In this document: one piece after another, positions 1-64,000 of the stretch
How the letters are laid out: each line of letters begins with the position of its first letter
How positions within the stretch are numbered: position 1 is the first letter of the stretch
Source: a virus
Taxonomy: Duplodnaviria > Caudoviricetes
Length of the DNA: 64,000 nt
IMG/VR virus record: IMGVR_UViG_3300031867_000003
Coordinates: 64,001-128,000 of that record
Strand: one strand, 5' to 3'
Program-made: the position numbers and the translations under genes
Notes under the pieces: generated by a model
Databases searched by the model: none
Told to the model about the DNA's origin: nothing
Seen by the model: only the letters and a program-made list of their open reading frames with translations

Positions 1-1
1 T

Positions 2-382
2 AGATTAGGGGATCAAGTAATAGATGAAATATATCGTGTGCTAGTTGACGGTAAAGATATTATGACCGTTGATAACACACCAATTCACATAACCATCGAA
101 GCAGAATGTTGCGATGTCACAGATGATAGCGGCAATATAATTAAAAAAAGATTTGTTTTGTCGAGATATGCTTTCTCCAATGAGCATGAGTATGTACAAA
201 TCCTTGCGGGAGATGATAAACCTGCACATCAATTATGTATTACCGGAACTGGATGGAGAAGTAGACCGCATAAAAAGAAACGTATAGCAAAAAAATGGGA
301 AAAAAGATACGGTATGTCCTACGGATTTTGCTCAGTAAACAGATTTGTGCGAGGAGATTTGGTGATAAGAACACTAGATTAA
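2..382 (+). CDS. Hypothetical protein (5' partial; frame open from window start)
   Basis: Frame of ORF 38..382 has no stop back to base 2; ends TAA. Confidence 0.6.
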   Translation, partial: RLGDQVIDEIYRVLVDGKDIMTVDNTPIHITIEAECCDVTDDSGNIIKKRFVLSRYAFSNEHEYVQILAGDDKPAHQLCITGTGWRSRPHKKKRIAKKWEKRYGMSYGFCSVNRFVRGDLVIRTLD

Positions 383-398
383 TAAAATAAGTATTTTG

Positions 399-579
399 TC
401 TGCGGTGACAGAATAGGTATTGTTCGGAAACACCGATCATATAGTAGTCAGCATAACGACCATAGCCGGTGAGATGACAGGTGAAAAAAGTCGATAAAAA
501 CACATTAACGGGTTATGCTTAGATAGTCTGAGGCTGCTTGTAAAGATGAACTGCAAGGTGCAAATCCTTGCCCGCAGAT
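399..579 (+). ncRNA. tRNA-shaped structured RNA with a ~110-nt variable arm
   Basis: Acceptor-like stem TCTGCGG(399-405)/CCGCAGA(572-578); D-arm ACAG-AATAGGTA-TTGT; T-arm GCAAGG-TGCAAAT-CCTTGC; nested helices AGTAGTC/GGCTGCT and AGCATAAC/GTTATGCT; intergenic. Confidence 0.55.
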
Positions 580-654
580 GTGAGCAATTTCATTAAAAGG
601 TTTCCCTTCCGCTCACCGACAAATGTAAGGAAAGACTTACCCGTATACTAATCA

Positions 655-1071
655 GTGTCTGAAGCGGAGTGTAAAATGGCACAGATTATAAATAAACTTG
701 TTTGTAAAGGAATTAATAATATGCTATTTACAGCACACAAAGATGCAGCCGTTGATTATGACGGCGCTGAAATTAAAGAGTTCAATAAATACTTCGATTC
801 TCCATTTGTCCCATTTCCCGGTGGAGGACTTAATAGATATTGTTATGTAATTTATCAAGGACTATTTGGCAAATATAAAATCAGACAGTGCGAAGTCGTC
901 TCGGTTTGGTTCACTAATATCTGGGGATGGCGCATGGATAACGGCTGGACGTTTAGTAGCGATGAACTTGATAAAACCGTGTTCAGATATGACAAAGAAA
1001 ATCTTAACAAAGCTATTGAGATTTGTGAAAAGAAAAACAGGATGAGGAAAGTTAAGGTTAAATACCTTTAA
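655..1071 (+). CDS. Hypothetical protein (start uncertain, possibly 721)
   Basis: ORF track; co-oriented with neighbours. Confidence 0.6.
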   Translation: MSEAECKMAQIINKLVCKGINNMLFTAHKDAAVDYDGAEIKEFNKYFDSPFVPFPGGGLNRYCYVIYQGLFGKYKIRQCEVVSVWFTNIWGWRMDNGWTFSSDELDKTVFRYDKENLNKAIEICEKKNRMRKVKVKYL

Positions 1072-1168
1072 ATGAGTGTTGAGGTAATGAAAAGGATCGG
1101 AAGATATGATTTACTTCCACCCTGTGAGCAACAATGAAATCTGAGTTTCATCGGAAAAGGAGTAAAAA

Positions 1169-1345
1169 ATGGATAGATTTGAAAGAATTGCAGATATTCA
1201 GACAATTGATAGAAAAACAGCAAAACAGCTTATTGAAACCCTTGAAAACACTGGACTTTTTGTATGCCTCGGCGGACTTTATGGCCAGGACGAATGCAGC
1301 TTCATGGTGATGAAAAAATGTACCCCCGATGAAAATAAAATTTGA
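1169..1345 (+). CDS. Small hypothetical protein (58 aa, MDRFERIADIQ...)
   Basis: AAGGAG RBS, ATG 1169, TGA 1343-1345; below the ORF-track size cut-off. Confidence 0.65.
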   Translation: MDRFERIADIQTIDRKTAKQLIETLENTGLFVCLGGLYGQDECSFMVMKKCTPDENKI

Positions 1346-1366
1346 TTGGAGAAAGGTTAATCGATT

Positions 1367-1609
1367 ATGACAAATCTTGTATTTAGAACTCGACTATCAA
1401 ATATTATTACTCAAGCATATCAAATAAGTCGTGATACGGTTGAAACAATTGAAGGAGCCCCGATTATCAAAGATGGGAAATGCGTAGGATATATTAACAA
1501 AGTAGATATTGGAAATGATGAGTGCTTCGGAATTTTATTTGTACACGAATTGATGCCTTGGTTTACTAAAAATGCTGATACGATTACATCACTTTCCTGG
1601 GAGGATTGA
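1367..1609 (+). CDS. Hypothetical protein
   Basis: ORF track; GGAG upstream; stop overlaps the next gene. Confidence 0.6.
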   Translation: MTNLVFRTRLSNIITQAYQISRDTVETIEGAPIIKDGKCVGYINKVDIGNDECFGILFVHELMPWFTKNADTITSLSWED

Positions 1610-2718
1610 ATATGAAAGTATATAAGCAGAAACAGTATCTTGTATTCGATCTCGATGATGGAAAAACAGTAAAATATGATTTTGCTAAAAAGGTTGCCAT
1701 CGGCAAAAGCGGAAAGGTCGTTAAAGATTTAAGGACGCAGTTATCCGGAAAAAGCTTGGACGAGGTTTTTAATAGTTGTGAGGATAAAAACTATGCAAAA
1801 TTCTTGCGGTGGGTACGTAATAATAGCAGTTGTTATATTACCAATATTGGAACTGTTTTGTCTCATGTCCCGGAATATTCTCGATTTGAGCAGTTTTTCT
1901 CTGCGGGAGTTGATGTATTATCAAATGCATTGTCATATGATATAAAACATATCCCTAAAGGGTTAATAAAAATATGTCGTGAATATGATATACCTCTCCG
2001 TGATACTCTCGTAAAGTCATATAAAGAAATACCAGATGCTTACAATATTGTATTTTCAATGAGTTTTGTCTCATTGGATAAACAAGACATTCGATACTTA
2101 TTTACTGATACATATTATCAATCGGGTGGTTATAAAAGTACATATAATAGAGCTATAAAAGACTATGGATATACTGCAAAAGGATTACTGAAATATTTAG
2201 ATTATTGCAAGACATATGAGGCTTTTAATAGTATAGTTAGCGCTTTAGGAACATTAATAGACTATGCATATATGATGAAAAAAATATCCCCCAAATTTGA
2301 TAAATATCCACGTCATTTGCTAACTACTCATCAAATCGCTGCAAGAAATTATAACAGATTAAAACATCAGTTTGATGAAATTGCTTTTAAGAAAAGAATT
2401 AATCCCGATATGGAGAAAACCTTTGGCGATTATAAATTCTATTATCCTCGTTCCACTCAAGACATTAAGGATGAAGCAGTAATGCAGAATAACTGTGTAG
2501 CCTCATATATACAGCGCGTCCTTGATGGGGAGTGCGATATTTTATTCCTCAGATATAAAGAATTACCGGATAAATCGTTGGTAACTATTGAGGTAAGAAA
2601 TAATCATATTGTCCAGGCTCGTCAGAAGTTTAATGATCCTGTCACAGAATTGCAGCAAGATGCTATCAATAAGTGGAACGAATGGTATGGCAAAAAGATG
2701 ATTGGTATGGCTTCATAA
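1606..2718 (+). CDS. PcfJ-domain protein
   Basis: C-terminal pattern 'DIKDEAVMQNNCVASY...ILFLR...SLVTIEV' typical of PcfJ-like phage proteins. Confidence 0.75.
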   Translation: MNMKVYKQKQYLVFDLDDGKTVKYDFAKKVAIGKSGKVVKDLRTQLSGKSLDEVFNSCEDKNYAKFLRWVRNNSSCYITNIGTVLSHVPEYSRFEQFFSAGVDVLSNALSYDIKHIPKGLIKICREYDIPLRDTLVKSYKEIPDAYNIVFSMSFVSLDKQDIRYLFTDTYYQSGGYKSTYNRAIKDYGYTAKGLLKYLDYCKTYEAFNSIVSALGTLIDYAYMMKKISPKFDKYPRHLLTTHQIAARNYNRLKHQFDEIAFKKRINPDMEKTFGDYKFYYPRSTQDIKDEAVMQNNCVASYIQRVLDGECDILFLRYKELPDKSLVTIEVRNNHIVQARQKFNDPVTELQQDAINKWNEWYGKKMIGMAS

Positions 2719-2729
2719 GGAGATATAAT

Positions 2730-3029
2730 ATGAAGGTAGTTGAAAATATTGGTTATATACTTGATGGTTTTGGTAATATTATTGGGAGCGGCATGTTTAA
2801 TATGAAAGTTCCGAGTCTTAACGATATCGCATCTGGGAAAAAAGATAAAGTAGTATGTAGGTTTAATAGCGATAAAACATTTAGAGCTACGATAGATGTA
2901 GATAGCATCGATATAAGAAATATGAAAAGATTTATTCTTAAGGGGACAAATAACTGGCGTAAAATGCATGGTTTGCCGATGCAGCACTACAAAAGATATC
3001 CACATGAGAAAAAGTCGAGGAAAAAATAA
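2730..3029 (+). CDS. Hypothetical protein
   Basis: AAGGAG RBS before ATG 2730, inside ORF 2673..3029. Confidence 0.6.
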   Translation: MKVVENIGYILDGFGNIIGSGMFNMKVPSLNDIASGKKDKVVCRFNSDKTFRATIDVDSIDIRNMKRFILKGTNNWRKMHGLPMQHYKRYPHEKKSRKK

Positions 3030-3199
3030 TGAAACATGAATTAGGATTTTGGTTCTGGTACTATATTGTAATGATAGCTAATGGTGTAACATCAATTCTT
3101 ATTGGCATAAAGTTGGCGAGACCCTCCAATATTGTTCTAGGAGCACTTTTAATTATTATTTATTCTTTTCTACTATGGGACTATAAAAACATGGATTAA
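3029..3199 (+). CDS. Small membrane protein (56 aa)
   Basis: TAATG coupling with the upstream stop; two hydrophobic segments. Confidence 0.55.
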   Translation: MKHELGFWFWYYIVMIANGVTSILIGIKLARPSNIVLGALLIIIYSFLLWDYKNMD

Positions 3200-3211
3200 T
3201 GGAGAAAACAT

Positions 3212-3832
3212 ATGGCTATTTTAAAAATCAGAAATGAATTTAATGATGATATAACATTAGATGTAATTGCCAAAGCCGAGCGAAGAGTGGCTAAAAAGAA
3301 AGAAGTTCTTGAGGATATACAGAATGAATATGAACTTCTTGAGAAGCAAGCTTTTGGCCTATATAAATCCATAATAGAATATTATATGTTGGATTGTGCT
3401 ACTATCGGCAAAGCCGCAAAATGGCTAGGTATGGTAGAGAAAAACAAAGATGCCAATGGTAACAAACTGGATAAACGCAAAAAACATGAAGAGAAGGATG
3501 CATTCATTTATATCCAGAATATTGTTAAAAGATTATTAGACCTAGAAGACTTCGAAATTACAAATATATTGGACTATAATTATAGTCAAGGTAAGAATAT
3601 AGAGTTTTCTTCGTATGGTCATAATTGGATATTGGAAGTTCCGTGGGTGTCTAATGTTACACTAAAATCGTATCAGTATACTGGTAAATATGTATTTATG
3701 TTGATGATATCACATAGAGATAGTGACTGGAGTTCGACTGTTGTGGGATCAACATTTGAAGAAAAAGAATTAAAAGATATCATGAAGAATGCCATTAAGA
3801 AATATTGCTCTGTGGATAATGGTGGTGATTGA
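3212..3832 (+). CDS. Hypothetical protein
   Basis: ORF track; GGAG RBS. Confidence 0.7.
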   Translation: MAILKIRNEFNDDITLDVIAKAERRVAKKKEVLEDIQNEYELLEKQAFGLYKSIIEYYMLDCATIGKAAKWLGMVEKNKDANGNKLDKRKKHEEKDAFIYIQNIVKRLLDLEDFEITNILDYNYSQGKNIEFSSYGHNWILEVPWVSNVTLKSYQYTGKYVFMLMISHRDSDWSSTVVGSTFEEKELKDIMKNAIKKYCSVDNGGD

Positions 3833-3833
3833 T

Positions 3834-4313
3834 ATGATGAGCTGGGATGAATTCCGGGATGAAATGATGAAGTATGACGGTCACAACATTCGAGAAGAGA
3901 ATAAAAAGCTGATAGAACGATATCCGTTCTTGAAGCCACATAATTCTCATTATGATTACGGATGGACAAAACTGGATGAACTGCCGGAAGGATGGTATGC
4001 TGCTTTTGGGCTTCAAATGTGTGAGGATCTGCGCAATATTCTTATTGAGGGGGACTATCTTGATAAGTATGAAATCCTTGAAATTAAGGAGAAATGGGGT
4101 CGGCTAACCTGGTATGATTGTGGAGTACCGGATAGTATTAGTGTTAAGTATGATTATTGGATTGCTAGGTACGAAGATTTATCAGAGATGACTTGTATCC
4201 ATTGCGGTAAACAGGGCAAGATGGTAATCAAGGGTTATTGGCTCTATCCAATATGTAAGAAATGTTTTGAAGAAAAGAATAAGAATAAAGATTACGAGGA
4301 GTGGACGTCATGA
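3834..4313 (+). CDS. Conserved phage hypothetical protein (KEKWGxL motif, C-terminal CxxC...CxxC)
   Basis: 'EIKEKWGRLTWY' and 'TCIHCGK...PICKKC'. Confidence 0.7.
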   Translation: MMSWDEFRDEMMKYDGHNIREENKKLIERYPFLKPHNSHYDYGWTKLDELPEGWYAAFGLQMCEDLRNILIEGDYLDKYEILEIKEKWGRLTWYDCGVPDSISVKYDYWIARYEDLSEMTCIHCGKQGKMVIKGYWLYPICKKCFEEKNKNKDYEEWTS

Positions 4314-4522
4314 GAAATCCCGATAGATTAGATGGATTTTATGAGGAGTTAAAGAGTATTCATAAGAAATACCTAAGTGACTGGCGATTTGGACAGCTAT
4401 GCTATAACTTCTTTGAGTGGCTAAATAATATTAAGGGGATAGATCCGTTCTTCCCAGAAGAAGATAAGATGTTGGAATACTTAAAAGAGTATATGTCTCC
4501 CCTAATAGGAAAATATAATTAA
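4310..4522 (+). CDS. Hypothetical protein (MRNPDRL...DWRFGQL type)
   Basis: GAGGAG RBS; ATGA overlap with the upstream stop. Confidence 0.7.
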   Translation: MRNPDRLDGFYEELKSIHKKYLSDWRFGQLCYNFFEWLNNIKGIDPFFPEEDKMLEYLKEYMSPLIGKYN

Positions 4523-4590
4523 TTATTAAATAGGTATTGCAAGAATCAACAAAGTGTGCTATAGTATATCTATACTAATTAATTATTAAA
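4516..4590 (+). promoter_or_regulatory. SigA-type promoter flanked by 15-bp direct repeats
   Basis: TTGCAA(4537-42)-17 bp-TATAGT(4560-65) with extended -10 TG; TAATTAATTATTAAA at 4516-4530 and 4576-4590. Confidence 0.65.
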
Positions 4591-4701
4591 GAAAGAGGTA
4601 CAAAGTATGCCGAGGATGTATATTTGCCGGGATGTAATCGTGATAATGTGGCTTGGATACGAATGGATTATCCCGAGATTTTTCCAAAACAGGAGGAAGA
4701 G

Positions 4702-4995
4702 ATGGTAACTAAAGTATTACTGATACTATTGATAATTTATAACGTGGGTTTTCTGGCAGCCTATGTGGGGATAAAACCGCCGATTAGCTTCTGGCGTGAT
4801 TTCTTTAGCGTTAGGAACATACTAGGCTGGATTTACGGACTTATTCTTGCCATATTGTCAACTCCTGCGGTAATTGTCTACTATGTGTTTTTTTGGATAC
4901 TAGTATTAATCACATGGTTAGATATCTTCGGAACTAAGAAACCACTCAGAATGGCGAAATTCTCGCTAGGCATTAATAAGGAAGATGAGAAATGA
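4702..4995 (+). CDS. Membrane protein
   Basis: AGGAGG RBS, ATG 4702; hydrophobic helices. Confidence 0.65.
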   Translation: MVTKVLLILLIIYNVGFLAAYVGIKPPISFWRDFFSVRNILGWIYGLILAILSTPAVIVYYVFFWILVLITWLDIFGTKKPLRMAKFSLGINKEDEK

Positions 4996-5405
4996 AATAT
5001 AAACCATATACACCGTTTTGTTATAAATTTCCGCTACGCTATAGGTTACTTCACCCGATTGAACGGCTTCATGACATTGGATTAAATATTAAATACGCAT
5101 ATCAGCGGATTAAGTATGGATGGTGTGAGAAAGATACATTTGATATTGATACATGGTTTCTGAATGTTGTTCCTCAGATGTTGAAGTATTTCCGAGATCA
5201 TCTTCACGGTCATCCGGTGTTTATGCTGGACAATGGGGAACTCGACCCAGACAGCGAACATCGTTGGAATATGATACTGGACGAAATGATTTCTTGCTTC
5301 GACGCTATTAACAATGACATTTTAAACATTTACAATTCTAATGATAAATACAAAGACCGGGCATTTGAGTTACTTTCCAAACATTTCTGGAATTTGTGGG
5401 ATTGA
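4992..5405 (+). CDS. Conserved phage hypothetical protein
   Basis: ORF track; ends 'FWNLWD'; ATGA coupling. Confidence 0.7.
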   Translation: MKYKPYTPFCYKFPLRYRLLHPIERLHDIGLNIKYAYQRIKYGWCEKDTFDIDTWFLNVVPQMLKYFRDHLHGHPVFMLDNGELDPDSEHRWNMILDEMISCFDAINNDILNIYNSNDKYKDRAFELLSKHFWNLWD

Positions 5406-5414
5406 GGTAATTAT

Positions 5415-5627
5415 ATGATTAACGTAAAAGATTTTGAAGGGTGGACACCCGAAATTGAACTGGCTTCTGATAGCAATAAAAATGGACGAGTTACACTGAG
5501 TGCGTTGGTAGACCTAGATAATTCCAGCGTGGAATATGGCGTAGTTCATTATGTTAAGAACAAAAAGAAGTCGGTTCATTTTAATTATTTAGACACTGCT
5601 GTTAACTATTATAACAACAAACTTTGA
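5415..5627 (+). CDS. Hypothetical protein
   Basis: ORF track; GAGG RBS. Confidence 0.6.
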   Translation: MINVKDFEGWTPEIELASDSNKNGRVTLSALVDLDNSSVEYGVVHYVKNKKKSVHFNYLDTAVNYYNNKL

Positions 5628-5638
5628 GGGGAAGAATT

Positions 5639-7558
5639 ATGACTACATATGCTGAAATGGTAGATTTGATTAACCGAGCTAAAGAAGCATATTATGGCTC
5701 TGGAGAGACAATAATGTCGGACCAGGAATATGATAGGCTTGTTGCTAGGGCTGAGAAGCTTGGTTATGTGGAAACTGTCGGTTCTGCTCCAATTGATGCT
5801 ATTGAAAAAATCAAACATGAACATCCGATGTTATCATTGGATAAAATTCATACAATTAACGAGGTTAAGTCATTTCTCAAGTACGATAGTGTGGCAATGT
5901 GGAAAGCTGACGGATTGAGTGTGTCAGCTACCTATATAGACGGTAAACTTACCAGGCTAGAAACTCGCGGCAACGGTTCGGTCGGCAATGACATTATGCA
6001 TCATGCGATGTCAATTGAGAATCTGCCGATGACGATTAACAAGTCCGGAAAGTATGTAATTGACGGTGAGTGCGTAATTCTCTATCCGGATTTTGAGAAA
6101 ATTAATTCCAAGATTTTTGATACCGAAAAATATAAGAACCCAAGGAATCTCGCAGCCGGTTCGCTAAACCTACTGGATGGAGCAATTTCTGCTAAACGTC
6201 ATCTTAAGTTCTTCGCCTGGGATGTTATTGAAGGTGGCGAGGGTGAACTGTTTGTGGATTTAGCTAAGGCTTATTCGTTGGGATTCGATATTGTTGATGC
6301 TACTTACCTTTATGCTGATAGTGATGTGGATCAAATTCAGAACGCTATTGATATGCTGAAGAAGTCCGCCGAAGACATGGGATTCCCGATTGATGGTATT
6401 GTAATTAAATATGACGACTTAAAGCTTAGAGATTCTCTTGGGTCAACGGCCCATCATCCGCGCAATGCGCAAGCGTTTAAATTTGTTGATGATTCATATC
6501 CTACAAAACTTATTTCGGTTGATTGGCAAATCGGCAAAACAGCGCAGCTTACTCCGGTAGCTATTTTTGAACCCGTAGAGATTGATAATACGGAAGTGAG
6601 CAAAGCAACTCTTCATAATATTACAATTATGAAACAGCTTGGTATTACTAATGGATGCACTTGTTATATAAAGAAATACAATATGATAATCCCAGGCGTA
6701 GATTCAGTAGATGATGATGGCAACGGCGAAATTGAAATCCCGGAATTTTGTCCAATTTGTTCTGCTCCGACTCGCATAGTCAAGGAGAATAAATCCGAAG
6801 TTCTTTACTGTACCAATGACGAATGTCCTGGAAAAACTCTCGGCAAATGGGTGGCATTCGTGTCAAAGAAGGGTATGGATATTGACGGACTTTCGGAACA
6901 GACTCTGGATAAGCTAATCAACTTTGGCTATTTAACCAACATGTTTGAGAGTGTTTATTCTCTTCATTTGTATAAGAACGAACTCTACAAGATTGACGGT
7001 TTTGGCAAGAAGTCAATTGACAATTTGTTAGCTGCGATTGAATCCAGCAAAGAATGTGACTTAATCCATTTTATTACCGCATTTTCTATCCCTGGAATCG
7101 GAGAGGGACAGAGTAAACTACTGGCGAAGTTCTTCAAGACATTCGATGCGTTCAGTAAAGCTTGTGATAACCAGTATGATTTTTCAAATATTCCGGGAAT
7201 TGGTCCGGTGCTTAGTCGCAACATTAATAAATGGTGGATGCTTAACCATATGCAGATGCTTGATATTGCTAACATCGTATCGTTTATTGGCGATGATTTC
7301 ATGAATAAGCCGGACGGTCACTATCCACTGGTCGATAAAACATTTGTTGTCACTGGATCTGTTCATCATTATAAGAACCGCAACGAATTGCAGAAGATTA
7401 TTGAAGATCTCGGCGGTAAAGTGGTCGGCTCTGTTAGCAAATCTACCAGTTATCTGATTAACAACGATGCTACCAGTGATAGTAGTAAGAATAAAAAAGC
7501 TAAATCACTAGGTATCCCGATTATTACTGAAGAACAATTTTTGGAACTTATTAAATAA
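5639..7558 (+). CDS. ligA: NAD-dependent DNA ligase
   Basis: KADG adenylation motif, NPRNLAAGSL, OB fold, Cys zinc finger (CPIC...C...C), HhH and C-terminal BRCT domain. Confidence 0.97.
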   Translation: MTTYAEMVDLINRAKEAYYGSGETIMSDQEYDRLVARAEKLGYVETVGSAPIDAIEKIKHEHPMLSLDKIHTINEVKSFLKYDSVAMWKADGLSVSATYIDGKLTRLETRGNGSVGNDIMHHAMSIENLPMTINKSGKYVIDGECVILYPDFEKINSKIFDTEKYKNPRNLAAGSLNLLDGAISAKRHLKFFAWDVIEGGEGELFVDLAKAYSLGFDIVDATYLYADSDVDQIQNAIDMLKKSAEDMGFPIDGIVIKYDDLKLRDSLGSTAHHPRNAQAFKFVDDSYPTKLISVDWQIGKTAQLTPVAIFEPVEIDNTEVSKATLHNITIMKQLGITNGCTCYIKKYNMIIPGVDSVDDDGNGEIEIPEFCPICSAPTRIVKENKSEVLYCTNDECPGKTLGKWVAFVSKKGMDIDGLSEQTLDKLINFGYLTNMFESVYSLHLYKNELYKIDGFGKKSIDNLLAAIESSKECDLIHFITAFSIPGIGEGQSKLLAKFFKTFDAFSKACDNQYDFSNIPGIGPVLSRNINKWWMLNHMQMLDIANIVSFIGDDFMNKPDGHYPLVDKTFVVTGSVHHYKNRNELQKIIEDLGGKVVGSVSKSTSYLINNDATSDSSKNKKAKSLGIPIITEEQFLELIK

Positions 7559-7564
7559 GGACTA

Positions 7565-7870
7565 ACTGTTAAGTTATTAAAAACATAGAAATATGTAGTC
7601 AAACATAATTAAAAGTGGACACGATTAGCCTTTTAATTATGGATTTAACAGTAGGTTTCGAGCCTAAGTGAGTGCTGGATAATGAAAGTTACTCTGCATG
7701 ATGAACTACGATAGAGAGATAAGGCAAAAACACACCTTCGGATGCACTTTCAGTCCGTTGCTCTGTGAGTGCCAACCAAGAAACATCGCTAATGTCCTGC
7801 GGTGAAAACAGGGAAACACATGTTCTTCTTTCCGTCATTGGCACGAAGGAAAATTCTCCGAAAGGAAGGT
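7565..7870 (+). ncRNA. omegaRNA/HEARO-like scaffold of IscB
   Basis: ~300-nt structured non-coding region directly upstream of iscB (stems ACTGTTAAGTT/GATTTAACAGT and CATAATTAAAAG/CTTTTAATTATG; CTACG...CACCTTCGGATG...CAGTCCG...CTCTG; CATTG...GAAGG). Confidence 0.75.
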
Positions 7871-9151
7871 GTCAGAAATGACAAATTATTGTTTTGTGTT
7901 GGATGCCGATGGAAAACCATTAAGTCCAACAAAAGAAGTAAAAGGTTGGTATATGATACGAAAAGGGAAGGCCAGCCTTGTATCAAAGTACCCAATGGTA
8001 ATACAACTGAATCGTAAGATACCTGATAATGAAATCTGTAAAGATGAAATTCGCTGCGGAATTGATGATGGTGGTCTTCATGTAGGGATTGCCCTAGTTC
8101 AAAAATGCCGGACTAAAAATAAGGTATTATTTAAAGGTACTGTAGAACAGCGCAACGATGTAAAACATCTTATGGACGTACGTAGAGGTTACCGTAGGTA
8201 TCATAGGTATCACAAAAGGCACCGCAAAGCAAGATATAATAATCGTAAATCTTCAAAACGAAAAGACAGAATTGCACCGAGTATACTGCAAAAACGCCAG
8301 GCGATTATACGAGTAATGCATTACTTAAATAAGTGGATTAATATAACTTCGTATTGGCTTGAAGATGTCGCTATAGACATACGTGCATTAACTGACGGAT
8401 ATAAACCTTATAGGTGGAAGTATCAGGAATCTAATCGTTTAGATGAAAATATACGAAAAGCAGTGATCTTGAGAGATGGCTGTAAATGTATGGAATGCGG
8501 TAGAACTGATACAAGATTAGAAGTACATCATATAAAGCCTAAAAGGCTTAATGGTTCTAATACAATGGACAATCTGATTACACTTTGTGAAGGATGCCAT
8601 CGGATAACTGAGGGGAAAGAAGAACAGTATATGCAACACTATTTTAACAGACTTAGTTCTTCAGATAATAAGTATCTCAATTACGCAAGCCATGTAATGA
8701 TAGGTAAAATGTGGTTGCAAGGACAGCTATCTGAACTTGGGGATCTTCATCTTACAACGGGCGGCGATACTGCGAATAAACGCATAGATTGGAATATAGA
8801 GAAGTCCCATTCTAATGATGCCATCTGCATTGTTGATTTAGAACCTGATACTACTGATATTAAAGAGTGGATTATTAAACCTATACGCAGACAAAGTAAA
8901 GCTAAGACTGACAATGTATTAGGAATTAAGCATAAAGATTTTGTAGAGTACACTTTCAAAAATGGTGAAACCCATAGAGGGTACGTAACAGCGTTATATC
9001 CAAAACAAAATGCTTTAAATTTCCAGAGTCCTACAAAACATTGCAAGAAAGTAAATGCAAGAAAATGTAGATTGCTATGGAAATTTTCGAAAATTTATTG
9101 GTTAGATAGTGTGTCTTAAACACATTTTTGTATATTTAAACACTATTAACA
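7567..9151 (+). mobile_element. Non-autonomous IscB element (omegaRNA + iscB) with imperfect inverted ends
   Basis: TGTTAA...TTAACA ends with 20/30 identity as inverted repeats; no transposase inside. Confidence 0.6.
7878..9119 (+). CDS. iscB: RNA-guided endonuclease IscB
   Basis: PLSP (PLMP-like) N-terminus, RuvC-I GIDDG, Arg-rich bridge RRGYRRYHR, RuvC-II LEDV, HNH (LEVHH...[10 protein letters not shown]), RuvC-III SHSNDA. Confidence 0.93.
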
Positions 9152-9173
9152 ATATTTTTATAAGGAGGAATTT

Positions 9174-9485
9174 ATGAAACCGGTTGATGTAATTAACACA
9201 ATCACTAATCTTGAGGCAGATGAGATAAAGGAACTTGCCGATATCCGTTCCGCCGAAGATATTAACGATAAAACTTTTGATAAACTGTATGCTCGCACAA
9301 GGTGGCATATTCAACACTCATTCGAAACAGGTTGGAATACTTGTTGTGATTTTCTATTGTCATGGTTCGATGATATGAAAACCACTCTCGAAGAAGAGGA
9401 TAACCCTGGAATTCTAACCCTAGATCAACTGATTCAAACAATTCGCAAGTTTAAACTTGGTGATAATGAGGTGGATGAGGGATGA
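9174..9485 (+). CDS. Hypothetical protein
   Basis: AAGGAGG RBS; ORF track. Confidence 0.7.
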   Translation: MKPVDVINTITNLEADEIKELADIRSAEDINDKTFDKLYARTRWHIQHSFETGWNTCCDFLLSWFDDMKTTLEEEDNPGILTLDQLIQTIRKFKLGDNEVDEG

Positions 9486-9736
9486 GTTGGTGGACAGAAA
9501 TAGGAGATGTAGTCCAGTTTAATGAAAAACATGACTGGCGCGGAGTAATAGGAATAATCACTGAAATCAAACAAATTGACGGCGGTGATATCAAATATAG
9601 AATTGGTGTGCCGATGTTGAACGGGGGAGTTGCCTATATTTACTCCCTTGGCTCAGCTGCCGAATTTGAGTACATTGGTAAAGCAGCATTATGGGTAGAC
9701 GGCAAAATTATAGGGGGAGAATACAATGAATGTTAA
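9482..9736 (+). CDS. Hypothetical protein (SH3/KOW-like)
   Basis: 'IGDVVQFNEKHDWRGVIGII'; ATGA overlap. Confidence 0.6.
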   Translation: MSWWTEIGDVVQFNEKHDWRGVIGIITEIKQIDGGDIKYRIGVPMLNGGVAYIYSLGSAAEFEYIGKAALWVDGKIIGGEYNEC

Positions 9737-10082
9737 TGTGACTTTTCATGGGCAGTTATCTGTGAACGCCGCGGATGAAAACATTGGTAATTCTGTTGCT
9801 CTCCAAATGCTATATGACAGACTGAAAAACATCGACGGTTTTTCTTATATTAGAACCGGAATGCCCGGTTGCGAGGTTAGAATTTGTCGAGTCAATGATT
9901 GGGAAGGGCTGTATATTAACAATGAAATTGCCATCCAGGGGCATCATCTGGACGTAGGAGAAGTGCTTCACTGCCTTGAAAATATCGGCAATATCAATTT
10001 CATTAGCGAATGGTGTAATGAAAGACAGATTGAGGAACTCGGTGGCTTTCCGCATTATTATACCGATTTAAAAATGGGGTAA
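9726..10082 (+). CDS. Hypothetical protein
   Basis: ORF track; GGAG RBS. Confidence 0.6.
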   Translation: MNVNVTFHGQLSVNAADENIGNSVALQMLYDRLKNIDGFSYIRTGMPGCEVRICRVNDWEGLYINNEIAIQGHHLDVGEVLHCLENIGNINFISEWCNERQIEELGGFPHYYTDLKMG

Positions 10083-10088
10083 ATAACA

Positions 10089-10325
10089 ATGATTAAACTA
10101 CAAATTCAATTTGACAAAGTTAATAAATTATGTGCTATCTGCGAAGCCGTACCATTTGATGTAGATATTGTTTGTGGAAAGTACGTTGTTGACGGCACCA
10201 GTGCAATGGGGGTTGCTTCTTTAATTGGCAGAACGGTCACTGTTAATCCAGTGGCGATTGATGACCAACGTCAAGTGTTTGACTTCTATGAAAAATTAAC
10301 TTCGATCGGAGCATATCAAGTATGA
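10089..10325 (+). CDS. HPr-like protein
   Basis: 'DVDIVCGKYVVDGTSAMGVASL' resembles the HPr Ser46 region; no N-terminal His. Confidence 0.65.
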   Translation: MIKLQIQFDKVNKLCAICEAVPFDVDIVCGKYVVDGTSAMGVASLIGRTVTVNPVAIDDQRQVFDFYEKLTSIGAYQV

Positions 10326-12398
10326 ATAATTTTATAGAATTGGAGCGTAAAACCCACTACCCTTGGGTAGTGGGATATAAGCGATCTCTCAACAGTATAT
10401 TTTACCAAAACAATGTGTTTCAGTAAAATGTATGCCATAATATACATACAGGAGAAATCCGAGTCTTTAGAAAGGAGTAAGACTATATGTATCTATCTGT
10501 AAAGCAACAGGTTAAGCATCTATCAAAGGAAGATTACAAAACTATTAGAGAACTCTGTCATATAGCTAAGAACCTCACAAATGAGGCTATCTATAATGTA
10601 AGACAGTATTACTTTACGGGGGGTGAGTACCTTAACTATAAGAAAAACTATGCTCTTCTCAAAAATAGCCCTAACTACAAGGCGCTAAATTCCAACATGG
10701 CACAACAGATACTTAAAGAAGTCGATGGCAGTTTTAAATCATTCTTCGGGCTTCTTAAACTTGCGAAGTAGGGCAAATATGCTTTTAAGGATTGTAAGTT
10801 ACCACATTATCTTCCGGAAGACGGATATACCACGCTTGTAATCGGGTTTGTAAGACTAAATGGTAATAAACTGATACTTCCGTTTTCTAACAGCTTCAAG
10901 AAAACACATAAAGCTGTAGAGATAACGATACCACCTATATTGCTTGATAAAAAGGTTAAAGAGATTCGTATTATTCCTAAAGCAAAGGCAAGGTTCTTTG
11001 AGATATAGTATATCTACGAAGTAGAGATTATTCAAAGAAATCTAAACCAAAACAACGCACTTGCTCTTGACCTTGGAATAAATAATCTTATAACCGCTGT
11101 ATCAAGTACAGGGAAATCGTTCATCATTGATGGAAGAAGGCTTAAATCTATAAACCAGTGGTTTAACAAAGAAAATGCAAGGCTTCAGTCTATCAAGGAT
11201 AAACAAGGTTTTGGTAAAAAGACAACCAATCGTCAAAAAGCTATTGCAAGAGACAGAAATAACAAAGTGAACGATTATATGAACAAAGCAGCACGTAAGA
11301 TCATAGATTACTGTGTTGCTAACGATATAGGTACGCTTGTTGTCGGCTACAATGAAACATTTCAATGTGATACCAATATGGGTAAACGAAATAATCAGAC
11401 CTTTGTAAACATCCCTTATGCTCAGTTACGGGATAAATTAGCGTATCTTTGCGAGTTAAACAGCATCACTTTTGTAAAACAAGAAGAATCTTATACATCC
11501 AAAGCAAGTTTTTGGGATAAGGATACTATTCCTATCTATAATGCTGATAACCCGAAAGAATATCAGTTTAGCGGTAAGAGAATGTGCAGAGGATTGTATA
11601 AAACAGCAAGTGGTAGTTCATTTAATGCAGATGTAAATGGGGCATTAAACATTATGCGTAAAAGTAGCGTTGTGGATATGAATATCCTATACGGTAGAGG
11701 CGAAGTGGACACGCCTATAAGAATAAGGATTGCCTGACTTGTCAGGTGGAAACTTAAATATCACACTTCTTAAATAGAGTTGCAAGACTCTTAGAAGCCA
11801 TGTACCTTTAGGTGTGTGGTAGTTCACTAAATCGATTATGGCGGGATGGGCATTTCTCGCATCTGATAACAAATTAGTGGGATCTATTCTTTTTTCAATC
11901 GGGCTGCTGTTGGTTTGCACTATGGGATACAACCTGTATACCGGCAAAATCTGTAAAGCATTTACAATCGGTGGTCCAAAATTTATTTTGTTTCCGTGGA
12001 TGCTACTGGGCAATTTTCTCGGCACATTTATTGTGGCAATGTTAACCAGAGTAGGGCGTCCACTTCTGATAGATAAGGCAACGGCTGTTTGCTCGGCAAA
12101 ATTATCTGAGGGACTTGCGGTAATTCCGCTGGCAATCATGTGTAATGTGATGATTTATTACGCGGTTACTAACTTTAGATATAATCCTCATCAACTCGGC
12201 AAATATCTGGGGATTATTCTCAGCGTAACAATATTTGTTTACTGCGGTTTTGAGCATTGTGTGGCTAATGCCTACTACTTTTTTGTTGCCGGTTTCTCCA
12301 TCATGTACATACCATTCTTGCTACTGAATGTTCTCGGCAATACAATTGGGGGAATCGTTATATATAGATTAGACACTTTATCAAAGATTAATTATTAA
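10322..12398 (+). CDS. Formate/nitrite transporter family protein, split at codon 5 by the TnpB element (main part 11838-12398)
   Basis: Motifs LFSIGL, LYTGK, GNFLG, CN, FEHCVAN, GNTIGG; multi-pass membrane protein. Confidence 0.85.
10336..11827 (+). mobile_element. IS200/IS605-superfamily TnpB-only element inserted after TTTAT
   Basis: Left hairpin CCCACTACC-CTTG-GGTAGTGGG; right end hairpin then TAGTTCAC; removal rejoins ATG AAT AAT TTT AT|T AAA TCG ATT ATG in frame. Confidence 0.85.
10487..11737 (+). CDS. tnpB: TnpB RNA-guided nuclease, 416 aa with two in-frame TAG (Gln)
   Basis: One frame from 10487 to TGA 11735, interrupted only by TAG at 10769 (LAK*GKY) and 11006 (FEI*YIY); RuvC motifs LALDLG, QEESYTSK, NADVNGALN. 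Confidence 0.85.
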
Positions 12399-12412
12399 AG
12401 GAGTAAGTAACT

Positions 12413-12646
12413 ATGAAGATTTTTAACATCAAAAACATTGAGGGATTCTTCAACGTGGTTGATAAGTGCAAGGGTCAGGTACATGTGGTGTCTCCGGAGG
12501 GCGATGATATTGTACTGACCAGTAAGCTGAGTAGGGTTGTCTTTGCGGTGATTAATGAGGAACAGATTAATAATCTGAATCTGGAACTCAAGTGTGAGAA
12601 CCCCGAAGATACAATGCTGTTTATGGATTTCTTGGCGAGAGGTTAA
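12413..12646 (+). CDS. Small protein, possibly HPr-like fold
   Basis: 'FFNVVDKCKGQVHVVSPEGDDIVLTSKLS'; AAGGAG RBS. Confidence 0.55.
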   Translation: MKIFNIKNIEGFFNVVDKCKGQVHVVSPEGDDIVLTSKLSRVVFAVINEEQINNLNLELKCENPEDTMLFMDFLARG

Positions 12647-12648
12647 TT

Positions 12649-13065
12649 ATGAGCGAGTATTATGTTAATGAAGAAAAAGGTACTGTTGTAAGTGTTTATG
12701 ATTCGGGTGACTGGGGATTGCATGATTTCTCACAGAAGGTACTGAAGCACGTTCATGGTCCGAGGATTTATCGCAATGTTATTGCGGATATTATTGACTC
12801 CAACATCTTTCCAATTTATCCGCAGTATATCCGTGGTGTTGCCAAGCTTGGTGAGAATGATTCCTGGGATGAAACCAAGGGTAAGAAAATTGCCGATCAG
12901 AAAGTCGCACTGAAGAAGAATGACCGCATTGTTAAACAGGCGATTCTGGTTAAGAAGCACTTGCTCAATATTGTTAAGGAACTTGATGTGATTATCAGTA
13001 AGTACTCTGAGAAGTGTGCTGCTATTGAAGAGGACTTTGATAGGTATTATGTAAAGGGGGAATGA
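12649..13065 (+). CDS. Conserved phage hypothetical protein
   Basis: 'GVAKLGENDSWDETKGKKIA' motif; ORF track. Confidence 0.65.
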   Translation: MSEYYVNEEKGTVVSVYDSGDWGLHDFSQKVLKHVHGPRIYRNVIADIIDSNIFPIYPQYIRGVAKLGENDSWDETKGKKIADQKVALKKNDRIVKQAILVKKHLLNIVKELDVIISKYSEKCAAIEEDFDRYYVKGE

Positions 13066-13274
13066 TGATGGAAGTGATACTGTATAGTACTCATTGTCCT
13101 AAATGCAATATTCTTGAGAAAAAATTGGACTCAGAAAATATTAAATATGCAACCGTCACGGATGCGGATGTAATGATTGAGAAAGGATTTAAATCCACAC
13201 CAATTTTAGAGGTTGATGGAGTAGTAAAAACGTTTAAAGAAGCTATTGACTGGCTTGAGGAACTGGAGGATTGA
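13062..13274 (+). CDS. Glutaredoxin/NrdH-like redoxin
   Basis: CPKC motif, TP motif, 70 aa, immediately upstream of nrdD. Confidence 0.85.
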   Translation: MMMEVILYSTHCPKCNILEKKLDSENIKYATVTDADVMIEKGFKSTPILEVDGVVKTFKEAIDWLEELED

Positions 13275-13280
13275 TAACTT

Positions 13281-15257
13281 ATGGACATTCAGCTGAAATT
13301 AACTAAAGATTTTGAAAGATATTTAAATGAACTCAAGAATAAATATGGCGAAGATTTCGAATATATTAACGGTATTCATCCTAGCCAGTTAGACTTCTCT
13401 GAGTTCATTGATAATTTCGTGGATAAGGGTACTTTGGCTGATGCCAGTATTGATCCGAATGCTAATGCCAATAATCGAGACATCCGTAGTTTTATGACAG
13501 AAAAGGCTAAAAGTGAAGATAAACTCTTTGGACTAAATAAAATATTCTCTACTATGAAGAAACAGTGGGGATTAAGAACCGCAAAACAGTGGTTCGAGCA
13601 AGAATTTAGCAAAGGGTTCTATCTAAATGATAGCACAACGGCATCGTATTTTCCATATTGTTGGGCGAATGATTTGACCAGATTAGCTACTGAGGGATTA
13701 TTCTTTTTGAATAATTATAATAATCAACCTCCAAAACATTTAACAACATTTGTAGATGATCTAATTGAATTTGTTTCCTTCTTGTCAAATAGACAGTCTG
13801 GTGCTGTTGGTTTGCCAAATGTTCTTATCTGGGCTTGGTGGTTCTGGAAGAAAGATGTTGAAACCGGTTATTATATTAAAAATCCCGATTACTATCTTAG
13901 ACAGCAATTCCAGAAAATTGTTTATCGACTTAACCAGCCGTTCCTAAGAATTGACCAGAGTAGTTTTACTAATGTATCAATTTTTGACAGACCTTATCTT
14001 GAAGGAATTTTCGGCGGAGTTGAGTTTCCGGACGGTACATTCGCTATTGATCATGTTGAAGATTTGATTAAATGTCAGAAAGCTTTCATGGAAGTCGTTG
14101 CTGAGATTAGAAGAGAACAAAATATGTTTACATACCCGGTTCTTACATATTCTCTTCTTAAGCGTAATGATTTTAAAGAAGGCGAAATTGAAGAAATGAT
14201 CAAAACCAGAAACTGGGATATTTTCGTAGATAAAGATTTTGCGAGATGGTGTTCCGACCATAATGTGGAATGGAATGATTCTAACTTCTTCTGTAGCGAT
14301 AATGTTGGAGTACTAAGTAATTGCTGTCGTCTGCTGTCTGATACAACCAAACTTGATGCATTTATTAACTCTATTGGTGGTACCGCACTTTCCGTAGGAT
14401 CGTGTCGAGTCAGTACAATTAATCTGGTAAGAATTGCTTATGAGAGCGAATTTGATAAGAAAAAATATATGAGAATTCTTAGACAGAGAGTTCTGCTTGA
14501 TTGTAAAGCGCTGTATTCAATGAGACATATCCTTAAGAGAAACATCGAAAAAGGGTTGCTTCCCAATTATCAGGATGGAGCCGTTGAACTTAGTAAACAG
14601 TTTTGTACAATCGGCGGAATCGGAATGTACGAAGTTATGGATTTATTTGGATTGATTAACACGGATGAATTCGGCTGTAAGTCCTACTCTGATGAAGCGG
14701 TAGAGTTTGCTACGAAAATTCTCGATACAATGAATGAAGTTAAGGATAATTTTGAGTGTGACTTTACATTTAACATTGAAATGATTCCCGCTGAGAACTG
14801 CGCCGGGGTTATTTGTCAGGCAGATAATTTAATCTACGAGCAGAACAAATATTTCATTTATTCTAATCAGTGGATTCCACTTATGGAGAAATGTACAATC
14901 CAGGAGAAATGTAGACTTGGTTCTTTATTCGATGAAAAATGTGGCGGTGGATGCATTGCCCACATTAATGTCGAAAATAGATTCGCGAATAATGACGCAG
15001 CATGGGATATGTTGAATTATGTTGCAGCTATGGGAGTCATTTATTTTGCGTTTACTACAAAAATTAGTGTTTGTAAGAACAAACATGCTTTTATTAGTGA
15101 GAATAAATGCCCTCAGTGCGGAGAACCTATCTCTGATACATATGCAAGAGTTGTTGGTTTTTATGTACCAATTAGTAGTTACCAGAAAATTAGAAAACGT
15201 GAGTTCGACAAGCGCCGTTGGATGAACGTTCTGAGCAATGATGGGATTATGCAATGA
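13281..15257 (+). CDS. nrdD: Anaerobic (class III) ribonucleotide reductase
   Basis: C-terminal glycyl-radical motif YARVVGFY, Zn site C...H...CPQCG, IPAE motif, SNCCRL. Confidence 0.95.
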   Translation: MDIQLKLTKDFERYLNELKNKYGEDFEYINGIHPSQLDFSEFIDNFVDKGTLADASIDPNANANNRDIRSFMTEKAKSEDKLFGLNKIFSTMKKQWGLRTAKQWFEQEFSKGFYLNDSTTASYFPYCWANDLTRLATEGLFFLNNYNNQPPKHLTTFVDDLIEFVSFLSNRQSGAVGLPNVLIWAWWFWKKDVETGYYIKNPDYYLRQQFQKIVYRLNQPFLRIDQSSFTNVSIFDRPYLEGIFGGVEFPDGTFAIDHVEDLIKCQKAFMEVVAEIRREQNMFTYPVLTYSLLKRNDFKEGEIEEMIKTRNWDIFVDKDFARWCSDHNVEWNDSNFFCSDNVGVLSNCCRLLSDTTKLDAFINSIGGTALSVGSCRVSTINLVRIAYESEFDKKKYMRILRQRVLLDCKALYSMRHILKRNIEKGLLPNYQDGAVELSKQFCTIGGIGMYEVMDLFGLINTDEFGCKSYSDEAVEFATKILDTMNEVKDNFECDFTFNIEMIPAENCAGVICQADNLIYEQNKYFIYSNQWIPLMEKCTIQEKCRLGSLFDEKCGGGCIAHINVENRFANNDAAWDMLNYVAAMGVIYFAFTTKISVCKNKHAFISENKCPQCGEPISDTYARVVGFYVPISSYQKIRKREFDKRRWMNVLSNDGIMQ

Positions 15258-15736
15258 CGGATACAATTACATTAAAAGGAATTATTGATGAGGACTTTGT
15301 TAACTACAGAGTCCCATCAATGGTACTTATGTTCCCAAAGTGTTCTTTTAAGTGTGGCACAAACTTTTGCCAAAACTCATCTTTAGTTAAAGCAGAAAAT
15401 GTTGAAGTCCAATTAAGTAGACTTTTTGGAAGATACATAAATAACCCAATAACAAATAGCGTTGTATTACAAGGGCTAGAGCCATTCGATTCATGGGATG
15501 AGTTATTCTCACTGATTAAATATTTTAGGGATAATGATTGTAATGATGATATTGTTATTTATACGGGCTATGACAAGTCTGAAATATTGGACATGGTGAA
15601 TGATTTAAGTATATTCCACAACTTAATTATTAAATATGGAAGATACATTCCAAATCAAAAATCACATTTTGATGACATACTGGGAGTGAGATTAGCGTCA
15701 GATAACCAGTATGCAGAAAGGCTAGATAATGACTAA
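15254..15736 (+). CDS. nrdG: Anaerobic RNR activase (radical SAM)
   Basis: 'CSFKCGTNFCQN', 'GLEPF', 'IYTGY', 'ASDNQ'; coupled to nrdD. Confidence 0.88.
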   Translation: MTDTITLKGIIDEDFVNYRVPSMVLMFPKCSFKCGTNFCQNSSLVKAENVEVQLSRLFGRYINNPITNSVVLQGLEPFDSWDELFSLIKYFRDNDCNDDIVIYTGYDKSEILDMVNDLSIFHNLIIKYGRYIPNQKSHFDDILGVRLASDNQYAERLDND

Positions 15737-16001
15737 AGGTGACATTTATTATTACGCAAGAATTCACCCGGCTACAGGTATCTTCGAAGTAGATGAACTC
15801 TGCATCCGCACTGTGGAGGATACCTACTTCGTAGGTACTGAAAAAAAGACAAAGCAAGCGTTCTTATTTAACTATGACGAACTTGAAGAGGTCGTTTTTT
15901 TGGACAGAACAAAAGCGCTTGCTCTGGTTAAAGCTGCCGAGGCTGAATTCAAGGATAAGAAGAAATTTACTGTTGATTATGATGAAGGAGTAACTGTATG
16001 A
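15729..16001 (+). CDS. Hypothetical protein
   Basis: ORF track; overlapping coupling. Confidence 0.65.
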   Translation: MTKGDIYYYARIHPATGIFEVDELCIRTVEDTYFVGTEKKTKQAFLFNYDELEEVVFLDRTKALALVKAAEAEFKDKKKFTVDYDEGVTV

Positions 16002-16519
16002 AAGTAGTTGGAAATTTTTATAAAGTAAGTCTCGACCAGTTTGCTGAAGATTGGCGAGATACATTTGGCATCCCGGACGATGATATAAACCGGCAACATA
16101 TCACCGACACATATAAGAATATTAAGTTGCCGACAAGAAGTACTTCCGGGAGTGCCGGTTATGATTTTGTCTCACCATTGCATTTTTGTTTGGAACCGGA
16201 AGATGATATCGTAATACCGACTGGGATTAGAGTAGAAATAACCAAACCTGGTTGGGCACTGATGATGTTTCCAAAATCCGGGCTTGGATTCAAGTATTAT
16301 ACAACTCTGGCCAACACGATTGGTATAGTGGATCAGGACTATTTTTATTCAGATAACGAGGGTCATATATTCCTCAAGATTAGAAACGAAGGCTCCAAAA
16401 CTATGCTTGTTGAAGCCGGAGACAAAATCGTCCAGGGAGTATTTCTCAAATTCGGCATTACATCCGATGATAATGTTACGGCAACCAGAAATGGTGGCTT
16501 TGGAAGTACCGGGAGGTGA
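15998..16519 (+). CDS. dut: Trimeric dUTPase
   Basis: SAGYD, KSGLG, GIVDQDY, GDKIVQG, RNGGFGSTG motifs. Confidence 0.95.
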   Translation: MKVVGNFYKVSLDQFAEDWRDTFGIPDDDINRQHITDTYKNIKLPTRSTSGSAGYDFVSPLHFCLEPEDDIVIPTGIRVEITKPGWALMMFPKSGLGFKYYTTLANTIGIVDQDYFYSDNEGHIFLKIRNEGSKTMLVEAGDKIVQGVFLKFGITSDDNVTATRNGGFGSTGR

Positions 16520-17010
16520 CAATGAAGATTATTAAACATAATAGCGATAATAAACCATCGACTATTTCATTTCCTATTAAAGTGGCTTGTGAGCATTGCG
16601 GATCAATCATCGAACTGGAGAGTGAGGACGATTTCCACGAAGGGTATCTCGGCATGATGTATTTTAAATGCCCTTGTTGTGAGAAAGAGGCTTGTGTTGA
16701 CCATCCAGACCTTGATAAAAAAGTAACAATTGATAATCTGAATTTCCCGGATAATTTCTGGCATTTTGATTCCACTGACGGTGATGGGGTTCATGTACAA
16801 GACAAGGAAGTAACCGACTTTATTAAAGAATCGATTCTTAAGTTACGAAAAAATAGATTTGATGATGACTACGGCGATACATTCTACACCGGTACCGGAG
16901 ATACGTTTGTTTATGTAAAACGTTATCCCGGAGACGAAGAATATATGGTTGTTGTAGCACAGAATTACTATCAGACCGAGATTCCGTTCGAATTAGAAGA
17001 TTATGCATAA
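16516..17010 (+). CDS. Zn-ribbon hypothetical protein
   Basis: CEHC...CPCC. Confidence 0.65.
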   Translation: MTMKIIKHNSDNKPSTISFPIKVACEHCGSIIELESEDDFHEGYLGMMYFKCPCCEKEACVDHPDLDKKVTIDNLNFPDNFWHFDSTDGDGVHVQDKEVTDFIKESILKLRKNRFDDDYGDTFYTGTGDTFVYVKRYPGDEEYMVVVAQNYYQTEIPFELEDYA

Positions 17011-17515
17011 GAGTATTTTTATTATTAATGGTCCGGCAACAGCCGGTAAAGATACATTTGTTAGTATGGTAAGTTCAATCGTGCCTACCATAAACTACTC
17101 ATCCGTCCAGGTAGTGAAGGAAGCTGCCTCGCTACTTGGATGGGAGGGTGGTAAATCTGAGAAAGATAGGAAGTTTCTCGCCGATATGAAATTCTTGAGT
17201 ACAGAGTATTCAGACGCCCCATATAAATCCATGGAGAAAAAGATATTTGAGTTCTTAGAGGATGAAATCCATGAGATGTTATTTCTCCATATTAGAGAAC
17301 GTGCCGAAATCGAGCGCATGGTAAAAGAATATCCAATGATTAGAACCATATTGGTCACCAGAAGCGGAGTTGCTCCAATCACGAGTAATTCCGCCGATGC
17401 CCAGGTATATGATTGGAGTTACGATTTTGTCATTGACAATTCGGGAACACTGGGCGATTTAAAGTCGGTAGCCAAAGAATTTGTTGATGATATCAATAAT
17501 AAGGAAGTGATGTAA
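17003..17515 (+). CDS. Phage dNMP kinase-like P-loop protein
   Basis: Walker A GPATAGKDT; C-terminal 'YDFVIDNSG'. Confidence 0.75.
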   Translation: MHKSIFIINGPATAGKDTFVSMVSSIVPTINYSSVQVVKEAASLLGWEGGKSEKDRKFLADMKFLSTEYSDAPYKSMEKKIFEFLEDEIHEMLFLHIRERAEIERMVKEYPMIRTILVTRSGVAPITSNSADAQVYDWSYDFVIDNSGTLGDLKSVAKEFVDDINNKEVM

Positions 17516-17543
17516 TATAAGCAGCGGTAACGAAGATGAGATA

Positions 17544-18746
17544 TTGTGTCTGCTTGCATCTGATGCTACTATAGATACATCATATATCCGTTCTCAGATT
17601 GATGATATGAACCGGAGAAAGAAGTATCTAAACAACCATAAGTATGCAATCACGCAAAATAAAGATGGGAAGTGGTACACATATTTGCCCGATCCCGTTA
17701 AGGGCAGAAAATTGTATAAAAGAAGTTCGAGAAAAGAATTGGAAGATATCATAGTAGAATGCTATGAAAAGTTGGAGTCACTAGGCTCAACGTTCGAAGA
17801 AGTGTATTTCATGTGGAGAGAATATAAAGATAAGATGGTGTCCGATAATACGGCAGTCAGATATGATACTGACTACGCCAGATGTCTCGAGGGTACTGAT
17901 TTTGTAAAGATGCCGGTGTCAGTAATTACTGAAGATGACATATCTGTATTTATAAAACAGCGGATCGAGTCCCTGAAGTTGCCGAAGAAAGCAGCCAAAA
18001 TGTTATTCGGATACATCCACAACACTTTGTTATTCGCTTGCCGCCACAAGCTGATTGACGAAGATGTGATGAGGTTCATGAAACCCGGCGAATTTTATGA
18101 GTACTGTGTGGCATCAAAAAGATCGCAAAAATCCCAGACTATTAGCGATGAGGATAATGCTAAACTTCAGGCATTGTTGAGGGATGACATACAAAACAAT
18201 CCGACTTACATTCCTCCATATGCCGTAGTACTATCTTCGCTGACCGGAATGAGAGTCGGCGAACTGGCTGCATTAACTTGGGACTGCGTATTCGAAGATC
18301 GTTTATTAATTAACAAATCAGAGAAGTATAATCGCAAGACCAAGACCTACTCAATTGAAGGTACTAAGAATGGTAAATCCAGGGTATTTCCAATGACCAA
18401 AGAAATTAAAGAACTTCTTTATAACCTCAAAAAGATCGAAATTGCCAATGGATTCTTAACTGAATACGTATTTAGCGGAGAATCCGGACGAATTCATACA
18501 AATGTAATATGTAGTTGTATTAAAAACAAATGCCGAACTTTAGGTATTACAGAGCGAGGAATTCACGCATACCGTAAAACACTGAACTCCAAAATGAGAT
18601 GTAGCGGTGTCTCGGCAACGGTTGCGGCGAGTTTGCTCGGTCACTCACCAGAAGTCAACGAGCAATACTACACGTATGATGTTGCAGATTTCTCGACCAA
18701 AACAAGTATCATTTCCGAATTAAATAAGAAGGTAATGGGGGAATAA
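17544..18746 (+). CDS. int: Tyrosine integrase (start uncertain)
   Basis: TGMRVGEL, TKN, HAYRK, LLGHS...YY catalytic motifs; adjacent to attP. Confidence 0.93.
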   Translation: MCLLASDATIDTSYIRSQIDDMNRRKKYLNNHKYAITQNKDGKWYTYLPDPVKGRKLYKRSSRKELEDIIVECYEKLESLGSTFEEVYFMWREYKDKMVSDNTAVRYDTDYARCLEGTDFVKMPVSVITEDDISVFIKQRIESLKLPKKAAKMLFGYIHNTLLFACRHKLIDEDVMRFMKPGEFYEYCVASKRSQKSQTISDEDNAKLQALLRDDIQNNPTYIPPYAVVLSSLTGMRVGELAALTWDCVFEDRLLINKSEKYNRKTKTYSIEGTKNGKSRVFPMTKEIKELLYNLKKIEIANGFLTEYVFSGESGRIHTNVICSCIKNKCRTLGITERGIHAYRKTLNSKMRCSGVSATVAASLLGHSPEVNEQYYTYDVADFSTKTSIISELNKKVMGE

Positions 18747-18779
18747 CGGGAATTATTTTTCCCCCATTTTACCCAAAAT

Positions 18780-19029
18780 TTTGTTACCTTTTGTTACCTG
18801 AAAGGTTTCGCTTGACAACTATCAAAAATAGTGCTATTATGCAAAATGTCCAAAGCCCAGTAAATACAAGGGTTTGAGGAATACACCGGGGTATGGCGTA
18901 GCTTGGTAGCGCGCTCGGCTGGGGGCCGAGAGTCCTTCCCAAAACTGTTTTAAAAACGCTCAAACCCCAGTAAAATCAAGGGCTGGCGCTCATTTTTGAT
19001 ATGGCACAAATTTGTTACCTTTGTTACCT
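18780..19029. other. attP: arm-type repeats around a 5' half of tRNA-Pro(GGG)
   Basis: Tandem (T)TTGTTACCT x2 at 18780-18799 and 19011-19029; CCCAGTAAA..CAAGGG repeats near 18856 and 18967; core CGGGGTATGGCGTAGCTTGGTAGCGCGCTCGGCTGGGGGCCGAGAG (18887-18932) lacks T-arm and 3' acceptor strand. Confidence 0.85.
18812..18840 (+). promoter_or_regulatory. SigA promoter upstream of the tRNA-Pro half
   Basis: TTGACA-17 bp-TATTAT with extended -10 TG. Confidence 0.75.
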
Positions 19030-19096
19030 CGCTTCAGAAAGGCAAGAATTGGATATATGATGAAAGTTATTTGTGCAATCTGTACAAATAAGTCGT

Positions 19097-19128
19097 AAAA
19101 AAAGGGGATACCAAATCGGTGTCCCCTT
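19097..19128 (-). terminator. Rho-independent terminator ending the late/lysis operon
   Basis: Minus strand AAGGGGACACC-GATTT-GGTATCCCCTTTTTTT. Confidence 0.8.
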
Positions 19129-19139
19129 AAATTATTTGA

Positions 19140-19313
19140 TTATATGTCGTTATCTTGTTGTGACTTATCTTTATTTTGTTCTATTATGGGTAATTCCCAT
19201 ACCCTCATTTCTTGGAATTCAATTATTTTCTTTAAGTCCGGTATCTCCGGAGTCGATTTTGTCGCTCTTTGGATTTTGCCCCAGTTGAGTAGCGGTCTCC
19301 ATTTATCACCCAT
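19140..19313 (-). CDS. Small hypothetical protein
   Basis: GGTGA RBS; overlaps the end of the holin; last gene before the terminator. Confidence 0.45.
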   Translation of the reverse strand: MGDKWRPLLNWGKIQRATKSTPEIPDLKKIIEFQEMRVWELPIIEQNKDKSQQDNDI

Positions 19314-19746
19314 TGACTTCACCGGGTTCTGTAATTACCTGAGTAGAAGCAATAACTTCCTCAGTAGTTGCAGGTTTTTTGTTTTCTTCTACAATCTTTC
19401 TAAGGATTTTAAGCGATTCATCAATCTATGTATCAATCCATTTAATTATATCTTCCTATGATGCTGCTTTATTTAAAATTGGCCATTGCTCGTACACGCG
19501 TTGCACAACTTGTGCCCTCTTAATACTTCCGGCTTTATTCCAAGCTTCATAATCTACTTCTGCATCACTTATGAGTTTTAACATAACTTCTCTAATCTAC
19601 GTTTTAACAATCTCAATTTTTTCTTCATCTGTTTTACCTAAGAAATTTTTAATCTTCGCAATAATTCCAAGTATTAAACCGATACATACTGCAATTGTAG
19701 TCCAATTCGTATTAATAAATTCCAAAAAATTCTGTAATCCCTTCAT
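19306..19746 (-). CDS. Holin-like protein (LL-H type), 3 TAG=Gln
   Basis: MKGLQNFLEFINTNWTTIAVCIGLILG..., N-terminal TM, 'DAEVDY...GSIKRAQV'; GGAGG RBS; ends TGA. Confidence 0.65.
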
Positions 19747-19760
19747 AAATCATTTCCTCC

Positions 19761-20012
19761 TCATCCTACTCCCGGTGGTAATTCATCTGTTTCTTCATTA
19801 TCTTTATTCTTAGTTTTTGTCGTCTTTATCCAGCCTAATATCCCAAATTCACCTAACCCCGCCGCAAATACCGCGGCTATTAAAGAACTCGGTTCCATTA
19901 GACCGCGCTCGACAATATCCAATATTCGAAGTGTGAATAAAATAAGCAGAATCGCGACCAGAATTACCATCACATTTGAAAACTTAATTTTCTTCTTAAT
20001 CTTATTAAACAT
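19761..20012 (-). CDS. Two-TM membrane protein (holin/antiholin candidate)
   Basis: Two hydrophobic helices; located in the lysis cassette. Confidence 0.65.
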   Translation of the reverse strand: MFNKIKKKIKFSNVMVILVAILLILFTLRILDIVERGLMEPSSLIAAVFAAGLGEFGILGWIKTTKTKNKDNEETDELPPGVG

Positions 20013-20025
20013 TCACATCACTTCC

Positions 20026-20592
20026 TTAGATTGGGAACCCCTCTCTTAATCCTCTTTCGTATCTTTCATTTATAATCTTCATAGAAGCGCTTACACGACC
20101 ATTTTCGAGATTGTTTGCTTTTAAGATTCTTTCGTAATTCTAATATTTTTCAATTAAATGAGTATAATTTTCTTCGTCAAAACATTTTCCTTCGCGTACC
20201 TAATTTGCAAATTCAAGAATTGTCCATCGCATATTATCAATAGCTATTTTAGTATCCTCAGCTTCTTTCTTTTCAAACTTCTCTGACAAATTATTAATAG
20301 CTGTCATAACTTCTTTCTGAGAGTCTTCCATACGCTAATTAAACTGCATACGGCATTCTCTGGATTCTTTCTAATCTTGTTTGATTTGATTTATTTCCGA
20401 TTTTATACCGGAGATACTTTCATGCATCTCTCGTTTTTCGCGCATCGATTTTGTTTCTATACCAGTAATTTCCTATATTTTTTTTGCTAATACATATATA
20501 CCTACACCAACTATCGCAAGAATTATTATACCAATTATTAACTCTCGGTAGTTGATCTAAAATACATATTCTAGCATTTCTTGGTCTGGCAT
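20026..20592 (-). CDS. Membrane-anchored coiled-coil lysis-region protein, 6 TAG=Gln
   Basis: GGAGG RBS, MPDQEMLEY..., 'RWTILEFAN*...YERILKANNLENG'; ends TAA. Confidence 0.75.
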
Positions 20593-20607
20593 TAGTCTCA
20601 CCTCCTC

Positions 20608-22212
20608 TCAACTAACTCTAGCAATATACTACGCAGCTACAAAACCATAAATATGTGAATTAACACATATGTATAGCCAATCGGAGCCATCGAGGGCGGT
20701 GACTTTATCACAAACCTCGACCTCATATCCTTTTTCTAACTGAGGCCATGACACAATATTGGCATAAGAATACCCCGGACCCGACCTCACATTAAGATTA
20801 TTATCAATTGATTTGCCGACGTACTGAACCGTTTTGTTGACAGTGTATGTTCCGTCGGCTCGTTGTTTGTTGACTGTTGGAGTTGTTGCGGCTGAAATTA
20901 CAGGTTTAGCGGTAGTAGGTTTAGTAGTGTTGGTTTGTTTGGCGTCTTTTTTTTCTTTAATTAGCTAATCAATCTTTTTCATTGTTTTATTGCCGACGAT
21001 TCCGTCAACTTCAAGGCCATATTTTTTCTGGAACTCAATAACAGCATTATAAGTATGTTCGCCAAATTCACCGTCTTCATCAAGGTTGACATTCATCAGC
21101 TAATTAAGTTTTTTCTATAGATTTTTAACCGCACTGCCGACATCTCCGTACTGGATATCAGAAGAGGACGCCGACACTGTAGTTGTAGCAGTGCCGTTTC
21201 CTACATATCTAAGTACCACATTCCATGGATAATTCCGATAATCGCGGATTAAGATCTCTCGTCCGGTTTGATCGCCCGGTTGTCCGCCGGTTGCCTTCCC
21301 AAGTTCGTTTACACTGGCTTCGACCTCTTTGCCACTACCGCAATACATAGCGACGTGATGTACATGGTTAAGTAATATATCTCCGCGCTACATACCGTTC
21401 CCCGTATTGAGGTTAACAGTGCTAGTAACATCTTTGAAGCCATACTTCAAAAATACTTCATACATATTCCCCGTATACATGGCGCCACCTTTGGATTTAA
21501 CCGGAACGCCGGCTTGTTCCCATGCGGTAATCGTTAAACTGGAACAATCATAATCTCCGCGCTCATTCCAGCGGTATGCCTGATCGTAGCCGTGAGATGC
21601 ATCCCTAGCGACTTTCTCCATAAACGAGATTGCCGATTCAATAATCGCCACTACATTAGTAGTAGCAGCAGTAGTAGTAGTGGTTATCGGTTTTTCGGTT
21701 GAACTCGGTTTACTGATATAGCCAAACGCATCAGTATACCCATTGGCACCGTCGGGAAAACAAAAGAATGTCCATGACGAACCATAGACATTCTTTACCT
21801 TGGTAATATCTTTTTTATACATACTCCGATTTGTAGGAGTAAAAGGTACTCCATTATTGCTTGCGCTTGCGATATCGGATAAGCAATCATACTCATCCAC
21901 GTAGGACGGGAGACTACGATTGCCGTTGAGAATAACGTCCTTCACCGCATTAATTACAGATTGCGGAGCATAATTACCGTTGATATATGGTTTATTAAAC
22001 GATTCAGTCCCATACCAACCGGACTTCACCGTACAATCAAATGGGTTGCTATATTTTTTAGTCTGATACCGTTCGTAATAATTCAACATATGCGATGCAC
22101 ATGCCCGTACACCGGCATCATTGGAACCCTACTCTCGGTAGCAAATATTTGCCAAACCGCGAATTTGGGTTTCTGTAAGGTTATATGATTTTCCTTTATA
22201 TATTTCTGACAT
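20608..22212 (-). CDS. Modular endolysin (putative hydrolase + NlpC/P60 peptidase + PG-binding + SH3), 6 TAG=Gln
   Basis: 'CYRE*GS', 'GYDQ...DYDCSS', '[16 protein letters not shown]', 'VKNL*KKLN...DGEFG...[14 protein letters not shown]', 'LNVRSGPG'; single frame to TGA. Confidence 0.88.
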
Positions 22213-22229
22213 AAGTTTCACCTACCTTA

Positions 22230-25200
22230 TTATCCTAAATCTATAAGCTTACAAGTTGACGTATTAACAGAAGCGGTAAATTTCATGGTAGTAGTCGTCA
22301 ATGTAATCGTTACTCCGCTACCTGTTGCGGTATTAGTGGCGGCACTCCCCGAAACTCCATGAAATGTGTCTAATTTCATATAAAATGTTTGCCCACATTT
22401 AAATATCCAGGCTCCTCTTGCTGCCGTACCGGACGCGGTATTGTACCAAACTACTAACATATATACATGACTAGCGATTAACGTATACTCGGTGTTTTTT
22501 GTTACGTTCATTACTCCTACAGCTGAGAATCTATTTTCACCGGAATCAAACTAAAAACTATCGGCCAATACTCGGCTACTTACTTGTAGAGTTCCTTTTA
22601 TGTATACACTCGTGTCAAGGGGAGTACTATCATATCGTCCTTGTAGGTTTATATCGGATGCATTTATAGACAATATGCTTTTATGCCCAGAATACATAAT
22701 ATTTTCATATTGATCGATGGTAATTCCGCATGTAGGCCGTATATTTGTATACCCGCCATATGTACCGTCAACTTGTGCTTCCTAAAAATTAGTACCAATA
22801 GCAAGTGTCCTCTGGTATCCGGTTCCGGTGACACGAAGAGCGTTTGCTCTTATACAATCGAAAGATTCCCCTTTCATATTGGAACTTTCCCCCTCGGCAG
22901 GATATCCCTTAATTCTTACAGCCCTGGTAACTGTAATATTATCCGCAGAAGCCGATCTCATCCAAACAGTTCCGCTACGTTGTACGCCGAAAGTATTTCC
23001 TATTGCAAGTCTTATATGCTCATAAGTGCCGATACCAATAGTTCTCGTTATATCTGTACTTCCAAAATAGATACCGGTATCTGCATTATTGTTTCTGGGG
23101 TCTCCGGTATATATACCGCCGGAGTCAATTGTCATACCGCCAATTTTACCGGATGTACTATATAATGCCCCGGCACTCGTAACACCAAAAGTATTGCCGG
23201 ATGTAAATACCCAACCGGATATACTATCAGAGCCGCCGATAGAAGCTTTTGCACTAGAACCCCCGGGAATTAAAAAAGCACTTTTGGTAGCGCCTACTTT
23301 GTCGTTAGTATTAACAACGTATGACAGTTCGCCAGCTTTTATTGTCCAACCGCCAATCTTACCAGAAGTGCTATACATTGCTCCAGTACTTGTTACGCCA
23401 AATGTATTACCCAAGGTTAACGTCCATCCAGATATACTACCTGAACTACCGATGTTCGCCGATCCAGATGAACCTCCAGGAATTAAATATGCACTATTAC
23501 TATGTCCCAAACTATATGTACTATAATGTAAGTCTCCGGTTCCTATTGTCCAACCGCCAATACTGCCTCCCGTCGCAGTGATATCACCGAATATTACCGC
23601 ATTATTAGCATAAACAATTCCGGTGTTATCAATGCCGAAATTACTTCCGACGGAAACTCTTAAACCGGTTATGCTAAGACCATTAATTGTTCTACTAAAG
23701 TCGGTAGTAGACAGTCTTAGCGCTCCACTAGCGGTTGATGTTTTTGTTTTGCTAAATATAGAATCAGCATCAATCGAGAAACCACCAATTTCTCCAGTTG
23801 ACGCATTAATCTCTCCGGACACGGTAACATTTGCCGCATATAAATGACCATCATATGTAACGCCAAAATTTGATCCCGCAGTAATTGCCCAGGTCGAAAT
23901 GCTACTCGACCCGGCAATACTTGCCGGGCTACTCGCGCCGCCAGGTATTAGGAATATTCCGCTCGTTCCTAAAGTAGCACCAGAGGCACTGCTAGAATAA
24001 CCATACAGCTTATTACCTGTAATAATCCAGTTGCCGATTCTGCCCGCCGTGCTGTATATTCTACCTACGTTATCCACGCCGAAACTATTATCAATTGCAA
24101 TTGCCCATGTATTATCTATTGATCCACCAACATTGGCATTTTCAACATAATATCCTGACGGGCTTAAAATCATGCTCCTGCTAGAGCCTAAATTCCCTTT
24201 TTTTATATAATTAGAAGAAATGTCCCAGCCTGCAATTTTACCATATGACACATATAGCCCACCGTCGGTATTTACACCAAATGTATTGCGTGAAGTAATT
24301 ACCCATCCGTCCTTTGTAGCGTCAGAGCCTCCTATTGCTGCTTTTCCGGCATTGCCAATTCCCATGTCATTGCTTGATCCGCCTGGAATAAGATAGACGC
24401 TGCCGTTCTATGAATCGGCGAAATTGCCGTACGACAACATTTTTTCGGAGATTGTCCAACCGCCAATCAATCCTTCATTTGCCACTATATAGCCTTCTAT
24501 CCATGAATTGCCTTTAGTGTATAAACCCCATTGATAATCTAATAACGCATCATTTCCGGTTGTTTTATCTTTATATTTTAATTTTCCGAGATTGCCCATT
24601 CGCGCAACAGGAGAGACATCCCTGCCGCCATACACATCAATATATGATAATTTATTATCTCCGTAGGAAGTTAATATCAATCCGACAGGATATGTAGTTT
24701 CGCCCTATACTCCGGTTGGGCAGACTTGATACATCATTATTGCAAATTCATTTAAAACATCTGTTCGATATTGGACCCCCTATGTTAATCTGGAAGCGTT
24801 TTCGATAGTCGCCTTTATTTGCATTGTATGATTGCCGACATTAATAGCAGTAATCATTCCGTCACTCGCACCTAGCACACAAGTATCAATTTTTCCGGAT
24901 AATCTCACTTTTGAACCAACTCGCCAGTCCGCGCCACAAGCCGTCCAATAATTCTGCTGTGTGGAAGAACCGGTGTTGTCTACAATATTAGTTTCATCAT
25001 GTACCGTCAAGGTTACCGTTTTTCCGCTAATAATATTTACCGTAACATCTGTAACGCTACTCTAATATATGGTCGGAGCGACAAGTAATGTACCGCCGAG
25101 ATTTTGCATTGTCATATGTTCACCGAGTGATGTCCATCGGAGATTGCCAATTATATCCACGTCGCCGTCTATTGTTACTTTGTCACCAAAGTTCGACGTG

Positions 25201-25544
25201 TTGTTAACTACTAAATTCTTTGCTTCAATCGTTTCCGGAATTTTTACATTATTCTACAGGTTTAGCCAATATTTATTATTAACAGTGTCTTGTGTTTCAA
25301 ATATTCTACTGGTCATTGCACTATTATTTTTATAATGAAAATCTATTTTTGGGGCGTTATTATATATTCCTATGCCACCGTAAAAATTTGTATTTCCATT
25401 CAACTTGGCATTCCCCGATACGTCCAAATCGGCAACGTCCAAATCATTTATTGTTGTCGTACCGCTTACGGCAATATCATCAAAATATGCCTTTTGTAAA
25501 AATCGCGAAGCACCATTAACAATTAAATTCTTTAGAATAGCCAT
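22230..25544 (-). CDS. Tail fibre/spike-like protein (1104 aa in code 15) with GxIGGW repeats
   Basis: ORFs ending 25254, 24780, 24408, 22782 and 22230 share one frame and are separated by TAG; repeats 'FGVTSTGAMYSTSGKIGGWTI'. Confidence 0.8.
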
Positions 25545-25577
25545 ATAATCCCCCTTTCTCCCTTAGGAGAGGGGAAA

Positions 25578-26078
25578 TTATTCCCGCTCTCCAAGAATTG
25601 CATCAATCATATTAAGTGTGTCGAAGCCGATGCGTTCGTCAATAGTGTCAATATAATCATCAATGTTAACTCCGTTATATTCGTATGTGTTTTGTTCCTT
25701 AAGGATTTCATCAAGTCGAGCATTAAGATCAGAAATTGCCTTCTGATATTCCTCAAGGTACTCATCTTTAACCTGAAGACCGTCTTTCATAACTTCGTTA
25801 CCGTCATCATCCACAACCGGATTGCCGGCTTCGTCAAGTTCCGGTAGCATTGTCTTGTTGGCATGAGTTTCATCAAAGTATACGTCGCGGATTTTCTGGA
25901 GTTCCGCATCTCTGAACTCCTCATACGCCTTTGTATCGCCACTCATTTTTTCAATAGCGCGTTTCAGATTCCACTTAATTTTGAGCGGAAGTTTATCCAT
26001 AGTTTCTTTATTATTAACAAGTTGGTTATAAAATGCTACACAGTTAACAGCCTCAACAACATACAAATTTTTCTTCAT
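25578..26078 (-). CDS. Hypothetical tail-region protein
   Basis: AAGGAG RBS before MKKNLYVV; ORF track. Confidence 0.7.
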   Translation of the reverse strand: MKKNLYVVEAVNCVAFYNQLVNNKETMDKLPLKIKWNLKRAIEKMSGDTKAYEEFRDAELQKIRDVYFDETHANKTMLPELDEAGNPVVDDDGNEVMKDGLQVKDEYLEEYQKAISDLNARLDEILKEQNTYEYNGVNIDDYIDTIDERIGFDTLNMIDAILGERE

Positions 26079-26149
26079 AATTATAATTCTCCTTTTCTTC
26101 ATAAATTTACATTCACATAATAATTAATCAATCAATCATCACTCAATCA

Positions 26150-27007
26150 TCACTCAGTTGTTTCGTCTCCATAGACGATATTCATAAATTCATCAATAGC
26201 AGCACTGCCGTCACCACCACCTTGTCCCGGAGTAGTTCCGATGTGTGGAAGGTTTGCAATCGCCGCACTATACAGTTCGGTATATTTTTCACTAGTCGCG
26301 GAATCAAAATCCATAGCAAATGAATAGCCGGCAACTTCATCCTTGGTAGTAGCACCGTTAATCAGTTCCTTCACTAGGGTAAGCCGGATATTATTAGCGT
26401 TAACAAACTGTTGCATAGCAAGATATACCTTCATAAAATCATCAACCGAGTAGTTAACTCCGTCATACGGCACAGTAGTAATTTTTCCATCACTGGAGAT
26501 AATCACACTATATAAGTTCATAATAGCCATCTGAGAATCCGGACTCATCGAGAACAGTTTAGATCCGGTAGATAATTCCGCATGAACTCCGGTCGTGACA
26601 GTATCGAGATAGTCCGCTTCCGCACGTTTAAGGTAGTAATCCTTTACCTCGGCAAGCGTCATGGTTTCGGGATCGACTACCGGGTTCACGACTTGATCGA
26701 TTCGTTCAATAATCTCCATGAGGTTCGCCTTAGTCAGTGCAACACTCATAGTTTCGGCGAATTTGCCTTCGCCCTCTACATACATACGTCCCAGATACGA
26801 TATCTGAGAGAACCCGTCAAAACACGTAAATGAACCGACTACCGTACCGTCCATATAGATATCGAGGCGCTTAATGTCGGTAAACGCGGATTTCACTGCT
26901 TCAAAATCGGAGCTCTGAACATACAGCACCATATCATTTTTAAACATATTGGAATCCCAACGGGATAATCTGAACGTTGTATTATTAACTCTAGCAGTAA
27001 TAATCAT
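26150..27007 (-). CDS. Tail-associated protein (DUF4376-like, possible chaperone)
   Basis: 'GVHAELSTGSKLFSMSPDSQMAIMNL...DDFMKVY'; start MIITARV follows the upstream stop. Confidence 0.6.
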   Translation of the reverse strand: MIITARVNNTTFRLSRWDSNMFKNDMVLYVQSSDFEAVKSAFTDIKRLDIYMDGTVVGSFTCFDGFSQISYLGRMYVEGEGKFAETMSVALTKANLMEIIERIDQVVNPVVDPETMTLAEVKDYYLKRAEADYLDTVTTGVHAELSTGSKLFSMSPDSQMAIMNLYSVIISSDGKITTVPYDGVNYSVDDFMKVYLAMQQFVNANNIRLTLVKELINGATTKDEVAGYSFAMDFDSATSEKYTELYSAAIANLPHIGTTPGQGGGDGSAAIDEFMNIVYGDETTE

Positions 27008-27008
27008 A

Positions 27009-27695
27009 TTATTCCACCACCTTCCAGCCGGCTGGATATGCTGCCGGACTCCAAACATTGTTGTCGATTGTCGATTCGTAAACAACACCTTCAAAAGTTA
27101 CTTTGTCGCCGGTCATATACGGATTGCCGGCATCGGGCTGTGTCCACTCGGGAATTTCTTCAGTCGGTTCCGGAGTGGGTTCCGGTTCTGGTTCGGGATC
27201 GGGTGTAGGTTCTGGATCTGGAGTTGGTTCCGGAGTCGGCTCGTCGCCACCCTCATCCTCAACAACTTCAAAGTAGTTACCGACTAACGAAGCAGCAGCA
27301 GCATAGAGCGGTTGACCACTGTCTCTCAGACACAAATAAAGGATTCCGTCCTCAGTGTAATAAAGATCCTTGACCACCGTGAGATTTTCATTATACGGAA
27401 TCGGGTCATCAATAGCGCCGCTATGAATTTCGTCAATGCGCTCCCACAGAGAAGCAGTAGCGGTGGACGGTTCCCAACCGGTTTGGCTCGTGTGAGCCTG
27501 ACGGCACTTCCACAGTTCGACCTCTTCGCCGGGTTTATAGCTAACACGTTTGCCTACTTCGTAATCAGTATCTGGTTTCCACCGTTCAACAAATGTTGCA
27601 ACAGACAATGCTGTCTGATCATCAAGAGTTTCAGTTACATATTCGAGGAGCTTGCGAAGTTCCTTTGCTTTAGCTGTAATATTACTCATAGTCAT
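27009..27695 (-). CDS. Carbohydrate-binding (CBM5/12-like) protein with PEPTPD linker
   Basis: 'WKCRQAHTSQTGWEP', 'YMTGDKVTFEGVVYESTIDNNVWSP'. Confidence 0.75.
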   Translation of the reverse strand: MTMSNITAKAKELRKLLEYVTETLDDQTALSVATFVERWKPDTDYEVGKRVSYKPGEEVELWKCRQAHTSQTGWEPSTATASLWERIDEIHSGAIDDPIPYNENLTVVKDLYYTEDGILYLCLRDSGQPLYAAAASLVGNYFEVVEDEGGDEPTPEPTPDPEPTPDPEPEPEPTPEPTEEIPEWTQPDAGNPYMTGDKVTFEGVVYESTIDNNVWSPAAYPAGWKVVE

Positions 27696-27876
27696 CTTCC
27701 TCCTTTGTTTGGTCTAAATCTCCCATAATGGTATTAGTGAACATGTTTAATTCATCTGCCTGTTTTGCAACAAGCTATTTTAATTCTTCATTTTCAGCCC
27801 TTAGATTTAACATCATTACACGTTCCTTCGGCGACATTGTTCTGGGCTGATAAAAAATCTTTCCGTTGCTACTCAT
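27682..27876 (-). CDS. Small coiled-coil protein, 1 TAG=Gln
   Basis: MSSNGKIFYQPRTMSPKERV...EELK*LVAKQ; ends TAA. Confidence 0.5.
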
Positions 27877-28906
27877 AATATTTCATCCTTTCATCATACC
27901 AATGTTGTAACTTTGTTATTAGCTAATGATTATTTCCCTTGCTCATAAATGACAATCTCGCGGTTTTACTATCCTCTATACATTGTTTCGTCCGTTCGCC
28001 TTTGGCGTACATTTTCATTAGCTTTTTCAGAATATATTTAAACTCCCTAACCGATTGACTTCGCGGGAACTATAACACCTTGCCCGTGTCAGTCACTCTC
28101 CACTAAAATCCTATGAACTCAATTCCTTTGGCTAGAGTAGTAATATGTGTCTTGTCTTCATGAGGAGTTAAACATAATTTATCCAATTCTTTTGTGATCT
28201 CATCCAGACAATACTTTAAATATTCTTTATCCTCATGAATCAGAACCATGTCATCCATAACACGAATATAATCTTTGATATGAAGTTTCTCTTTAATAAA
28301 ATGATCGAGACCGTCAAGCAGACTTATACCGGCAATTTGTACCATTTGACTTCCCGGATTATATCCGGTATCACCTTCATACTATGCGTCGAGAATTTGC
28401 GCCACAATTTCATACGCATCCGGTTCTAATTTTTTACGAAACATTTCCTTTACAATATTATGCTTCATTGACGGATAATATTTCTTTATATCAATTTGCA
28501 AAATATACCCGTCGGTTCCATGGTTAATGTAAAAGCGTCGAAGTTGCTTGCGGAATAAATCCAAGCAATAATCTATTCCTTTACCTATTTGACATGCGCC
28601 ATTCTCTTTAATAAACGATTTTGACATTGTCGGATATAATATCTTGTCATTAAGTGTTCTCTGCCAGACTCTGTCTCGATATGATATTGCCAAGATATCT
28701 CTTGGTTTTGGTTTTGTTACCTAGAAAGAAACAGGAGCTTGAGACTTATATTCACCACTTTTCAGTTCATTGGAAAGCTATAGGATTTCTTCAAATCCGT
28801 GGAGTGAAAATCTCGCAACAGAGTCCTTCCATATGACTCCTTGTTGCGCTTTTAAATGACTTTCATATAAAGCCTCAAAACTCATGACTTCTTCGATTGC
28901 ATTCAT
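27794..28906 (-). CDS. DGR reverse transcriptase (370 aa in code 15; 7 TAG)
   Basis: AGGAGG RBS; 'KPRDI...YRDRVWQR', 'ACQIGKG', 'LQIDIKKYYPS', 'GYNPGSQMVQ', 'YIRVMDD', 'IEFIGF'. Confidence 0.93.
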
Positions 28907-29081
28907 AAATACAACCTCCTTTTTCTTGCTGTAATAGTGCGGCCGGTTCACCGACAACACATCAGCAAAATATTGTTTAGTATGGGAGTACCGCACCCAC
29001 ACAGGGTTATAAACTCCTTGCAACCGGGATTCTTCATTCTGCGACATATACGCATGTATTTTTATAAAATCCCGTCTCCAA

Positions 29082-29184
29082 TCGACAGCGAGGCGATTAG
29101 CGTTGTTCGGGTTATTGTTGTTCACATTACCAGACGAGTTCACATTACCCTCGTTATTGTTCCCGAGCCATGCCGAGCGAACCC
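29082..29184 (-). repeat. DGR template repeat (TR)
   Basis: 103-nt AAC/AAT-rich copy of the VR; all 17 differences from VR are at TR adenines. Confidence 0.97.
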
Positions 29185-29220
29185 GCCCCAGCACATTAAT
29201 AGCTTATAACCCAAATATAA

Positions 29221-29670
29221 TTATTTTAAGTTCTTGTACCTCTTGTAGTCATTGTCTTTCCATCGTTGTAACTGATTGCGCACCAGAACTGTTTGCTGCG
29301 TCCAATAAGTATACCGTTTTGGCGGTAGGTGAAAAATTGGTGCGCTCAGTTCTATAAGTGCAAGAAGTTCATTGCATTTTGAAGTACTTTTGTCTTGCAA
29401 ATTTCTTCTATGCCGATAATTATTCTTATTCAGAAACGTGGAGTTTGCAGAATATGCACTCATATATAAATCCAGTACCGTTTCGCGGATCTTTGCGACC
29501 AGTTCCGGCTGTGGTGGATTTTTCTTATCCTTTTCTGCGTCACCACAAGGTACAACCTTAAAATTATTGTTGTTCTATAAAATCGTCAGAGTATAAACGC
29601 ATAATTTTTTCGCGTTTATCAAACCTTCAAGTTGCGATTCGTTACGTTGTTCCTTAGGTACATTTGACAT
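29221..29670 (-). CDS. avd: DGR accessory variability determinant (Avd-like), 1 TAG
   Basis: 149-aa basic helical protein between VR and TR; 'MSNVPKEQRNES...ANS...RRNLQ...W...D.KRY'. Confidence 0.85.
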
Positions 29671-29701
29671 TGTTTTAGTCCTCCTTTTATTCCTAGAAAA
29701 A

Positions 29702-29723
29702 TAGGCACTCTTACGAGCGCCTA
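29702..29723 (-). other. DGR target-recognition hairpin downstream of VR
   Basis: TAGGCGCTC-GTAA-GAGTGCCTA just after the target stop codon. Confidence 0.75.
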
Positions 29724-29737
29724 TTAATGATTATTGA

Positions 29738-31237
29738 TTATATAATTGCGCAAGCGACAGCGAGGCGAATAGCGTAGTACGGGTAATTGCCGTTCACATA
29801 ACCAGACGAGTACACAAAACCCTCGAAAACGCTCCCGAGCCAAGCCGAGCGAACCCAATATGTTTGTGCAGAAGTAGTAGCATTTACCTAATATTTTTTT
29901 AACACCTCATATGTTCCGCTTGCCACGGTCTCTTCACTTTCAAGCAGTTCTTTATAATACTGGAACGGAGTCCCGTCCACCGTTGATATATTAGTAGCAT
30001 TCTTCAAATTCATTTCATGATGTGACGGCATCCAGAATTTATCATATGTATAATCAGTTCCACCGCCCATATAATTAGGCTCTTTTGTGGTAATCTTAAT
30101 CGGATGAATAGCGTTAACCAGATCACTGGATATATAGCTCTCAAATCCTAATTTATTATCATATCCGCTCGGCATTACATCACATTCGTGTTGTGCTTGC
30201 CACCATCCAGTTCCGGAATTATTTAGGTATTGCCTAGCACAACTATACTTCCAACTATTTGTTCCATAGCGAATAGCGTTAACCTAGTTCCATAATGTTA
30301 CAAACACCTTGTCATAATCTTCGTATGGAATAGTATCACCGACACTCAGATTAAGCGCGGTATATACGGTACCTTCTGCCGTATATCCATAGTAATAATG
30401 ACCGGCAGACGCTGTTTGCTCAGTAGCTTCAGTTTGTTCCGGCGCGTCAAATATCACTGTATCATGGTTTAAATATTCCATTATGAGAATTGGCACATTA
30501 TCGTAAGTTGTGCCGTCCTAAAGTTCCACTGTCTAAAAATCTGCCACAATCCACGGATTGGCATATTCAGTAGTACCAATTGTATACGTGTCGTTAATTA
30601 CGTCACCTACATTAAAATATTCATTTGCCCTACCGGTTTTTGCCACTTGTATCATCTTTTCCCAGGTGTCGGGAATAATATCCGCAACCGTTACCGGCTA
30701 AATAGCAGTCAGAACATACGGCTCTGTCCCGGTATATGTAAGAGTTACGTTTTGTGAACCCAGCGTTGACAGAATTGCAGGAGTAGCTGTATATTCGTTA
30801 TCCGATAAAATTCGTGTTTCACCGGTACTCCAAATCAGGGTTACTACCATACCGGTTTTATCAAATGTATTTCCGACTTCATATTCGGTTTGCGTTGGCG
30901 GAGTAGTCACAGTGATTGCGGTAGGGTAGGAGATATCCGGCAACTCAGCCACGCCATTATTTACCACGCTTACTCCACCAATTGTTACGTCCGAAATAGT
31001 TCCGTCCTATATAGCCTATATAGCATCACCCGTAGCCTTAGCATCGGCAGCTTGCCCGGTAGTACTCAGTGTAGCGTCAATATCTGGTGCTAAATTATTA
31101 ATTAACGTTTTAAGAACGGCACCGGTTACTTTCCGGCTGCCGCTCGTTGTTTCTATCATAAACACATCCGCATCATTAATTGTCGAGGCGGCTGTGAGAT
31201 TAGTTATCTTTTTTACTCCGTTTACCTTAATAGACAA
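29738..31237 (-). CDS. DGR target protein: Ig-like domain + C-terminal DUF6273/CLec-like domain (499 aa, several TAG)
   Basis: Single frame; 'ITVTTPPTQTEYEVGNTFDKTGMVV' (Big-like); ends 'YWVRSAW...RLAVACAII'. Confidence 0.9.
29754..29856 (-). repeat. DGR variable repeat (VR)
   Basis: Colinear with TR; encodes the last ~34 aa of the target. Confidence 0.97.
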
Positions 31238-34200
31238 TAAAATCATCCTCCTCTCCAATTGCGTATCCGTCGTCGGTTACGATAATAAAATTGTCATTTG
31301 ATGTGATGGGTGATGAGGGTACATGTTGATATGCGTCATCATTGTGTTTCCAGTAGGTTATTTCTACATCGGAGTTTGAATTGCTCCAGATGGTATTTGC
31401 GCCACGTAGGGTGGTGAGAGTTTGGGGGTCGATGGGGTAGACCGTCGGCGAATATACCTCACGAACAAGTTGAATATTATTATCAATAAACCATTGTCTT
31501 GCTGTATCTGCTGTTAAGGGTGTTTCAGAATGAATAAGAGTATGAAATCTATTAGATTGATTGAGTAATACATAATCTAATTCGTATCCAATCTCTAATG
31601 TACTAGACTTCTTATATCCGTATGATAATTTTGAACACATACTATTATTTGAAGATCCATATCCTTTTCCACCAACTCCACCAAATCCAACTTCATAGTA
31701 TCCATTACCTAAATCATTAAAAAGGTTTGTTTTGTTTAAATAAACATACTCTTTCCATGTTTCCACAATCTCCCCATTAATCAAATCCACATATCCGCCA
31801 TAGATTGTTTTAGGAAATGGAATAGTGATAAATGTACCGCTTGTATCATAAGGTGTAGGAGATGAACCATATTCAAGCTGTAATTCAATGCCCTTAGTTG
31901 TATTATGATATTCACATCTCCAATAATATGCATCTTCTTTTAATGTGAATGACCTATAAAATCGTCCTGGAGTGTATTGAGATGTCCATGTCATAGTCCA
32001 ATAATCAATTTGTGTTTTATCTTTACGATAATATCTTATTTTATTAGCATAGTTTGCTGAACCTACAACCACTGTTCCTTTTGGTATATGACAATATGCA
32101 AAACCATCTTCATCTGGATTTTCAGCATCTAATAAATTTCTATCTACTCTTGCCATAGTTATAGAATCCCATCCCTCAATGGGACAAATGTTGGAGTAAG
32201 GTTCATAACTAGTCGCGGAACTACCAGATTCTAGCTGATAGTTATATAAAGCAAGAGAAGTAGTAGAACCATTCTTTATTACAAATAATCTAATATCTTT
32301 TTCTTCTTCAATAGTAAAAGTTAATAAATTTGAATTTGCACTACTAACCATACCAGTATCATCATTTTTAGCAATTACATCCGCCGTTGTATTAACAGAA
32401 AATGTATATGTTCCAGCTTTTAAATGAATAGATCCATTTGGGGTTGATGAAGACACGGTGCCACCAAAAACAATAGCTCCATTATTTTCTTCGAAATTAT
32501 TTTGATCCAACAAATTCTTCCCACTTCCCCCAATCCACGGCTTATCATACCCATGGAGGTCTTGCTTCGGCAAAAACCATACCTTACATTCCTTCAAATC
32601 CGCCGCCATATCCGTACCAAAGCTAATAATACTGTTTTTGGCGGTCACTGTATGCGGCGTCGCTGTAAAGATATTTTTCCTGGACTCTATTGGATCAAAC
32701 ACCCCGATGTAATCATATTCGATTTCAATGCGGTCGGCATTGCTCCAGAAGTTGTTGTCGAACATGAGGGTACTTAGGGTGGTGGGGGAGAGTTGGTGAG
32801 TAGTGTAAAAACTATCATTAATAAATGGATAGGCAATATAATGACCAGCATATTTTGTTTTAAACTCTTCCACGGTTGACACCGTACTATCATAAATATA
32901 CATTGATGTCCCTTGAAATGTACCATCAGCAGTTGCAGTAGCATTTTCTAAACAATCGCATAATATCTCATTTGAAGCTTTAACACAGTATCCTTTTCCT
33001 GATACCCAATGTCTTAATAAAAAACGATGTAACCATGGCTCACCAGCACCAGAAGATTTTTCAATACTTGAAAATTCGCTCATATCTCGTCTTTCCCAAG
33101 TTTCCACCAATTCTCCGCTCACCAAATCTACATACCCACCATACACAGTCCCAACATCCTCGGACCAATCAATATCATAGCGGTTGACCGCGGGGCCGGT
33201 GACAAATTCGCCAGTTCCAGAATTGGTGTAGAATTGACCGGAGACCGCATCATACATTCCGGCGACTTTGTCAGATTTGCGGTAACAAGGGATAAGGTTA
33301 AATGCCAGATTTTCACCGTCATATAATGCAATTGAGTAACATTTGCAACCAAACATATGAGTTGAAGCACCGTCTGCAAAAAGTTGAACAGGTTTAGTTG
33401 ATTTAATACTGTTTGTATGCGTTGCTGTATATGTTTTGCCATTAACGACCATTGTTTTCTCGTTACTATCAAGATTATAGGTTGCTTCAAAATTATATTT
33501 TGTATCTACTGTGCTACTGTAAGCGTCCGTAGTCACATTAGTTTCACTCGATTGATACTCCCTAGAGTATCCAAAAAACTTGTATTGATAGATGCCAACA
33601 ACAAAACGTCCTGTTCTAGTATCCTGATTTCCAATCAAATCGCGTTCAGATGATATAGTCTTTGTTGTGAAATCAGCCAAAATCTTTATATTCTCTGTTT
33701 GCACATAATAGTTCGTATCTATATACTGCGTCCCTGTACTCTCCAAATATTCAACCTATTGATACTCCTTCGGCAATGAAAGGTTGGTTTTATAGGGAGT
33801 ATATTCGGTAGCTTCTGAGCCACGTTCAAGTTGAAGATTATAAATTCTATTTACAGCAGTTTTTGACGCATTCCCAAAGCAATTAAGAGATAGATTAATA
33901 CAGAAATCTTCTTCTGCCGTAAATGTTGTTGTAATATGACCGCTATCGTTACTAGCCTGTGGAATAGTCTTATATGAAGCTGTCCATGCCAAAGATGGTT
34001 TTCCAATAATACATGGTCTCCAATAATAATTTCCAATACCATTTATATAATCAAATGATAACGTATACGTACCAGGTGGAAGTAAATTGTCATAAACGAA
34101 TACGCCTATATCTCGTTGACCGGAAATAATAGTTCCAGATAATTCACCACTGGCAAAAATCATATCATTTGGTTCGGTTTTAACATTAGATGGATGATGA

Positions 34201-34439
34201 TAACTATTTATATTTGTTTCTAATAAATTCTTCCCACAATGATTTACCTCAACCCCAGTCCAACCGCTAATCGGCCGCACATTCTCAGGACTAGGAGTTC
34301 CGCTCCCTTCTTGCTTCGGACTAAAATATACCTTAAAACTACGTATTCTCTGGCTTCTGGGAGTGTAAAAATTCAAAAATTCCCCCGATAAAATCTTCGT
34401 TTTATCATTTGTCATAATTTCGTTCGTTACGTCTGCCAT
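31227..34439 (-). CDS. Mosaic tail fibre/receptor-binding protein (1070 aa, 1 TAG)
   Basis: ORFs 33756..34439 and 31227..33746 joined by 'EYQ*VEYLESTGTQYIDT'; repeated 'YGGYVDLxxGExVETW' boxes. Confidence 0.8.
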
Positions 34440-34966
34440 GATGCCACACTCCCATAAGTTGCATTCTCAATGCTGATTGCGTATGTATAACCGGATTCAA
34501 TCACAAACCATTCGGGCATTTTGACAGTTGCGGGAAGAGTAAGAGTCGGAACAGTAGTACCGGCAGAAAATATTACTTCAGTGACACCTTCGCTTGGAGG
34601 AGTGAATGTTAACGAAGTAACCTCACCACATACATAGCGAGTGTTGGGGTTAGCTGTGATAGTAGGAGTAGTTCCCGTCACATTTATTTCAATACCGTCT
34701 TGGAAGCTATCGGCTACTACAGCTTTAACATCGGACTCGGTCTAATAACCGGCTCCGTTAGTTAACTGATTATTATTAGTAGGAATTGCCGCTTCAACTC
34801 TGTTAATCTCATCATCAACGTAAGTAGTAGTAGAATAACCGGCACCGTTTGTTAGTTGATTATTATTAGTGGGAATCGCCGCGTTAACTTCGGTAATTTC
34901 CCCATCTATATATTGTTTTGTTTTCTAAAGAGATGCTTGCAATTGATCTAATGTCGTAATTGCCAT
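34427..34966 (-). CDS. Tail-associated protein with IPTNNNQLTNGAGY repeats, 2 TAG
   Basis: GAGGTG RBS; MAITTLDQLQASL*K... Confidence 0.75.
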
Positions 34967-35004
34967 TATTATTCACCTCATTTCTTTAATAATTAATTAT
35001 ATAA

Positions 35005-36003
35005 TTAAGCTTTATATTTGTTGTACGATGTACGAAGAGTAGTGTCATCCAAACAAATATAAGCAGTAGTAGTATTAATATTGGAATGTCCCATAAGCTT
35101 TTGGATTTCATGAATATCCATACCGCGTTTAGATAAGTTCGTTGCAAATGTACGTCTCATGCGGTGAGGGTGTGCATTGTCCACGTTCGCACGTTTAGCA
35201 AGTTGGTTAAGAATAAACCTAACTCCGCCGGAATTTAACGGCTCATGATTGTGATTATAAAACAACATATTACCGGTTTCCGGGCGGTTATTCAGATAAT
35301 AACTCACGTATTTAACAGCCAAATCATTAGTATAAACCATTCGCTCCTTTGCACCTTTGCCGTGGCGAACATGAACGGAATAATCTATTAGATTAACATC
35401 GGTAGTTTTCATAGCAGTTAACTCCGATACCCTGATTCCGGTACTTAACAACATTTCAATTAACGCTCGTTCCTTCGCTGTTTTACATGCACACCGAAGA
35501 GCGTCAATTTCGACGTCGGAGAACGGTTTCTTGATTTCATCCGTATATTTTACCGGTTTAAGTTTGGCAATCGGATTCTTATCCAATATATCTTCATTAG
35601 TCATCCACTGGAAGAATGCGCTTAGATTTGCCCTGGTATTTTCAAGAGTGCGATTAGATACCTTTCTATCTTTCTCCATCGCTAGGAACATTCGTATATC
35701 ATAAATTCCCATCTCGGGAAACGGTTTATTAATTCTATCAGATAGTTTCTTTATGGTTCTGATATACTGATAGATAGTATTTTGGCTTTTACCTTCAATA
35801 ACTAGACAACCAATATAGCGGCTGATTAGCCTGGTATTAGTGTCATCGAGCGGAACAATTTCCGTGCAACGCTCAGTTACCTCATAGTCATTCAGTGTGA
35901 GAATAACCGTATCTGAAATAACCGATAGTTGCTCGGAAGTAAATAATCCGCATAATTTATTTTCAATTGTTTTAACTATTTCCATGCGATAATCCATTGA
36001 CAA
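35005..36003 (-). CDS. XerC/D-like tyrosine recombinase within the tail module (no TAG)
   Basis: STGIRVSEL, HGKGAKER, HPHRMRRTFAT, LMGHSNINTT..Y. Confidence 0.95.
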   Translation of the reverse strand: MSMDYRMEIVKTIENKLCGLFTSEQLSVISDTVILTLNDYEVTERCTEIVPLDDTNTRLISRYIGCLVIEGKSQNTIYQYIRTIKKLSDRINKPFPEMGIYDIRMFLAMEKDRKVSNRTLENTRANLSAFFQWMTNEDILDKNPIAKLKPVKYTDEIKKPFSDVEIDALRCACKTAKERALIEMLLSTGIRVSELTAMKTTDVNLIDYSVHVRHGKGAKERMVYTNDLAVKYVSYYLNNRPETGNMLFYNHNHEPLNSGGVRFILNQLAKRANVDNAHPHRMRRTFATNLSKRGMDIHEIQKLMGHSNINTTTAYICLDDTTLRTSYNKYKA

Positions 36004-36036
36004 CCCTCCCTATGCGTTTAATAATTAATCAATAGA

Positions 36037-36066
36037 ATTATAGCATAAGAAGGATTCTAATGTCAA
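36037..36066 (-). promoter_or_regulatory. Consensus SigA promoter for the tail-module recombinase
   Basis: Minus strand TTGACA-18 bp-TATAAT with extended -10 TG. Confidence 0.8.
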
Positions 36067-36087
36067 CAATATGGTATTTAATAAATA

Positions 36088-36111
36088 ATTATAAGTGTGC
36101 TTTAAGTTAGT
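36088..36111. repeat. Putative recombination site B (ATTATAA-GTGTGC-TTTAAGT-TAGT)
   Basis: 7-6-7 arm/spacer layout; right arm is the perfect inverted repeat of ACTTAAA at 38067-38073; GTGTGCTTTAA recurs at 36202-36212. Confidence 0.55.
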
Positions 36112-36221
36112 AGTGCTATCGGTCTACAATTCCGTCCGATTATCGGAGGCTTGCTGAGTTCTAATGTTTTTTCAGAGCATTCGCCGTTTGTTTTTAAAAT
36201 TGTGTGCTTTAAAAGAGTTGA

Positions 36222-38294
36222 TTAGCTGTTTAATAGATTGTGCATATATCCATTGTATGCAATACCAAACGCTTCATAACCATACTGTGACGGATGCACG
36301 TTATCTGTATATACAGTTATCTGTGTTGGATTGTTGTATGTTGCATTAACTTGTGCTGTTACAAAATCATACATATTATCAAGATTAAGATTTTGATAAA
36401 CAATGTTTGCATTTGTATATGCGACAACCTGATTGTAACGGAAGCAAGCTAAATCAAATTCTTGATTATTCTGCATATACTTTCCTGTTCCGGTGTTATT
36501 CGCTGCAACATTACTTCCTACCATTACCGTAATTATTATATCAGCATTATAACTATGTATGCTGTTAATAATCTGTTGCATACGAGGTATTATGCTTGTA
36601 GAAAAACCATTATTTCTACCGAGTAATATATTAACAATTTCAACATCGTTAAATGATGTGTTGTTTGCCATGTAATAGCTAAAATCAAATGTTTGTGTTG
36701 TAGGGTTGTAAAATGGATTTGTAACACCACCTTTTGATGCAGAGAAGTAATCATTAACACTCCACCCGTTTCGACCTTCATGCAAATATGGTGCTGTTCC
36801 TCTTGATCCATACAATGTGACTTTTCCTTCATTGTGGTCATAAAACCATTTTTGAATATATTCGGCATTTGTGTATGAGTCACCTAAGAAAAGATATTTT
36901 TTAGGTGGCAATTCTGATATATTGCAATGAACAATAATCTGCTTACTTGCCACTTGTATTCCTTCTCTTTTAAATTTTATGGTTACGGTGATGTTTTTGG
37001 TTGACCTCACATTAAACTGAATATATCTGTCAGAGTATGTTATCTCTGGATAAGTGGCGCCTGTTGCTTCTACAACAAAATATCCATCATTTGCACCTCT
37101 GCAAAGTTCGTTGAAATATATTCTCTGTTGTACATTGGTTATATATACATCGGTTAATGGTAAGAACCTTATAATGCCAGAAGTTCGCATAATGCACGCT
37201 TCCTCTATTTTCGTTGATTCTATTGTAAGTCCTAAACCATTGGCTAATGTTATTTTGGACCAATCAACAACTGCTTTTGCAAGAAGTATGTTGTTGCTGT
37301 CGTAAATATATACTGTTTCAGTCGGTAAATCATTTCTGGAAGGTCTTGGAGCAGACACATAAATTCCGGTTCTTCCGCTTGTGCTTCTAATCTCCATTTG
37401 CGATGTATGCTGACTGGCATGATAAGCAAACAGTGCAGACACGTAATAATCGTCGTTATCATCCGCATATACCACTAAATCCTCTATCCCATTTTGTTCC
37501 CTTGAGTATACAATTTGTGCTGGGTATCCCGGTCTGTATAACGTAGAATCAGCAGTAAAAGGGTATATTCCTTGCGTTTCAAGAAAAGAAGCAAGCTTGT
37601 TTAGTGTAACAAGATCATTGTTTATCAACTTTACAGATGCAAACAAGGAAGCATTTGAGGGGGTATAAGCGGAAAATGTCGGGTCAATAATACCATTATA
37701 TCGTATCATTGGTCTAAAAATGACATTATCAAACGTTCTGTTTGCAGTAGTGTAAAACCTAAGTCGATAAAGTCCTGTATATGGTGCTGTAAAAACAACA
37801 TCAGATGGACCATTAACGGTGGCAACTATATCATTTTCTTCAGTTAGAATCTGCAAATTCATGTTTGCCTGTCCACCATTAAGAATGTATTGTTCATTTT
37901 CTATAAGATTGACTGTTTGAACATTTGCATATAACTTGCCTGTAGTGGTCCCATTTACGGTATATGTCCCATCTGAATTTGCTATTATTGATAATCCCAC
38001 TACAGACGGACTATTATATGTTGATGGCTGTAGCAGGTTTTTTGCTCCCATTTTATTCTGATACACACTTAAATCTGCCTTTATCTAAGATACATCATCG
38101 ACAAGTTCCTAGTAATCCGCCGGCGCATCTCCGCCACCGGTCGGTAAATTTTCCACGGTCTCAGTAAGACTATCTAAATCCGTTTGTAGCTGCCCAACGT
38201 CAGTATTGAGCGATTCTACTCCGGTTTCTATATTATTCATTTTATTGGCAGTGATGATATCTCCATCACTCCATGTAGTTTTCGTATAACTCAT
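36222..38294 (-). CDS. Tail spike-like protein with C-terminal SGNH/GDSL esterase (690 aa; 2 TAG, both in the N-terminal anchor)
   Basis: MSYTKTTWSDGDIITANKMNNIE...DY*ELVDDVS*IKADLSVYQNK...; SGNH blocks FLGDS, GRNGW, LGRNN, DNVHP. Confidence 0.85.
38067..38086. repeat. Putative recombination site A inside the spike gene (codons IKADLS)
   Basis: ACTTAAA-TCTGCC-TTTATCT; marks the change from TAG-using anchor to TAG-free body. Confidence 0.55.
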
Positions 38295-38307
38295 ACCAAT
38301 CCTCCTC

Positions 38308-40305
38308 TCATGAGAATACCTAATTCAACATTGTTGTTACAGAAGCATCGGTTGCTATGTCGGCATCCGTTAGGTAGCCGGTTAAATCAACTTTGGTGTC
38401 ACCAATCTATTCGAATTTATCTCCGGTGTAAATATATTCATAAAAGATATTATTAGTTGTGGCAATAGTAGCAGTACCAACTTGTGCTGTTCCGGTTATT
38501 GAATTGTTATCAATCCCTGTGTCGCCAATTGGCTTTGGCACAAGATAAATTACTCCAAGTTCGCCGGTTAATGTCGGGATGTAGGTAGTTGAATTATATT
38601 CACCGGGTTCGCAAACGTGATAGCGAGTGTTGACGAGATTATCTATTGCACTAGATATATCTGAGGACGTTGCGAAGCCTAACATAGTTTTGATGGCAGT
38701 CTTAGCTTCATCAGTATAGGTTCCTACGGCATTTGCGGATGCCGATTGAGTTGTATCACCGGCTGCTTTAGCTAAACCATAGAAAGTTGCAATATGCTAC
38801 CGAGCAGTATTAACTGCATATTTCGTATTATTGCCAAGCTTTAGAGAAAGATCTGTAGGATTAGTAGGCGATAGTACACCATTAGAATCAACATAAATCC
38901 CATTGGTAGAAACCACCTTTACTACCCCCGCTTTATTACCTGTAGCAATATCATCAAATGTCACATAATTACTCAAATCAATATCCAAAGTTCCAAGCCG
39001 TTCATACTTATCCGTAATCCAGATGTACTCATCAAAAACATCATTCGTCCCATGAGTGTGAGCAACCAGATAAATCACGCCTTTAGTTCCGGTAGCCGGG
39101 AGTTCAGTAACAACCTGGAATTCAAAACTGGTTATATCACTGATAGCGTCGGCGATTGCTGAGTCAATTCCTAACATAGATTGGATTGCGGTTTTTGCGG
39201 AATCGGTATATGTTCCGACAGCATTGGAAGATTGACTCTGTGTTGTGTCTCCAGCTGCTTTTGCGAGGCCGTAAAATACAGATTTATGTTGCTGTGACGG
39301 TACAATCGGTCTGAAATTATTAGTGCCATTATGGCAATCGTTATCTTCTGCTTTTACAACAGCAATAAATTCACTCCCACCAACTTCCAATCCGTATGCT
39401 CTATTTGTTTTTATAACACCTGCCGCATTGGTGCTAGAAATCGGAATATTAGCCACCTTGTTCTCAAGTATGCTCGTTCCGTTAACCTAAACATCATCAA
39501 CCTTACCAGCTTCACCAAATTCCCATGAAGTTACCTTGCCGTCGGAAACCGTCTTTGGCATCATAGCTTTACCGACATCAGTAGCAGTAGCGGTACCATA
39601 CTGGAGAGTATCTTCTTTAGTAGCTAATCCATTGGTAAGTTCTGTAGTAGTAGCATAAGAAGAATCATTCTATAGCTAACTAACCTTAGTCGGAATACTT
39701 GCTTCAAGAGTATCAAGTTCTCCGTCAACGTACTATTTGGTAGCATAATCACTATCATTCTGTAGTTGACTGGTTTTGGTCGGAATCGCCGATTCAACGC
39801 CAGAAATTTCGTCATCAACATAACCTTTGGTTGTGTAGTCACTATCATTGGTCAAATCACTTGTCTTAGTCGGAATAGTGCCGGAAAGTTCCTCAAGCGC
39901 TTGAGTCATTTCTTGGGCAAGTTGATTATCTGCGTTATCAAATTCTTGTCTAATTGCAGTAGCAGTTTGAGATAACGACTAGTTAACCTCGGCAATCGCA
40001 TCACCGGTTGCTTTGGCATCAGCGGATTGTCCGGAGTTTGTCAGTGTTGCATCCACAAGTGGGATAGCAATGTTGACATTCTTTTGGTCAATAGCTTGCG
40101 CATTGCCATTGACCTGGATTGATTCTATTATGTTCTCCTAGGCACCGGATTCGATTGATTCCAATTTAGCCACATCGGCATCCGAATAGTTGTTATCGGA
40201 CAATGACTTCCCGGGTTCTTTGTCAACCTTTGTGGCTAATTTCTCCTTCATGTAGGTAACCAGAGTACGTACTCCGTCAAAAGAAAGAAATTTTGGTTTT
40301 GCCAT
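38308..40305 (-). CDS. Tail fibre-like protein with IPTKxSxLxNDS repeats (665 aa in code 15)
   Basis: MAKPKFLSFDGV...; duplicated 'FYGLAKAAGDTTQS...NAVGTYTD'; ends TGA. Confidence 0.8.
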
Positions 40306-40324
40306 AATGTATCACCCTCCTTTC

Positions 40325-40630
40325 TTATTCGTTATTTAATAAATTGTTGAGTTCCTCCTAGCTGATTTCGTCAGCCGGCAGCATAAATAATTCCTTTAGT
40401 TCGCCGATTAATTCTATACCGTTCAACGTTGGTAAGTTAGTAAGAGTCTCATAGTCAATCGTCGATAGATCGATCAAATCTGTCCATGAATCCTCGTCAA
40501 GGTATTTCCAGCGAAGCGTAGTTCCATCAATTGATAGCTCTACGGGGATACCGCGTAATGTTGCGTTACTAAGTAAACCAGTTAACTATAATTTTGGATT
40601 AATATTCCCATATAATGTTAAATCACTCAT
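40325..40630 (-). CDS. Small tail-associated protein, TAG=Gln
   Basis: GGAGG RBS; MSDLTLYGNINPKL*...DYETLTNLPTLNGIELIG. Confidence 0.7.
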
Positions 40631-40980
40631 GTCCATCTCCTCCAGTTGCCTACCTCCGGAAGTATTTTAAATCGCGTAGGCGGAATGGCAGTCGTCACAA
40701 AATCCGCACCAGCAAGTGTTACCTCAATGTCATAGAAGTAATCCCCGGGAGGAATATCGCTTTCCTCTGGATTAATCCGCAATTCCATCGTTTCGGGAGG
40801 AATAATCTTTTCAATAATTGGTTTTTCGTCATCGTCGGTTGACGATTTCAGCCCAAATTTGATGATATCATCGGGGCTTGGTTCATAAGGATTTCCGTCG
40901 GCATCGTTAAGAGATAACTATATGCAACAAGAATCAGCCCTAGTTAATCCAATAATATTTTTCTTTATCCAACAAGCCAT
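40627..40980 (-). CDS. BppU N-terminal-like baseplate protein, 1 TAG
   Basis: 'IGLTRADS...GNPYEP...IKFGLK...GDYFYDIEV'. Confidence 0.65.
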
Positions 40981-41058
40981 ACATTAATCACCTCCATAAA
41001 TCAAATAAGTCGGCTACCGAAAATATCCAATTCCGGCAACCGACCAACGTCGCGACAA

Positions 41059-41343
41059 TCAGCCATTTAATTTTGACCTCAAGTCCGCTATTAAATCACT
41101 ATATTTTACTCGTATCAAATTTGTTCCATTGCTCATAATAACATAATAATCATTGCTCAACGTTGTCTGCGCAGAAACCGCATTGATGTCTTGGGAATTA
41201 GCCGGGGTTCCGTAGAACCCATTAGCAAACCTCGCCGCTCCCGTGACCACCATATTGCCCGCGTAAACCTCGTCCGAGTTGATTGAATTAGCCCGTAGAT
41301 TATCCACGGTCGTTGTTTCTGCGATTTTTTCCGACATAATCAT
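41059..41343 (-). CDS. Small tail-associated protein
   Basis: GGAGG RBS; 'GNMVVTGAARFANG' also occurs in the 43813-50673 gene. Confidence 0.65.
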   Translation of the reverse strand: MIMSEKIAETTTVDNLRANSINSDEVYAGNMVVTGAARFANGFYGTPANSQDINAVSAQTTLSNDYYVIMSNGTNLIRVKYSDLIADLRSKLNG

Positions 41344-41349
41344 GCCTCC

Positions 41350-41979
41350 TCAATATTCTATAAATTCAGTAGTATCGATGCGCCCGTCATAAACTCGCAT
41401 TAGATCGCCGGTTTCGATAAACCCCGGCTATGAACCATCGACGTATCCCCAATCGGTAGTATGTGGTAACCACGAAGTTGCCTACGGGCTACCTATTTCA
41501 ATTTTAAGATTACGTATGTACCAAGTTTCCGGATTCCCTTCTGCCGGACCGGCATATGGTTGTACCGCTACGCTAAAGTTAGATACCGAGGCAATGTCTG
41601 TGGGCAATGTATAACTCATAACAGTTCTCCCTTTACCGACTAACTCTAATGAACCAGTACAAGGATATATTGTTGAGGTCAAAGTTCCGTCGGTTTTATA
41701 ATAGCGGAATGATAAATGACACCCATATCTTCGTCCAAGTGTAGAATGTCGCCCAGTATTAACATTACGTTCTCCCAGCGTACAGTAATCATACGAAAAC
41801 CAAAGTATTTTGCCTTGATTAGCAACAATAATATCAGCTATCCCAGGACAAGACACACTTCCCGTGAAAGAATGTGACGAATATGTTGTAATACACGAAT
41901 AATTACCTGCGATTAAGTTAGGAAATATGGGGCTTCCGGATGCCAATATAATTCCCGTTTTATTGAATGGTACTCCCAT
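41350..41979 (-). CDS. Carbohydrate-binding-like tail protein, 2 TAG
   Basis: 'RNLKIEIGSP*ATSWLP'; ends TGA. Confidence 0.7.
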
Positions 41980-41982
41980 GGA

Positions 41983-43761
41983 TTACACCTCCGATAATTC
42001 GCCTTGGGTTAGGAGAGTTCCGGAGTTACTCAGGCTGATAGGCGTATGATATAAATCTGCAATTTCATCGGCACTGAGAGCGGTGTTATATATTCTAAAA
42101 TCTGACATTTGGCAATCACAATTATGAACTCTCTTTCCTATGGTGTAATAATAATCCATAGAATTACTATCTGTAATTGTGTTTGTATACACAGATTTTC
42201 CATTCTAATACATTGTAATTACTCCATTATCATATGTAAGAGCATAATGTGCCCATTCACCTATGGTGTACGTCCAATTATAGTGATCGAACGGATATGT
42301 CGATTCTCCCTATCTAATTGTTAAGCTCATTTTATTGGCATTAGAAGCATGTAAGGCATTACATATAGAAAAAGTTCCGCTGACACCATTTAATGCCGCA
42401 GTATTCTGTAGAAGAAACATCCCCTCCCATTTTTTTTGCCAACTATTCACTTTGCCCCACCAGGCAATCGTAAATTCGTTACTTAAATGGATGGTGGAAG
42501 TATTATTAATAATATATGATGAGCCATCAAATGAGGAACTTGCAGAATACCGTGGTGTATCTCCAGAAGCGATGATAGTATCAACTTTAGTAGCATTATT
42601 TCCAAAACCGCTCACATCGTAAACCACATTACTATCTAATCCCATATCCGAATAGAGACTATCTGTCGAGTTGGGTATCCAAGGCGTCGGTGTATCACCC
42701 TCTTCAAGTTTGATACATTTTATCGAGACAGTTCCGGTTCCGGAACTCATATTATAAGTATTTCCTACCGCTCCCATTCTCGGACAAATCACATGTTTTA
42801 CGGCCGTTGTTTCATTCTAAGAATATGTTACCCAATAATGTTCCCACTCGGTAGACAATGTAAAATCCATATTCCCGTCACTAATTGTCTTTGTAATTCC
42901 TTGGCTACTTACGCAGGTTGTGGTTGTGTTTGGGCTATAAAAATGCGTTCGTATTTTATCGCCGTCAACAGTTGATTTTGCCCAAAACGATAATGTATAT
43001 TTCGAAGCCGTCGGAACAATAGCCGTGACACAACTCCATCTATCCGAGAATGAACTAGACGGATACTCAAAAGTTCTTTCTTCTGGCCAAGTATTCGGAA
43101 TAATATTATCTGCTCCAAAACCTTCTCGTGATAGCGGATAATGAAGCAGCAGCGCCTTGGATACTTCCTTGATCTCACGAGGAGAAAGAGCAGTATCATA
43201 AATGCGGAAATCATTAATTCTTCCATTCAGAGTAGTCGCTCCGGTTCTGTAATCTCTTCCTAAATAAAATAACCCTGAAGTTTTTGTTAATTTAATTAAC
43301 GAACTGGCATAAGTATCTGTTTGTAATGAACCATTTTTATATATACATATTTTACTCCCATCGTATGCAAGCACTATATGCACCCATGTGTTTATTTCTG
43401 CGGTAGTGTCTGTAAATATTTTATCCGGACCACCATTCCAGAAAAATCTAATTTGGTGACTAGCGGTTAGTTCAATGTTAAAATTAATATGTCCGGATAA
43501 TCCATAATCTCCAAATATAATCCCTCTTGTTGAATCTGCATGATATATCCAGAACATTATTGTAAACGGCTTATCGCCACCTTGTATTATATTATATAAA
43601 TTAGAATCATCTACACTAATAAAACTATTGCTGCCATTAAAACTATAGCAATTTCCTATTTTCCCGGACGTATTAATGGTGGCTCCGCTATTAGTGATAA
43701 CCGCGTTATCAAGCCCATAGTTATTAAGATTATTAATCAACGGTAACCATAAAGCTAACAT
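41983..43761 (-). CDS. LamG/concanavalin-A domain tail protein (592 aa, 2 TAG)
   Basis: Two LamG-like domains ('WVHIVLAYDG...INDFRIYDTALS', 'MSDFRIYNTALS'); ORFs 42817, 42310 and 41983 are in frame. Confidence 0.85.
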
Positions 43762-43812
43762 ACTCCACCTCCTCCCAATTAAATTTATTTTTCATTATCA
43801 TCAGTTCCTTTA

Positions 43813-46800
43813 TTAATTAAATACAAAATCCAAACAACCCAGTGTTTTGTTCATTATAAGGCTGCACGATCCATCAATATTAGTACCACTTGTTCCGATG
43901 GATACCTCGCCGTTAAATGCAGCATTGCCGGCATTATCAACAGAAGCAACCGTTGCACCTGCCGTATTATTTTTTAATATCCAACCGCGATTATCCGCTC
44001 CGCTCATATAACTATAAATTGCCCAATCGCCTTGAACGTGACCATGTTTGCCACCATTAGATGTTTGTCTCATTGCAATACCATAAGCAGTAGGAGCGGT
44101 ACCATATAGTGCTATTCCTCCGGCGGCGCCGGAATTTCCGGAATTTGCCGCTATATAACTGCTTGTCGCAAAACTCGTCCCCGTAACCGCTCCGGTAAAT
44201 TCTCCGCCGGTTTTAGGAACGGCATAATTACTATAATTACTATTGTCGAGCAATATTTTCCAAGCATTCCAGTTAGCAGTATCGGATGAACCGGAATCAT
44301 TCTGTCTCCATTGAAGGACACCATTGTTGGCAATAAGCTGCCATTTATCATTGCTGCTTCCGACTTGAAGACCGACCCAGTCAAGTCCAGCCCATGGAGT
44401 CCCACTTCCGGCAAATGAGAACGTACCGGCTGTGTTGTTAATGGTTGTTGCATCAACGACATGATTAGCTAAGTAATCGGCATTTGTTGCTTTTGTCGCA
44501 GACGTAGCTGTAGTAGCAGTAGTAGCATTCCCCGTTACGTCGCCGACTAAATTTGTCGCATAAATATTTGACCATTTTTTAGATGAAGTTCCTAAATCAT
44601 AAGTATTATCTGTATTCGGAGTGATTGACCGATGAATGGGATCATCAATTCCTCTTGACATATGCGTCATTCTTGTACCTATACCACCATAATTAACAAT
44701 ACCAATTTGTGCAATTCTATTCTATGCATTAATAGCCCATCCACTTAATACAATCCTTATTCTATTAAAACCGGTAACAGATGTTCCACTTGCATTGGTA
44801 GAATTATGAGAGAATCTGACCATCCAGTGACCAAATACATTATTGGTAATCGATCCTTTCTATACGTAAGCCGACTCTGTTGCAGAATTATATACCAAGA
44901 ACTATATATTTTTTGCTCTCCAATTAGCAGATCCGAAATCTATATAGAATGTATTGCTATAAGTATAAGTCTACGGGCATGTGATATCAATAACCGTTGT
45001 TTCTGTTTGTGGACGATTAATTCCGACATATGTTGGGCTACCATCAAACGCATTGGTCAAATTAATAGAAATAGGCGTTTTATCGATTGATAACGGGGTA
45101 AATGACGTTGCCGTGGTCGAATACATCTCATATGAACCGCCTCGTTCATCAAGATATGCTAAATCATTAAATAAAAACGGCAATATAACACTCTCGGTAT
45201 CTTCCGGCTATAAGCTCAAATATGTTGTTTTTTCCGGTACGCCGTTATTAAAATAAACCGGTGTTCCCCATGAGCCGGCACTTGTACTTAACTTCGTCGC
45301 GGTTGTGGCGGTGGTTGCAGTAGTAGCATTGCCTGATATATTAATACCCCAAGTCCCGGTTGCCCCGGTGCCGTCAAGTTTAGGAGCATAAGTATTATAG
45401 TTATGGGAATCTAACAAATATTGCCATTCGCCCCAGTCAGAAGAATTTGCAACACCATCAATAGTGGCGCTTGCAGCACCTCTAATCATAGCTTGTGGTG
45501 TTTTTGTGTGCTATACATAAAACTGTGATCCCCATCCACCATTGTCCCAACCAAATGTCAAAATACATCCGTCTCCAGCCGGCGGTTTATGAGTTGTCAT
45601 AGAGGATGATGCAAGAGCAAATGTCACCTTACTTAACTAAGTGCTATTCTATATATCGGCAGAAGCAAGTCTACCAAGTGACGTTATTTTTTTTGTGGTA
45701 GTCGCTACACTCCATCCAGCTTGTGAACTTGCTGTACCGGTTGTATCGCCGGTAAGCGTAACCGCCTACGCACTCGCAAACTTTGTGGCTGTCCCGGCAT
45801 TACCGGTAATAGTAGTTATGCTCGGTAATGTTAGTTTATTAGTTCCCGTTGCGGTAATATGACCATTGATATCATATGTTACGGTTGGTACCGTAAAACT
45901 TCCGCCGTTAGTTAATGTGGTATTGTTTGCCGTACCTTGTGCAGTTCCGCCGGCAGTAAGTTGGTTCGTATGTTTGATGGTGGCTATACCACTTGAAATA
46001 GTAACATTAATACCGCCATTAGTAGCACCACGAATAGTATCGGCACCGACAGTACCAATGTCTGATACGGTAATTGAATCAAGCTTAGCTTTGTCTTCTT
46101 TACTCATCCAACCATTTGCTCCGTCGGTTGCGCAATCCGAAATTTCTGCTTGAGTAAATGTTACTGCACCGTCCCATTTGACGGCGGTTTTCTTCGTCTT
46201 ACCGATGGTAAAATCACGTCCGGTAGTTAGAGAACCGGCAGTTCCGGCACTTCCGGTAACAGATATCCCCCAAGTACCGGATGCACCGGTACCGGCTTTT
46301 GTTACAGTATAATCAGTATAATTACCTGACGTTAAAAACTTATTCCAAGAACTCCAAGAATTTGAAGAACCATCGTAAAACCGTATCCATTTAGTTCCGT
46401 TAGATGCTAATTCTTGTGTTACATGACCACCGGCAGAAGCATAAGTTACCATGCCAAACTAGCGCCCAGCATTTGTATCCGGAGTAGTTTTTGAATTTGC
46501 TGGATTATTAGATACATTATTGCTTCCAAGGGCATAATAATACAACGTTTTTTGAACCGTACGATAATCATTCAAATCCTAATTAGTTAATGCCGTTGGA
46601 GTTATTGAAGTTGCTGCATCAGCATTTGTAGCAGAAGTAGCAGTCGCGGCATTGCCGGTAATACTGATTCCCCATGTACCGGTTGCACCAGTACCGGCTT
46701 TGGAAGGAGCGTAGATATTATAATTATTCGAGTCAAGTACAGTTAGCCAGGTTTCGTCCCATGAGGTACTATTATTACCTCGAATATATATATGAGGGGT

Positions 46801-49800
46801 AGTATCAATTTTTATAGCTAACTATGCTCCCCATCTACCGCTATCCCATGCAAAATTTAATATTCCACCGTCTATAGGTGGTTTTCCTTGTGTCATTGAT
46901 GAGGAAGAGTAAAAATATGAAATCTTACTTTTATAATCGGCTGAAGTATTATCTACATTTGCACTTTCTAATCTGCCCAGGCTAGTTAATTTCTTCGTTG
47001 TCGTCGCGACGCTCCACCCTGCCTAAGAACTTGCCGTACCGGTAGTATCACCGGTCAATGTTACTGACTGCGCACTGGTAAACTTAGTTGCACTGAGAAC
47101 ATTTTTGTTAGCATCAGCAGTGTTTTCAACATTATTGAGTCCCAAAGTAGTCTTTACATTGGCCGCGCTAATTGCTCTCAGCTCATATCCATTCCAAGCT
47201 GCGAACCATGGGGTCGCTGTCCAATTTGCTGTTAATCCCGATTTTGAGTAAGCAAATGTAGTAGCAGTACCATTACCACTATCAAATACCTTGGTTGAAC
47301 CCCCGGTAATATTACCGGTAAGATCTCCATATAATCCATTGGTGAATCTACCTGCGCCGGTTACAATAAGGTTGCCGGCAGTTAACTCTGTAACGCTTCC
47401 ACCGTCAGTTGTTATAAATTCATCAATATTATGGGTGACAATATCGCCTAATTTGCCCTAATACACATATCGAATATTAGAATTGGTATTATTAAATCTA
47501 CCATCCCAATACGCTAGTGTATTTGTGGTAATCAGTGTGTTATCAACATTCGCACCTGTCCATCCCAAATAACCTATAGCAGTGTTATTCCTAATCGCCC
47601 GTGTCTGAATAGCGTTGGAGCCGTTACCAATTAACACGGTTCCGGCAGTAAATGAAGTTGCTCCGGTTCCACCGTAACCGACGCCGATTGTGCCGACATT
47701 TACGGCGGCACTACCGTCAAATGATTTGTTGTTGATTGATAACGCATTGGTAACTTTATTAGCGGCGGTTGCCGTACCTGTTAATGTCCCCTTTACAATA
47801 AGATTACCATTGACCGTACCCCCGGTCGTAGATATATATTGCCCTTCGACATCACCAATTGCCGCATAGCGTTTATTTAATGGCTGACCTTGTTCATATA
47901 TACTGCCTTCATTATCAACACAGAAAAAGTATGTCCAACTAGAATCAAGCCCAGGCACAGAACTCCCGGTGTATTTTCTTCCGTAGAAGAATGATCTGTT
48001 GTATGTTGTAACCGCACTTTCGTTTTTTGTATAGCCATTAAAATCAGAGGGTATCTTCATACCGACATCATAAAACGTGTTTGTGTCATTATCCTTATAA
48101 TATGTGGACTGGCCATAATACTCGGAAGTACTCGCATATTTTCGCGTGGACACATAATTATCACTAACTTGCCAGTTTCCCGTTTGAAGATATGCATTCC
48201 CGGTACCGACAAGCGCAGCTTTAGTCCCTATATTGTAGTCATCAACTTGCTCAATGTTCCAGTACGAAGACTTACTGCCGAATCGACCCGCTGTACCATA
48301 TACCGTACCACTAAACCATGCCCCGGGAGTAACAGTCGTACCGCTTGGGGCTACCTAAATAACGCCGAAATTCGGTGTCCAAAAGTTACCGTTTGCCAAA
48401 TCGAGAAACGTACCCGCGATAGAATACGGAGAAGCCGTATCAGTATTGGCACGATAATTATTACTCATAATTGCGTCAGTAGCCAACTAACTTGATGTAA
48501 TTGTGTTGGTAGCTATCCAACCGCCCTAAATCGTTGTGGTATCTGATATAGCGCCGTTTGTCCATTTCTTAATCATGCCGATCGCATTTTTAGTAGTAGT
48601 TCCATTGTTAGTAGTCCAAACTACCGCATCGTATGCATAACCATACGGGTTGTCCAAAGTAGTAATAACTTCATATGCTGTTTTCGCCGGGTCGTATAAT
48701 CTGGCATCGACAATTGCCCCTTCGCTATGAGGCTCGACGAATTGTCCGATTACAACGTCGCGGTTTTCGTCCCATGACCAAGTACCGCCTACCGAACCCG
48801 GAGTGGGAGTCTCGGCATACTTCCAGCCCGAATCATACCAAACCATATAAAGATCGCCGGAATTTGCCGAAGCCGACGTCAATCTGACTACCAGATATAT
48901 TGTTTTATAGAACGGACAAACAGTGTTGGGATTAATCATAACTCTCGCAACATTAATTTTGCGCCCCTTCCAATATACGTAGCCGTTGACGTCCGCCGGC
49001 TCATTATCACTGTTGAAGCCGTGAATATAACACTCACCATTATTAAATGTTGAAAATGCAGAGTAATTTATTTTCATAGCCAACCCGGGGACAGAGCGAT
49101 CATTGGCCAAGTTCGCGGAACTCAGCGCCTCGTCTGCCGTGGAGTTTGCCGTATTCGCCGTGGATTCGATAGTATTGATTTTTGTTTGAGTGGTGTTGTC
49201 CAACATGTTGAAGCTGACATTGCCGATAAGGTCTACCTTGCCGGCAGAAATGGTGGCAGTTTCTGGCGATAAATTTATTTTTGAAATAACTTCATCAGCA
49301 CCGACTTTGCTACTAACCTAGAGTAGAATATTATCCGTAGTCTGTTTAATTTCGGATTTGGCAGTATTTACCACGTCATCCGCATATTTTTCCAGATCGC
49401 GCGGATTAATAGCGTACTCAGAAGCAGTAGTAGCTTTTTCTACCATTGCATAACCGTCATTATAACTTCGGTACGACATTCGCAGATAATTAACTCCTTC
49501 CGGAATTGTTATTTTATACATAAGATGCTCTTGTCCCTCGGCGGTTACTTCAACGCCGGAATTGGCATCATTTCCATATTTCGCAACACGGTTACCTACC
49601 GCAGTCCCGGAGTTATTGCTATAATATTGATAAGCAAGCCAGGAGTCACCGTCACTACCTACCGGGGTCACCCATGACTAGAGAATATAAGTTTCGCTTT
49701 CACGAACAGGGATAAACTACGAGGTTACTTCCTTATCAACCGCATGCTGTGTTACAACCGTTCCTCCTGTAGCAGCCAAATACCCGGGAACCTCGTCTGC

Positions 49801-50673
49801 AATTACGTACAAGTTATTGCCACCAATTCTAATACTGCCGATTGCCTTATCAACATCACTGAGTTTTGCATATGTAGAAGTAACTGTCTGTCGGAATGAA
49901 CTCGCGGTTTGCTCATTGGTAGTAACTGTATTTTTCAGAGTTTTGAATTCTTCGCCGTCTGCTTTGGTAGATAATTCAGATGATATATCGGAAACTGTCG
50001 AAGTAATCCCTGTAATATCCTATTCGGTTTGACTTACGCGACTTCTTATGTCGGCGCCGGTTGTACTGTCATATGCATTAATAGAAGAGCTAATATCGTC
50101 CTACCAGATTTTTTGCGTTATCTTTTTATTAATTTCGTCGGCAAGATTTATTAGTCCACTAATTGTAGAGCGGTGAACAGCGTCGGAATAAACCACGCTA
50201 CCGTCGCTCATCGTAAGTTCAACTCGCCCCCACAGATATTTATTCTCCGGGATTTCGTCAGGCTCCTCATATGACCATGAACCGCCGGTTACACTCGTTG
50301 AAGAGGTAGACACATACCATTGTTCCCGTTCGCGAGAAACAGTTGCGCCAGGGTCACCTTGGGTACCGTCCATACCCGATCTACTCACGTTATAAACAAT
50401 TGTAAATTGCCCATCGCTGTATATGGTGCGAGTTCTCGTCCACAACCATTCGCCCTCGGCAATAGTCGGTAATTCAGCGCTCCAACTACCCTGGGTGAGT
50501 ACCACGCCGTTTATGTCGGTAATAATATTGCCGTCTCCGTCCTTAAGCGGTGTTCCAGGTACAACCGTACCACTTGCGGATGTAGCATACTCAATTATTG
50601 AATCGACTACCGAATTCCCATCTTGTACATCAACCACAGACGTGGAACTCATTGCCAGTATTTTTGACATCAT
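43813..50673 (-). CDS. Very large tail fibre/host-specificity protein (~2286 aa in code 15)
   Basis: Eight ORF-track fragments share one frame; all but the last end at TAG; internal duplications. Confidence 0.8.
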
Positions 50674-50751
50674 GTGTCACCTCCTCTCTAAAATAAATGA
50701 ACATTATTTTATTATATTTCTCCATTTATATAAAACCTCCTTTTATGAGGT

Positions 50752-53244
50752 TTACTCATCCTAAGATACTTCACAAATAAATTGCATACGTCCGTTAATC
50801 ATGGTGGGATCGACATACTAAACTCTCCCTGTCTTCCACGGAGCCGCAGTATCCACAGAATCGCCGGCGTTATTGATTCGATAGTATGAATAAATATATT
50901 CATCATTGTCTACGGAAGTAGCGTTATTCCATTGCGTTCCATTGTACTTTTTGAGTGTACACGTTTTGTTAGTACTATCAAGATGATAATAAAAATCTCC
51001 GGAACTTGCTCCCGTGGGAGCAGTAGCTGAAAACGTTGTCGATTTAATTGGATCTACCTCAACACCGTTTCTGTATACTCTGGTATAAATAGCCCCAAAT
51101 CCTTGAGAGTTTTTAAACTCGGCGATTGTAGCATATGTATACGAAACGAGAGGATCTGTCACGTCATTAATGGTATAATACGCACTATATGTTCCACTAT
51201 TATAAGTAGCTTCACATTTAAGCCACATTTGATCGGTAACCATAGCCGGAGTGATTTCAATAGAACTTGCGGTCTAACCATCAATAGCCTCATATTTTCC
51301 TCTGGTAAATTGCTTCCAAACAAAAGTAGAAGAACTTGTTACGTCCGTTGTGCCGGAATATACAATGGCAGTAATGGTAGTATTTTTACCTTCCTCAACA
51401 TTACCGCCGTCTGCGCTATATAACTGAAGAAGTACAGCACTGGTACCATTGGCGGCTTGTTTACTTTTTGTCCAGGTGTATTTATAATCTATGCTCTTAG
51501 ATTCTGCAGCTAATGTAATAGTAATGTCCCCGGTCATAGTCGAAGAAGACCCAAATGTTGCGCCATTTGCTACCGTTAACTTCAGCATACCGTCTGCCTA
51601 GGCAGTTCCGGCAGTATTGCTTTTAACGCTAACCCCGGTCGGAAGAGTACCTACAGTTGCCGTAACCGGAACTCTTGTAATACCCTTGTATGCAAAAAAT
51701 GGGATTGATATCTCACGAGCGGCAGCAGCGTTACCGGAAGTATTACACGGAATAACATCTGCATAATTACCTAGCCCCATGTTTATTGCGTCAACGCCCG
51801 GGGTTCCGTCTTCTCCCGAAATTCCATCCTTGGTAATTACAACAGATTGGCTGTCAAGTTCTTGGGTCGTACCACCGGCTGCGTATAAAGTACATTTAAT
51901 CATTACAACATTATTTGCAGGTGTATAATTCAGAGACTCGGTTGAAGACATATTTGTATTACTTGTCTTTCTTACTGTAAACTATGTACCGTCAGTAGAA
52001 TCACTAATGATAAATCTTCCGGAATAATTGGTTCTTGCGTTAGTCCCGATTTTTTCGTATGCTGTAAATACAACCGTTGTCGGCGTAAAATTGCCACTTT
52101 CATCTAAATTTAATGTATAAGCATTAGGGATTACTTCATAAACAACAGCGTCTTTGCCATTCACGCCCGCATATTGTTTCTGAATAGTATATCGTTTGGT
52201 AATCTAACTATATCCGGTTCTTGTACATGTAAATTCAGCATAAGAAACATCAGTTGTAAATTCTGTCGGCGTGTAGGTGTGCGTAGAATTGTCATATGTG
52301 CCGGTTAAACCGCTACCATCTACCTTTGTAATTGTCCACTAATTTGTTATGTCCGTGCCACCCTCGTAAATATGGATTTGAGTAGATGAATTATCAAGAT
52401 TGACTACACCTTGTGCATTAACAGGAGCCGTATGATTTTCATTTGTTAAAATTGCCGTAACAGTTGCATTACCGGGAGCTCCATCCCTAATTTTTATAAT
52501 CTGAGCAAAATCATAGACTGTGTCGTCATTAGTAGTTAATTTTACCACTACGGCTTTATCGTTATTAATCCATACGTTTGCCATATTCGGCGTAATTGTT
52601 AATACCCCTGTTTGTTGATTAACGGCACTTGTAGGAAACGCCACAAAATCACCGTCTGAATTTTTATATTGCCACTGTTGCAATGAACAATTGGTTAATT
52701 CCGGTGTAAGTTCAATGCTTTGTGCGCCGACGAGATCCCCATTCGTATTATATAAAAAGGCATTATTTTCTAATAATATACCGGCATATTTCAATTCAGA
52801 CGCCATTGTTACAAGCGTATATGTTAATGATGTTTCTGCCTCAATCGGGACACCGGTATTTGGGTCTGTATAAACAATCTTACAAATATAAGTAAGCTAT
52901 CCGCTTGCAACAGAACTAAGTTTATTTGCTTTTACATTAAGAACGCCACTCACAACAGTTTCTCCGGTTGTCAGTGCGGTAGGTGTCCCGGTCCCTTCTT
53001 TTCTTGTATATGTAATAACTAATCCGGTAGCATTAAGCGCAAGACTTGTCCCATTGTAGGAAATTACCGGGGTTATTTTTAAGTTATTAGATGACCAATC
53101 GGGAGAATATACGCCATTGCCGCTATTCTGATTAGGGTCATAAATAACACTATTTGGCAAATTACTGGTGCAATAGAAGTTAATTTGGCCAACGTCGGTT
53201 AAGTCTACAACACTTACGCTAGAAAATGCTTGTATTTTAGCCAT
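50752..53244 (-). CDS. Minor tail/baseplate structural protein (830 aa in code 15)
   Basis: MAKIQAFSSVSVVDLTD; six in-frame fragments; 'LTNENHT', 'DG..G.DA' motifs. Confidence 0.8.
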
Positions 53245-53263
53245 ATTTCAATTTCCCTCCTTT

Positions 53264-56200
53264 TTAATCCGATTCAACGGTAATGTTTTCGTATTCAAAC
53301 TTACACTAAAAATCGGCGTTCTTTCTTACATCATTTGCCGTAATTGTGATAACTTTTGCCCCTATGCTGTGACGAGCATTCCAATAGGTATCTTCGTCCT
53401 AATCACGGCTTGTTCGTGTCCAAATGAAACATGACGCGTCATATTCATCAGTGACATCAACATTATTTCTTAATAATTTTACATTCAGCTGAATGTTTCC
53501 ACCCCATATGTTCGTCCCATACGGGGTTTCAATATATAAATCATAATTAGCCTTATTTTCTAAATCATAACGCAATGTGTCCAAGGCAGTAGTAGTGCCG
53601 TTTTTGAACTCTGTATATTCAACGCCAAAGCTTCCACCTCCGGTAGTAATCTGTTCTATGGACACTGTATCTCCCTATTTCATGATATTAAAACTGAGCT
53701 TATCTTCTGAAATAGTTCCGTCATGAATCATGTTATTTACAATCAAACCATCCGCGACTGCATCCGCCGTGATACCACTCGGCTCAATAATTGTCGCCCC
53801 ACTTTCATTTCTAAGTACTAAACTCGGCTGACCGTTTGTGGCATAGCCAAGCTATACACCGACATAATCATTGCCCTGTGAATCCGTGCCGAGAATTTGG
53901 AGTGCCTACCCGTTCATAATCATTTTACCATTCTCAGACAGTATCCGCATTTGGTCGCTGACAGTAATATCCCCAGCCGCAAGATCGCTGACTGTAATTT
54001 TTCCAGCCACAGCATCATAAATATAAGCGTCTGTAATTGTACTGGTTGCCGCGGTAGAAGAGAGTGCCTGCAAACTTTTAATAAAAGCATTGCCGACATA
54101 TTCACTTTCTATATTTGCGACATCAATTGTGGCAAGTTTTGCTTTAAGATCTTCGACTCTAATTTCAGACGCAACAACCAATGTACTCTGAAGATATTCA
54201 ATAAATGCGGTATCGGCGGTAAGGCGCTCAACGTCCGCTTCCGTTGCAGATAATAATGCAGTAATTACCGCGTTAGCACTGACAGTACCGGCCTAGATAT
54301 ATGGTGCAATCAACTCAGCGAATTCCGCATAGTCACCTTTAATTTGACTGACATCAATGTCGGAAGCACTAATCTTTCTGGCTACTACCTAATCTATCGT
54401 CGCCGAGCCGGCCTCTAATATGTTGGTAGACAACTGGTCGAAATCAGCACTCTATGCCTGAAGCAATTTGGTGACAATCATATCGCTTTCAAGGTACTTC
54501 GTAATTACTTCATCAAATTTACCGGTTTGAGCGTTAAGTAGAACAGTAGTAATGGAATCGGCACTCAACCTACCGGAAAATAATTCATCAAACTATGCCT
54601 ATGTTCCGGTTATATGATCGACCTATATGTTAGTATTGCCCATATAGGTAGAAATTAAATTATTAACCTCAGCAGTATTTGTTCCGCCGACAACAGACAT
54701 TGCCTGACTTCTTACCGCATTGGTAAATAAGCCGGATTTTGTCATCCAGGTAAGTAAGGTTGTCGCATATTCTTCATCGCTTTTAGAAGCTCCGGTTCCT
54801 AACGAAATACTGTTTTTTTGGCCTCTGTTATTCTCATCATCAATTATCTGAGTAAAATCATTACGCCCGCTACGGGATGTTATCATAGATGAGAATACCA
54901 GCGTAAGATTTTCATCTACTTCGCACGGATTATATTCGATTTCAATGATTCTTAATTTTACACTAAAATCATCGCGGATTCCCAAACGAATAAATCTCAT
55001 TAGCCGTAAATCTTCCGTCCAGTCAGCGAACTCGGGAATGCGCAGTAAATTATCCAAACTCACACTGAACTGATATTGTGGACGAGCAACTTCCGACAAC
55101 TTGTCCACAGCATCTTTGTATAACTCATAACTACGATCCACTAAGGCATCGGCATTATCGAGAGAAGTAGATAATATATTAGAGTTGGTGTAATCCGTGT
55201 CAATAAATAATGTTCTGATATAATTCTTTTCGTCCTCGGTGAAATCCTCACATGTATCCAGATTATTAGCAATATTGGCATCTCTGATGTAGCCTTCAAC
55301 TTCGGCGAGTGCGTCTTGAAGATTTTTTATTCTGTCCTCGAGAAGGGTTTTTCTTTCTTTCATTTGTTTAATCATTTTTTGGATATGAACATAATCATTT
55401 CGACCCTAAATATTATAAGCTTCTTCTGTAACATAATTAAGCTTTTCTTGCTTGGTCATCTGAGTTTTCCAATCCTTGGAGAAATGATTAAGCGCCGGTA
55501 ATTTATCCTCTTCGTAGTTTTTAAGCTTGCCATCAAGTTCATATAAACCATACAGCTCCCAGTTCTCTTCGCTTTCTGTGCCAAATCGGATTTTCTGATC
55601 ACTCGGCACATTTATATTGATCATTGCCTATTTAATGTATGGAATTACATATGTAACAAGTTCAATGTAGGCATAAAGTCCTCCGGTGTTTGTAGTATCT
55701 AGTTTATTTAAGTACCAATCATGATCTACTTCCTCAGAACCGTCCTTTTTCTTAGGAATATAATTATGATTTTTATCATATTTTTCCGAATCCTCTCGGT
55801 CGTCTACCGAAGATTGGATGGCAGCCAACTATGCTTCACTTAAAACAAGATTTTCTTTCAGTCCTTCATAACTCATGTTATCCCATTGCTTCCAATAGGT
55901 ATTATCACTCGGAACATGATACTACAACTCATCAATTTGCCGGTTGAGTTCCGCTGCTCGTTTTTCATCTCTAACAAACTATTCCCTGTACGTGTCACGG
56001 CGATGTATCCACTAATTTATTTTATCAACTAATTCTTGTTCCATATATGGTTCGCCGAGGAAGTACGACAAATCAAAACATTGCTCCTCACCATAATTGG
56101 CGTTAGTAATCATTAGATCATTGTCACCGCGAACTCTGAATCTTGTAAATACACTGTCTTCATTAACAGTAATATCAACATTGTTCGCCAGATTTCGGTA

Positions 56201-56890
56201 GCCAATAAATATGTTGGTGTCGAAATCAAGATTCTCTTTTCCGTACGCGTTAACTGTTCGATTAAGATAATCAAAAATAAATATCAATCCTAGTCTGGGG
56301 GCGACAGTATTGGTCATTATTGAATATATATTTGCATTATCAACTTCAATAATTGGAATTTGCATTTTATATAAGCCATAATCAATATGTCCAATGCTCC
56401 AGTATGGGAGTTTTGTCAACATCAGATGAACAAAAGATAACTCCGGATTGTCCGGATTATAAAATGTAACAAAATTTTTAGCCACGCCAAGTTCATTTAT
56501 ATTGTCGGTAGCTAACATTTCGAGGCTGTCTTCTTTACCGCAATTAATCTTTAGTCCAACCCAATCCTTTTGTTCAAACTCTTTTTCCAGCGAATAAGCC
56601 TGGATTTCTTTATATTCGTAATTGCCGTCATTATGGACCGTCGGTTCCTATATTTGGAAAAATCCAATCCCTTCGAGGAGTAAATACATATAAACCTTGA
56701 GGTCTTCATATCCATTAGACTCGACCAATTCGCCGTCTATGGACAAATAACGGTCTACACTAAATGTCAGTTCATCATAATCTTTTACATACTGATGAAG
56801 AGTTACAGAATCTGTTTGCAAACCGTTCAATACGGTTCTGATTTTTAAATCGGGAGTACACAAGTATATTTTTTTGACATCCTAAATCAT
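53264..56890 (-). CDS. Tail tip/Tal-like protein (1208 aa in code 15; third codon is TAG)
   Basis: ATGA coupled to the Dit stop; ATG ATT TAG GAT; seven in-frame fragments; 'LSEVARPQYQFSV', 'IIEIEYNP'. Confidence 0.8.
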
Positions 56891-57738
56891 ACCAACCATC
56901 CCCCGGCAATTTTAACAGGAGAGTCATACTCTAATTTTATTGTAATATCTCCATGTACGCCAATTAAATTTCTGCCCGGTTTAAGCCTAAACCAATAAAT
57001 ATTATCAACATCTTCCCATCCCAGTTCCCTAAAATGGAGAGTTCCTGACTAATCTGAAGCAATACAATGATGACAATCAAAATAATATTTAACATGGCGA
57101 GAGGTCGTCACACTCATGGTATTCCCTCTATCGGTAACATTAGTTAACTTAAATGACGGATTGCTATTTAAATCTGCACAATATATCTCAAATTTTGGAT
57201 ACACCCATTCTTCCAATTCATCAGAAGCACAATCAACAGTGAAGCTCCAGTTTGGTAGTCCATCTGTGTCATCAACCGCACTATTCGGGGGTGGTGATAA
57301 ATTCATTATATGATGTTCATATGCATACGAACCATTAACCGAAAATGTAAAATCCATAGCATAAAAACCGTCATCAATCGGATACCACTGAGTCGTGGTA
57401 AATTTTCCATAGTATTTATATCGAACCACGCCATTACAATCTGTAATCTGAATAGGCAATGAAAATTTCGGTGAGGTCAACCACCGTTCTACGGCGATTT
57501 GCTCGGCGTATGTAAACATGGTTGTATCGGATTTAATAAGAGAATATGTGAATTCTAAATGTTCAGCTATTGTGCCGTACTCATTAACAAATGGGCGGCT
57601 AATAGTCGGTTCGCCACCCATAAGAGTACGCGTTACTCCCTGGACACTGCTTACGGCGCCGTCGGTGGAGCAGAGCAGTAGTTCTACATTTGGCAGAATA
57701 TTAGATGTTGACTTCCCATTATAAATAAAACCGGCCAT
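56887..57738 (-). CDS. Distal tail protein (Dit-like), 1 TAG
   Basis: Directly after the tape measure; 'MAGFIYNGKS...RWLTSP...WFRLKPGRN'. Confidence 0.8.
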
Positions 57739-57760
57739 ATTTCCCCTCCCTTCTATTATT

Positions 57761-57800
57761 AAAAAGGAGGCTGCTGACTAAAGTTAGTCAAACAGCCCCC
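57761..57800 (-). terminator. Terminator-like hairpin after the tape-measure gene
   Basis: Minus strand GGGGGCTG-TTTGACTAACTTTAGTCAG-CAGCCTCC-TTTTT. Confidence 0.6.
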
Positions 57801-57806
57801 GGTTAA

Positions 57807-60800
57807 TCAGTGTCCGGCTTTTCTCATATCTTTAGCTATTTCTTTGGTAGTATAGTTATAAATGTTCTTTTTAAATGATGCATTGCTCATTAATCCCTTG
57901 GCAATTTCTTCTAACTGTGGCACTATGGACTGATCCGCGTTGCCGTCAATTCGAATAAGATTGTCATAGTGGATGGTGATGTTCTGATTTGTGCTATGAT
58001 TAATATTATATTCCGGTGTCTGGAAGTTAGGTGTCTAGACAGGCACCATTCCAGATTTAGCCATAGCCATAAGGTTCTCCGTAAGGTCTGCCGGGATAAC
58101 TCCGTCTCCGGCTTTTAACGGCATTAACATTACACCACGACGGGTGATAATAGCTTCCGGACCCTTTTCGTTGATTTGATAAAGCCCCGGCTTCGCGGAT
58201 TTCGTTCCTTTCGCAAGACCGCCACTAAGATATTCTTCTCCTAGTTTACCGCCACTGAAATCACCGTTTATGAGTAATTGTCTAAACATGTCATTAAGAT
58301 CGCCGACCTGCTCGCTGATTTTTGTCGCCTCGGATTTCATAGCTTGCCAATAGTCGTATTCTTTTTGAGAAAGATTATCTTTATAAATGTCTAATTTCTT
58401 GCGTATATTACTGCTACTAAGATTAACTCCTTCAACATATTTATACTATACATCGAGATCTTCTCCGACCATCTATGGAACACCCATATTTTGTTCGCCC
58501 TAGAAGGCATCGGGGTGGAACGACTTAAGATAAGCATTAAAAGAAGCATTTACGTTACCAAGTGAAGCTTTAAGGTTAGTGGCAGAATCAACTACAAGTT
58601 GTGCCGCATGGTCAATATTTATAGATAAGTCTTTTACAAACTTCTCATAATTTTCTTGAAGTTTTGCTGAAAGATCGGTTAATCCGTCAATACGGAGATT
58701 TACTATATGATCTTTGACAGTGTCATCAAGTTCTTCTTGCATTTCCGCACGTTGTGCTTCAAGGCGAGCCTTTTGAGCACGGCTCTCGGCATCAGTTCAT
58801 TTATATTCACATGGTTCGCTACACCATGCCGTGTGAGATATAACCAATGGTATATCCACACTGCTCATGCTTTCACATGAGATTAGACTATATCATCTAT
58901 GGAAATTTTCCATAGTCTGTTGTTTCGAATTGCCAGCTTGCAATCCTACGTCCCTACACTCATCGGGACTAGTCGTTGAACGTTTCCTAGTATGTCTAGA
59001 ACTTCGCTGCTGATTGCCCAATATTTATCATTTTTAAACTATCGTAATTATTTATTATCACTGTAGTGATAAATCTCTAAGGGTTTCCCAGCAATTAAAC
59101 AGAATGCCCAATATAATTAGGCCATTTAGTGCGCGGATTTGCTGTTCGATAAGCTGCACATCTTTATTTTGCTTGCGTAGTTTCTTATCGTAATCGTACA
59201 TCTCTTTCTTTTTATTTATCTCATTTTTCCGGGCTTCAATAAGTTTGTTAATATAAGTAATTTCTGTTTGATACCTATCGGTTACATCCTTAATAATCAC
59301 CTGTCTCTGAGACGCGAGAGAAGTAATTACATCGCGAGATTGCGCTTCATATTCTTTCATTTTGGAGTTATATGTTTCTATATCAAGAGACGGATCTTCT
59401 CTTAACCGATTAGTAAGCACTTGTTGAGCTGTTCGAATTTTTGTAAACTAATCTTGTAGCATTTTATAGCTACGAACATCCATTGCGTATTTTGCAGTAC
59501 CAAGTTCAGTAAAGGTGCCGTCGGTCGTATACATCATTTCCGGAGAAATTGTTCCTTTGAGCTAATCTAAGGCTTTATGTACGGTGTCAATATTTTTAAT
59601 CATATCTTCCAAAGGTTTGAAATATACATCTTGCCTCATATCATCATATAAATTATTGATTTCTTCATCTAATTTATATACTTCTATATTAGCCTTTTGT
59701 ATATTTGCCATCATTGCTTTGTGCGCTTCGGAGTTCTCCAGAATTGTTCCGGCTTTAACATAGCTATCTAATAACTCCTGCTGGGCTTTCGCCTAATTTG
59801 CATATGCTTTTTGAGCGTCTTTTAATCGGTCGATTTGTCCTTCATAGTTGCTCTTCAAAAAGTCAATCGAAGAGTTCTTCTTGATAGTTGCTTTTCCGGA
59901 TTGATCATAAGAATAGCTAATTCCGTCAGTCAGTAATGTCGTGCGAGGTATATTGGTATTTCTGACGTATTCTCCGTCTTCATTCTTAGTAGCAATATAA
60001 TATCCTTTATCTACCGAATAAACAACTCTTGATTCACCGACTTTTTTTCCATTGGTCTTGAATGTCGGCTATGTGCTATTAAGTTGGTCGGGAGCAATAT
60101 AATATCCGCGTTCTTTCCATACTTTACGTATTTCTTCGCGGCGATCCGCCCAGGTTTTGGATAAATTAACGGCCGCTTGATACCAAGACTCGATATTATC
60201 CATCTTTTCCTATGCGATCTTTTGCTCGCGCTCTGCAACTTCAACCGCAGACTAAATGAGTTCTTCCCTCATTTTTTGCTCTTGTTCTCTGGCTTGACCG
60301 AGAGCGCCGGTAACATTTTCCAATGATGCCGTAGCATTATTCCATAACGCAACCGCCTCCCCAAGTTCGTTAGACACTCTTGTCGGATCTATTTTCCAAC
60401 CGTTATTTAAAGCTTTATTAATAAAATCTTTTTCTGATTTGGAAGCCTTTTTATACGCGTCATTGCTCAATATAGATTTCTTTGCTTTGTCGGATTCTTT
60501 TTTTAGCGAAGCCTATTGAGATGCAAACTGGGTTGTTATTTCCTATTGTTCCTCTATAGCGATCCGGCGCTTTTTCAATTCCTCTTTCAGCTAACGCATT
60601 TCCTTATCAATGTTTTCATTTTGCGCTATATAACTCGGCTTATTAAGAGAGCTTTCCATAAGTACATTAGCCTATCCATAAGAAGTGTCTTGTAAATTTT
60701 TCAATTCGTTTTTGTCGGCTCGGTTCTATTTTCTAGCGGCCTAATACGCTTTATCCGCACTATTCTTGGCGGTTTTGGCAGCTGCTTCTTTTTTGATTTT

Positions 60801-63800
60801 ATTATTGTAATCATCGACAAGCTTTTTGAAATAAGGCCCCCTATTTTTATTATATGGAATAAGTTCACCTTTTTTCATTGCGTTTAGTATTGAATTTTTA
60901 TCATTCTTCGAAACTTTTTTATTTGCTTTAAGATAATTTTCTAATTCAGTTTTGGATTTCTATGTTAAATCTTTGCGGCTTTCATATTTACTTTTGGCGT
61001 CATTATAATTCTATAACTTAGTGGCTCTGTCAGCTGTAGACTTAGCTACCACATCTTTCTATGCTTTTACCCCCGTGGCAAATTCTATCCAGCGCTGCGC
61101 AGACGCAATGCCGGATTTTCCGCCGGAAATTGCACTTGTTATTCCGGAAATAGTATTGATTCGGTTCTCAATTTTATCAAGCGCCTTCTCTAGCTTTTCG
61201 GTCGGTAGCTAGATAATCTGGCTCTGAAGATCTCTCATTGTATTCGCAAGTTCTTGTATCGCATTATTTGCGTCGCGAGATTTATTAATATAATCGAGAT
61301 ATGCGCGAGCGCCTTCAACAAAAGCGGCCTAATTAGGATTGGTCGTCTCTATTTGTTCAAGATTATATTTGCCTTCAAGTAAATCTTTTTGATTAAATTT
61401 GCTCCAGATATTTACTGTCTGTTTGTTTCCGTCTTTGTCCGTATAAACATAGGCTTTTGCTAATTCTTCGGCGAAATTTTTGTATGTCGTCGCGGCGCGA
61501 GAGTTGGCTTTAATTTCATTCTGGAGTGCGGTAACTTCGCTGCGAAGAAGTTTCCCCTTAGTTGCGTTGGTCACATAATCGGTAATCTTGTCGGCAATTT
61601 TCTTCGTTGCGTCAGCAAAATACTGAAGACGAAGTTCAACGTAATCGAATATTTCTTGGGAGAATTGAGGTTTATCGGCATTGTCATTGTTATTATTTCC
61701 GGCATTGTTGTTACCGCCACCACCGGTACTTGCTTGCTAATTGCCACTACCGACATTTACGTTGTTATTATTGCCGGTAACAGTTACTCCGGATTGCCCA
61801 CCACCGCCACCGGTCCATGTAAATGTTCCGCCGCCATTACCGGCATGAGCATTCATTCCATTAACTGTCCCTTTCGCAAATGCGGATGAGCCGCCAATTA
61901 TACGTGCGTGGCTAGATGTACGACCTTGTTTAAGAAGATCTTCCGTTTGTTTGTGATTAAATCATATATGTTTTTCTCAGTTCGCTACGCTGAGAAGGAA
62001 TTATTATAATTCCCTCATAGTTTCCTATGAGATCAGACTATATCATCTACTCAAATAGAAGAGTAGTTTACCGTTTCAAGGGTCAATAGCTTACCCCCTA
62101 CATGATAGTCGTTGAACCTTATTCTATTCGAATCTTGGCTGCTGATTACCAAATAATAATATTTTAAAAACTTTCACGATTATCTATATTTCATAATTTC
62201 GTTGTAGTTATTATTCTCTAATGGTTTTCCAGCAATTAGATAAATTTTTCAATGTATGTTGCCATACAAAGTCGCATAATTAATACGACGTCGCCCCTCT
62301 TAAGGTTTTCTATATGTGGTCCACCAGGAACGAGGAACCATTTGCCGTTTCTTATGATTGATTCCGTTCCCAATTCATTAATCAAGCTTTCTTGGTCTTT
62401 GTCTATTGCGATGTCACCTTTTGCATATCCACTCATATCTTTGTAGTTAAGCATATTATATGCGCTACCGGATTTTGCTACCTTGCCTTCTTCGTCAAAC
62501 GTGCCTTTTGCATAACCTCGCCCTATTGATGAGAGAGTACCAGAATATGAAGCAGCATTTTCTGCTTTACCAGGTTTATTAACTTTGCCAGGTTTATGCG
62601 AAGCACTAGAACTTGCACTCTAACTTGGCTTCACAACAGTACCAGTAACAGTAGCACTAACATGGGCACTAATACTAATGTTGGCAATCATAGCACGAAT
62701 TCTACTTACTGCACTTTGCGCAGCGCTTATTGCCCTATCTGCATTACCGTCAATTGTGATTCTGGCGGTTCTTCCATTCGCAGACGCAACCGCTTGATTA
62801 ATCGCACTAATTGCGCCAGAATTATTGCCATTAATGGTAATTCTACCGGAACTTGAGTTAGCATGAGAAACCGCAGTAGCTATTGAACTCATTGCCTAAG
62901 AGTTGTCTCCACCAATTGTAATTTTGGGGTTTGCATCTTCAACAGTGGAGACCACTTCTTCCACAGAAGAAATAGCCTACTCATTATTAGCCTAAATATT
63001 TATAGGTTCAGAGGCAGATGATTTGATATTATCAACCGCAGTTTGGATTGCCTAAACCTGTGAAAGAGCGCCGGAAGTTGTTATGTTTAATGCTATATTC
63101 TGGGCAGCAGCTTTAACTCTGTTAATTAACCCAGATAATGCACTAATCTAACCGGCTGCCTAACTGGTATTTGCAGTAGTTGTAACTGTTTCTGTTTTTG
63201 TTTGCGTCTAATCTTTATTTCCGCCAAATAAACCCGAAATAGCATTTTTTGCTTTTTGAATTACTTCAACTATAGTAACTTTTTTTGTCGCTGGTTTTTC
63301 CGCCTATGCTTGAATTTCATCCTAGCCGGTAGCTTCAAGTTTAACTTCCTTTGTGTACTCCTCGCCATTAATCGCAGCACTAACAGCTTCATTAATCCCC
63401 TAGAGAGAACCCTCGTCTAATTTGACGGGCATAGATATTTCTTTTCCGTCAATAGAATTAATCATTGCTTCGGCGGTTTCCACATCAGATGTATCTATGT
63501 CCAAAGTGGCGGAAAGAGTTCCATCATTCATCGATTGCTATAATTCTTCTAATGAACCGCCATCTTCAAGATACTGTTCTATTGCAACTCGCACGTTATA
63601 CTCCTGTTGGGTCTTTGCTTCAAGCTATTCAAGCTATGCAAGTGCTTCTTGTCCGCCTTCTTCTTCGACATTGATTTGCGCTTTCATTTCGGATATTTCA
63701 GCTAATTTATTCTAAAGTTCATCAACACTCATCGAAGCGGCATCGAATTGAGTAGCCCCCTCGAATTGAGTACCTTTAAATAATGCTTCAACCTTGTCGG

Positions 63801-64000
63801 TAGCAACAGTAGTACTATCACTGAATTGATTCATACTATTGATAGGTCCAGCAAAATCAATTACTCCAAGCGCCGCAAGAATCGGTACTAGCTGTTCAGC
63901 TTGGGCAGAAGATAAGCCAGCTGCTTGTGCAATACCCTCAAGGGCATCCTCAGCAGCTTCGAGTCCCTTAACATTATAGTCTCCATCTCCCAACTTAATC
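57807..64000 (-). CDS. Tape measure protein, 3' part (exons >64000-62285, 61962-59119, 58797-57807; many TAG)
   Basis: Long Ala/Lys-rich helical protein upstream of Dit; 'AKGT...INEKGPE', 'INELGTE...LKRGDVVFNHKQT'; frame continuous after removing two introns. Confidence 0.88.
58798..59118 (-). ncRNA. Group I intron A (321 nt, no endonuclease ORF) in the tape-measure gene
   Basis: P AATTGCTGGGAA, Q AATCAGCAGC, R GTTCAACGACTA, S ATGATATAGTCT; P1 GCCU/GGGC with U.G wobble; terminal G; spliced exons read NGL|TDAESRAQKARL. Confidence 0.92.
61963..62284 (-). ncRNA. Group I intron B (322 nt, no endonuclease ORF) in the tape-measure gene
   Basis: Near-identical P/Q/R/S elements; P1 GUCGU/GCGAC; terminal G; spliced exons read RGDVV|FNHKQTEDLL. 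Confidence 0.92.

Follow-up and report, generated by a model that had tools for sequence, protein, structure and literature searches.

Background

The closest precedent for the locus described here is a recoded group I intron endonuclease: in the TGA-recoded 'Agate' phages, Borges et al. (bioRxiv 10.1101/2021.08.26.457843) reported that an intron homing endonuclease situated in an early gene is preferentially recoded, and proposed that its production is delayed. Code-15 gut phages, as described by the same authors and by Peters et al. (2022, PMC9523058), keep their early and lysogeny genes in the standard code and recode their late genes. The TnpB proteins of IS605 elements are regarded, in two reports (PMC10690162; PMC10691335), as homing or retention nucleases, which draw their guide from the 3' flank and have a vacant TAM-adjacent site as target. 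Certain large branches of TnpB have lost the zinc finger (PMC10691335), hence a C4 zinc finger does not define the derived clades, and one of the RIIr clades with a rearranged RuvC-II motif, RIIr-5, is described as having a Glu-to-Gly change with a compensating Glu (Altae-Tran et al. 2023, PMC10691335).

Here we analyse a tnpB gene, carried by a phage of ~201.5 kb, which has two in-frame TAG codons. We found no description of a recoded TnpB in the literature. The reading we consider likely is that this is an intact TnpB element within a phage in which TAG encodes Gln, that two of its CAG codons became TAG during residence there, and that production of the full nuclease requires suppression.

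Phage genome and genetic code

The window, by which we mean the whole 64,000-nucleotide stretch of DNA analysed, is part of a phage from the gut or rumen, the hosts of which are probably Lachnospiraceae-type Firmicutes of these environments; a blastn search of GenBank phages with the locus gave no match. The TerL gene contains 11 in-frame TAG codons, eight of which occupy Gln-majority columns in an alignment with 120 homologues (Q accounts for 795 of the 1320 residues when the TAG columns are pooled). Hence TAG encodes Gln in this phage, as in code 15. Within the late block on the minus strand (84-171 kb), TAG makes up 297 of 1082 Gln-type codons (27%); within the early block on the plus strand it is nearly confined to artefactual 5' extensions of reading frames, and just two of 78 long code-11 frames terminate at TAG. 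The endolysin gene (window 20608-22221) has six TAGs, and the tyrosine integrase gene (window 17544-18746), the presence of which makes lysogeny possible, has none.

No release-factor gene was found in the phage genome, and a tRNA is therefore the likely means of overriding TAG. The candidate amber suppressor is a tRNA(CUA) gene at genome positions c[164685-165002], split by a 231-nt intron and detected in the intron mode of ARAGORN only. It lies in an ORF-free gap of the late block, and a tRNA(GAA) gene is split by a homologous intron. Searching Rfam at this locus gave neither a tRNA nor a group I intron match, and the structure drawn by ARAGORN has a long variable arm, which is unusual for tRNA-Gln.

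A tnpB gene with two TAG codons

10487-11737, + strand: tnpB CDS, 416 codons when TAG is read as Gln, ending at TGA
10769-10771, + strand: in-frame TAG at codon 95; Gln in 113/119 close homologues, CAG in the nearest relative
11006-11008, + strand: in-frame TAG at codon 174; Gln in 119/119 close homologues, CAG or CAA in 98/99 DNA copies

The original prediction was that this gene had adopted the genetic code of the phage, Gln being expected at both TAGs from the motifs LAKQGKY and FEIQY. Alignment with the close homologues, comprising 119 proteins that are 85-90% identical, bears this out at each position, and the peptide contexts become LAKQGK and FFEIQYIYEVEIIQR. Amongst the DNA copies, codon 95 is CAG or CAA in 38 of 99, most of the remoter copies having Lys there; in the nearest relative both codons are CAG. 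Each TAG is thus one C-to-T step from CAG, at a conserved Gln codon. As had also been claimed, these two codons are the sole in-frame stops and the only defects, in a gene and element that are otherwise undamaged, so tnpB can be said to be written in the code of its phage. TAG accounts for two of its 18 Gln codons (11%, compared with 27% in the late genes), a share that passive drift fits as well as adaptation.

The further statement that no other plus-strand gene contains TAG is true of the window, where the genes neighbouring tnpB have none and the remaining TAGs fall in spurious 5' extensions of frames, but fails genome-wide: an HNH endonuclease gene lying outside the window (genome 14724-15731) has TAG at codons 15 and 184, and Gln is the majority residue in each of these columns. 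The two are the only early-block genes with mid-gene TAGs, and both encode mobile-type nucleases. However, TAG in selfish nucleases is not a rule, since two others of the early block, an RRXRR-HNH gene (window 7869-9119) and a 448-aa putative nuclease frame (genome 43062-44408), are free of it, as is a different TnpB in a sibling phage.

Structure and insertion site of the element

10322-10335, + strand: remnant of the likely original start of an FNT-like gene, ending in the TAM TTTAT (10331-10335)
10336-11827, + strand: TnpB-only IS200/IS605-type element, 1492 bp, intact and without tnpA
10353-10374, + strand: left-end subterminal hairpin, CCCACTACC / GGTAGTGGG, its position kept across copies
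10401-10429, + strand: predicted promoter-like site within the element, TTTACC-17-TAAAAT, from a consensus scan
11665-11827, + strand: omega-RNA scaffold region, from the 3' end of the ORF to the right end ...GGTAGTTCAC; 5' limit approximate
11828-11846, + strand: guide-supplying flank, TAAATCGATTATGGCGGGA, unique in the phage genome and including the ATG at 11838
11838-12398, + strand: FNT-like membrane protein gene (Pfam Form_Nir_trans, 1.1e-23)

Bacterial and viral copies are homologous from 10329/10330 through to 11827, with TTTAT just 5' of the element in the copies examined. As judged from these junctions, the element is inserted immediately 3' of TTTAT, at codon 5 of the FNT-like gene in the early block. 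The ATG of the remnant, which overlaps the TGA of the upstream gene and is followed by NNFI, reads into the element and meets a stop after 34 codons; from the same ATG, two sibling phages, L119 and L120, encode MSNF(F/I)KSIMAG... in one frame. The FNT-like gene now starts at the ATG at 11838, its first eight codons having been lost through the insertion, and alignment of the junctions and frames reveals that seven sibling codons are absent just after position 11846.

Both siblings are TAG-recoded and have an exact empty site, lacking precisely 10336-11827. The predicted TAM and target (TTTAT and then TAAATCGATTATGGCGGGA) are right, as the siblings carry that junction as an empty site, one base off in each case: L120 has TTTAT abutting the right flank seen in the window, with a G-to-A change at guide position 7, and L119 has TTTTT as the TAM of an otherwise ideal target. 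No viral contig contained the exact predicted empty site, and these two were located via the neighbouring gene. Hence the insertion lies 3' of a short conserved motif, with no target duplication and a seamless empty site. Such element-free siblings with near-cognate sites occur in the same kind of samples. A reading of the single substitutions as escape mutations was set aside, because the local divergence of 14-19% predicts more than one change in 24 nt.

The arms of the left-end hairpin exhibit compensatory changes across copies, such as CCCACGGTC/ACCGTGGG and CCCCTACCT/AGGTAGGGG. The promoter-like site is followed by a conserved TATAATATACATACAGG and then by the RBS GAAAGGAG (10470-10477), the hexamer regions and RBS being kept in the family alignment, and the distance from left end to tnpB is about 150 nt in all family copies. 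Across the omega-RNA region even synonymous sites are conserved in an alignment of 38 copies, compensatory changes are found in 21 of the 48 predicted pairs, and the copy in the window retains all helices; no Rfam family matched the region.

A Y1 transposase TnpA (PF01797) was not matched anywhere in the phage genome, and the element is non-autonomous. Five bacterial genomes with this TnpB family have 3-7 Y1 genes each; the four examined did not adjoin the family, and no cognate TnpA turned up beside its members in host genomes.

The TnpB protein

11069-11071, + strand: D195, RuvC-I aspartate, invariant in 39 sequences
11345-11347, + strand: G287, at the canonical RuvC-II glutamate position; invariant Gly, aligned by profile to the E of 'EDL' in AsCas12f
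11486-11488, + strand: E334, relocated catalytic glutamate (QEESYTS); invariant, directly after strand 328-333 of the structural model
11630-11632, + strand: D382, RuvC-III aspartate in NADVN, invariant

On sequence grounds the product of 10487-11737 is a TnpB, the RNA-guided endonuclease of IS200/IS605 elements, and is predicted to cleave DNA. It matched Pfam OrfB_IS605 at 1.8e-29 as well as Cas12f1-like_TNB, scored 188.3 bits against the NCBIfam guided_TnpB model NF040570 (cut-off 100), and exceeded the cut-offs for PF01385 (102.8 bits; cut-off 30.5) and PF07282 (33.3 bits; cut-off 26.3). A phmmer search of the PDB with the single protein gave no match, a profile being required. The AlphaFold model has a mean pLDDT of 92.3 and a pTM of 0.82, and its best fold matches in Foldseek are Cas12f and TnpB structures (TM 0.6-0.76), including AsCas12f (E 6e-19) and ISDra2 TnpB 8h1j (TM 0.67 query-normalised, 0.76 target-normalised).

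Two features anticipated from the reading frame alone emerged from these comparisons. The RuvC glutamate is indeed shifted into QEESYTSK, E334 being invariant and Gly287 occupying the canonical site in an alignment of 39 relatives of 32-52% identity. There is likewise no zinc finger: the C-terminal region has a single Cys, at residues 335-380, which falls short of a C4 arrangement, and the family consensus has none.

Proposed expression and activity of TnpB

Under the reading favoured above, a tnpB-only element with its omega-RNA inserted 3' of a TTTAT in the TAG-free early block, and two CAG codons of tnpB changed to TAG whilst it was resident in the phage genome. With the translation apparatus of the host alone, ribosomes should stop at codon 95 and no nuclease would be produced; with amber suppression on, both TAGs would be read as Gln and a 416-aa RNA-guided nuclease made. 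The intron-split tRNA-CUA of the late block is the candidate for this override. Full TnpB is thus probably made only while stop codon override is active, and its expression may be late only, if suppression is itself temporally restricted. The functional parts, namely the TAM, left-end hairpin, promoter-like site, RBS, D195/E334/D382 and omega-RNA, are all intact, and TnpB may be made and active. As the guide corresponds to the 3' flank, the natural target would be an unoccupied TTTAT, either in a sibling genome or in one from which the element has been excised, and by analogy with other TnpB proteins the enzyme may cut the empty sites of element-free phages. Excision of the element would need a host enzyme, the phage having no tnpA.

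A more ambitious proposal is that the timing is itself selected, with TnpB silent in lysogens and during early infection and active late, at which point it would cut co-infecting element-free relatives, so that the element spreads or rivals are excluded. The restriction of mid-gene TAGs in the early block to two mobile-type nuclease genes is in keeping with this, as are the delayed production proposed for the recoded intron endonuclease of Borges et al., the homing or retention role assigned to TnpB in PMC10690162, the TAG-free integrase and consequent possibility of lysogeny, the near-cognate sites of element-free siblings in similar samples and the finding that an intron endonuclease mediates competition between co-infecting phages (PMC11620839). 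However, tolerance of the TAGs fits the data equally with selection, two TAGs in 18 Gln codons being about what drift could yield; the two other early-block nucleases and the sibling TnpB are TAG-free; each of the two sampled empty sites has a TAM or seed mismatch; the enrichment of nucleases is a post hoc argument from two genes; and the timing of suppression is still a hypothesis in the literature. We therefore regard selected timing as possible, albeit doubtful, and would put the code switch as a selected translational lock on the selfish nucleases of this phage, TnpB and HNH, on the same tentative footing. If such a lock were real, both nucleases would await maturation of the split tRNA, by which time many genome copies would be present as repair templates; lysogens and early replication would be spared, and homing into, or exclusion of, element-free siblings could follow.

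It is improbable that tnpB is instead a young pseudogene, a dead passenger whose TAGs arose at CAG codons as nonsense mutations like any other, and whose full TnpB is neither produced nor required. The phage can do without TnpB and lacks tnpA; about 3% of family copies are visibly decayed, and CAG-to-TAG nonsense is known from a standard-code bacterium, at Q40 of the copy in a Fusobacterium genome. However, the decay seen in four other family copies consists of TAA stops and frameshifts, whereas the window copy has neither TAA nor TGA stops, is free of frameshifts and shows no surplus of amino acid changes (five private changes at conserved sites, in a family range of up to nine), and its element ends and omega-RNA are intact. 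Were the gene decaying, the probability that two of two nonsense mutations would be CAG-to-TAG is 0.003-0.02, depending on the transition bias, or about 0.04 under the observed lesion spectrum (1 in 5). No copy with two TAGs was found among about 180 others, nor a copy interrupted by TAG only in the 32 and 79 viral loci (overlapping sets) or 80 bacterial loci. Furthermore, TAG is a sense codon at hundreds of positions in the genome, hence the TAGs in tnpB should be read whenever late genes are translated and the mRNA is present.

The dN/dS ratio, chosen beforehand as a check, is similarly at odds with decay. The median pairwise value for the window copy is 0.052, with a pN of 0.090, and for 339 other pairs of like divergence it is 0.051, with the same pN of 0.090; there is thus no relaxation of constraint relative to the rest of the family, and the substitution pattern demonstrates purifying selection on tnpB, although the branch to the nearest relative is long (dS > 1) and could conceal a short recent neutral phase, and one sampled copy in a recoded genome affords no view of selection after the TAGs arose. 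A search for recoded phages with this TnpB family in ten large viral contigs identified a terminase in two, both of standard code. The tnpB gene is best read as a working gene in the phage code, rather than a pseudogene, with predicted activity.

That the TAGs are assembly or sequencing errors, or belong to a chimera of host and phage reads, is scarcely credible: copies of the family abound in rumen and gut metagenomes and may confuse assemblers, and a 2126-bp Logan contig encoding an identical FNT-like protein starts 104 nt upstream of the gene, as fits an assembly break at the right end of the element, but the gene order recurs in a second public contig, of 201,639 bp, in which the exact 416-aa sequence has been called as a gene, the flanks join phage sequence precisely at TTTAT and match the empty sites of siblings, the window copy differs in its DNA by ~18-20% from every other sampled copy and so is not a pasted host copy, and two independent C-to-T errors would be unlikely both to strike Gln codons.

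If the working-gene reading is correct, a bacterial transposon that enters a phage with an alternative code can take on that code by drift and be retained in it, with its RNA-guided nuclease becoming dependent on the suppressor of the phage. The idea of the code as an expression timer, proposed for virion, lysis and intron-endonuclease genes, would then also take in the TnpB/OMEGA class. The locus also offers an unusually complete natural test system, comprising nuclease, guide, TAM, empty sites with TAM and seed variants, and a candidate suppressor tRNA. Annotation with the standard code misses or splits TnpB and other genes of recoded phages.

Comparison with known systems

The resemblance to the RIIr TnpB clades, which is a match at the level of motifs rather than a position in the published tree, includes HMM membership, Gly at the canonical Glu site and an invariant alternative Glu after the next strand, so that E334 fits the rearranged RuvC-II type. 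It extends to the NADxN RuvC-III motif, the tnpB-only non-autonomous element, the 3' omega-RNA and the TTTAT-type TAM at the left end. Unlike those proteins, the window copy has two TAGs that are sense codons only in its phage, and the C4 zinc finger is missing across its whole subfamily.

Block structure of TAG usage, a TAG-free integrase and recoded lysis and virion genes are all shared with the code-15 gut phages. The present phage differs from them in that its early block is not wholly free of TAG, and in the long intron that interrupts its candidate suppressor tRNA. With TnpB homing as set out in PMC10690162 and PMC10691335, the locus has in common the 3'-flank guide, the vacant TAM-adjacent target and, in the siblings, natural vacant sites, but homing would here take place within a phage population instead of on a bacterial chromosome, and the phage lacks tnpA. 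In common with the Agate intron endonuclease, tnpB is a selfish nuclease gene of the early block with in-frame reassigned stops, which lie at sense positions amongst early genes of standard code, and the proposed outcome in both cases is that the nuclease is made only after the code has switched. In the Agate phages TGA is reassigned to Trp, the endonuclease is an intron enzyme guided by protein, and the case is made by statistical enrichment throughout a clade; here TAG is read as Gln, the nuclease is RNA-guided and belongs to a transposon, and the evidence comes from one genome.

A TnpB gene interrupted by two TAG codons

The plus-strand frame at window positions 10487-11737 comprises 416 codons and terminates at TGA; as originally noted, it is interrupted at two positions only:

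10769, plus strand: in-frame TAG at codon 95, the first of only two interruptions
11006, plus strand: in-frame TAG at codon 174, the second of only two interruptions

The predicted product is a TnpB by curated thresholds, scoring 188 bits against the NCBIfam guided_TnpB model (cut-off 100) and carrying Pfam OrfB_IS605 and Cas12f1-like TNB domains. An AlphaFold model based on 39 relatives has a mean pLDDT of 92 and resembles Cas12f and TnpB structures (TM scores around 0.6-0.76). A displaced RuvC glutamate and a missing zinc finger had been noted, and both were borne out: an invariant glycine (G287) occupies the canonical RuvC-II glutamate position, an invariant glutamate (E334) lies after the next strand, the RuvC-III motif is NADVN and the C4 zinc finger is absent. 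Judged by these features, the active site agrees with the rearranged RuvC-II type of Altae-Tran et al. (PMC10691335); in the largest clade of that type, which the authors argue to be active, glycine takes the place of the glutamate and an alternative glutamate is used.

The meaning of TAG in the phage genome

The virus record is 202,175 bp long (the window being bases 64001-128000) and its first 100 bases reappear at 201,498, hence the genome is approximately 201.5 kb. Between around 84 and 171 kb lies a minus-strand late block in which frames are shattered under the standard code; reading TAG as sense restores long frames, such as one of 2497 codons with 57 TAGs. What TAG stands for was tested on the terminase:

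genome 167125-168885: large terminase, 11 in-frame TAGs

When aligned with 120 homologues, eight of these 11 sites are Gln-majority columns, and Q accounts for 795 of the 1320 pooled residues. Of 1082 Gln-type codons in the late block, 297 are TAG. Within the early block on the plus strand (1-83 kb), TAGs are found almost solely within spurious 5' frame extensions, and TAG terminates just two of 78 long standard-code frames. No release-factor gene was found in the phage.

The endolysin (window 20608-22221, minus strand; NlpC/P60, ELLD and PG_binding_1 domains) contains six TAGs, and the tyrosine integrase that closes the early block (window 17544-18746, plus strand) contains none, a pattern described for other code-15 phages. 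A reverse transcriptase (RVT_1) adjoins a DUF6273/Big_3 protein (window 27794-29194 and 29738-31258, both minus strand), each with seven TAGs; the pair looks like a diversity-generating retroelement in recoded form.

ARAGORN, with introns allowed, detected a tRNA(CUA) with a 231-nt insert at genome c[164685-165002], in a stretch of the late block that lacks ORFs, 36.7 kb past the window end, as well as a split tRNA(GAA) with a 314-nt insert at genome 11553-11952. Both inserts sit in the anticodon loop, and their 3' halves are clearly homologous, the match covering the 3' 130 nt of the 231-nt insert. In the ARAGORN drawing of the tRNA(CUA), A1 and C72 are mismatched, position 73 is G and the variable arm is long; as Rfam matches neither a tRNA nor a group I intron at this locus, it is retained only as a candidate suppressor. 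Three weak Rfam tRNA matches (31-36 bits; genome 12087-12168, 12891-12981 and 14050-14141), having enlarged D or anticodon loops, neighbour normal tRNA-Met, tRNA-Gly and tRNA-Gln(UUG) genes and may be odd or degenerate tRNAs.

Glutamine codons or decay

The original prediction placed glutamine at both interrupted positions, and alignment to homologues upheld this. The 119 closest TnpBs are 85-90% identical and all around 416 aa, and those with named sources belong to rumen and gut Lachnospiraceae and other Clostridia; 113 of them have Q at position 95 and all 119 have it at position 174. Across the DNA of 99 full-length copies (19 viral, 80 bacterial), 98 use CAG or CAA for codon 174; 38 do so for codon 95, where most of the more distant copies encode lysine. 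CAG stands at both sites in the nearest relative, as it does in the DNA of the three closest database proteins compared at that level, which leaves each TAG a single C-to-T transition away. Every comparison made agrees in identifying the two TAGs as Gln codons.

When all stop-creating single-base changes in the ten nearest relatives were enumerated, CAG-to-TAG made up 5-15%, depending on transition bias, giving a probability of 0.003-0.02 that two of two hits in a simple pseudogene would be of this kind. Decay does occur in the family: among approximately 180 other loci, two copies have TAA, two have frameshifts and one, on a Fusobacterium perfoetens contig (L112), has TAG at Q40, but none has two TAGs. 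The lone TAG of L112 replaces a conserved glutamine in a standard-code bacterium and represents everyday CAG-to-TAG nonsense, so that this copy serves as a control for the pseudogene explanation.

Pairwise dN/dS between the window tnpB and its relatives has a median of 0.052 (pN 0.090), against 0.051 (pN 0.090) for 339 comparison pairs of equal divergence, and the five private changes at otherwise conserved residues fall within a family range of up to nine. By these measures the lineage appears free of relaxed constraint, although, with a dS above 1 to the nearest relative, a short neutral episode in the recent past would leave no trace. The window copy is also the only one sampled from a recoded genome. 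The remaining functional parts of the element are all intact.

Element anatomy and insertion site

In flank alignments of many copies, homology begins just 3' of a conserved TTTAT and stops at ...GGTAGTTCAC, which delimits an element of 1492 bp at window 10336-11827. Besides tnpB, it contains:

hairpin at the left end, showing compensatory changes from copy to copy
promoter-like TTTACC-17-TAAAAT, conserved
ribosome binding site GAAAGGAG, conserved
3' region, the expected omega-RNA, conserved even at synonymous sites and folding into helices

Covariation was detected at 21 of 48 pairs in the omega-RNA region. The phage genome has no tnpA, and no cognate Y1 transposase was found in family-bearing bacterial genomes, which have several Y1 transposases.

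Two sibling phages, L119 (189.8 kb) and L120 (132 kb), share flanking DNA 81-91% identical to the window and lack the element; they are also TAG-recoded, having a 614-codon frame with nine TAGs. The predicted target, TTTAT followed by the right flank, exists as an empty site in both, one base off in each: L120 has TTTAT directly followed by TAAATCAATTATGGCGGGA, and L119 has TTTTT followed by TAAATCGATTATGGCGGGA. The siblings' FNT-like membrane protein gene, immediately downstream, very probably starts at an ATG overlapping the TGA of the upstream gene (MSNF.KSIMAG...). This start would put the element in the fifth codon, requiring the window gene to restart at ATG 11838.

Relative to both siblings, the window also lacks 21 nt (ATTGCAATCGGCATCGGCGGA, seven FNT-like codons) at 11846/11847. 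The gap begins right after the 19-nt guide match, at a distance of around 20 nt from the TAM, between the near-repeats GGCGGGA and GGCGGA. Two origins could explain it: deletion by slippage, or a scar of repair close to where TnpB is expected to cut. Window 7562-9159, holding an RRXRR-HNH endonuclease gene (7869-9119), is likewise absent from both siblings, in which the homologue of window 9160 onward directly follows the DNA ligase gene. It represents a second insertion carrying a mobile nuclease and lies 1.2 kb upstream of the one with tnpB. The best match to the terminase in siblings G002 and G001 (L122 and L123) reaches 35% identity, and this over just the last 107 residues; set against the 81-91% identity of the early region, this indicates either a lineage mosaic between replication and packaging modules or a TAG-broken gene missed by the search.

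TAG codons in other early-block nucleases

TAG accounts for two of the 18 Gln codons in tnpB, compared with 27% in late genes and approximately none in its neighbours, which fits a gene with no need of early expression drifting toward phage usage. That tnpB is the only TAG-containing gene in the plus-strand block holds inside the window and needs amending for the genome as a whole, owing to a gene in the tRNA cluster outside the window:

genome 14724-15731, plus strand: HNH endonuclease, ~303-335 aa, TAGs at codons 15 and 184

Homologues cover this whole frame, and its TAG columns are Gln-majority (38/38 non-gap sequences and 33/48). These two are the only early-block genes with mid-gene TAGs, and that both are mobile-type nucleases is a suggestive point for selection. 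Three other nuclease genes are TAG-free: the RRXRR-HNH gene, a 448-aa early-block frame (genome 43062-44408; putative Cas12f) and a different TnpB, 37% identical with a 478-codon open frame, in a TAG-recoded sibling (L125; G001:C1:3370-4566). Hence TAG is no rule in such nucleases.

Proposed working and comparison with known systems

tnpB is probably transcribed from the conserved promoter-like site within the element, or by read-through from the early block. If only host translation operated, the ribosome would stop at codon 95 and release a 94-aa fragment; with TAG decoded as Gln, the full nuclease would be made and, bound to an omega-RNA that takes its guide from the 3' flank, may cut an unoccupied site next to TTTAT, either in a sibling infecting the same cell or in a genome that has lost the element through excision by a host TnpA. 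The break might then be repaired from an occupied copy. Homing or retention by TnpB is established logic, as set out in PMC10691335 and PMC10690162. Limitation of suppression to late infection is a published hypothesis (Borges et al., bioRxiv 10.1101/2021.08.26.457843), not an established fact for this phage. Among Agate phages, which are TGA-recoded, preferential recoding was reported for a group I intron endonuclease inserted in an early gene, and its in-frame stops were proposed to delay its production (Borges et al., bioRxiv 10.1101/2021.08.26.457843).

Full-text searches turned up no paper mentioning TnpB alongside recoded stop codons or phage use of code 15. Neither the element nor the enzyme stands out within its known family, and the genome is one more code-15 phage; what is new to us is the combination of a probably suppressor-dependent, RNA-guided transposon nuclease with natural empty sites, which is directly testable.

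Follow-up and report, generated by a model that had tools for sequence, protein, structure and literature searches.

Two gene blocks on opposite strands adjoin near position 19300 of the DNA analysed here. The question that they raise is whether TAG is read as glutamine in one of them and, if so, what decodes it. The window is the whole stretch of 64,000 nucleotides (positions 64,001 to 128,000 of IMG/VR record IMGVR_UViG_3300031867_000003), and coordinates refer to it unless they are marked as genome positions. The phage is a 202-kb SPbeta-like gut phage and is probably temperate. CheckV estimated the contig to be 100% complete and IMG/VR classes it as linear; the first 127 bases recur at genome position 201498, yet this is not a terminal overlap. 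We consider it highly probable that the genome uses two coding regimes, with TAG in the late genes specifying glutamine via an intron-split tRNA(CUA) of the phage itself. Late-gene TAG recoding in phages is a known strategy that has already been published.

TAG is a sense codon in the late block

The two blocks are:

1..19300, plus strand: early block with Pfam matches, read alike in both codes, with no TAG except in TnpB
19306..64000, minus strand: late block (structural, lysis and DGR genes), TAG probably read as Gln, continuing to about genome position 172 kb

An earlier note on this DNA had proposed that TAG is reassigned in the late genes, the minus-strand frames being broken by TAG only. 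As a measure we counted the residues lying within open frames of at least 300 aa on the minus strand of 19306-64000. This count rose from 3278 aa under code 11 to 12555 of 14898 aa when TAG was taken as sense, and the same count with TGA (3302 aa) or TAA (3367 aa) as sense showed no gain, in agreement with the proposal. A comparison of greedy coding density, also suggested in the note, gave an increase from 0.781 in code 11 to 0.914 with TAG as sense for the whole genome. In-frame TAG accounted for 144 of the 13802 late codons in the window and occurred at least once in 21 of 24 late genes or exons; some genes of the phage carry 55-57 TAGs each. The rate was 11.2 in-frame TAGs per 1000 codons in the late block compared to 1.7 in the early block, the latter mostly representing artefacts of ORF extension. 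TAG made up about 28% of late-block Gln codons. The CAG:CAA ratio was 272:522 in late genes and 289:230 in early genes, i.e. CAG was depleted in the former and not in the latter, and the late-block TAGs derive mostly from CAG.

As the integrase and attP-like site described below suggest a temperate lifestyle, the block could be imagined as a decaying prophage in which the TAGs are nonsense mutations of dead genes. We give this explanation next to no probability: over 13.8 kcodons, two introns aside, the 144 TAGs were accompanied by neither a frameshift nor an in-frame TAA or TGA, the same pattern was found in relatives with direct terminal repeats, and TAG occupies sites at which Gln is conserved (see below). 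Sense decoding of TAG remains our reading of the block.

PHROG and Pfam matches in the late block included tail, tape-measure, virion and endolysin families, and terminase, portal and head genes follow beyond the window. Recoding was concentrated in this structural and lysis block, which includes:

20608..22221, minus strand: endolysin (NlpC/P60, endolysin-like domain, PG_binding_1), 6 TAGs
25578..27094, minus strand: two TAG-free genes (174 aa; 314 aa with a weak tail-fibre match)
35005..36003, minus strand: second tyrosine recombinase, TAG-free within the recoded block (phrog_1 5.9e-47, PF00589 5.2e-38)
38308..40305, minus strand: 665-aa repeat protein with IPTK(T/V)S-x-L-x-NDS repeats, 9 TAGs
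43813..50673, minus strand: 2286-aa fibre-like protein, 22 TAGs
50752..56899, minus strand: two tail proteins (830 aa, 8 TAGs; 1211 aa, 19 TAGs; phrog_3267, phrog_6211)

No meaningful inverted repeats indicative of a shufflon or invertase layout were found around the recombinase at 35005-36003.

Early genes are nearly free of TAG

Pfam products of the early block were PcfJ-like, NAD-dependent DNA ligase, RRXRR-HNH, formate/nitrite-transporter-like, NrdD, dUTPase and integrase. Three features of this block bear on the code and on the host:

10487..11737, plus strand: TnpB, 416 aa (OrfB_IS605 and Cas12f1-like TNB domain; Pfam 1.8e-29)
17544..18746, plus strand: tyrosine integrase, TAG-free (PF00589)
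18887..18932, plus strand: attP-like core, whose 46 nt match the 5' half of a bacterial tRNA-Pro(GGG) gene without a mismatch (weak Rfam tRNA match)

The earlier note had put the number of TAG-free plus-strand early genes at about 30, TnpB excepted. Our count of plus-strand ORFs of at least 60 aa at 1-19300 was 28, all 28 of which ended in TAA or TGA, as did 96 of 100 early ORFs. In-frame TAG at 1-19300 was limited to TnpB, three N-terminal over-extensions and one doubtful ORF of 96 aa. TnpB is the sole clearly recoded gene of the block, with TAGs at codons 95 and 174; hence the two blocks are not strictly separated by TAG use. TnpB could be aligned over its full length to 119 homologues, the flanks of both TAGs included, and the two TAGs fell at variable columns (K/E/Q and E/H/A/Q).

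The attP-like sequence adjoins the integrase and matched at least 120 genomes exactly, almost all of them Lachnospiraceae. From this match the host is probably a member of the Lachnospiraceae.

Homologues place glutamine at TAG sites

The terminase gene, which lies beyond the window, was used for the most detailed comparison. Its database matches at 75-90% identity are possibly code-15 translations; they were therefore left out as independent evidence and replaced by 23 homologues shown to be TAG-free, including SPbeta YonF, which were compared codon by codon. Because these homologues contain no TAG, the outcome is independent of the code used by any gene caller. At the DNA level, CAA or CAG stood opposite most TAG sites, and did so in all 23 homologues at two of them. 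Gln made up 54.5% of the aligned residues at TAG columns compared to a background of 4.3%, and held a majority at 20 of the 35 columns. Mean BLOSUM62 scores at TAG sites were 2.03 for Gln, 0.84 for Glu and 0.10 for Ser. Among the pooled residues Ser reached 3.5%, and Tyr and Leu were outside both the eight commonest residues and the eight best-scoring candidates. Residues other than Gln (E/D/N, R/C, K) were opposite a few TAG sites, as they were opposite some CAA/CAG sites.

A second comparison made use of a reverse transcriptase encoded in the window together with the following elements:

27794..28906, minus strand: DGR reverse transcriptase, about 370 aa, 7 TAGs (phrog_1423 2.4e-74)
29079..29184, minus strand: DGR template repeat (TR), a 106-nt direct repeat 84% identical to the variable repeat (VR)
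29221..29670, minus strand: DGR accessory protein Avd, 1 TAG (phrog_3206)
29738..31258, minus strand: DGR target gene (Big_3 and DUF6273), 7 TAGs, VR at 29751-29856

All 17 mismatches between TR and VR were at TR adenines. The reverse transcriptase, Avd and the TR/VR pair mark this locus as a diversity-generating retroelement. The start of the reverse transcriptase was placed at Met97 of a 466-aa open frame, as alignments with homologues begin at query residues 90-100. At its TAG at residue 271, Gln was present in 88 of the 89 homologues below 56% identity. Several recoded relatives have TAGs at these invariant Gln positions in both terminase and reverse transcriptase.

Duplications within the window were the evidence from which the earlier note had argued for glutamine. 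An internal duplication of the 2286-aa fibre-like protein places TAG opposite CAG or CAA three times. Its reciprocal pairs were found at exactly the positions given: where one copy has CAG (47068-47070) and TAG (47023-47025), the other has TAG (45766-45768) and CAA (45721-45723). Indeed, the note's coordinates were exact wherever we checked them. The repeats of the 665-aa protein, IPTKTSQLQNDS (CAA, CAG) at 39762-39770 and IPTKVS*L*NDS (TAG, TAG) at 39672-39680, were likewise positioned correctly, but a third copy reads SDLTNDS, so this repeat alone does not prove Gln. Taken together, the terminase, reverse transcriptase and fibre comparisons support the reading of TAG as Gln in the late genes, as the note had claimed.

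Two group I introns interrupt the tape-measure gene

The earlier note had described the joined late genes as ending in TAA or TGA. Two of these ends, at 62236 and 59058, are instead stops inside group I introns. The frames are thus interrupted in a formal sense at two places, both of which are introns and not broken genes. The arrangement is as follows:

62285..64000, minus strand: tape-measure upstream exon, 15 TAGs in the window, running past the window end
61963..62284, minus strand: group I intron of about 322 nt (RF00028, 84.5 bits at 62014-62294)
59119..61962, minus strand: tape-measure middle exon, 18 TAGs
58798..59118, minus strand: group I intron of about 321 nt (RF00028, 74.8 bits at 58864-59128)
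57807..58797, minus strand: tape-measure last exon, 4 TAGs, ending in TGA (phrog_8892 tape measure)

Removal of the two introns joins the three ORFs in frame as one tape-measure gene. The 5' splice sites follow U at 62285 (322-nt intron) and U at 59119 (321-nt intron), and the in-frame 3' splice sites would follow ...ATATATG and ...ATAAATG, respectively. A splice model that used the ends of the Rfam model as 3' splice sites was rejected, as it left stops in the downstream frame. Both introns extend about 50 nt 3' of the end of the Rfam model, as does the tRNA intron described below, and the GTAGCGAA hairpin in the tail of the 61963..62284 intron is the same as that in the 58798..59118 intron. 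The two tape-measure introns and the tRNA intron are candidates for self-splicing.

The suppressor tRNA gene contains a group I intron

The earlier note saw no suppressor tRNA in the window, and a tRNA search of the window found none either. In the whole genome, no CUA tRNA was reported by ARAGORN with introns disallowed or by the Rfam tRNA model, and neither blastn with the suppressor tRNAs of relatives nor a brute-force scan for CUA anticodon stem-loops found anything in the unspliced DNA. Three tRNA-like sequences (genome 12087-12168, 12891-12981 and 14050-14141) were rejected as suppressors, having no CTA and no decoder fold. When introns were allowed, ARAGORN reported tRNA(cta) i(34,231). 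The genome-wide search for a tRNA-CUA proposed in the note thus succeeded, the gene having been hidden by its intron:

genome 164685-165002, minus strand: tRNA(CUA) gene with a long variable arm, outside the window, 36.7 kb past the window end
genome 165002-164970, minus strand: exon 1
genome 164969-164739, minus strand: putative group I intron, 231 nt
genome 164738-164685, minus strand: exon 2

The gene belongs to the late block and has the orientation of the late genes. The intron lies between anticodon positions 35 and 36, so a working anticodon would be present only after splicing; the predicted spliced form is a cloverleaf with the loop CUCUAAA. Exon CUCU pairs with GGAG, and the intron ends in ...GTAAG. 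Compared to the RF00028 gathering threshold of 50 bits, the intron scored 29.7 bits (E 1.7e-5) in this phage (G000), below the threshold, and its orthologue in relative G003 scored 50.5 bits, above it. Orthologues of the tRNA were found in four relatives, intron-split in G001 and G003 and intron-less in G002 and G004. The loop CUCUAAA is common to all five suppressor tRNAs, and compensatory changes occur in the stems; as the stems covary while the loop is invariant, selection appears to act on the mature tRNA.

TAG could alternatively be read by near-cognate pairing of a host or phage tRNA-Gln after RF1 had been disabled, with tRNA(CUA) being a dead gene. The phage does encode tRNA-Gln(UUG), the intron is below the Rfam threshold in this genome, and of the published genomes of TAG-recoded phages only 40% have a detectable suppressor tRNA (bioRxiv 10.1101/2021.08.26.457843). 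We nevertheless regard this as very improbable. The exons give a complete cloverleaf that is under the covariation just described, 55-57 TAGs per gene are too many for readthrough of low efficiency, and no anti-RF1 function was identified. Decoding by the spliced tRNA(CUA) is the reading that we retain.

Features of the tRNA that bear on charging

A long variable arm is typical of bacterial tRNA-Ser, tRNA-Leu and tRNA-Tyr and not of tRNA-Gln, and SerRS recognises this arm and not the anticodon. In all five suppressor tRNAs the variable region is about 20 nt and forms a hairpin. This raises the possibility that TAG is decoded as Ser, Leu or Tyr, and that TAGs occur at Gln sites only because a single CAG to TAG transition places them there; the depletion of CAG in late genes does show that the TAGs derive from CAG. 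We consider this improbable, since TAG is retained where all 23 terminase homologues and 88 of the 89 reverse transcriptase homologues have Gln, at sites common to several recoded relatives, and since Ser, with its share of 3.5% and BLOSUM62 score of 0.10, is far below Gln at 2.03, and Tyr and Leu do not reach the top eight. In addition, the likely hosts have GlnRS: this enzyme and RF1 were present in all five of the genomes examined among those carrying the 46-nt match. CUA anticodons are good substrates of GlnRS, as known from su+7 and supE. The label tRNA-Pyl, which ARAGORN gives to any CUA tRNA, was rejected, as a Pyl-type body has a very short variable loop compared to the arm of about 20 nt found here, and as conservation points to Gln.

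Glutamine thus remains the preferred assignment, with host GlnRS as the probable charging enzyme. A domain search of the phage genome for RF-1, PCRF and tRNA-synt_1c (class Ic synthetase) found none, i.e. of the release factor and GlnRS genes that the earlier note had proposed to look for, neither is encoded by the phage. The E. coli amber suppressors charged by GlnRS are supE (tRNA-Gln CUA) and su+7 (tRNA-Trp CUA). The phage tRNA is like these in its CUA anticodon with U35, its G73 and its weak 1:72 pair (A1 opposite C72), whereas its long variable arm and C-G at position 3:70 differ from them. The variable-arm motif U-(C/U)-U-G-A was kept in the tRNAs of all five genomes despite differing arm stems. 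A 'two-headed' tRNA, in which a Gln-anticodon-like extra arm could attract host GlnRS, leaving TAG to be read by the CUA arm, and in which splicing of the anticodon could also time the code switch, is an unlikely but conceivable elaboration.

A model consistent with these results is as follows. In a standard-code, RF1-bearing cell, the TAG-free early genes and both recombinases would be read correctly by host ribosomes because they lack TAG. In the late block TAG would be decoded by the phage tRNA(CUA), which after splicing would be charged with Gln by host GlnRS and would compete with host RF1. As a result of this competition, late proteins would probably be made only once the tRNA had accumulated.

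Relationship to known phages and introns

A crAss-like affiliation, guessed from size and code, was rejected, as the best terminase and portal matches are to SPbeta and other Bacillota phages. The terminase is 44% identical to SPbeta YonF over 94% of its length, and the best portal matches are to large Bacillus phages (26-27% identity). The likeness to SPbeta consists of YonF terminase and YonE portal homology, a large temperate-type genome and an integrase. An 856-aa TAG-free protein also resembles the 'RNA-dependent RNA polymerase' of Enterocloster phage records, which we take to be YonO-type. However, SPbeta uses the standard code and has a TAG-free terminase, whereas the present phage is the larger of the two, with Lachnospiraceae as its probable hosts; it also has a DGR and TnpB, and its virion genes contain several group I introns.

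Insertion of the tRNA-Leu group I intron is at 34/35. Anticodon-loop group I introns of tRNAs (cyanobacterial and plastid tRNA-Leu(UAA), Azoarcus tRNA-Ile; PMC13168695) resemble the phage intron in being small, ORF-less and inside the anticodon, and share with it the U.G pair at the 5' splice site and the terminal G. The phage intron differs in that it interrupts an amber suppressor, at 35/36, and has an extra 3' hairpin past the end of the Rfam model.

The pattern of late-gene recoding that the earlier note mentioned for published phages agrees with the code 15 gut phages of Borges et al. (bioRxiv 10.1101/2021.08.26.457843), crAss-like and Lak phages among them, in which TAG encodes Gln with a bias to structural and lysis genes, no in-frame TAG occurs in integrases or in genes for early functions and replication, and a suppressor tRNA is encoded, usually without a synthetase. 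The present phage is like them in TAG specifying Gln, late bias, TAG-free integrases and a suppressor tRNA. It differs in the group I intron and long variable arm of that tRNA, in having no RF2 gene, and in a terminase that is SPbeta-like and not crAss-like. In the same study the Sapphire clade (large, Firmicutes-type) has an apparent size of 201 +/- 22 kb; the likeness of this phage to it is limited to genome size (202 kb), TAG recoding and a Bacillota-type host.

Significance

The window is a clean case of phage TAG-to-Gln recoding that can be demonstrated from the DNA itself, in a lineage (SPbeta-like, probably on Lachnospiraceae) other than the well-studied crAss-like and Lak phages. Annotation in code 11 fragments about two thirds of the late proteins of this phage. 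Standard tRNA finders report no suppressor in this genome, and intron-split tRNA genes of this kind account for part of the gap left by a suppressor detection rate of 40%. Many layers lie between the sequence of this phage and its proteins, as its late genes are recoded, virion genes contain group I introns, and the DGR and TnpB are recoded as well.

TAG is a sense codon on the late strand

The source is a single contig of 202,175 bp, the window being its bases 64001-128000; CheckV estimated completeness at 100%, and IMG/VR classes the topology as linear. Coordinates are those of the window unless marked 'genome'. Two gene blocks are present:

genome roughly 0-83 kb, plus strand: early genes
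genome 83.3 to about 188 kb, minus strand: block containing the late genes

When read in the standard bacterial code (code 11), the minus strand from 19306 to 64000 breaks up into a patchwork of small ORFs. Reading TAG as sense resolves it into long, tightly arrayed genes; three of these, for example, are 2286, 1211 and 1104 aa long and hold 22, 19 and 7 TAGs, respectively. Of 14898 residues, 3278 fall in open frames of at least 300 aa in code 11, and making TAG a sense codon brings this to 12555, compared to 3302 for TGA and 3367 for TAA. From these data we conclude that the open-frame gain is specific to TAG, confirming the earlier note's observation of TAG recoding in the late block; the coordinates it quoted were exact on checking.

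The 13,802 late codons in the window include 144 in-frame TAGs, i.e. 28% of late Gln-type codons (TAG 144, CAG 116, CAA 253), and TAG is present in 21 of 24 late genes or exons. As off-frame TAG density is about equal in the early and late blocks (16.5 and 16.4 per 1000), the early-late difference reflects reading frame rather than base composition.

Evidence that TAG specifies glutamine

The main test gene was the terminase:

genome 167125-168885: terminase, 11 TAGs

Because database matches at 75-90% identity could themselves be translations with TAG read as Gln (code 15), the comparison used DNA of relatives and was restricted to 23 homologues with a TAG-free terminase, SPbeta YonF included. 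CAA or CAG was present in 23/23 at two TAG sites, and Gln was the majority residue at 7 of the 11. When eight recoded terminases were taken together, Gln made up 54.5% of the residues aligned to their TAGs, versus a background of 4.3%, and was the majority at 20 of 35 TAG columns. At these columns Gln had a mean BLOSUM62 score of 2.03, Glu 0.84 and Ser 0.10, with Tyr and Leu outside the eight best-scoring residues.

A second test gene lies in a complete diversity-generating retroelement (DGR):

27794-31258: DGR, comprising reverse transcriptase (7 TAGs), Avd, template repeat (TR) and variable repeat (VR)
29079-29184: TR
29751-29856: VR, at the C-terminus of a Big_3/DUF6273 protein

At the TAG-encoded residue 271 of the reverse transcriptase, Gln occupies the aligned position in 88 of the 89 homologues that share less than 56% identity; the enzyme's remaining TAGs occupy variable polar columns, as do many CAA and CAG codons. 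The Gln found at terminase and reverse transcriptase TAG sites in homologues supports the earlier interpretation of TAG as Gln. The 2286-aa protein contains an internal duplication, in which TAG lies opposite CAG or CAA in three of six cases. The CAG:CAA ratio is 272:522 in late genes and 289:230 in early genes, so that CAG is depleted only in the former, which fits a presumed origin of TAG from CAG.

Group I introns interrupt the tape-measure gene

The earlier note had the joined late genes ending in TAA or TGA. Two such ends are reinterpreted as lying in group I introns:

62014-62294, minus strand: group I intron (Rfam match, 84.5 bits, above threshold), 5' splice site after 62285
58864-59128, minus strand: group I intron (Rfam match, 74.8 bits, above threshold), 5' splice site after 59119

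The 5' splice sites were placed by P1 U.G pairs. The Rfam model ends were rejected as 3' splice sites because of stops in the downstream frame. Both introns extend ~50 nt past the model end, with a similar extra 3' GTAGCGAA hairpin (GTAGCGAA in the loop). The first in-frame site following a G (after ...ATATATG in one intron and ...ATAAATG in the other) yields lengths of 322 nt (61963-62284) and 321 nt (58798-59118), and both introns are ORF-less. The frame is open across both junctions, which makes the 2284-, 932- and 311-aa ORFs exons of a single tape-measure gene, with splicing as predicted from sequence; the final piece matches a tape-measure PHROG.

In the recoded relative G002, the terminase match (4166-6136) is ~220 nt longer and contains in-frame TAA and TGA, which suggests an intron or other insertion.

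A split suppressor tRNA

No tRNA genes were found within the window, in keeping with the earlier note, which had also proposed searching the rest of the genome. A domain search of the whole genome found no RF-1, PCRF or GlnRS-type domains, and ARAGORN without introns found only tRNA-Met, Gly, Gln(UUG) and Pro, with no CUA tRNA. The recoded relatives G002 and G004 carry uninterrupted tRNA(CUA) genes, 92-96 nt in length, whose variable arm is long; blastn of these genes against the phage genome gave no match. Allowing introns, ARAGORN identified the candidate decoder, which lies outside the window:

genome 164685-165002, minus strand: tRNA(CUA) with a 231-nt intron

The spliced exons fold into a cloverleaf with the anticodon loop CUCUAAA. 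The insert scored 29.7 bits (E 1.7e-5) against Rfam Intron_gpI, short of the 50-bit threshold; exon CUCU can pair with intron GGAG, and the terminal base is G. In two further recoded relatives, G001 and G003, tRNA(CUA) is interrupted at the identical site by homologous introns (59-74% identity), that of G003 reaching 50.5 bits. Covariation in all four stems of the five tRNAs, together with an invariant anticodon loop, argues for a functional mature tRNA. Since some orthologues lack the intron, it has the appearance of a mobile element that is tolerated rather than of an obligatory timer. Among TAG-recoded phage genomes, a suppressor tRNA could be detected in just 40% (bioRxiv 10.1101/2021.08.26.457843), and our search of the accessible literature found no description of an intron-split one in a recoded phage.

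Three aberrant tRNA-like sequences lie outside the window (Rfam tRNA, 31-36 bits, above threshold):

genome 12087-12168: tRNA-like sequence
genome 12891-12981: tRNA-like sequence
genome 14050-14141: tRNA-like sequence

They are marked by insertions of 17-25 nt or by 'anticodon' loops of 4 nt, and none contains CTA. Similar copies occur in G001 and G003, with CGGAACG/CGTTCCG-like acceptor stems in common. The G002 homologue of the phage tRNA-Gln(UUG) (G002:42028-42167) has a ~70-nt insertion in the anticodon loop; typical group I introns are longer.

Host and charging of the tRNA

A host clue is provided by a likely attP:

17544-18932: tyrosine integrase, then 46 nt matching exactly the 5' half of a Lachnospiraceae tRNA-Pro(GGG)

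At least 120 genomes, almost exclusively of Lachnospiraceae, carry the identical 46-nt sequence. An 856-aa TAG-free polymerase-like protein has few relatives, Enterocloster phages among them. Of five host-type genomes examined, every one has a GlnRS (above 700 bits) as well as an RF1 (above 530 bits), indicating that the likely host uses TAG as a stop and has direct glutaminylation. The behaviour of GlnRS toward CUA anticodons is established, and we infer that the long-arm tRNA(CUA) would be charged by this enzyme. In the phage tRNA, position 73 is G and A1 is mismatched with C72. A U(C/U)UGA motif is retained in the variable arms of 5/5 suppressor tRNAs (arm at genome about 164700-164720 in this phage), with differing stem sequences, and in G001-G003 the arm could present CUCUGAA, one base off the true loop CUCUAAA. 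This motif resembles the Gln anticodon loop; a role in charging is speculative.

Early genes and predicted dependence on the late code

Products of the plus-strand early block include a PcfJ-like protein, NAD-dependent DNA ligase, an RRXRR-HNH protein, NrdD, dUTPase and integrase. ORF stops and in-frame counts bear out the earlier claim that early genes are TAG-free except TnpB: the others have TAA or TGA stops and no in-frame TAG. Genome-wide, 96 of 100 early plus-strand ORFs terminate with TAA or TGA. Three of the late-block genes lack TAG, one of them the recombinase listed below.

10487-11737, plus strand: TnpB, two in-frame TAGs, intact only with both as sense
35005-36003, minus strand: second tyrosine recombinase, TAG-free, among tail-fibre genes

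No inverted repeats were found flanking the recombinase, and thus an invertible segment is not supported. Its lack of TAG agrees with published TAG-recoded gut phages, whose integrases avoid recoded stops; in these phages recoding of TAG to Gln is biased to late genes and early genes are standard-code (bioRxiv 10.1101/2021.08.26.457843). Large Firmicutes-type clades have been named, among them Sapphire, whose average size appears to be 201 ± 22 kb (bioRxiv 10.1101/2021.08.26.457843). As such recoding is already published, the present phage is a further case of a known phenomenon.

The TnpB TAGs fall in variable columns of a full-length alignment to 119 homologues, and translation of this transposon-type nuclease on the early strand would be limited to the phage's late code. 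No TnpA-like neighbour was noticed. In the DGR, 17 of 17 TR/VR mismatches are at TR adenines, and its reverse transcriptase would be producible only after the code switch.

Follow-up and report, generated by a model that had tools for sequence, protein, structure and literature searches.

A diversity-generating retroelement in the amber-recoded late gene block of a 202-kb SPbeta-like phage

Organization of the DGR locus

In the window (the whole stretch of DNA that was analyzed, 64,000 nt), all elements of a complete diversity-generating retroelement (DGR) were located on the minus strand, in the order given by a first-pass annotation of the sequence: a target gene with the variable repeat (VR) at its 3' end, a hairpin, avd, a template repeat (TR) and a reverse transcriptase (RT) gene. 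Together with a tyrosine recombinase gene upstream, the features are as follows.

36037..36066, minus strand: match to a sigma-70-type promoter (TTGACA-18-TG-TATAAT, 12/12 consensus positions), before the recombinase gene
35005..36003, minus strand: tyrosine recombinase gene, TAG-free (Phage_integrase, E=5e-38), about 3.8 kb upstream of the DGR target
29738..31237, minus strand: DGR target gene, about 499 aa, 7 in-frame TAG, tail-fibre/receptor-binding type
29751..29856, minus strand: VR, a 106-nt copy of TR in the last ~35 codons of the target
29700..29725, minus strand: hairpin with an 11-bp stem, GTAA tetraloop and T-run (DNA fold, centroid structure)
29221..29670, minus strand: avd accessory gene, 149 aa, single TAG at codon 32 (phrog_3206)
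29079..29184, minus strand: TR, with 29 adenines and, in the VR frame, 13 AAY codons
28907..29078, minus strand: non-coding spacer that separates TR from the start of RT, presumably included in the DGR RNA
27794..28906, minus strand: DGR reverse transcriptase gene, 370 aa, 7 in-frame TAG, motifs VMDD and 'GYNPGSQ'

The RT reading frame starts with an ATG at 28906, with AAGGAGG ahead of it. Its product matched phrog_1423 (E=2.5e-74) and Pfam RVT_1 (32.8 bits, cut-off 29.6), and its best relative of solved structure was the Bordetella phage bRT (8ub7, E=7e-17). The catalytic motif VMDD was present, and the reading frame was intact solely when TAG was read as Gln. Under code 11 it broke into pieces of at most 138 aa, which agrees with the earlier expectation that standard annotation would call this RT a pseudogene. 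A point against the assignment is the motif 'GYNPGSQ', in which, upon alignment with the RTs of the related loci L010 and L011, a G directly precedes SQ instead of the usual GxxxSQ spacing. Avd, whose gene is preceded by the ribosome-binding site AAGGAGG, was recognized by a PHROG profile alone (phrog_3206, 'Avd protein of DGR', E=4e-9, residues 18-148); Pfam, NCBIfam and PDB sequence searches yielded no match. The in-frame TAG counts of the first-pass annotation for RT (7) and Avd (1) were reproduced, and its 'several' for the target proved to be 7. All 15 interruptions in the three genes were TAG, with no TAA, TGA or frameshift among them.

TR and VR, each of which occurs once in the entire genome, measured 106 nt rather than the 103 nt originally noted. 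A recount did bear out the 17 differences between them, all of which lie at adenines of TR (A>T 12, A>G 4, A>C 1; hypergeometric chance of 17/17, 2.7e-12). Codon positions 1 and 2 took 16 of these changes, which made 12 codons nonsynonymous and one synonymous. None of the 77 non-A positions of TR differed from VR, which points to recent retrohoming. At the 3' end of VR, a GC-rich, IMH-like stretch (CGCCTCGCTGTCG) was common to TR and VR, beyond which the two repeats diverge. The hairpin, approximately 25 nt downstream of VR, is the predicted DGR target-site hairpin and may double as a terminator; this GTAA-loop hairpin is conserved in the related locus L096. Folding of the RNA of TR plus spacer gave z=-2.2, and a role of the spacer in the DGR RNA is presumed by analogy with Bordetella phage BPP-1. 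Patterns built from TR, with N in place of each A, had no match in IMG/VR or JGI metagenomes, RT-based scans for near-identical genomes returned only relatives at 43-62% identity, and a named phage collection contained no DNA relative of the DGR locus.

The target gene starts with a well-spaced GGAGG before a TTG at 31237, with an alternative ATG at 31246. Its product consists of an N-terminal fibre motif, a Big_3 Ig-like domain (Pfam, E=3e-6) and a C-terminal, C-type-lectin-like DUF6273 domain (Pfam, E=7e-11). An AF2 model of residues 300-506 (pLDDT 91.7) aligned in VIA-align with Z=13.5 to the DUF6273-type domain of 9qa6; the further matches were nearly all C-type lectin-like domains, including TvpA (2y3c), and were weak (Z 2.5-3.4). 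Foldseek of the same model against the PDB returned 9qa6 alone and no lectin. DUF6273 has been placed in the C-lectin fold (PMC10743442), and gut-phage DGRs are documented to use it as their C-lectin target (PMC10743442, PMC11792537). The part of this tail-fibre-type protein that the DGR diversifies is its C-type-lectin-like tip (DUF6273).

The locus resembles the prototype DGR of Bordetella phage BPP-1 (mtd-avd-TR-brt) in the order of target/VR, hairpin, avd, TR and RT, in adenine-specific TR-to-VR differences with AAY codon design, in placing VR at the C-terminal end of a receptor-binding domain with a C-type-lectin-like fold, and in having bRT (8ub7) as the nearest solved RT. It differs from BPP-1 in its target, which is DUF6273 rather than Mtd, in an RT with VMDD and 'PGSQ' instead of the IGNxxSQ spacing, in its carrier, a 202-kb SPbeta-like phage of Bacillota, and in the occurrence of TAG as Gln codons in all three proteins. 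C-terminal VRs in DUF6273 targets are shared with the Faecalibacterium phages Lelie, Toutatis and Brigit and with phages nd4 and nd12 (PMC11792537, PMC10743442), and RT homologues in DUF6273-target phages of gut Firmicutes showed 29-39% identity. Those phages measure 33-62 kb and several are known prophages, in contrast to the recoded 202-kb genome studied here; recoding is not mentioned for them in PMC11792537 or PMC10743442.

Reassignment of TAG and a candidate decoder

Coding density of the genome rose from 0.68 under code 11 to 0.86 when TAG was treated as a sense codon; with TGA or TAA as the reassigned codon, it was lower than with TAG. In the large terminase subunit (TerL), Q was the consensus residue at 8 of the 11 TAG columns in an alignment of 120 homologues, and terminase TAG codons aligned with CAA or CAG in the standard-code relatives L023 and L024. 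At the sequence level, these results firmly show that TAG encodes Gln in this phage.

Recoding was unevenly distributed. The recoded late block (83-172 kb) contained 302 TAG codons in 59 ORFs, and the share of TAG among Gln-type codons was 0.27 in this block of virion and lysis genes, compared with 0.06 for the early block and 0.02 for the block at 172-188 kb. In the DGR genes this share was 0.31, which was not different from that of the rest of the late block (Fisher p=0.62). As a terminator, TAG was used by 2 of 90 early ORFs. All four tyrosine recombinases were TAG-free, and the genome contained neither a release factor nor a serine recombinase. TAG as Gln in structural and lysis genes, depletion of TAG as a stop, and standard-coded early genes and integrases are features that the genome shares with stop-codon-recoded gut phages (PMC7886860; bioRxiv 10.1101/2021.08.26.457843). 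The in-frame TAG codons in the DGR genes stem solely from the block-wide recoding of late genes. A late-gene bias in stop-codon-recoded gut phages was reportedly described by Ivanova in 2014.

An ordinary, intron-less tRNA-Gln(CUA) was absent from the genome. ARAGORN with option -i called a single tRNA(CUA) candidate, class II-like and split by a 231-nt intron, approximately 37 kb past the end of the window and on the same strand. The same program made no tRNA calls when run on the reversed genome or on 10 shuffled versions. The intron of the candidate matched an Rfam group I intron with E=2e-5, below the gathering score, and its cloverleaf was unusual, with a 5-nt D-loop, TGC in the T-loop and a long variable arm. 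In the TerL-portal regions of the relatives L021-L024, no tRNA(CUA), with or without intron, and no similarity to the tRNA/intron region were found. The amber decoder is probably this phage-encoded candidate, which would first require splicing of its group I intron.

Related loci, lifestyle and host

A counterpart of the DGR was found in L096 (76% nucleotide identity), where the recombinase gene directly adjoins the DGR target. This cassette was equally recoded and intact under TAG = Gln, with TAG at different positions. The conserved glutamine of 'GYNPGSQ' in its RT is encoded by TAG, and its Avd orthologue (149 aa) has a TAG at codon 8. All 14 TR/VR mismatches in L096 fell at A (p=2.5e-9), and the VRs of the two loci differed at 21 of 33 TR-A sites versus 12 of 73 sites elsewhere. 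The TR of L096 contains an in-frame TAG as a sense codon, with its central A at a mutable position. A-biased TR/VR pairs also occurred in L010 and L011; the RT of L010 was 62% identical, and the DGR to which it belongs is of this type but uses the standard code. In L018 and L019, an orthologue of the recombinase (91% identical) adjoins a CBM gene and the DGR is absent. Judged by this comparison of loci, the DGR cassette is an indel that moves as a module beside the tail-locus tyrosine recombinase.

The first-pass annotation had treated the element as a prophage. This was not borne out, since the window belongs to a stand-alone record of 202,175 bp with an integrase in mid-genome and no host contig. 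The record lacks a direct terminal repeat, and its head and tail are linked solely by a paralogous stretch of 77% identity. Rfam, applied to positions 18700-19350 beside the mid-genome integrase in search of an attP or partial tRNA, gave no tRNA-like match. A search for an integrated recoded member was negative: in the relatives found, whose contigs span 211 kb to 3.2 Mb, TerL was free or nearly free of TAG. Distant relatives were integrated in Bacillota chromosomes and used the standard code, as did TerL relatives at 70-73% identity, and the bins that contained relatives were ordinary Bacillota. A temperate lifestyle is plausible, given the four TAG-free tyrosine recombinases and the integration of these distant relatives in Bacillota. 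From the relatives binned with or integrated in Bacillota, we infer a gut Bacillota host. TerL neighbours in the relatives carry SPbeta-type YonB/D/G/J marks, and the phage has a PolIII-alpha type polymerase. Pfam found no Yon-family match among this genome's own TerL neighbours, so that the SPbeta-like label rests on the marks of the relatives and on the polymerase.

Relation between genetic code and mutagenesis

By analogy with BPP-1, a complex of RT and Avd would reverse-transcribe the TR-spacer RNA with adenine-specific infidelity, and the cDNA would replace VR, guided by the GC-rich 3' end of VR and the downstream hairpin. The claim that neither RT nor Avd can be made unless TAG is decoded held, with in-frame TAG codons in RT, Avd and target alike. 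Since the TAG density of the DGR proteins equals that of other late genes, these proteins would be made only after amber decoding starts in the infected cell. Mutagenesis would consequently take place only in the recoded late phase, and would owe this timing to the recoding of the whole block rather than to a switch specific to the DGR. The most probable reading, held with considerable confidence, is that this is a canonical DGR, complete and recently active, within a recoded late module, and that its diversification is phase-confined in this incidental way. The proposal that the genetic code acts as a switch on mutagenesis survives in part: the DGR proteins do need TAG decoding, but the whole late block is recoded and the DGR is not enriched in TAG (p=0.62). 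Code-gated mutagenesis is thus a corollary of the published model in which recoding regulates late and lytic genes (bioRxiv 10.1101/2021.08.26.457843).

Alternatively, in a temperate phage, selection could have placed amber codons in all three DGR genes as a dedicated lock that blocks mutagenesis during lysogeny and permits it in the lytic phase only. The TAG-free state of all four tyrosine recombinases, the distant family members integrated in Bacillota chromosomes and a published hypothesis in which recoding keeps the lytic and lysogenic programmes apart (10.1101/2021.08.26.457843) are consistent with such a lock. Moreover, the putative sigma-70-type promoter of the upstream recombinase, a consensus match only but the top site in a scan of 27.5-36.3 kb, lies on the same strand as the DGR, and there is no terminator-like site between the recombinase stop codon and the next gene. 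Host-driven transcription might thus conceivably run on into the cassette, an effect that the TAG codons would neutralize. However, selection for this purpose is unlikely in view of the lack of TAG enrichment in the DGR genes relative to other late genes (p=0.62), the standard code of the related DGR in L010, the non-integrated form of the record, and the standard code of the integrated relatives, with no recoded prophage of the lineage documented. It is conceivable, if rather doubtful, that in temperate members the code would serve as a translation-level lock that keeps RT and Avd silent in lysogens despite any host-driven transcription from the recombinase promoter, the DGR having co-evolved with the code.

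Temporal gating would not occur if TAG were read by the host, through a suppressor or a host code 15. Absence of a canonical suppressor tRNA from the phage would fit this explanation, and recoded phages without a detectable suppressor are known (PMC7886860). It would, however, leave the sharp contrast in TAG use between early and late genes hard to explain, as TAG would always be sense; the presence of the phage candidate tRNA(CUA), the standard code of the relatives at 70-73% TerL identity and the ordinary Bacillota nature of the bins with relatives further render it very improbable. Decay of the DGR, with TAG as true nonsense, RT as a pseudogene and the A-specific differences as a mere historical footprint, would account for RT fragments of at most 138 aa under code 11, but can practically be dismissed given that all 15 interruptions are TAG, that TAG is Gln genome-wide, that non-A differences between TR and VR are zero, and that the orthologous L096 cassette is intact under TAG = Gln with TAG elsewhere, including at the conserved SQ glutamine.

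DGR RT genes with amber codons have been described before: seven RT genes of Zeta crAss-like phages use amber suppression, which hampered DGR detection (PMC12386605). As in those large suppressor-tRNA gut phages, the DGR described here lies in a reverse-oriented virion block. In contrast to them, it belongs to a lineage with SPbeta-type relatives and a PolIII-alpha type polymerase, it includes avd, which is missing from most Zeta DGRs, and its suppressor candidate is split by an intron. In the literature on recoded gut phages, the Borges 2021 preprint (10.1101/2021.08.26.457843) contains no occurrence of DGRs, retroelements or reverse transcriptase, and 'DGR' and 'reverse transcriptase' are absent from the text of Yutin 2021 (PMC7886860). 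The code dependence of the DGR establishes no new regulatory principle. A new, if small, finding is that a reassigned stop codon serves as sense within the DGR template of L096; if the central A of this TAG were mutagenized, Gln, Leu, Ser or Trp could result, which is beyond the reach of AAY codons. DGR surveys under code 11 would miss or 'pseudogenise' such cassettes, and the prevalence of DGRs in recoded gut phages is therefore probably underestimated. For the phage itself, the mutagenic machinery would come under the phage code switch as any late gene does, which would limit the timing of receptor-binding diversification.

Organization of the DGR cassette

Under the standard code, the 27.8-31.3 kb region of the window was split into ORFs of 60-138 aa; standard annotation thus breaks its genes, and the first-pass annotation had stated that it would call the RT a pseudogene. 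With TAG read as sense, three clean genes were obtained on the minus strand, and all elements of a diversity-generating cassette were found in the previously described order target(VR)-hairpin-avd-TR-RT.

Elements of the DGR cassette (window coordinates)
31237..29738, minus strand: target gene, ~499 aa, 7 in-frame TAG
29856..29751, minus strand: variable repeat (VR), 3' end of the target gene
29670..29221, minus strand: avd, 149 aa, 1 TAG
29184..29079, minus strand: template repeat (TR), avd-RT intergenic region
28906..27794, minus strand: reverse transcriptase (RT), 370 aa, 7 TAG, AAGGAGG preceding the ATG

VR and TR were linked as a direct repeat of 106 nt, a correction of the 103 nt reported initially; the 17 mismatches, all at TR adenines (A>T 12, A>G 4, A>C 1), were as first described. 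The TR has 29 A in its 106 nt, which gives this distribution a chance probability of 2.7e-12. At the remaining 77 positions the two copies were identical, which indicated that the last retrohoming event was recent. Read in the VR frame, the TR held 13 AAY codons. Codon positions 1-2 accounted for 16 of the 17 changes, and the changed codons comprised 12 nonsynonymous versus 1 synonymous. A hairpin with an 11-bp stem, a GTAA loop and a T-run was located ~25 nt 3' of the VR. The whole genome contained a single TR and a single VR.

The RT matched phrog_1423 (reverse transcriptase, E=2.5e-74) and passed the Pfam RVT_1 cut-off; its nearest solved relative was the Bordetella phage DGR RT 8ub7 (E=7e-17). 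Searches with tblastn retrieved DGR RTs of gut Firmicute phages (Faecalibacterium phages, nd4, nd12) and of Bordetella phages. Its catalytic motif was VMDD, and the DGR-typical SQ was kept as 'GYNPGSQ', although with G immediately before SQ instead of the usual spacing GxxxSQ. Avd matched phrog_3206 ('Avd protein of DGR', E=4e-9) and gave no match in Pfam, NCBIfam or PDB sequence searches. The target carried Big_3 Ig-like and C-terminal DUF6273 domains. A structure model of its residues 300-506, built on 36 homologues (pLDDT 91.7), superposed on a Thomasclavelia ramosa IgA peptidase domain (Z=13.5); the remaining structural matches were weak (Z 2.5-3.4) and almost all C-type lectin-like domains, including TvpA. 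In published work (PMC10743442, PMC11792537), DUF6273 is assigned to the C-lectin fold and described as a target of DGRs that carries the VR C-terminally. Every defining DGR feature that can be tested in silico was present.

At window 28906-29194, the frame of the RT was open upstream across the entire TR, in a VR-like frame, so that ORF finders fuse TR to RT (466 aa); the PHROG RT profile aligned from residue 12 of this fused ORF.

Assignment and distribution of TAG codons

The window covers bases 64001-128000 of a virus record of 202,175 bp. Coding density of the genome rose from 0.68 under code 11 to 0.86 with TAG as sense; treating TGA or TAA in this way instead gave poorer results. In the terminase (11 TAG), glutamine was the consensus in 8 of 11 TAG columns across 120 homologues. 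Moreover, the terminases of relatives L023 and L024, which translate under table 11, had CAA or CAG opposite the TAG codons. On these comparisons, the predicted reading of TAG as glutamine is firm.

TAG use was sharply regional along the genome.

TAG share of Gln-type codons (genome coordinates)
0-83 kb, plus strand: early block, 96 ORFs, 0.06
83-172 kb, minus strand: late block with terminase, portal, tail and lysis genes, 59 ORFs, 302 TAG, 0.27
172-188 kb, minus strand: third block, 15 ORFs, 0.02

Only 2 of 90 early ORFs ended in TAG. In the DGR genes, TAG made up 15 of 49 Gln-type codons (0.31), no different from the other late-block genes (287/1052; Fisher p=0.62). Recoding of the DGR thus reflects the position of the cassette in the late block and nothing beyond that.

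Related cassettes and the surrounding locus

An orthologous cassette with 76% nucleotide identity was found in L096, a 70.6-kb Logan contig, in the order recombinase, target (482 aa, 11 TAG), Avd (149 aa, 1 TAG), TR, RT (387 aa, 6 TAG). Its TAG positions were mostly unlike those of the window: the conserved Q of GYNPGSQ was a TAG codon in the L096 RT, Avd Gln8 of the window was TAG in L096, and Avd TAG32 was Lys. The GTAA hairpin was conserved. All 14 differences between the L096 TR and VR were at TR adenines (p=2.5e-9), and the two VRs differed at 21 of 33 TR-A sites versus 12 of 73 other sites. The L096 TR (10012-10117) contained an in-frame TAG (AAC TAG AAC), matched in the VR (9331-9436) by TAC TAG TAC; the middle A of this codon is a mutable position. 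In a DGR with the standard code this codon would terminate translation, so the template has adopted the phage's code. In a further relative, L010 (RT 62% identical), the cassette used the standard code and its TR/VR pair was A-biased, and L011 (RT 43% identical) was TAG-recoded; this type of DGR therefore functions under either code. Under TAG=Q, avd, TR and RT of L011 formed one 612-aa ORF.

Two ENA contigs, L018 and L019 (~79-89% nucleotide identity to the genome in aligned blocks), carried a tyrosine recombinase (91% identical) followed almost at once by the CBM_5_12 gene, which in the genome closely follows the RT. A ~7.2 kb indel therefore spans window 34895..27705; it contains fibre-like genes of 179 aa and 1070 aa and the DGR cassette. 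In L096, the DGR target abuts the recombinase. The region (window 27705-34895) is a variable locus for receptor-binding proteins, next to the tyrosine recombinase gene. The recombinase (window 35005-36003, 332 aa) was TAG-free inside the recoded tail module and had a perfect sigma-70-type promoter match (TTGACA-18-TG-TATAAT), the only perfect one in the 27.5-36.3 kb scan; host machinery could in principle express it (35005-36066) independently of a code switch. Three consecutive genes downstream of the RT (25578-27695), encoding the CBM_5_12 protein, a 314-aa tail-fibre-like protein and a 174-aa protein, had zero TAG inside the recoded block and may have been acquired recently from phages with the standard code.

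The virion module carries a high mobile-element load. The late block contained a transposase-like gene (phrog_1157) and an HNH/homing-endonuclease fusion (genome 147752-149395 and 160605-162173), and upstream of the terminase gene, at a distance of two genes, lay a gene for a GIY-YIG endonuclease (genome 169934-171085). Group I introns exceeding the Rfam gathering score numbered at least five in the late block, not counting the group I-like insert of the tRNA(CUA) candidate described below.

Group I introns above the gathering score
window 58864-59128
window 62014-62294
genome 133970-134255
genome 152742-153093
genome 156204-156481

These introns lie within or between giant virion ORFs, so some very long TAG-as-sense ORFs are intron-joined artefacts or split genes.

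Amber decoding, lifestyle and proposed code-gated mutagenesis

No intron-less tRNA(CUA) was found in the genome. With introns allowed, ARAGORN returned one candidate with anticodon CUA (87 nt, genome 165002..164685; L008:685-1002, minus strand), the genome's only one, ~36.7 kb past the window's end in a 480-bp non-coding gap 3' of the portal gene. A 231-nt insert separated anticodon base 2 from base 3; it was preceded by U, ended in G and overlapped an Rfam group I intron match under the gathering score (29.7 bits, E=2e-5). The variable arm of the tRNA was long, position 73 was G, and A1 was mismatched with C72. Control runs with ARAGORN -i gave zero tRNA calls in ten shuffles or the reversed genome. 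The candidate was absent at the syntenic site in 4 of 4 relatives examined. Two odd tRNA-like genes above the Rfam tRNA cut-off (L002; genome 12087-12168 and 14050-14141) were also present: the first had a 17-nt anticodon loop and a 5' acceptor/D-arm sequence in common with the split tRNA(CUA), and the second had a 25-nt D-loop insertion and a 4-nt anticodon loop.

Terminase neighbours in relatives bore SPbeta-type YonB/D/G/J Pfam marks, and the genome's DNA polymerase was of the PolIII-alpha type. Bins of gut Bacillota contained terminase relatives; those at a greater distance (~42% identity) were located inside large contigs and in one complete chromosome of a Coprobacillaceae member, and the integrated ones were standard-coded. 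The genome encoded four tyrosine recombinases, all TAG-free, and neither a serine recombinase nor a release factor was found. A temperate lifestyle is plausible. Contrary to the initial description as a prophage, the sequence record does not have prophage form: the integrase is mid-genome and host flanks are absent.

It follows from the reading frames that RT, Avd and target could not be made without amber decoding, and mutagenesis can therefore soundly be expected to be confined to the phase of the switched code. This part of the proposed amber gating stands. However, terminase, portal, tail and lysis genes share this dependence, and the DGR is not singled out. For recoded phages, a code switch limiting such genes has already been published as a model (10.1101/2021.08.26.457843; PMC7886860). 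In Zeta crAss-like phages, DGR RT genes are reported to contain amber codons, which makes such DGRs hard to detect (PMC12386605). The locus described here is a real, well-formed DGR of known type in another phage lineage, with as minor novelties the TAG in the L096 template, the TAG at a conserved RT glutamine and the cassette indel beside a recombinase.

Follow-up and report, generated by a model that had tools for sequence, protein, structure and literature searches.

A tail-spike locus with the features of a site-specific recombination module in a large phage

The question raised by this locus is whether a tyrosine recombinase gene located beside a tail-spike gene belongs to a system that replaces the distal part of the spike. 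The host range of phages is largely determined by the distal portions of their tail spikes and fibres, and the known routes of varying these parts are inversion switches, diversity-generating retroelements and unprogrammed mosaicism. The locus is contained in the window, the whole stretch of 64,000 nucleotides that was analysed, which is part of a 202-kb genome, and probably represents a dedicated site-specific recombination module swapping the distal enzymatic part of the tail spike.

Spike gene, recombinase gene and 20-bp sites

If TAG is translated as Gln, the tail-spike gene (36222..38294, minus strand) encodes a protein of 690 aa, which shows a constant anchor of approximately 75 aa, ending in IKADLS, and a body of approximately 615 aa with a putative C-terminal SGNH esterase. 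For the SGNH blocks I (GDS), III (GxN) and V (DxxH) the motifs GDS, GRNN and DNVH are readable in this protein (P0002), PF13472 scores 18 bits, below its cut-off of 32.9, and homologues of the body carry PF13472/PF00657; a sequence comparison of the spike protein with PDB gave no match. The anchor is common to proteins with other bodies. The earlier note had described an in-frame IKADLS site separating an anchor with two TAG codons from a TAG-free body, and all of this is present: the only TAG codons of the gene are Q62 and Q70, and the body after IKADLS contains 27 CAA/CAG codons and no TAG. In the other late genes of the phage TAG represents about 30% of Gln codons, and its share of Gln-type codons is 1/94 in cassette bodies versus 8/21 in anchors, a codon use that is foreign to the phage. 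The putatively exchangeable cassette containing the spike body (36215..38066, minus strand) likewise lacks TAG codons, has a G+C content of 0.354 and, from S1 to S2 (see below), shows 85.7% DNA identity to the cassette of L012, a siphophage contig with the standard code. A diversity-generating retroelement is found a few kilobases from the locus in the same phage, and therefore two diversification systems serve one tail.

The recombinase had been listed in the tail region beside the spike gene, and is found there in the reading frame 35005-36003 (minus strand), which probably starts at the ATG at 35997. The resulting XerD/XerA-like tyrosine recombinase gene (35005..35997, minus strand) encodes 330 aa without TAG codons and shows a two-domain build: a SAM-like core-binding domain (PF13495/PF02899; PF13495 match, 7.5e-12) and a catalytic domain (PF00589, 5e-38), with no arm-binding domain. 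All catalytic residues are intact, and R189, K214/K217, H278, R281, H304 and Y313 do not vary among 15 homologues. The nearest PDB entries are XerA (4A8E and 5HXY) and XerD (1A0P), and in NCBIfam XerA, XerC and XerD match best, all of them below the equivalog cut-offs, so that the enzyme does not qualify as the XerC/XerD of dimer resolution. Judged from sequence alone, the enzyme meets what is expected of the Xer-like (armless) branch of the tyrosine recombinase superfamily. Its promoter (36037..36066, minus strand), TTGACA, 18 nt and TG-TATAAT, matches 12/12 consensus positions and is conserved in relatives. A function as the lysogeny integrase was discarded because a separate canonical integrase is present in this genome and in each of five genomes of a second lineage. 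Nor do the sites fit Xer/dif dimer resolution: a single site per replicon with arms of about 11 bp and a 6-bp spacer, serving resolution only, would be expected, but two to three sites with arms of about 7 bp, which is short for an Xer-type site, bracket the hypervariable part of the gene. With the protein as query, published phage genomes gave relatives of less than 36% identity only, and species-representative genomes one useful match, in a Lachnospiraceae MAG from sheep ileum (51% identity).

Two sites of the same design, with 7-bp arms and a 6-bp spacer, are directly oriented on the minus strand. The left site, S1 (38067..38086, minus strand; AGATAAA-GGCAGA-TTTAAGT), is in frame, encodes IKADLS and contains the 5' homology breakpoint. 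The right site, S3 (36088..36107, minus strand; ACTTAAA-GCACAC-TTATAAT), contains the 3' homology breakpoint and is 21 nt upstream of the recombinase promoter. TTTAAGT (36101-36107) and ACTTAAA (38067-38073), which the earlier note had reported with their spacers and outer arms as a perfect inverted repeat, are present to the letter, but they are merely the inner arms of these two direct sites. A degenerate site, S2 (36195..36214, minus strand; TTTTAAA-GCACAC-AATTTTA), is directly after the stop codon, and the homology to the L012 cassette ends there; a cassette body often ends inside the left arm of the terminal 20-bp site. S2 and S3 have in common the 11-mer TTAAAGCACAC (two copies in the window versus 0.04 expected) and are separated by a non-coding filler of about 87 nt (36108..36194, minus strand) with the same spacer on both sides, which resembles a mini-cassette or the footprint of an insertion.

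A site matrix built from other lineages, without the window, matches only S1 (16.7 bits) and S3 (17.4 bits) in the 202-kb genome, on the same strand; the scan of the relatives with the matrix partly reused its own training loci. The 7-mer TTTAAGT/ACTTAAA was rejected as evidence by itself, as its 17 copies in the window correspond to the 16.7 expected by chance, and the sites are significant because they are conserved in other phages. Besides fibre-repeat motifs, no long inverted or direct repeats were found around the locus. The strict pattern TTAAA-N6-TTTAA is restricted to cassette boundaries in L003, L009 and L014, and in 23 recombinase-bearing loci (249 kb) all 11 of its 11 matches are upstream of the recombinase gene. 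In IMG/VR the exact promoter-region pattern gave no match and the generic site pattern, mostly noise, gives no measure of prevalence: 11/121 matches are located where a long reading frame ends, and 5/80 have an adjoining recombinase. The right sites of L015 and L016 and the left sites of L010 and L020 are degenerate, L037 has no clear site, and L012, L014 and L019 show sites with no recombinase gene nearby.

Breakpoints and cassette bodies in related phages

In at least 10 related phages homology breaks inside S1 and resumes at the right site after the stop codon. The near relatives compared, seven or more (L007/8, L009, L010/11, L015, L016/17, L020, L021 and L187) show DNA 85-99% identical up to ...AAAGGCAGATTTAA and match again from (A)CTTAAAG(G/C)ACAC onward, and between the two sites they contain unrelated sequence. 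The bodies encode an SGNH esterase, GDPD, pectinesterase, metallophosphatase, peptidase S11, or Big_3+CotH. An intact recombinase gene with a perfect promoter is located directly after the right site in these phages. Three predictions had been made from the window alone, and the relatives bear them out: the N-terminus is kept up to (I/L/V)KADL, the C-termini past this point show no relation to one another, and a post-stop site, ACTAACTTAAA-N6, is present directly before a near-identical recombinase gene.

The second lineage, with recombinases 58% identical and the standard genetic code, has the same layout as the window, so the precise breakpoints recur in two lineages. In this lineage L003 and L042 show 78% identity up to the in-frame site, unrelated cassettes, and 99% identity from the right site on. 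L020 and L021 carry different cassettes, yet from inside the right site onward they show 100% identity over 1152 bp, and the identity of L020 and L009 is 99.6% before the left site and 89.5% beyond it. In two samples an identical recombinase protein (P0053) is found beside different cassettes, one of the pectinesterase and one of the SGNH type, and the contigs L022 and L023 start inside the right site. These comparisons of sequence show cassette exchange to be very recent relative to point mutation. No match was found among published phage genomes with megablast, and the conserved leader of the 58% lineage gave nothing at threshold in Rfam.

The spacers of the left and right sites that flank a cassette are never identical (GGCAGA and GCACAC in the window). 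Six unrelated cassettes have GGCAGA as left-site spacer, and at nine loci the right-site spacer is a G(G/C)ACAC-type sequence; both spacers start with G/GG beside the left arm.

Proposed exchange of the bodies and alternative explanations

In the layout on which the preferred explanation rests, an anchor of about 75 aa ends in a 20-bp site read in frame as (I/L/V)K-x-D-L-(S/T), and a second site of the same design follows the stop codon, adjoined by an armless XerD/XerA-like recombinase with its own strong promoter. The recombinase is inferred to bind these sites and to cross over in or beside the spacer, and each site would recombine with its counterpart in a co-resident phage, a prophage or another cassette carrier. 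Two such like-with-like events would replace the body in frame, as in laboratory recombinase-mediated cassette exchange. Recombination of left with right site, deleting the body, should be disfavoured because their spacers always differ. The recombinase gene is TAG-free and has a sigma-70-type promoter, and the enzyme could therefore be produced while the standard code is in use, either in a lysogen or at an early stage of infection; the cassettes, being TAG-free, could function in both standard-code and TAG-recoded phages. The action of the enzyme on these sites, the position of crossover and a change of host range are all inferences, and no recombination product has been observed.

A fuller version of this explanation is held only tentatively, as one that may well not be right: a natural recombinase-mediated cassette exchange in which a compact Xer-like enzyme, together with two sites alike in their arms and different in their spacers, would allow unrelated phages, from 40-kb standard-code temperate phages to 200-kb TAG-recoded ones, to swap bodies in frame from one shared TAG-free pool. 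Start-less cassettes kept elsewhere, such as those of L014, would act as a reserve. How a cassette enters chemically is unresolved, as the left and right spacers never match.

The earlier note had proposed an excised circle as the route, and an integron- or Tn916-like version of it, in which S1 and S3 recombine despite their unlike spacers, release the body as a circle and leave an emptied hybrid site for a new circle, remains possible, though unlikely. It agrees with the direct orientation of the sites, with the weak similarity of the catalytic domain to Tn1549 Int, with the G/GG that begins both spacers beside the left arm, which would make one strand exchange ligatable, with the start-less cassettes of L014, bounded by both sites, and with the tandem cassettes or split sites of L041, L043, L018, L189 and the window (S2/S3). 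However, the spacers remain with the backbone and not with the cassette, as the recurrence of GGCAGA on the left and of the G(G/C)ACAC type on the right indicates, and the two clear insertion footprints, S2/S3 in the window and the split site of L189, have identical spacers on either side, with GCACAC duplicated around the insert. Neither an empty site nor a circle was seen, in the absence of read data; the recombinase fails the integron-integrase models (TIGR02249, 77.8 bits versus a cut-off of 265; NF011946, 55 versus 435), and no folded attC-like element is present, although folding was not formally assessed. Like-with-like exchange between genomes is favoured over circle excision because the flanking spacers never match. 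Ordinary homologous recombination would preserve the same apparent boundaries once cassettes share conserved flanks, and mosaicism alone, with recombination in the conserved anchor and recombinase gene, would make the recombinase a passenger, for example a dimer-resolving Xer/Cre-like enzyme with its own site beside the promoter, and the in-gene site an LKxDL structural motif in A+T-rich codons. The tail region is indeed mosaic elsewhere: P0005 matches L007 in patches only, and a 7-kb block (34884 to 27705) is missing from L009 and L010. LKxDL-like motifs repeat 11 residues apart in some fibres (L016 and L041), and more distant relatives of the recombinase are found in ordinary lysogeny modules without the site (L013). 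Mosaicism is nevertheless considered improbable, as it leaves unexplained the entry of unrelated bodies at one and the same nucleotide of anchors from three or more unrelated backgrounds, the 7-6-7 design common to the non-coding right and the coding left boundary, and the fixed distance between post-stop site and recombinase gene in two lineages. TTA is also used at the site every time, although it represents 13-41% of Leu codons in the site-carrying genes; this argument gives only weak support because most sites were found by DNA pattern, which is an ascertainment bias.

It is very hard to credit a switch of the Rin type, the described prophage system compared below, in which the recombinase would invert the segment between the inner inverted arms and either switch the body off, leaving the anchor joined to a short tail out of context, or choose between alternative bodies. 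The layout equals that of the Rin shufflon in its expressed part, the arms form a near-palindrome and leave only the spacer to set the orientation of a site, and L014 carries two cassettes in opposite orientation. A flipped segment would run the anchor into TAG TAG, 16 more codons and then TAA. Against this, neither the end of the anchor nor the body has a second copy in the 202-kb genome, none of the 33 related recombinase loci has an inverted cassette or inverted sites beside it, and the flipped state is found in no relative. Each minus-strand match of the matrix is an echo of a stronger plus-strand match at the same place, and both sites of the window exceed 12 bits on the gene strand only. 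The earlier note's choice of cassette replacement over a shufflon describes the locus better, because no silent inverted copies exist in the genome.

In this large gut or rumen phage the findings point to a built-in trading of host-recognition parts between phages. If the preferred explanation is true, distal tail parts would have a fourth route of variation, a dedicated module of enzyme and sites by which an entire enzymatic body of 600 aa is exchanged in frame, with a layout found in two phage lineages and across genetic codes. It would explain the clean spread of depolymerase-type modules among gut and rumen phages, the shared cassette pool would constrain the codon use of recoded phages, and a small natural pair of recombinase and site would be available for modular phage engineering.

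Comparison with known systems

Laboratory cassette exchange with Cre/Flp and heterospecific sites uses the same arms with different spacers, which resists deletion and allows a clean donor swap. It is engineered, and the likeness is an analogy only, not a family; no natural phage equivalent of recombinase-mediated cassette exchange was found in full-text literature searches. The Gin/Cin/Min systems of Mu, P1 and p15B resemble the locus in having a constant fibre part outside, a variable part inside, an adjacent recombinase and a host-range purpose. They differ in that they are serine invertases with enhancer/Fis-dependent inversion and keep the alternatives in the same genome, whereas the window shows a tyrosine recombinase and no alternatives in the genome. 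Integrons share with the locus a tyrosine recombinase with its own promoter adjoining the insertion point, promoter-less cassettes that carry short conserved inverse core sequences at either end, tandem cassettes in some cases and a cassette pool common to unrelated backbones. In contrast to integrons, the recombinase of the window fails the integron-integrase models, the cassette ends are plain 20-bp sites and not an attC, in which 60-140 nt form an imperfect palindrome with a single-stranded fold, and the cassettes are usually single and fused in frame to a resident gene instead of being run from a common promoter.

The earlier note recognised no described system of this form, but the same layout is found in the Rin shufflon of Bifidobacterium and Eggerthella prophages, the nearest described system, which works by inversion (Mavrich et al., 2018, PMC6109161; PMC8778435). 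Both show a constant N-terminal coding part of a receptor-binding protein (PMC6109161), a crossover site in the gene with a second, directly oriented site just past its 3' end, and a variable C-terminal part flanked by an armless XerD-like recombinase distinct from the lysogeny integrase. The Rin shufflon has three to five silent variable segments per genome and inverts them at asymmetric 11-bp sites, with inversions seen in reads, whereas the window has one cassette and zero silent copies, and 20-bp sites that have palindromic arms and spacers differing between left and right. The exchanged part also differs in size, enzymatic bodies of 500-650 aa here versus tips of about 100 aa in Rin, and at the locus of the window the variation is between genomes, via replacement.

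Gene order and composition of the spike locus

The window covers bases 64001-128000 of a 202-kb virus record, complete by estimate. The late genes on its - strand have open reading frames only when TAG is taken to encode an amino acid, and TAG makes up ~30% of the Gln-type codons in most of them. The - strand gene order is a fibre gene (38308-40305), the spike gene (36222-38294), a tyrosine recombinase gene (35005-35997) and two fibre-like genes (34427-34966 and 31227-34439), followed downstream by a DGR whose target, Avd and RT all have homologues in the contig L005. The genome contains four tyrosine recombinases, one of them integrase-like (17544-18746). An earlier note had proposed that the spike body is a cassette, replaced by the adjacent recombinase behind a constant N-terminal anchor, and every element that it listed is present where it was placed. 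TAG is found in the spike protein only at Q62 and Q70, and the 615 residues past IKADLS contain 27 CAA/CAG codons and no TAG. The G+C fraction is 0.354 in the body and 0.418 in the anchor. In recoded relatives, TAG represents one of 94 Gln-type codons in the bodies and eight of 21 in the anchors. With a cassette in L012, a standard-code siphophage contig of small size, the window cassette shares 85.7% DNA identity between the left site and TTTTAAAG, immediately past the stop codon.

The recombinase shows a PF00589 domain and a SAM-like N-domain, and its catalytic residues are all invariant across homologues. In NCBIfam it matches XerA, XerC and XerD best, in each case under the cut-off, and the nearest solved structures are XerA and XerD. 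The gene has no TAG codons, and its most probable start is the ATG at 35997, not the TTG at 36003 given by the ORF finder: the ribosome-binding sequence AGGGAGG precedes this ATG and relatives begin at the same codon. Its promoter (36066-36037) matches 12 of 12 consensus positions and carries a TG extension. An A+T-rich word, TTTAATAATTAAT, lies on both sides of the gene (34984-34997 and 36016-36030); similar words recur at many intergenic positions genome-wide, and it is probably a regulatory or terminator-associated motif.

A block at 27705-34884, containing the rest of gene 34427-34966, a 1070-aa gene and the whole DGR, is missing at the corresponding place in the relatives L009 and L010, where the reverse transcriptase instead precedes the fibre genes; three relatives share the boundary at 27705. 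The 1070-aa fibre-like gene (31227-34439) has TAG in one of 27 Gln-type codons and matches the relative L007 in patches only, and three genes at 25578-27695 have no TAG; import from standard-code phages may extend to further parts of the tail region. A GIY-YIG/NUMOD1 homing-endonuclease-like gene is found a few genes upstream of the spike gene in five relatives (L007:4531-5700, L010:4842-6071, L016:598-1842, L019:3226-4599 and L187:4394-5023).

Breakpoints and site design

Searches with the spike protein returned two classes of match. The first shares only the first ~75 residues (65-97% identity), followed by SGNH, GDPD, BNR or Big_3 domains, and the second has only the body in common, with different N-termini. 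Anchor-sharing proteins align as far as (I/L/V)KADL and show no identity beyond it, and all contigs encoding them contain a near-identical recombinase gene of 329-330 aa ~105 nt past the stop. In DNA alignments, identity exceeds 85% as far as AAAGGCAGATTTAA, gives way to unrelated sequence, and returns at (A)CTTAAAG(G/C)ACAC, continuing through the promoter and recombinase gene. Bodies between the sites include several kinds of SGNH esterase, GDPD, metallophosphatase, peptidase S11 type, Big_3 with a separate CotH gene after it, and pectinesterase. Several comparisons point to recent and independent events at the two junctions. Contigs L020 and L021 share 100% identity across 1152 bp starting within the right site, yet have unrelated cassettes; for L020 and L009, identity is 99.6% in the 1786 bp leading to the left site, against just 89.5% on the recombinase side. 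One identical recombinase protein adjoins different cassettes in two samples, and two contigs begin inside the right site, as a fork in the assembly graph at that point would predict. A constant N-terminus, unrelated bodies and a conserved site after the stop are what the cassette proposal had predicted, and its central inference is supported.

The inverted 7-mer repeat on which that proposal drew is present, but would not be significant without outside evidence, since TTTAAGT occurs at chance frequency in the window (17 copies, 16.7 expected) and an 8-kb stretch contains 153 inverted pairs. The boundaries are instead two 20-bp sites built alike, with A-N-TTAAA, then a 6-nt spacer and TTTAA-N-T. 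The left site (38067-38086) reads in frame as (I/L/V)K-x-D-L-(S/T), and the right site (36088-36107) in most cassettes overlaps the stop codon or comes directly after it. A matrix trained on sites from other lineages matched only these two in the whole genome. Both score above 12 bits on the - strand only and are therefore direct repeats, of which the inverted 7-mers are the inner arms.

Read in the direction of the gene, almost every spacer starts with G, and the majority with GG. Among same-backbone relatives the left spacer is GGCAGA in six close relatives and the right one is of the G(G/C)ACAC type in nine loci (TCACAC in L015). Left and right spacers are unlike each other in every locus examined. 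Cassette-facing arms change along with the cassette while same-backbone spacers hardly vary, which puts the point of exchange within the spacer or next to it. A degenerate third site (36195-36214), where the match with L012 ends, has the 11-mer TTAAAGCACAC in common with the right site (two copies in the window, 0.04 expected), so the ~87 nt between them are flanked by identical spacers. Similarly, an insert with a reversed RHH-type gene interrupts the right site of L189 and is bordered by GCACAC at either end. To judge from their sequence alone, both resemble footprints left by conservative insertion at the site. Site doublets 32-34 nt apart are also seen (L016:4230-4290, L041 at -2107/-2074 and L043 at -1124/-1090; for example KADLS-ESVG-DLKSAL), which suggests that cassettes may bring along the junction of a former host gene.

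Second lineage and start-less cassettes

Recombinases 52-62% identical to that of the window are very common in standard-code phage contigs of 20-80 kb from rumen-type metagenomes. In this second lineage, the right site, with a spacer that is mostly GGGCAA, comes after the stop codon of the preceding gene, ~10 nt ahead of the -35 element in the recombinase promoter, and an in-frame LK(E/A/S)DL site is 1.5-2.8 kb upstream. Pairwise comparisons again break at the left and right sites: L003 and L042 show 78% identity as far as the left site, no relatedness in between and 99% identity once the right site is reached. The tail-module recombinase is not the lysogeny integrase, since a second, larger integrase is located ~2 kb away in each of five genomes (two of them complete with terminal repeats). 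Between promoter and recombinase start there is a conserved structured leader of ~140 nt (L003:3915-4078, and the same place in L034-L051) with two G+C-rich hairpins; no Rfam family matched it at threshold, the best being ctRNA_pT181 (25 bits, cut-off 56).

L014, a JGI metagenome contig with no relation to this phage, shows two different SGNH cassettes in opposite orientation at 1702-3395 (+) and 10906-12988 (-), separated by ~7.5 kb of other genes. They share a 78-nt anchor end (94% identical), and each lacks a start codon and has a right site of the same design. No recombinase gene was found in the part of L014 examined, and these cassettes may be stored or orphan.

Possible routes of exchange and known systems

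Most simply, the recombinase encoded next to the left and right sites would act on them; this remains inferred, without data on recombination products, as does the route. The favoured route would be like-with-like exchange between two genomes, left with left and right with right, because left and right spacers never match, spacers remain with the backbone, the putative insertion footprints carry equal spacers and single-site crossovers are visible in L020 against both L009 and L021. Excision of the body as a circle, the route envisaged in the earlier note, remains possible, as tandem cassettes exist and the two start-less cassettes of L014 keep both sites, but it needs tolerance of unlike spacers. 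Inversion of the segment is unlikely, no alternative segment having been found in the genome and no flipped one beside 33 related recombinase genes. Plain homologous recombination in the flanks can shuffle existing cassettes, but leaves unexplained both the identical entry points in unrelated anchors and a non-coding right site that mirrors a coding left one.

Full-text literature searches returned no account of a comparable module for in-frame replacement. The Rin shufflon (PMC6109161) shows the same skeleton as the window locus, but works by inversion among stored tips. Integrons have the cassette logic in common with it, and differ in enzyme subclass, attC structure and expression mode.
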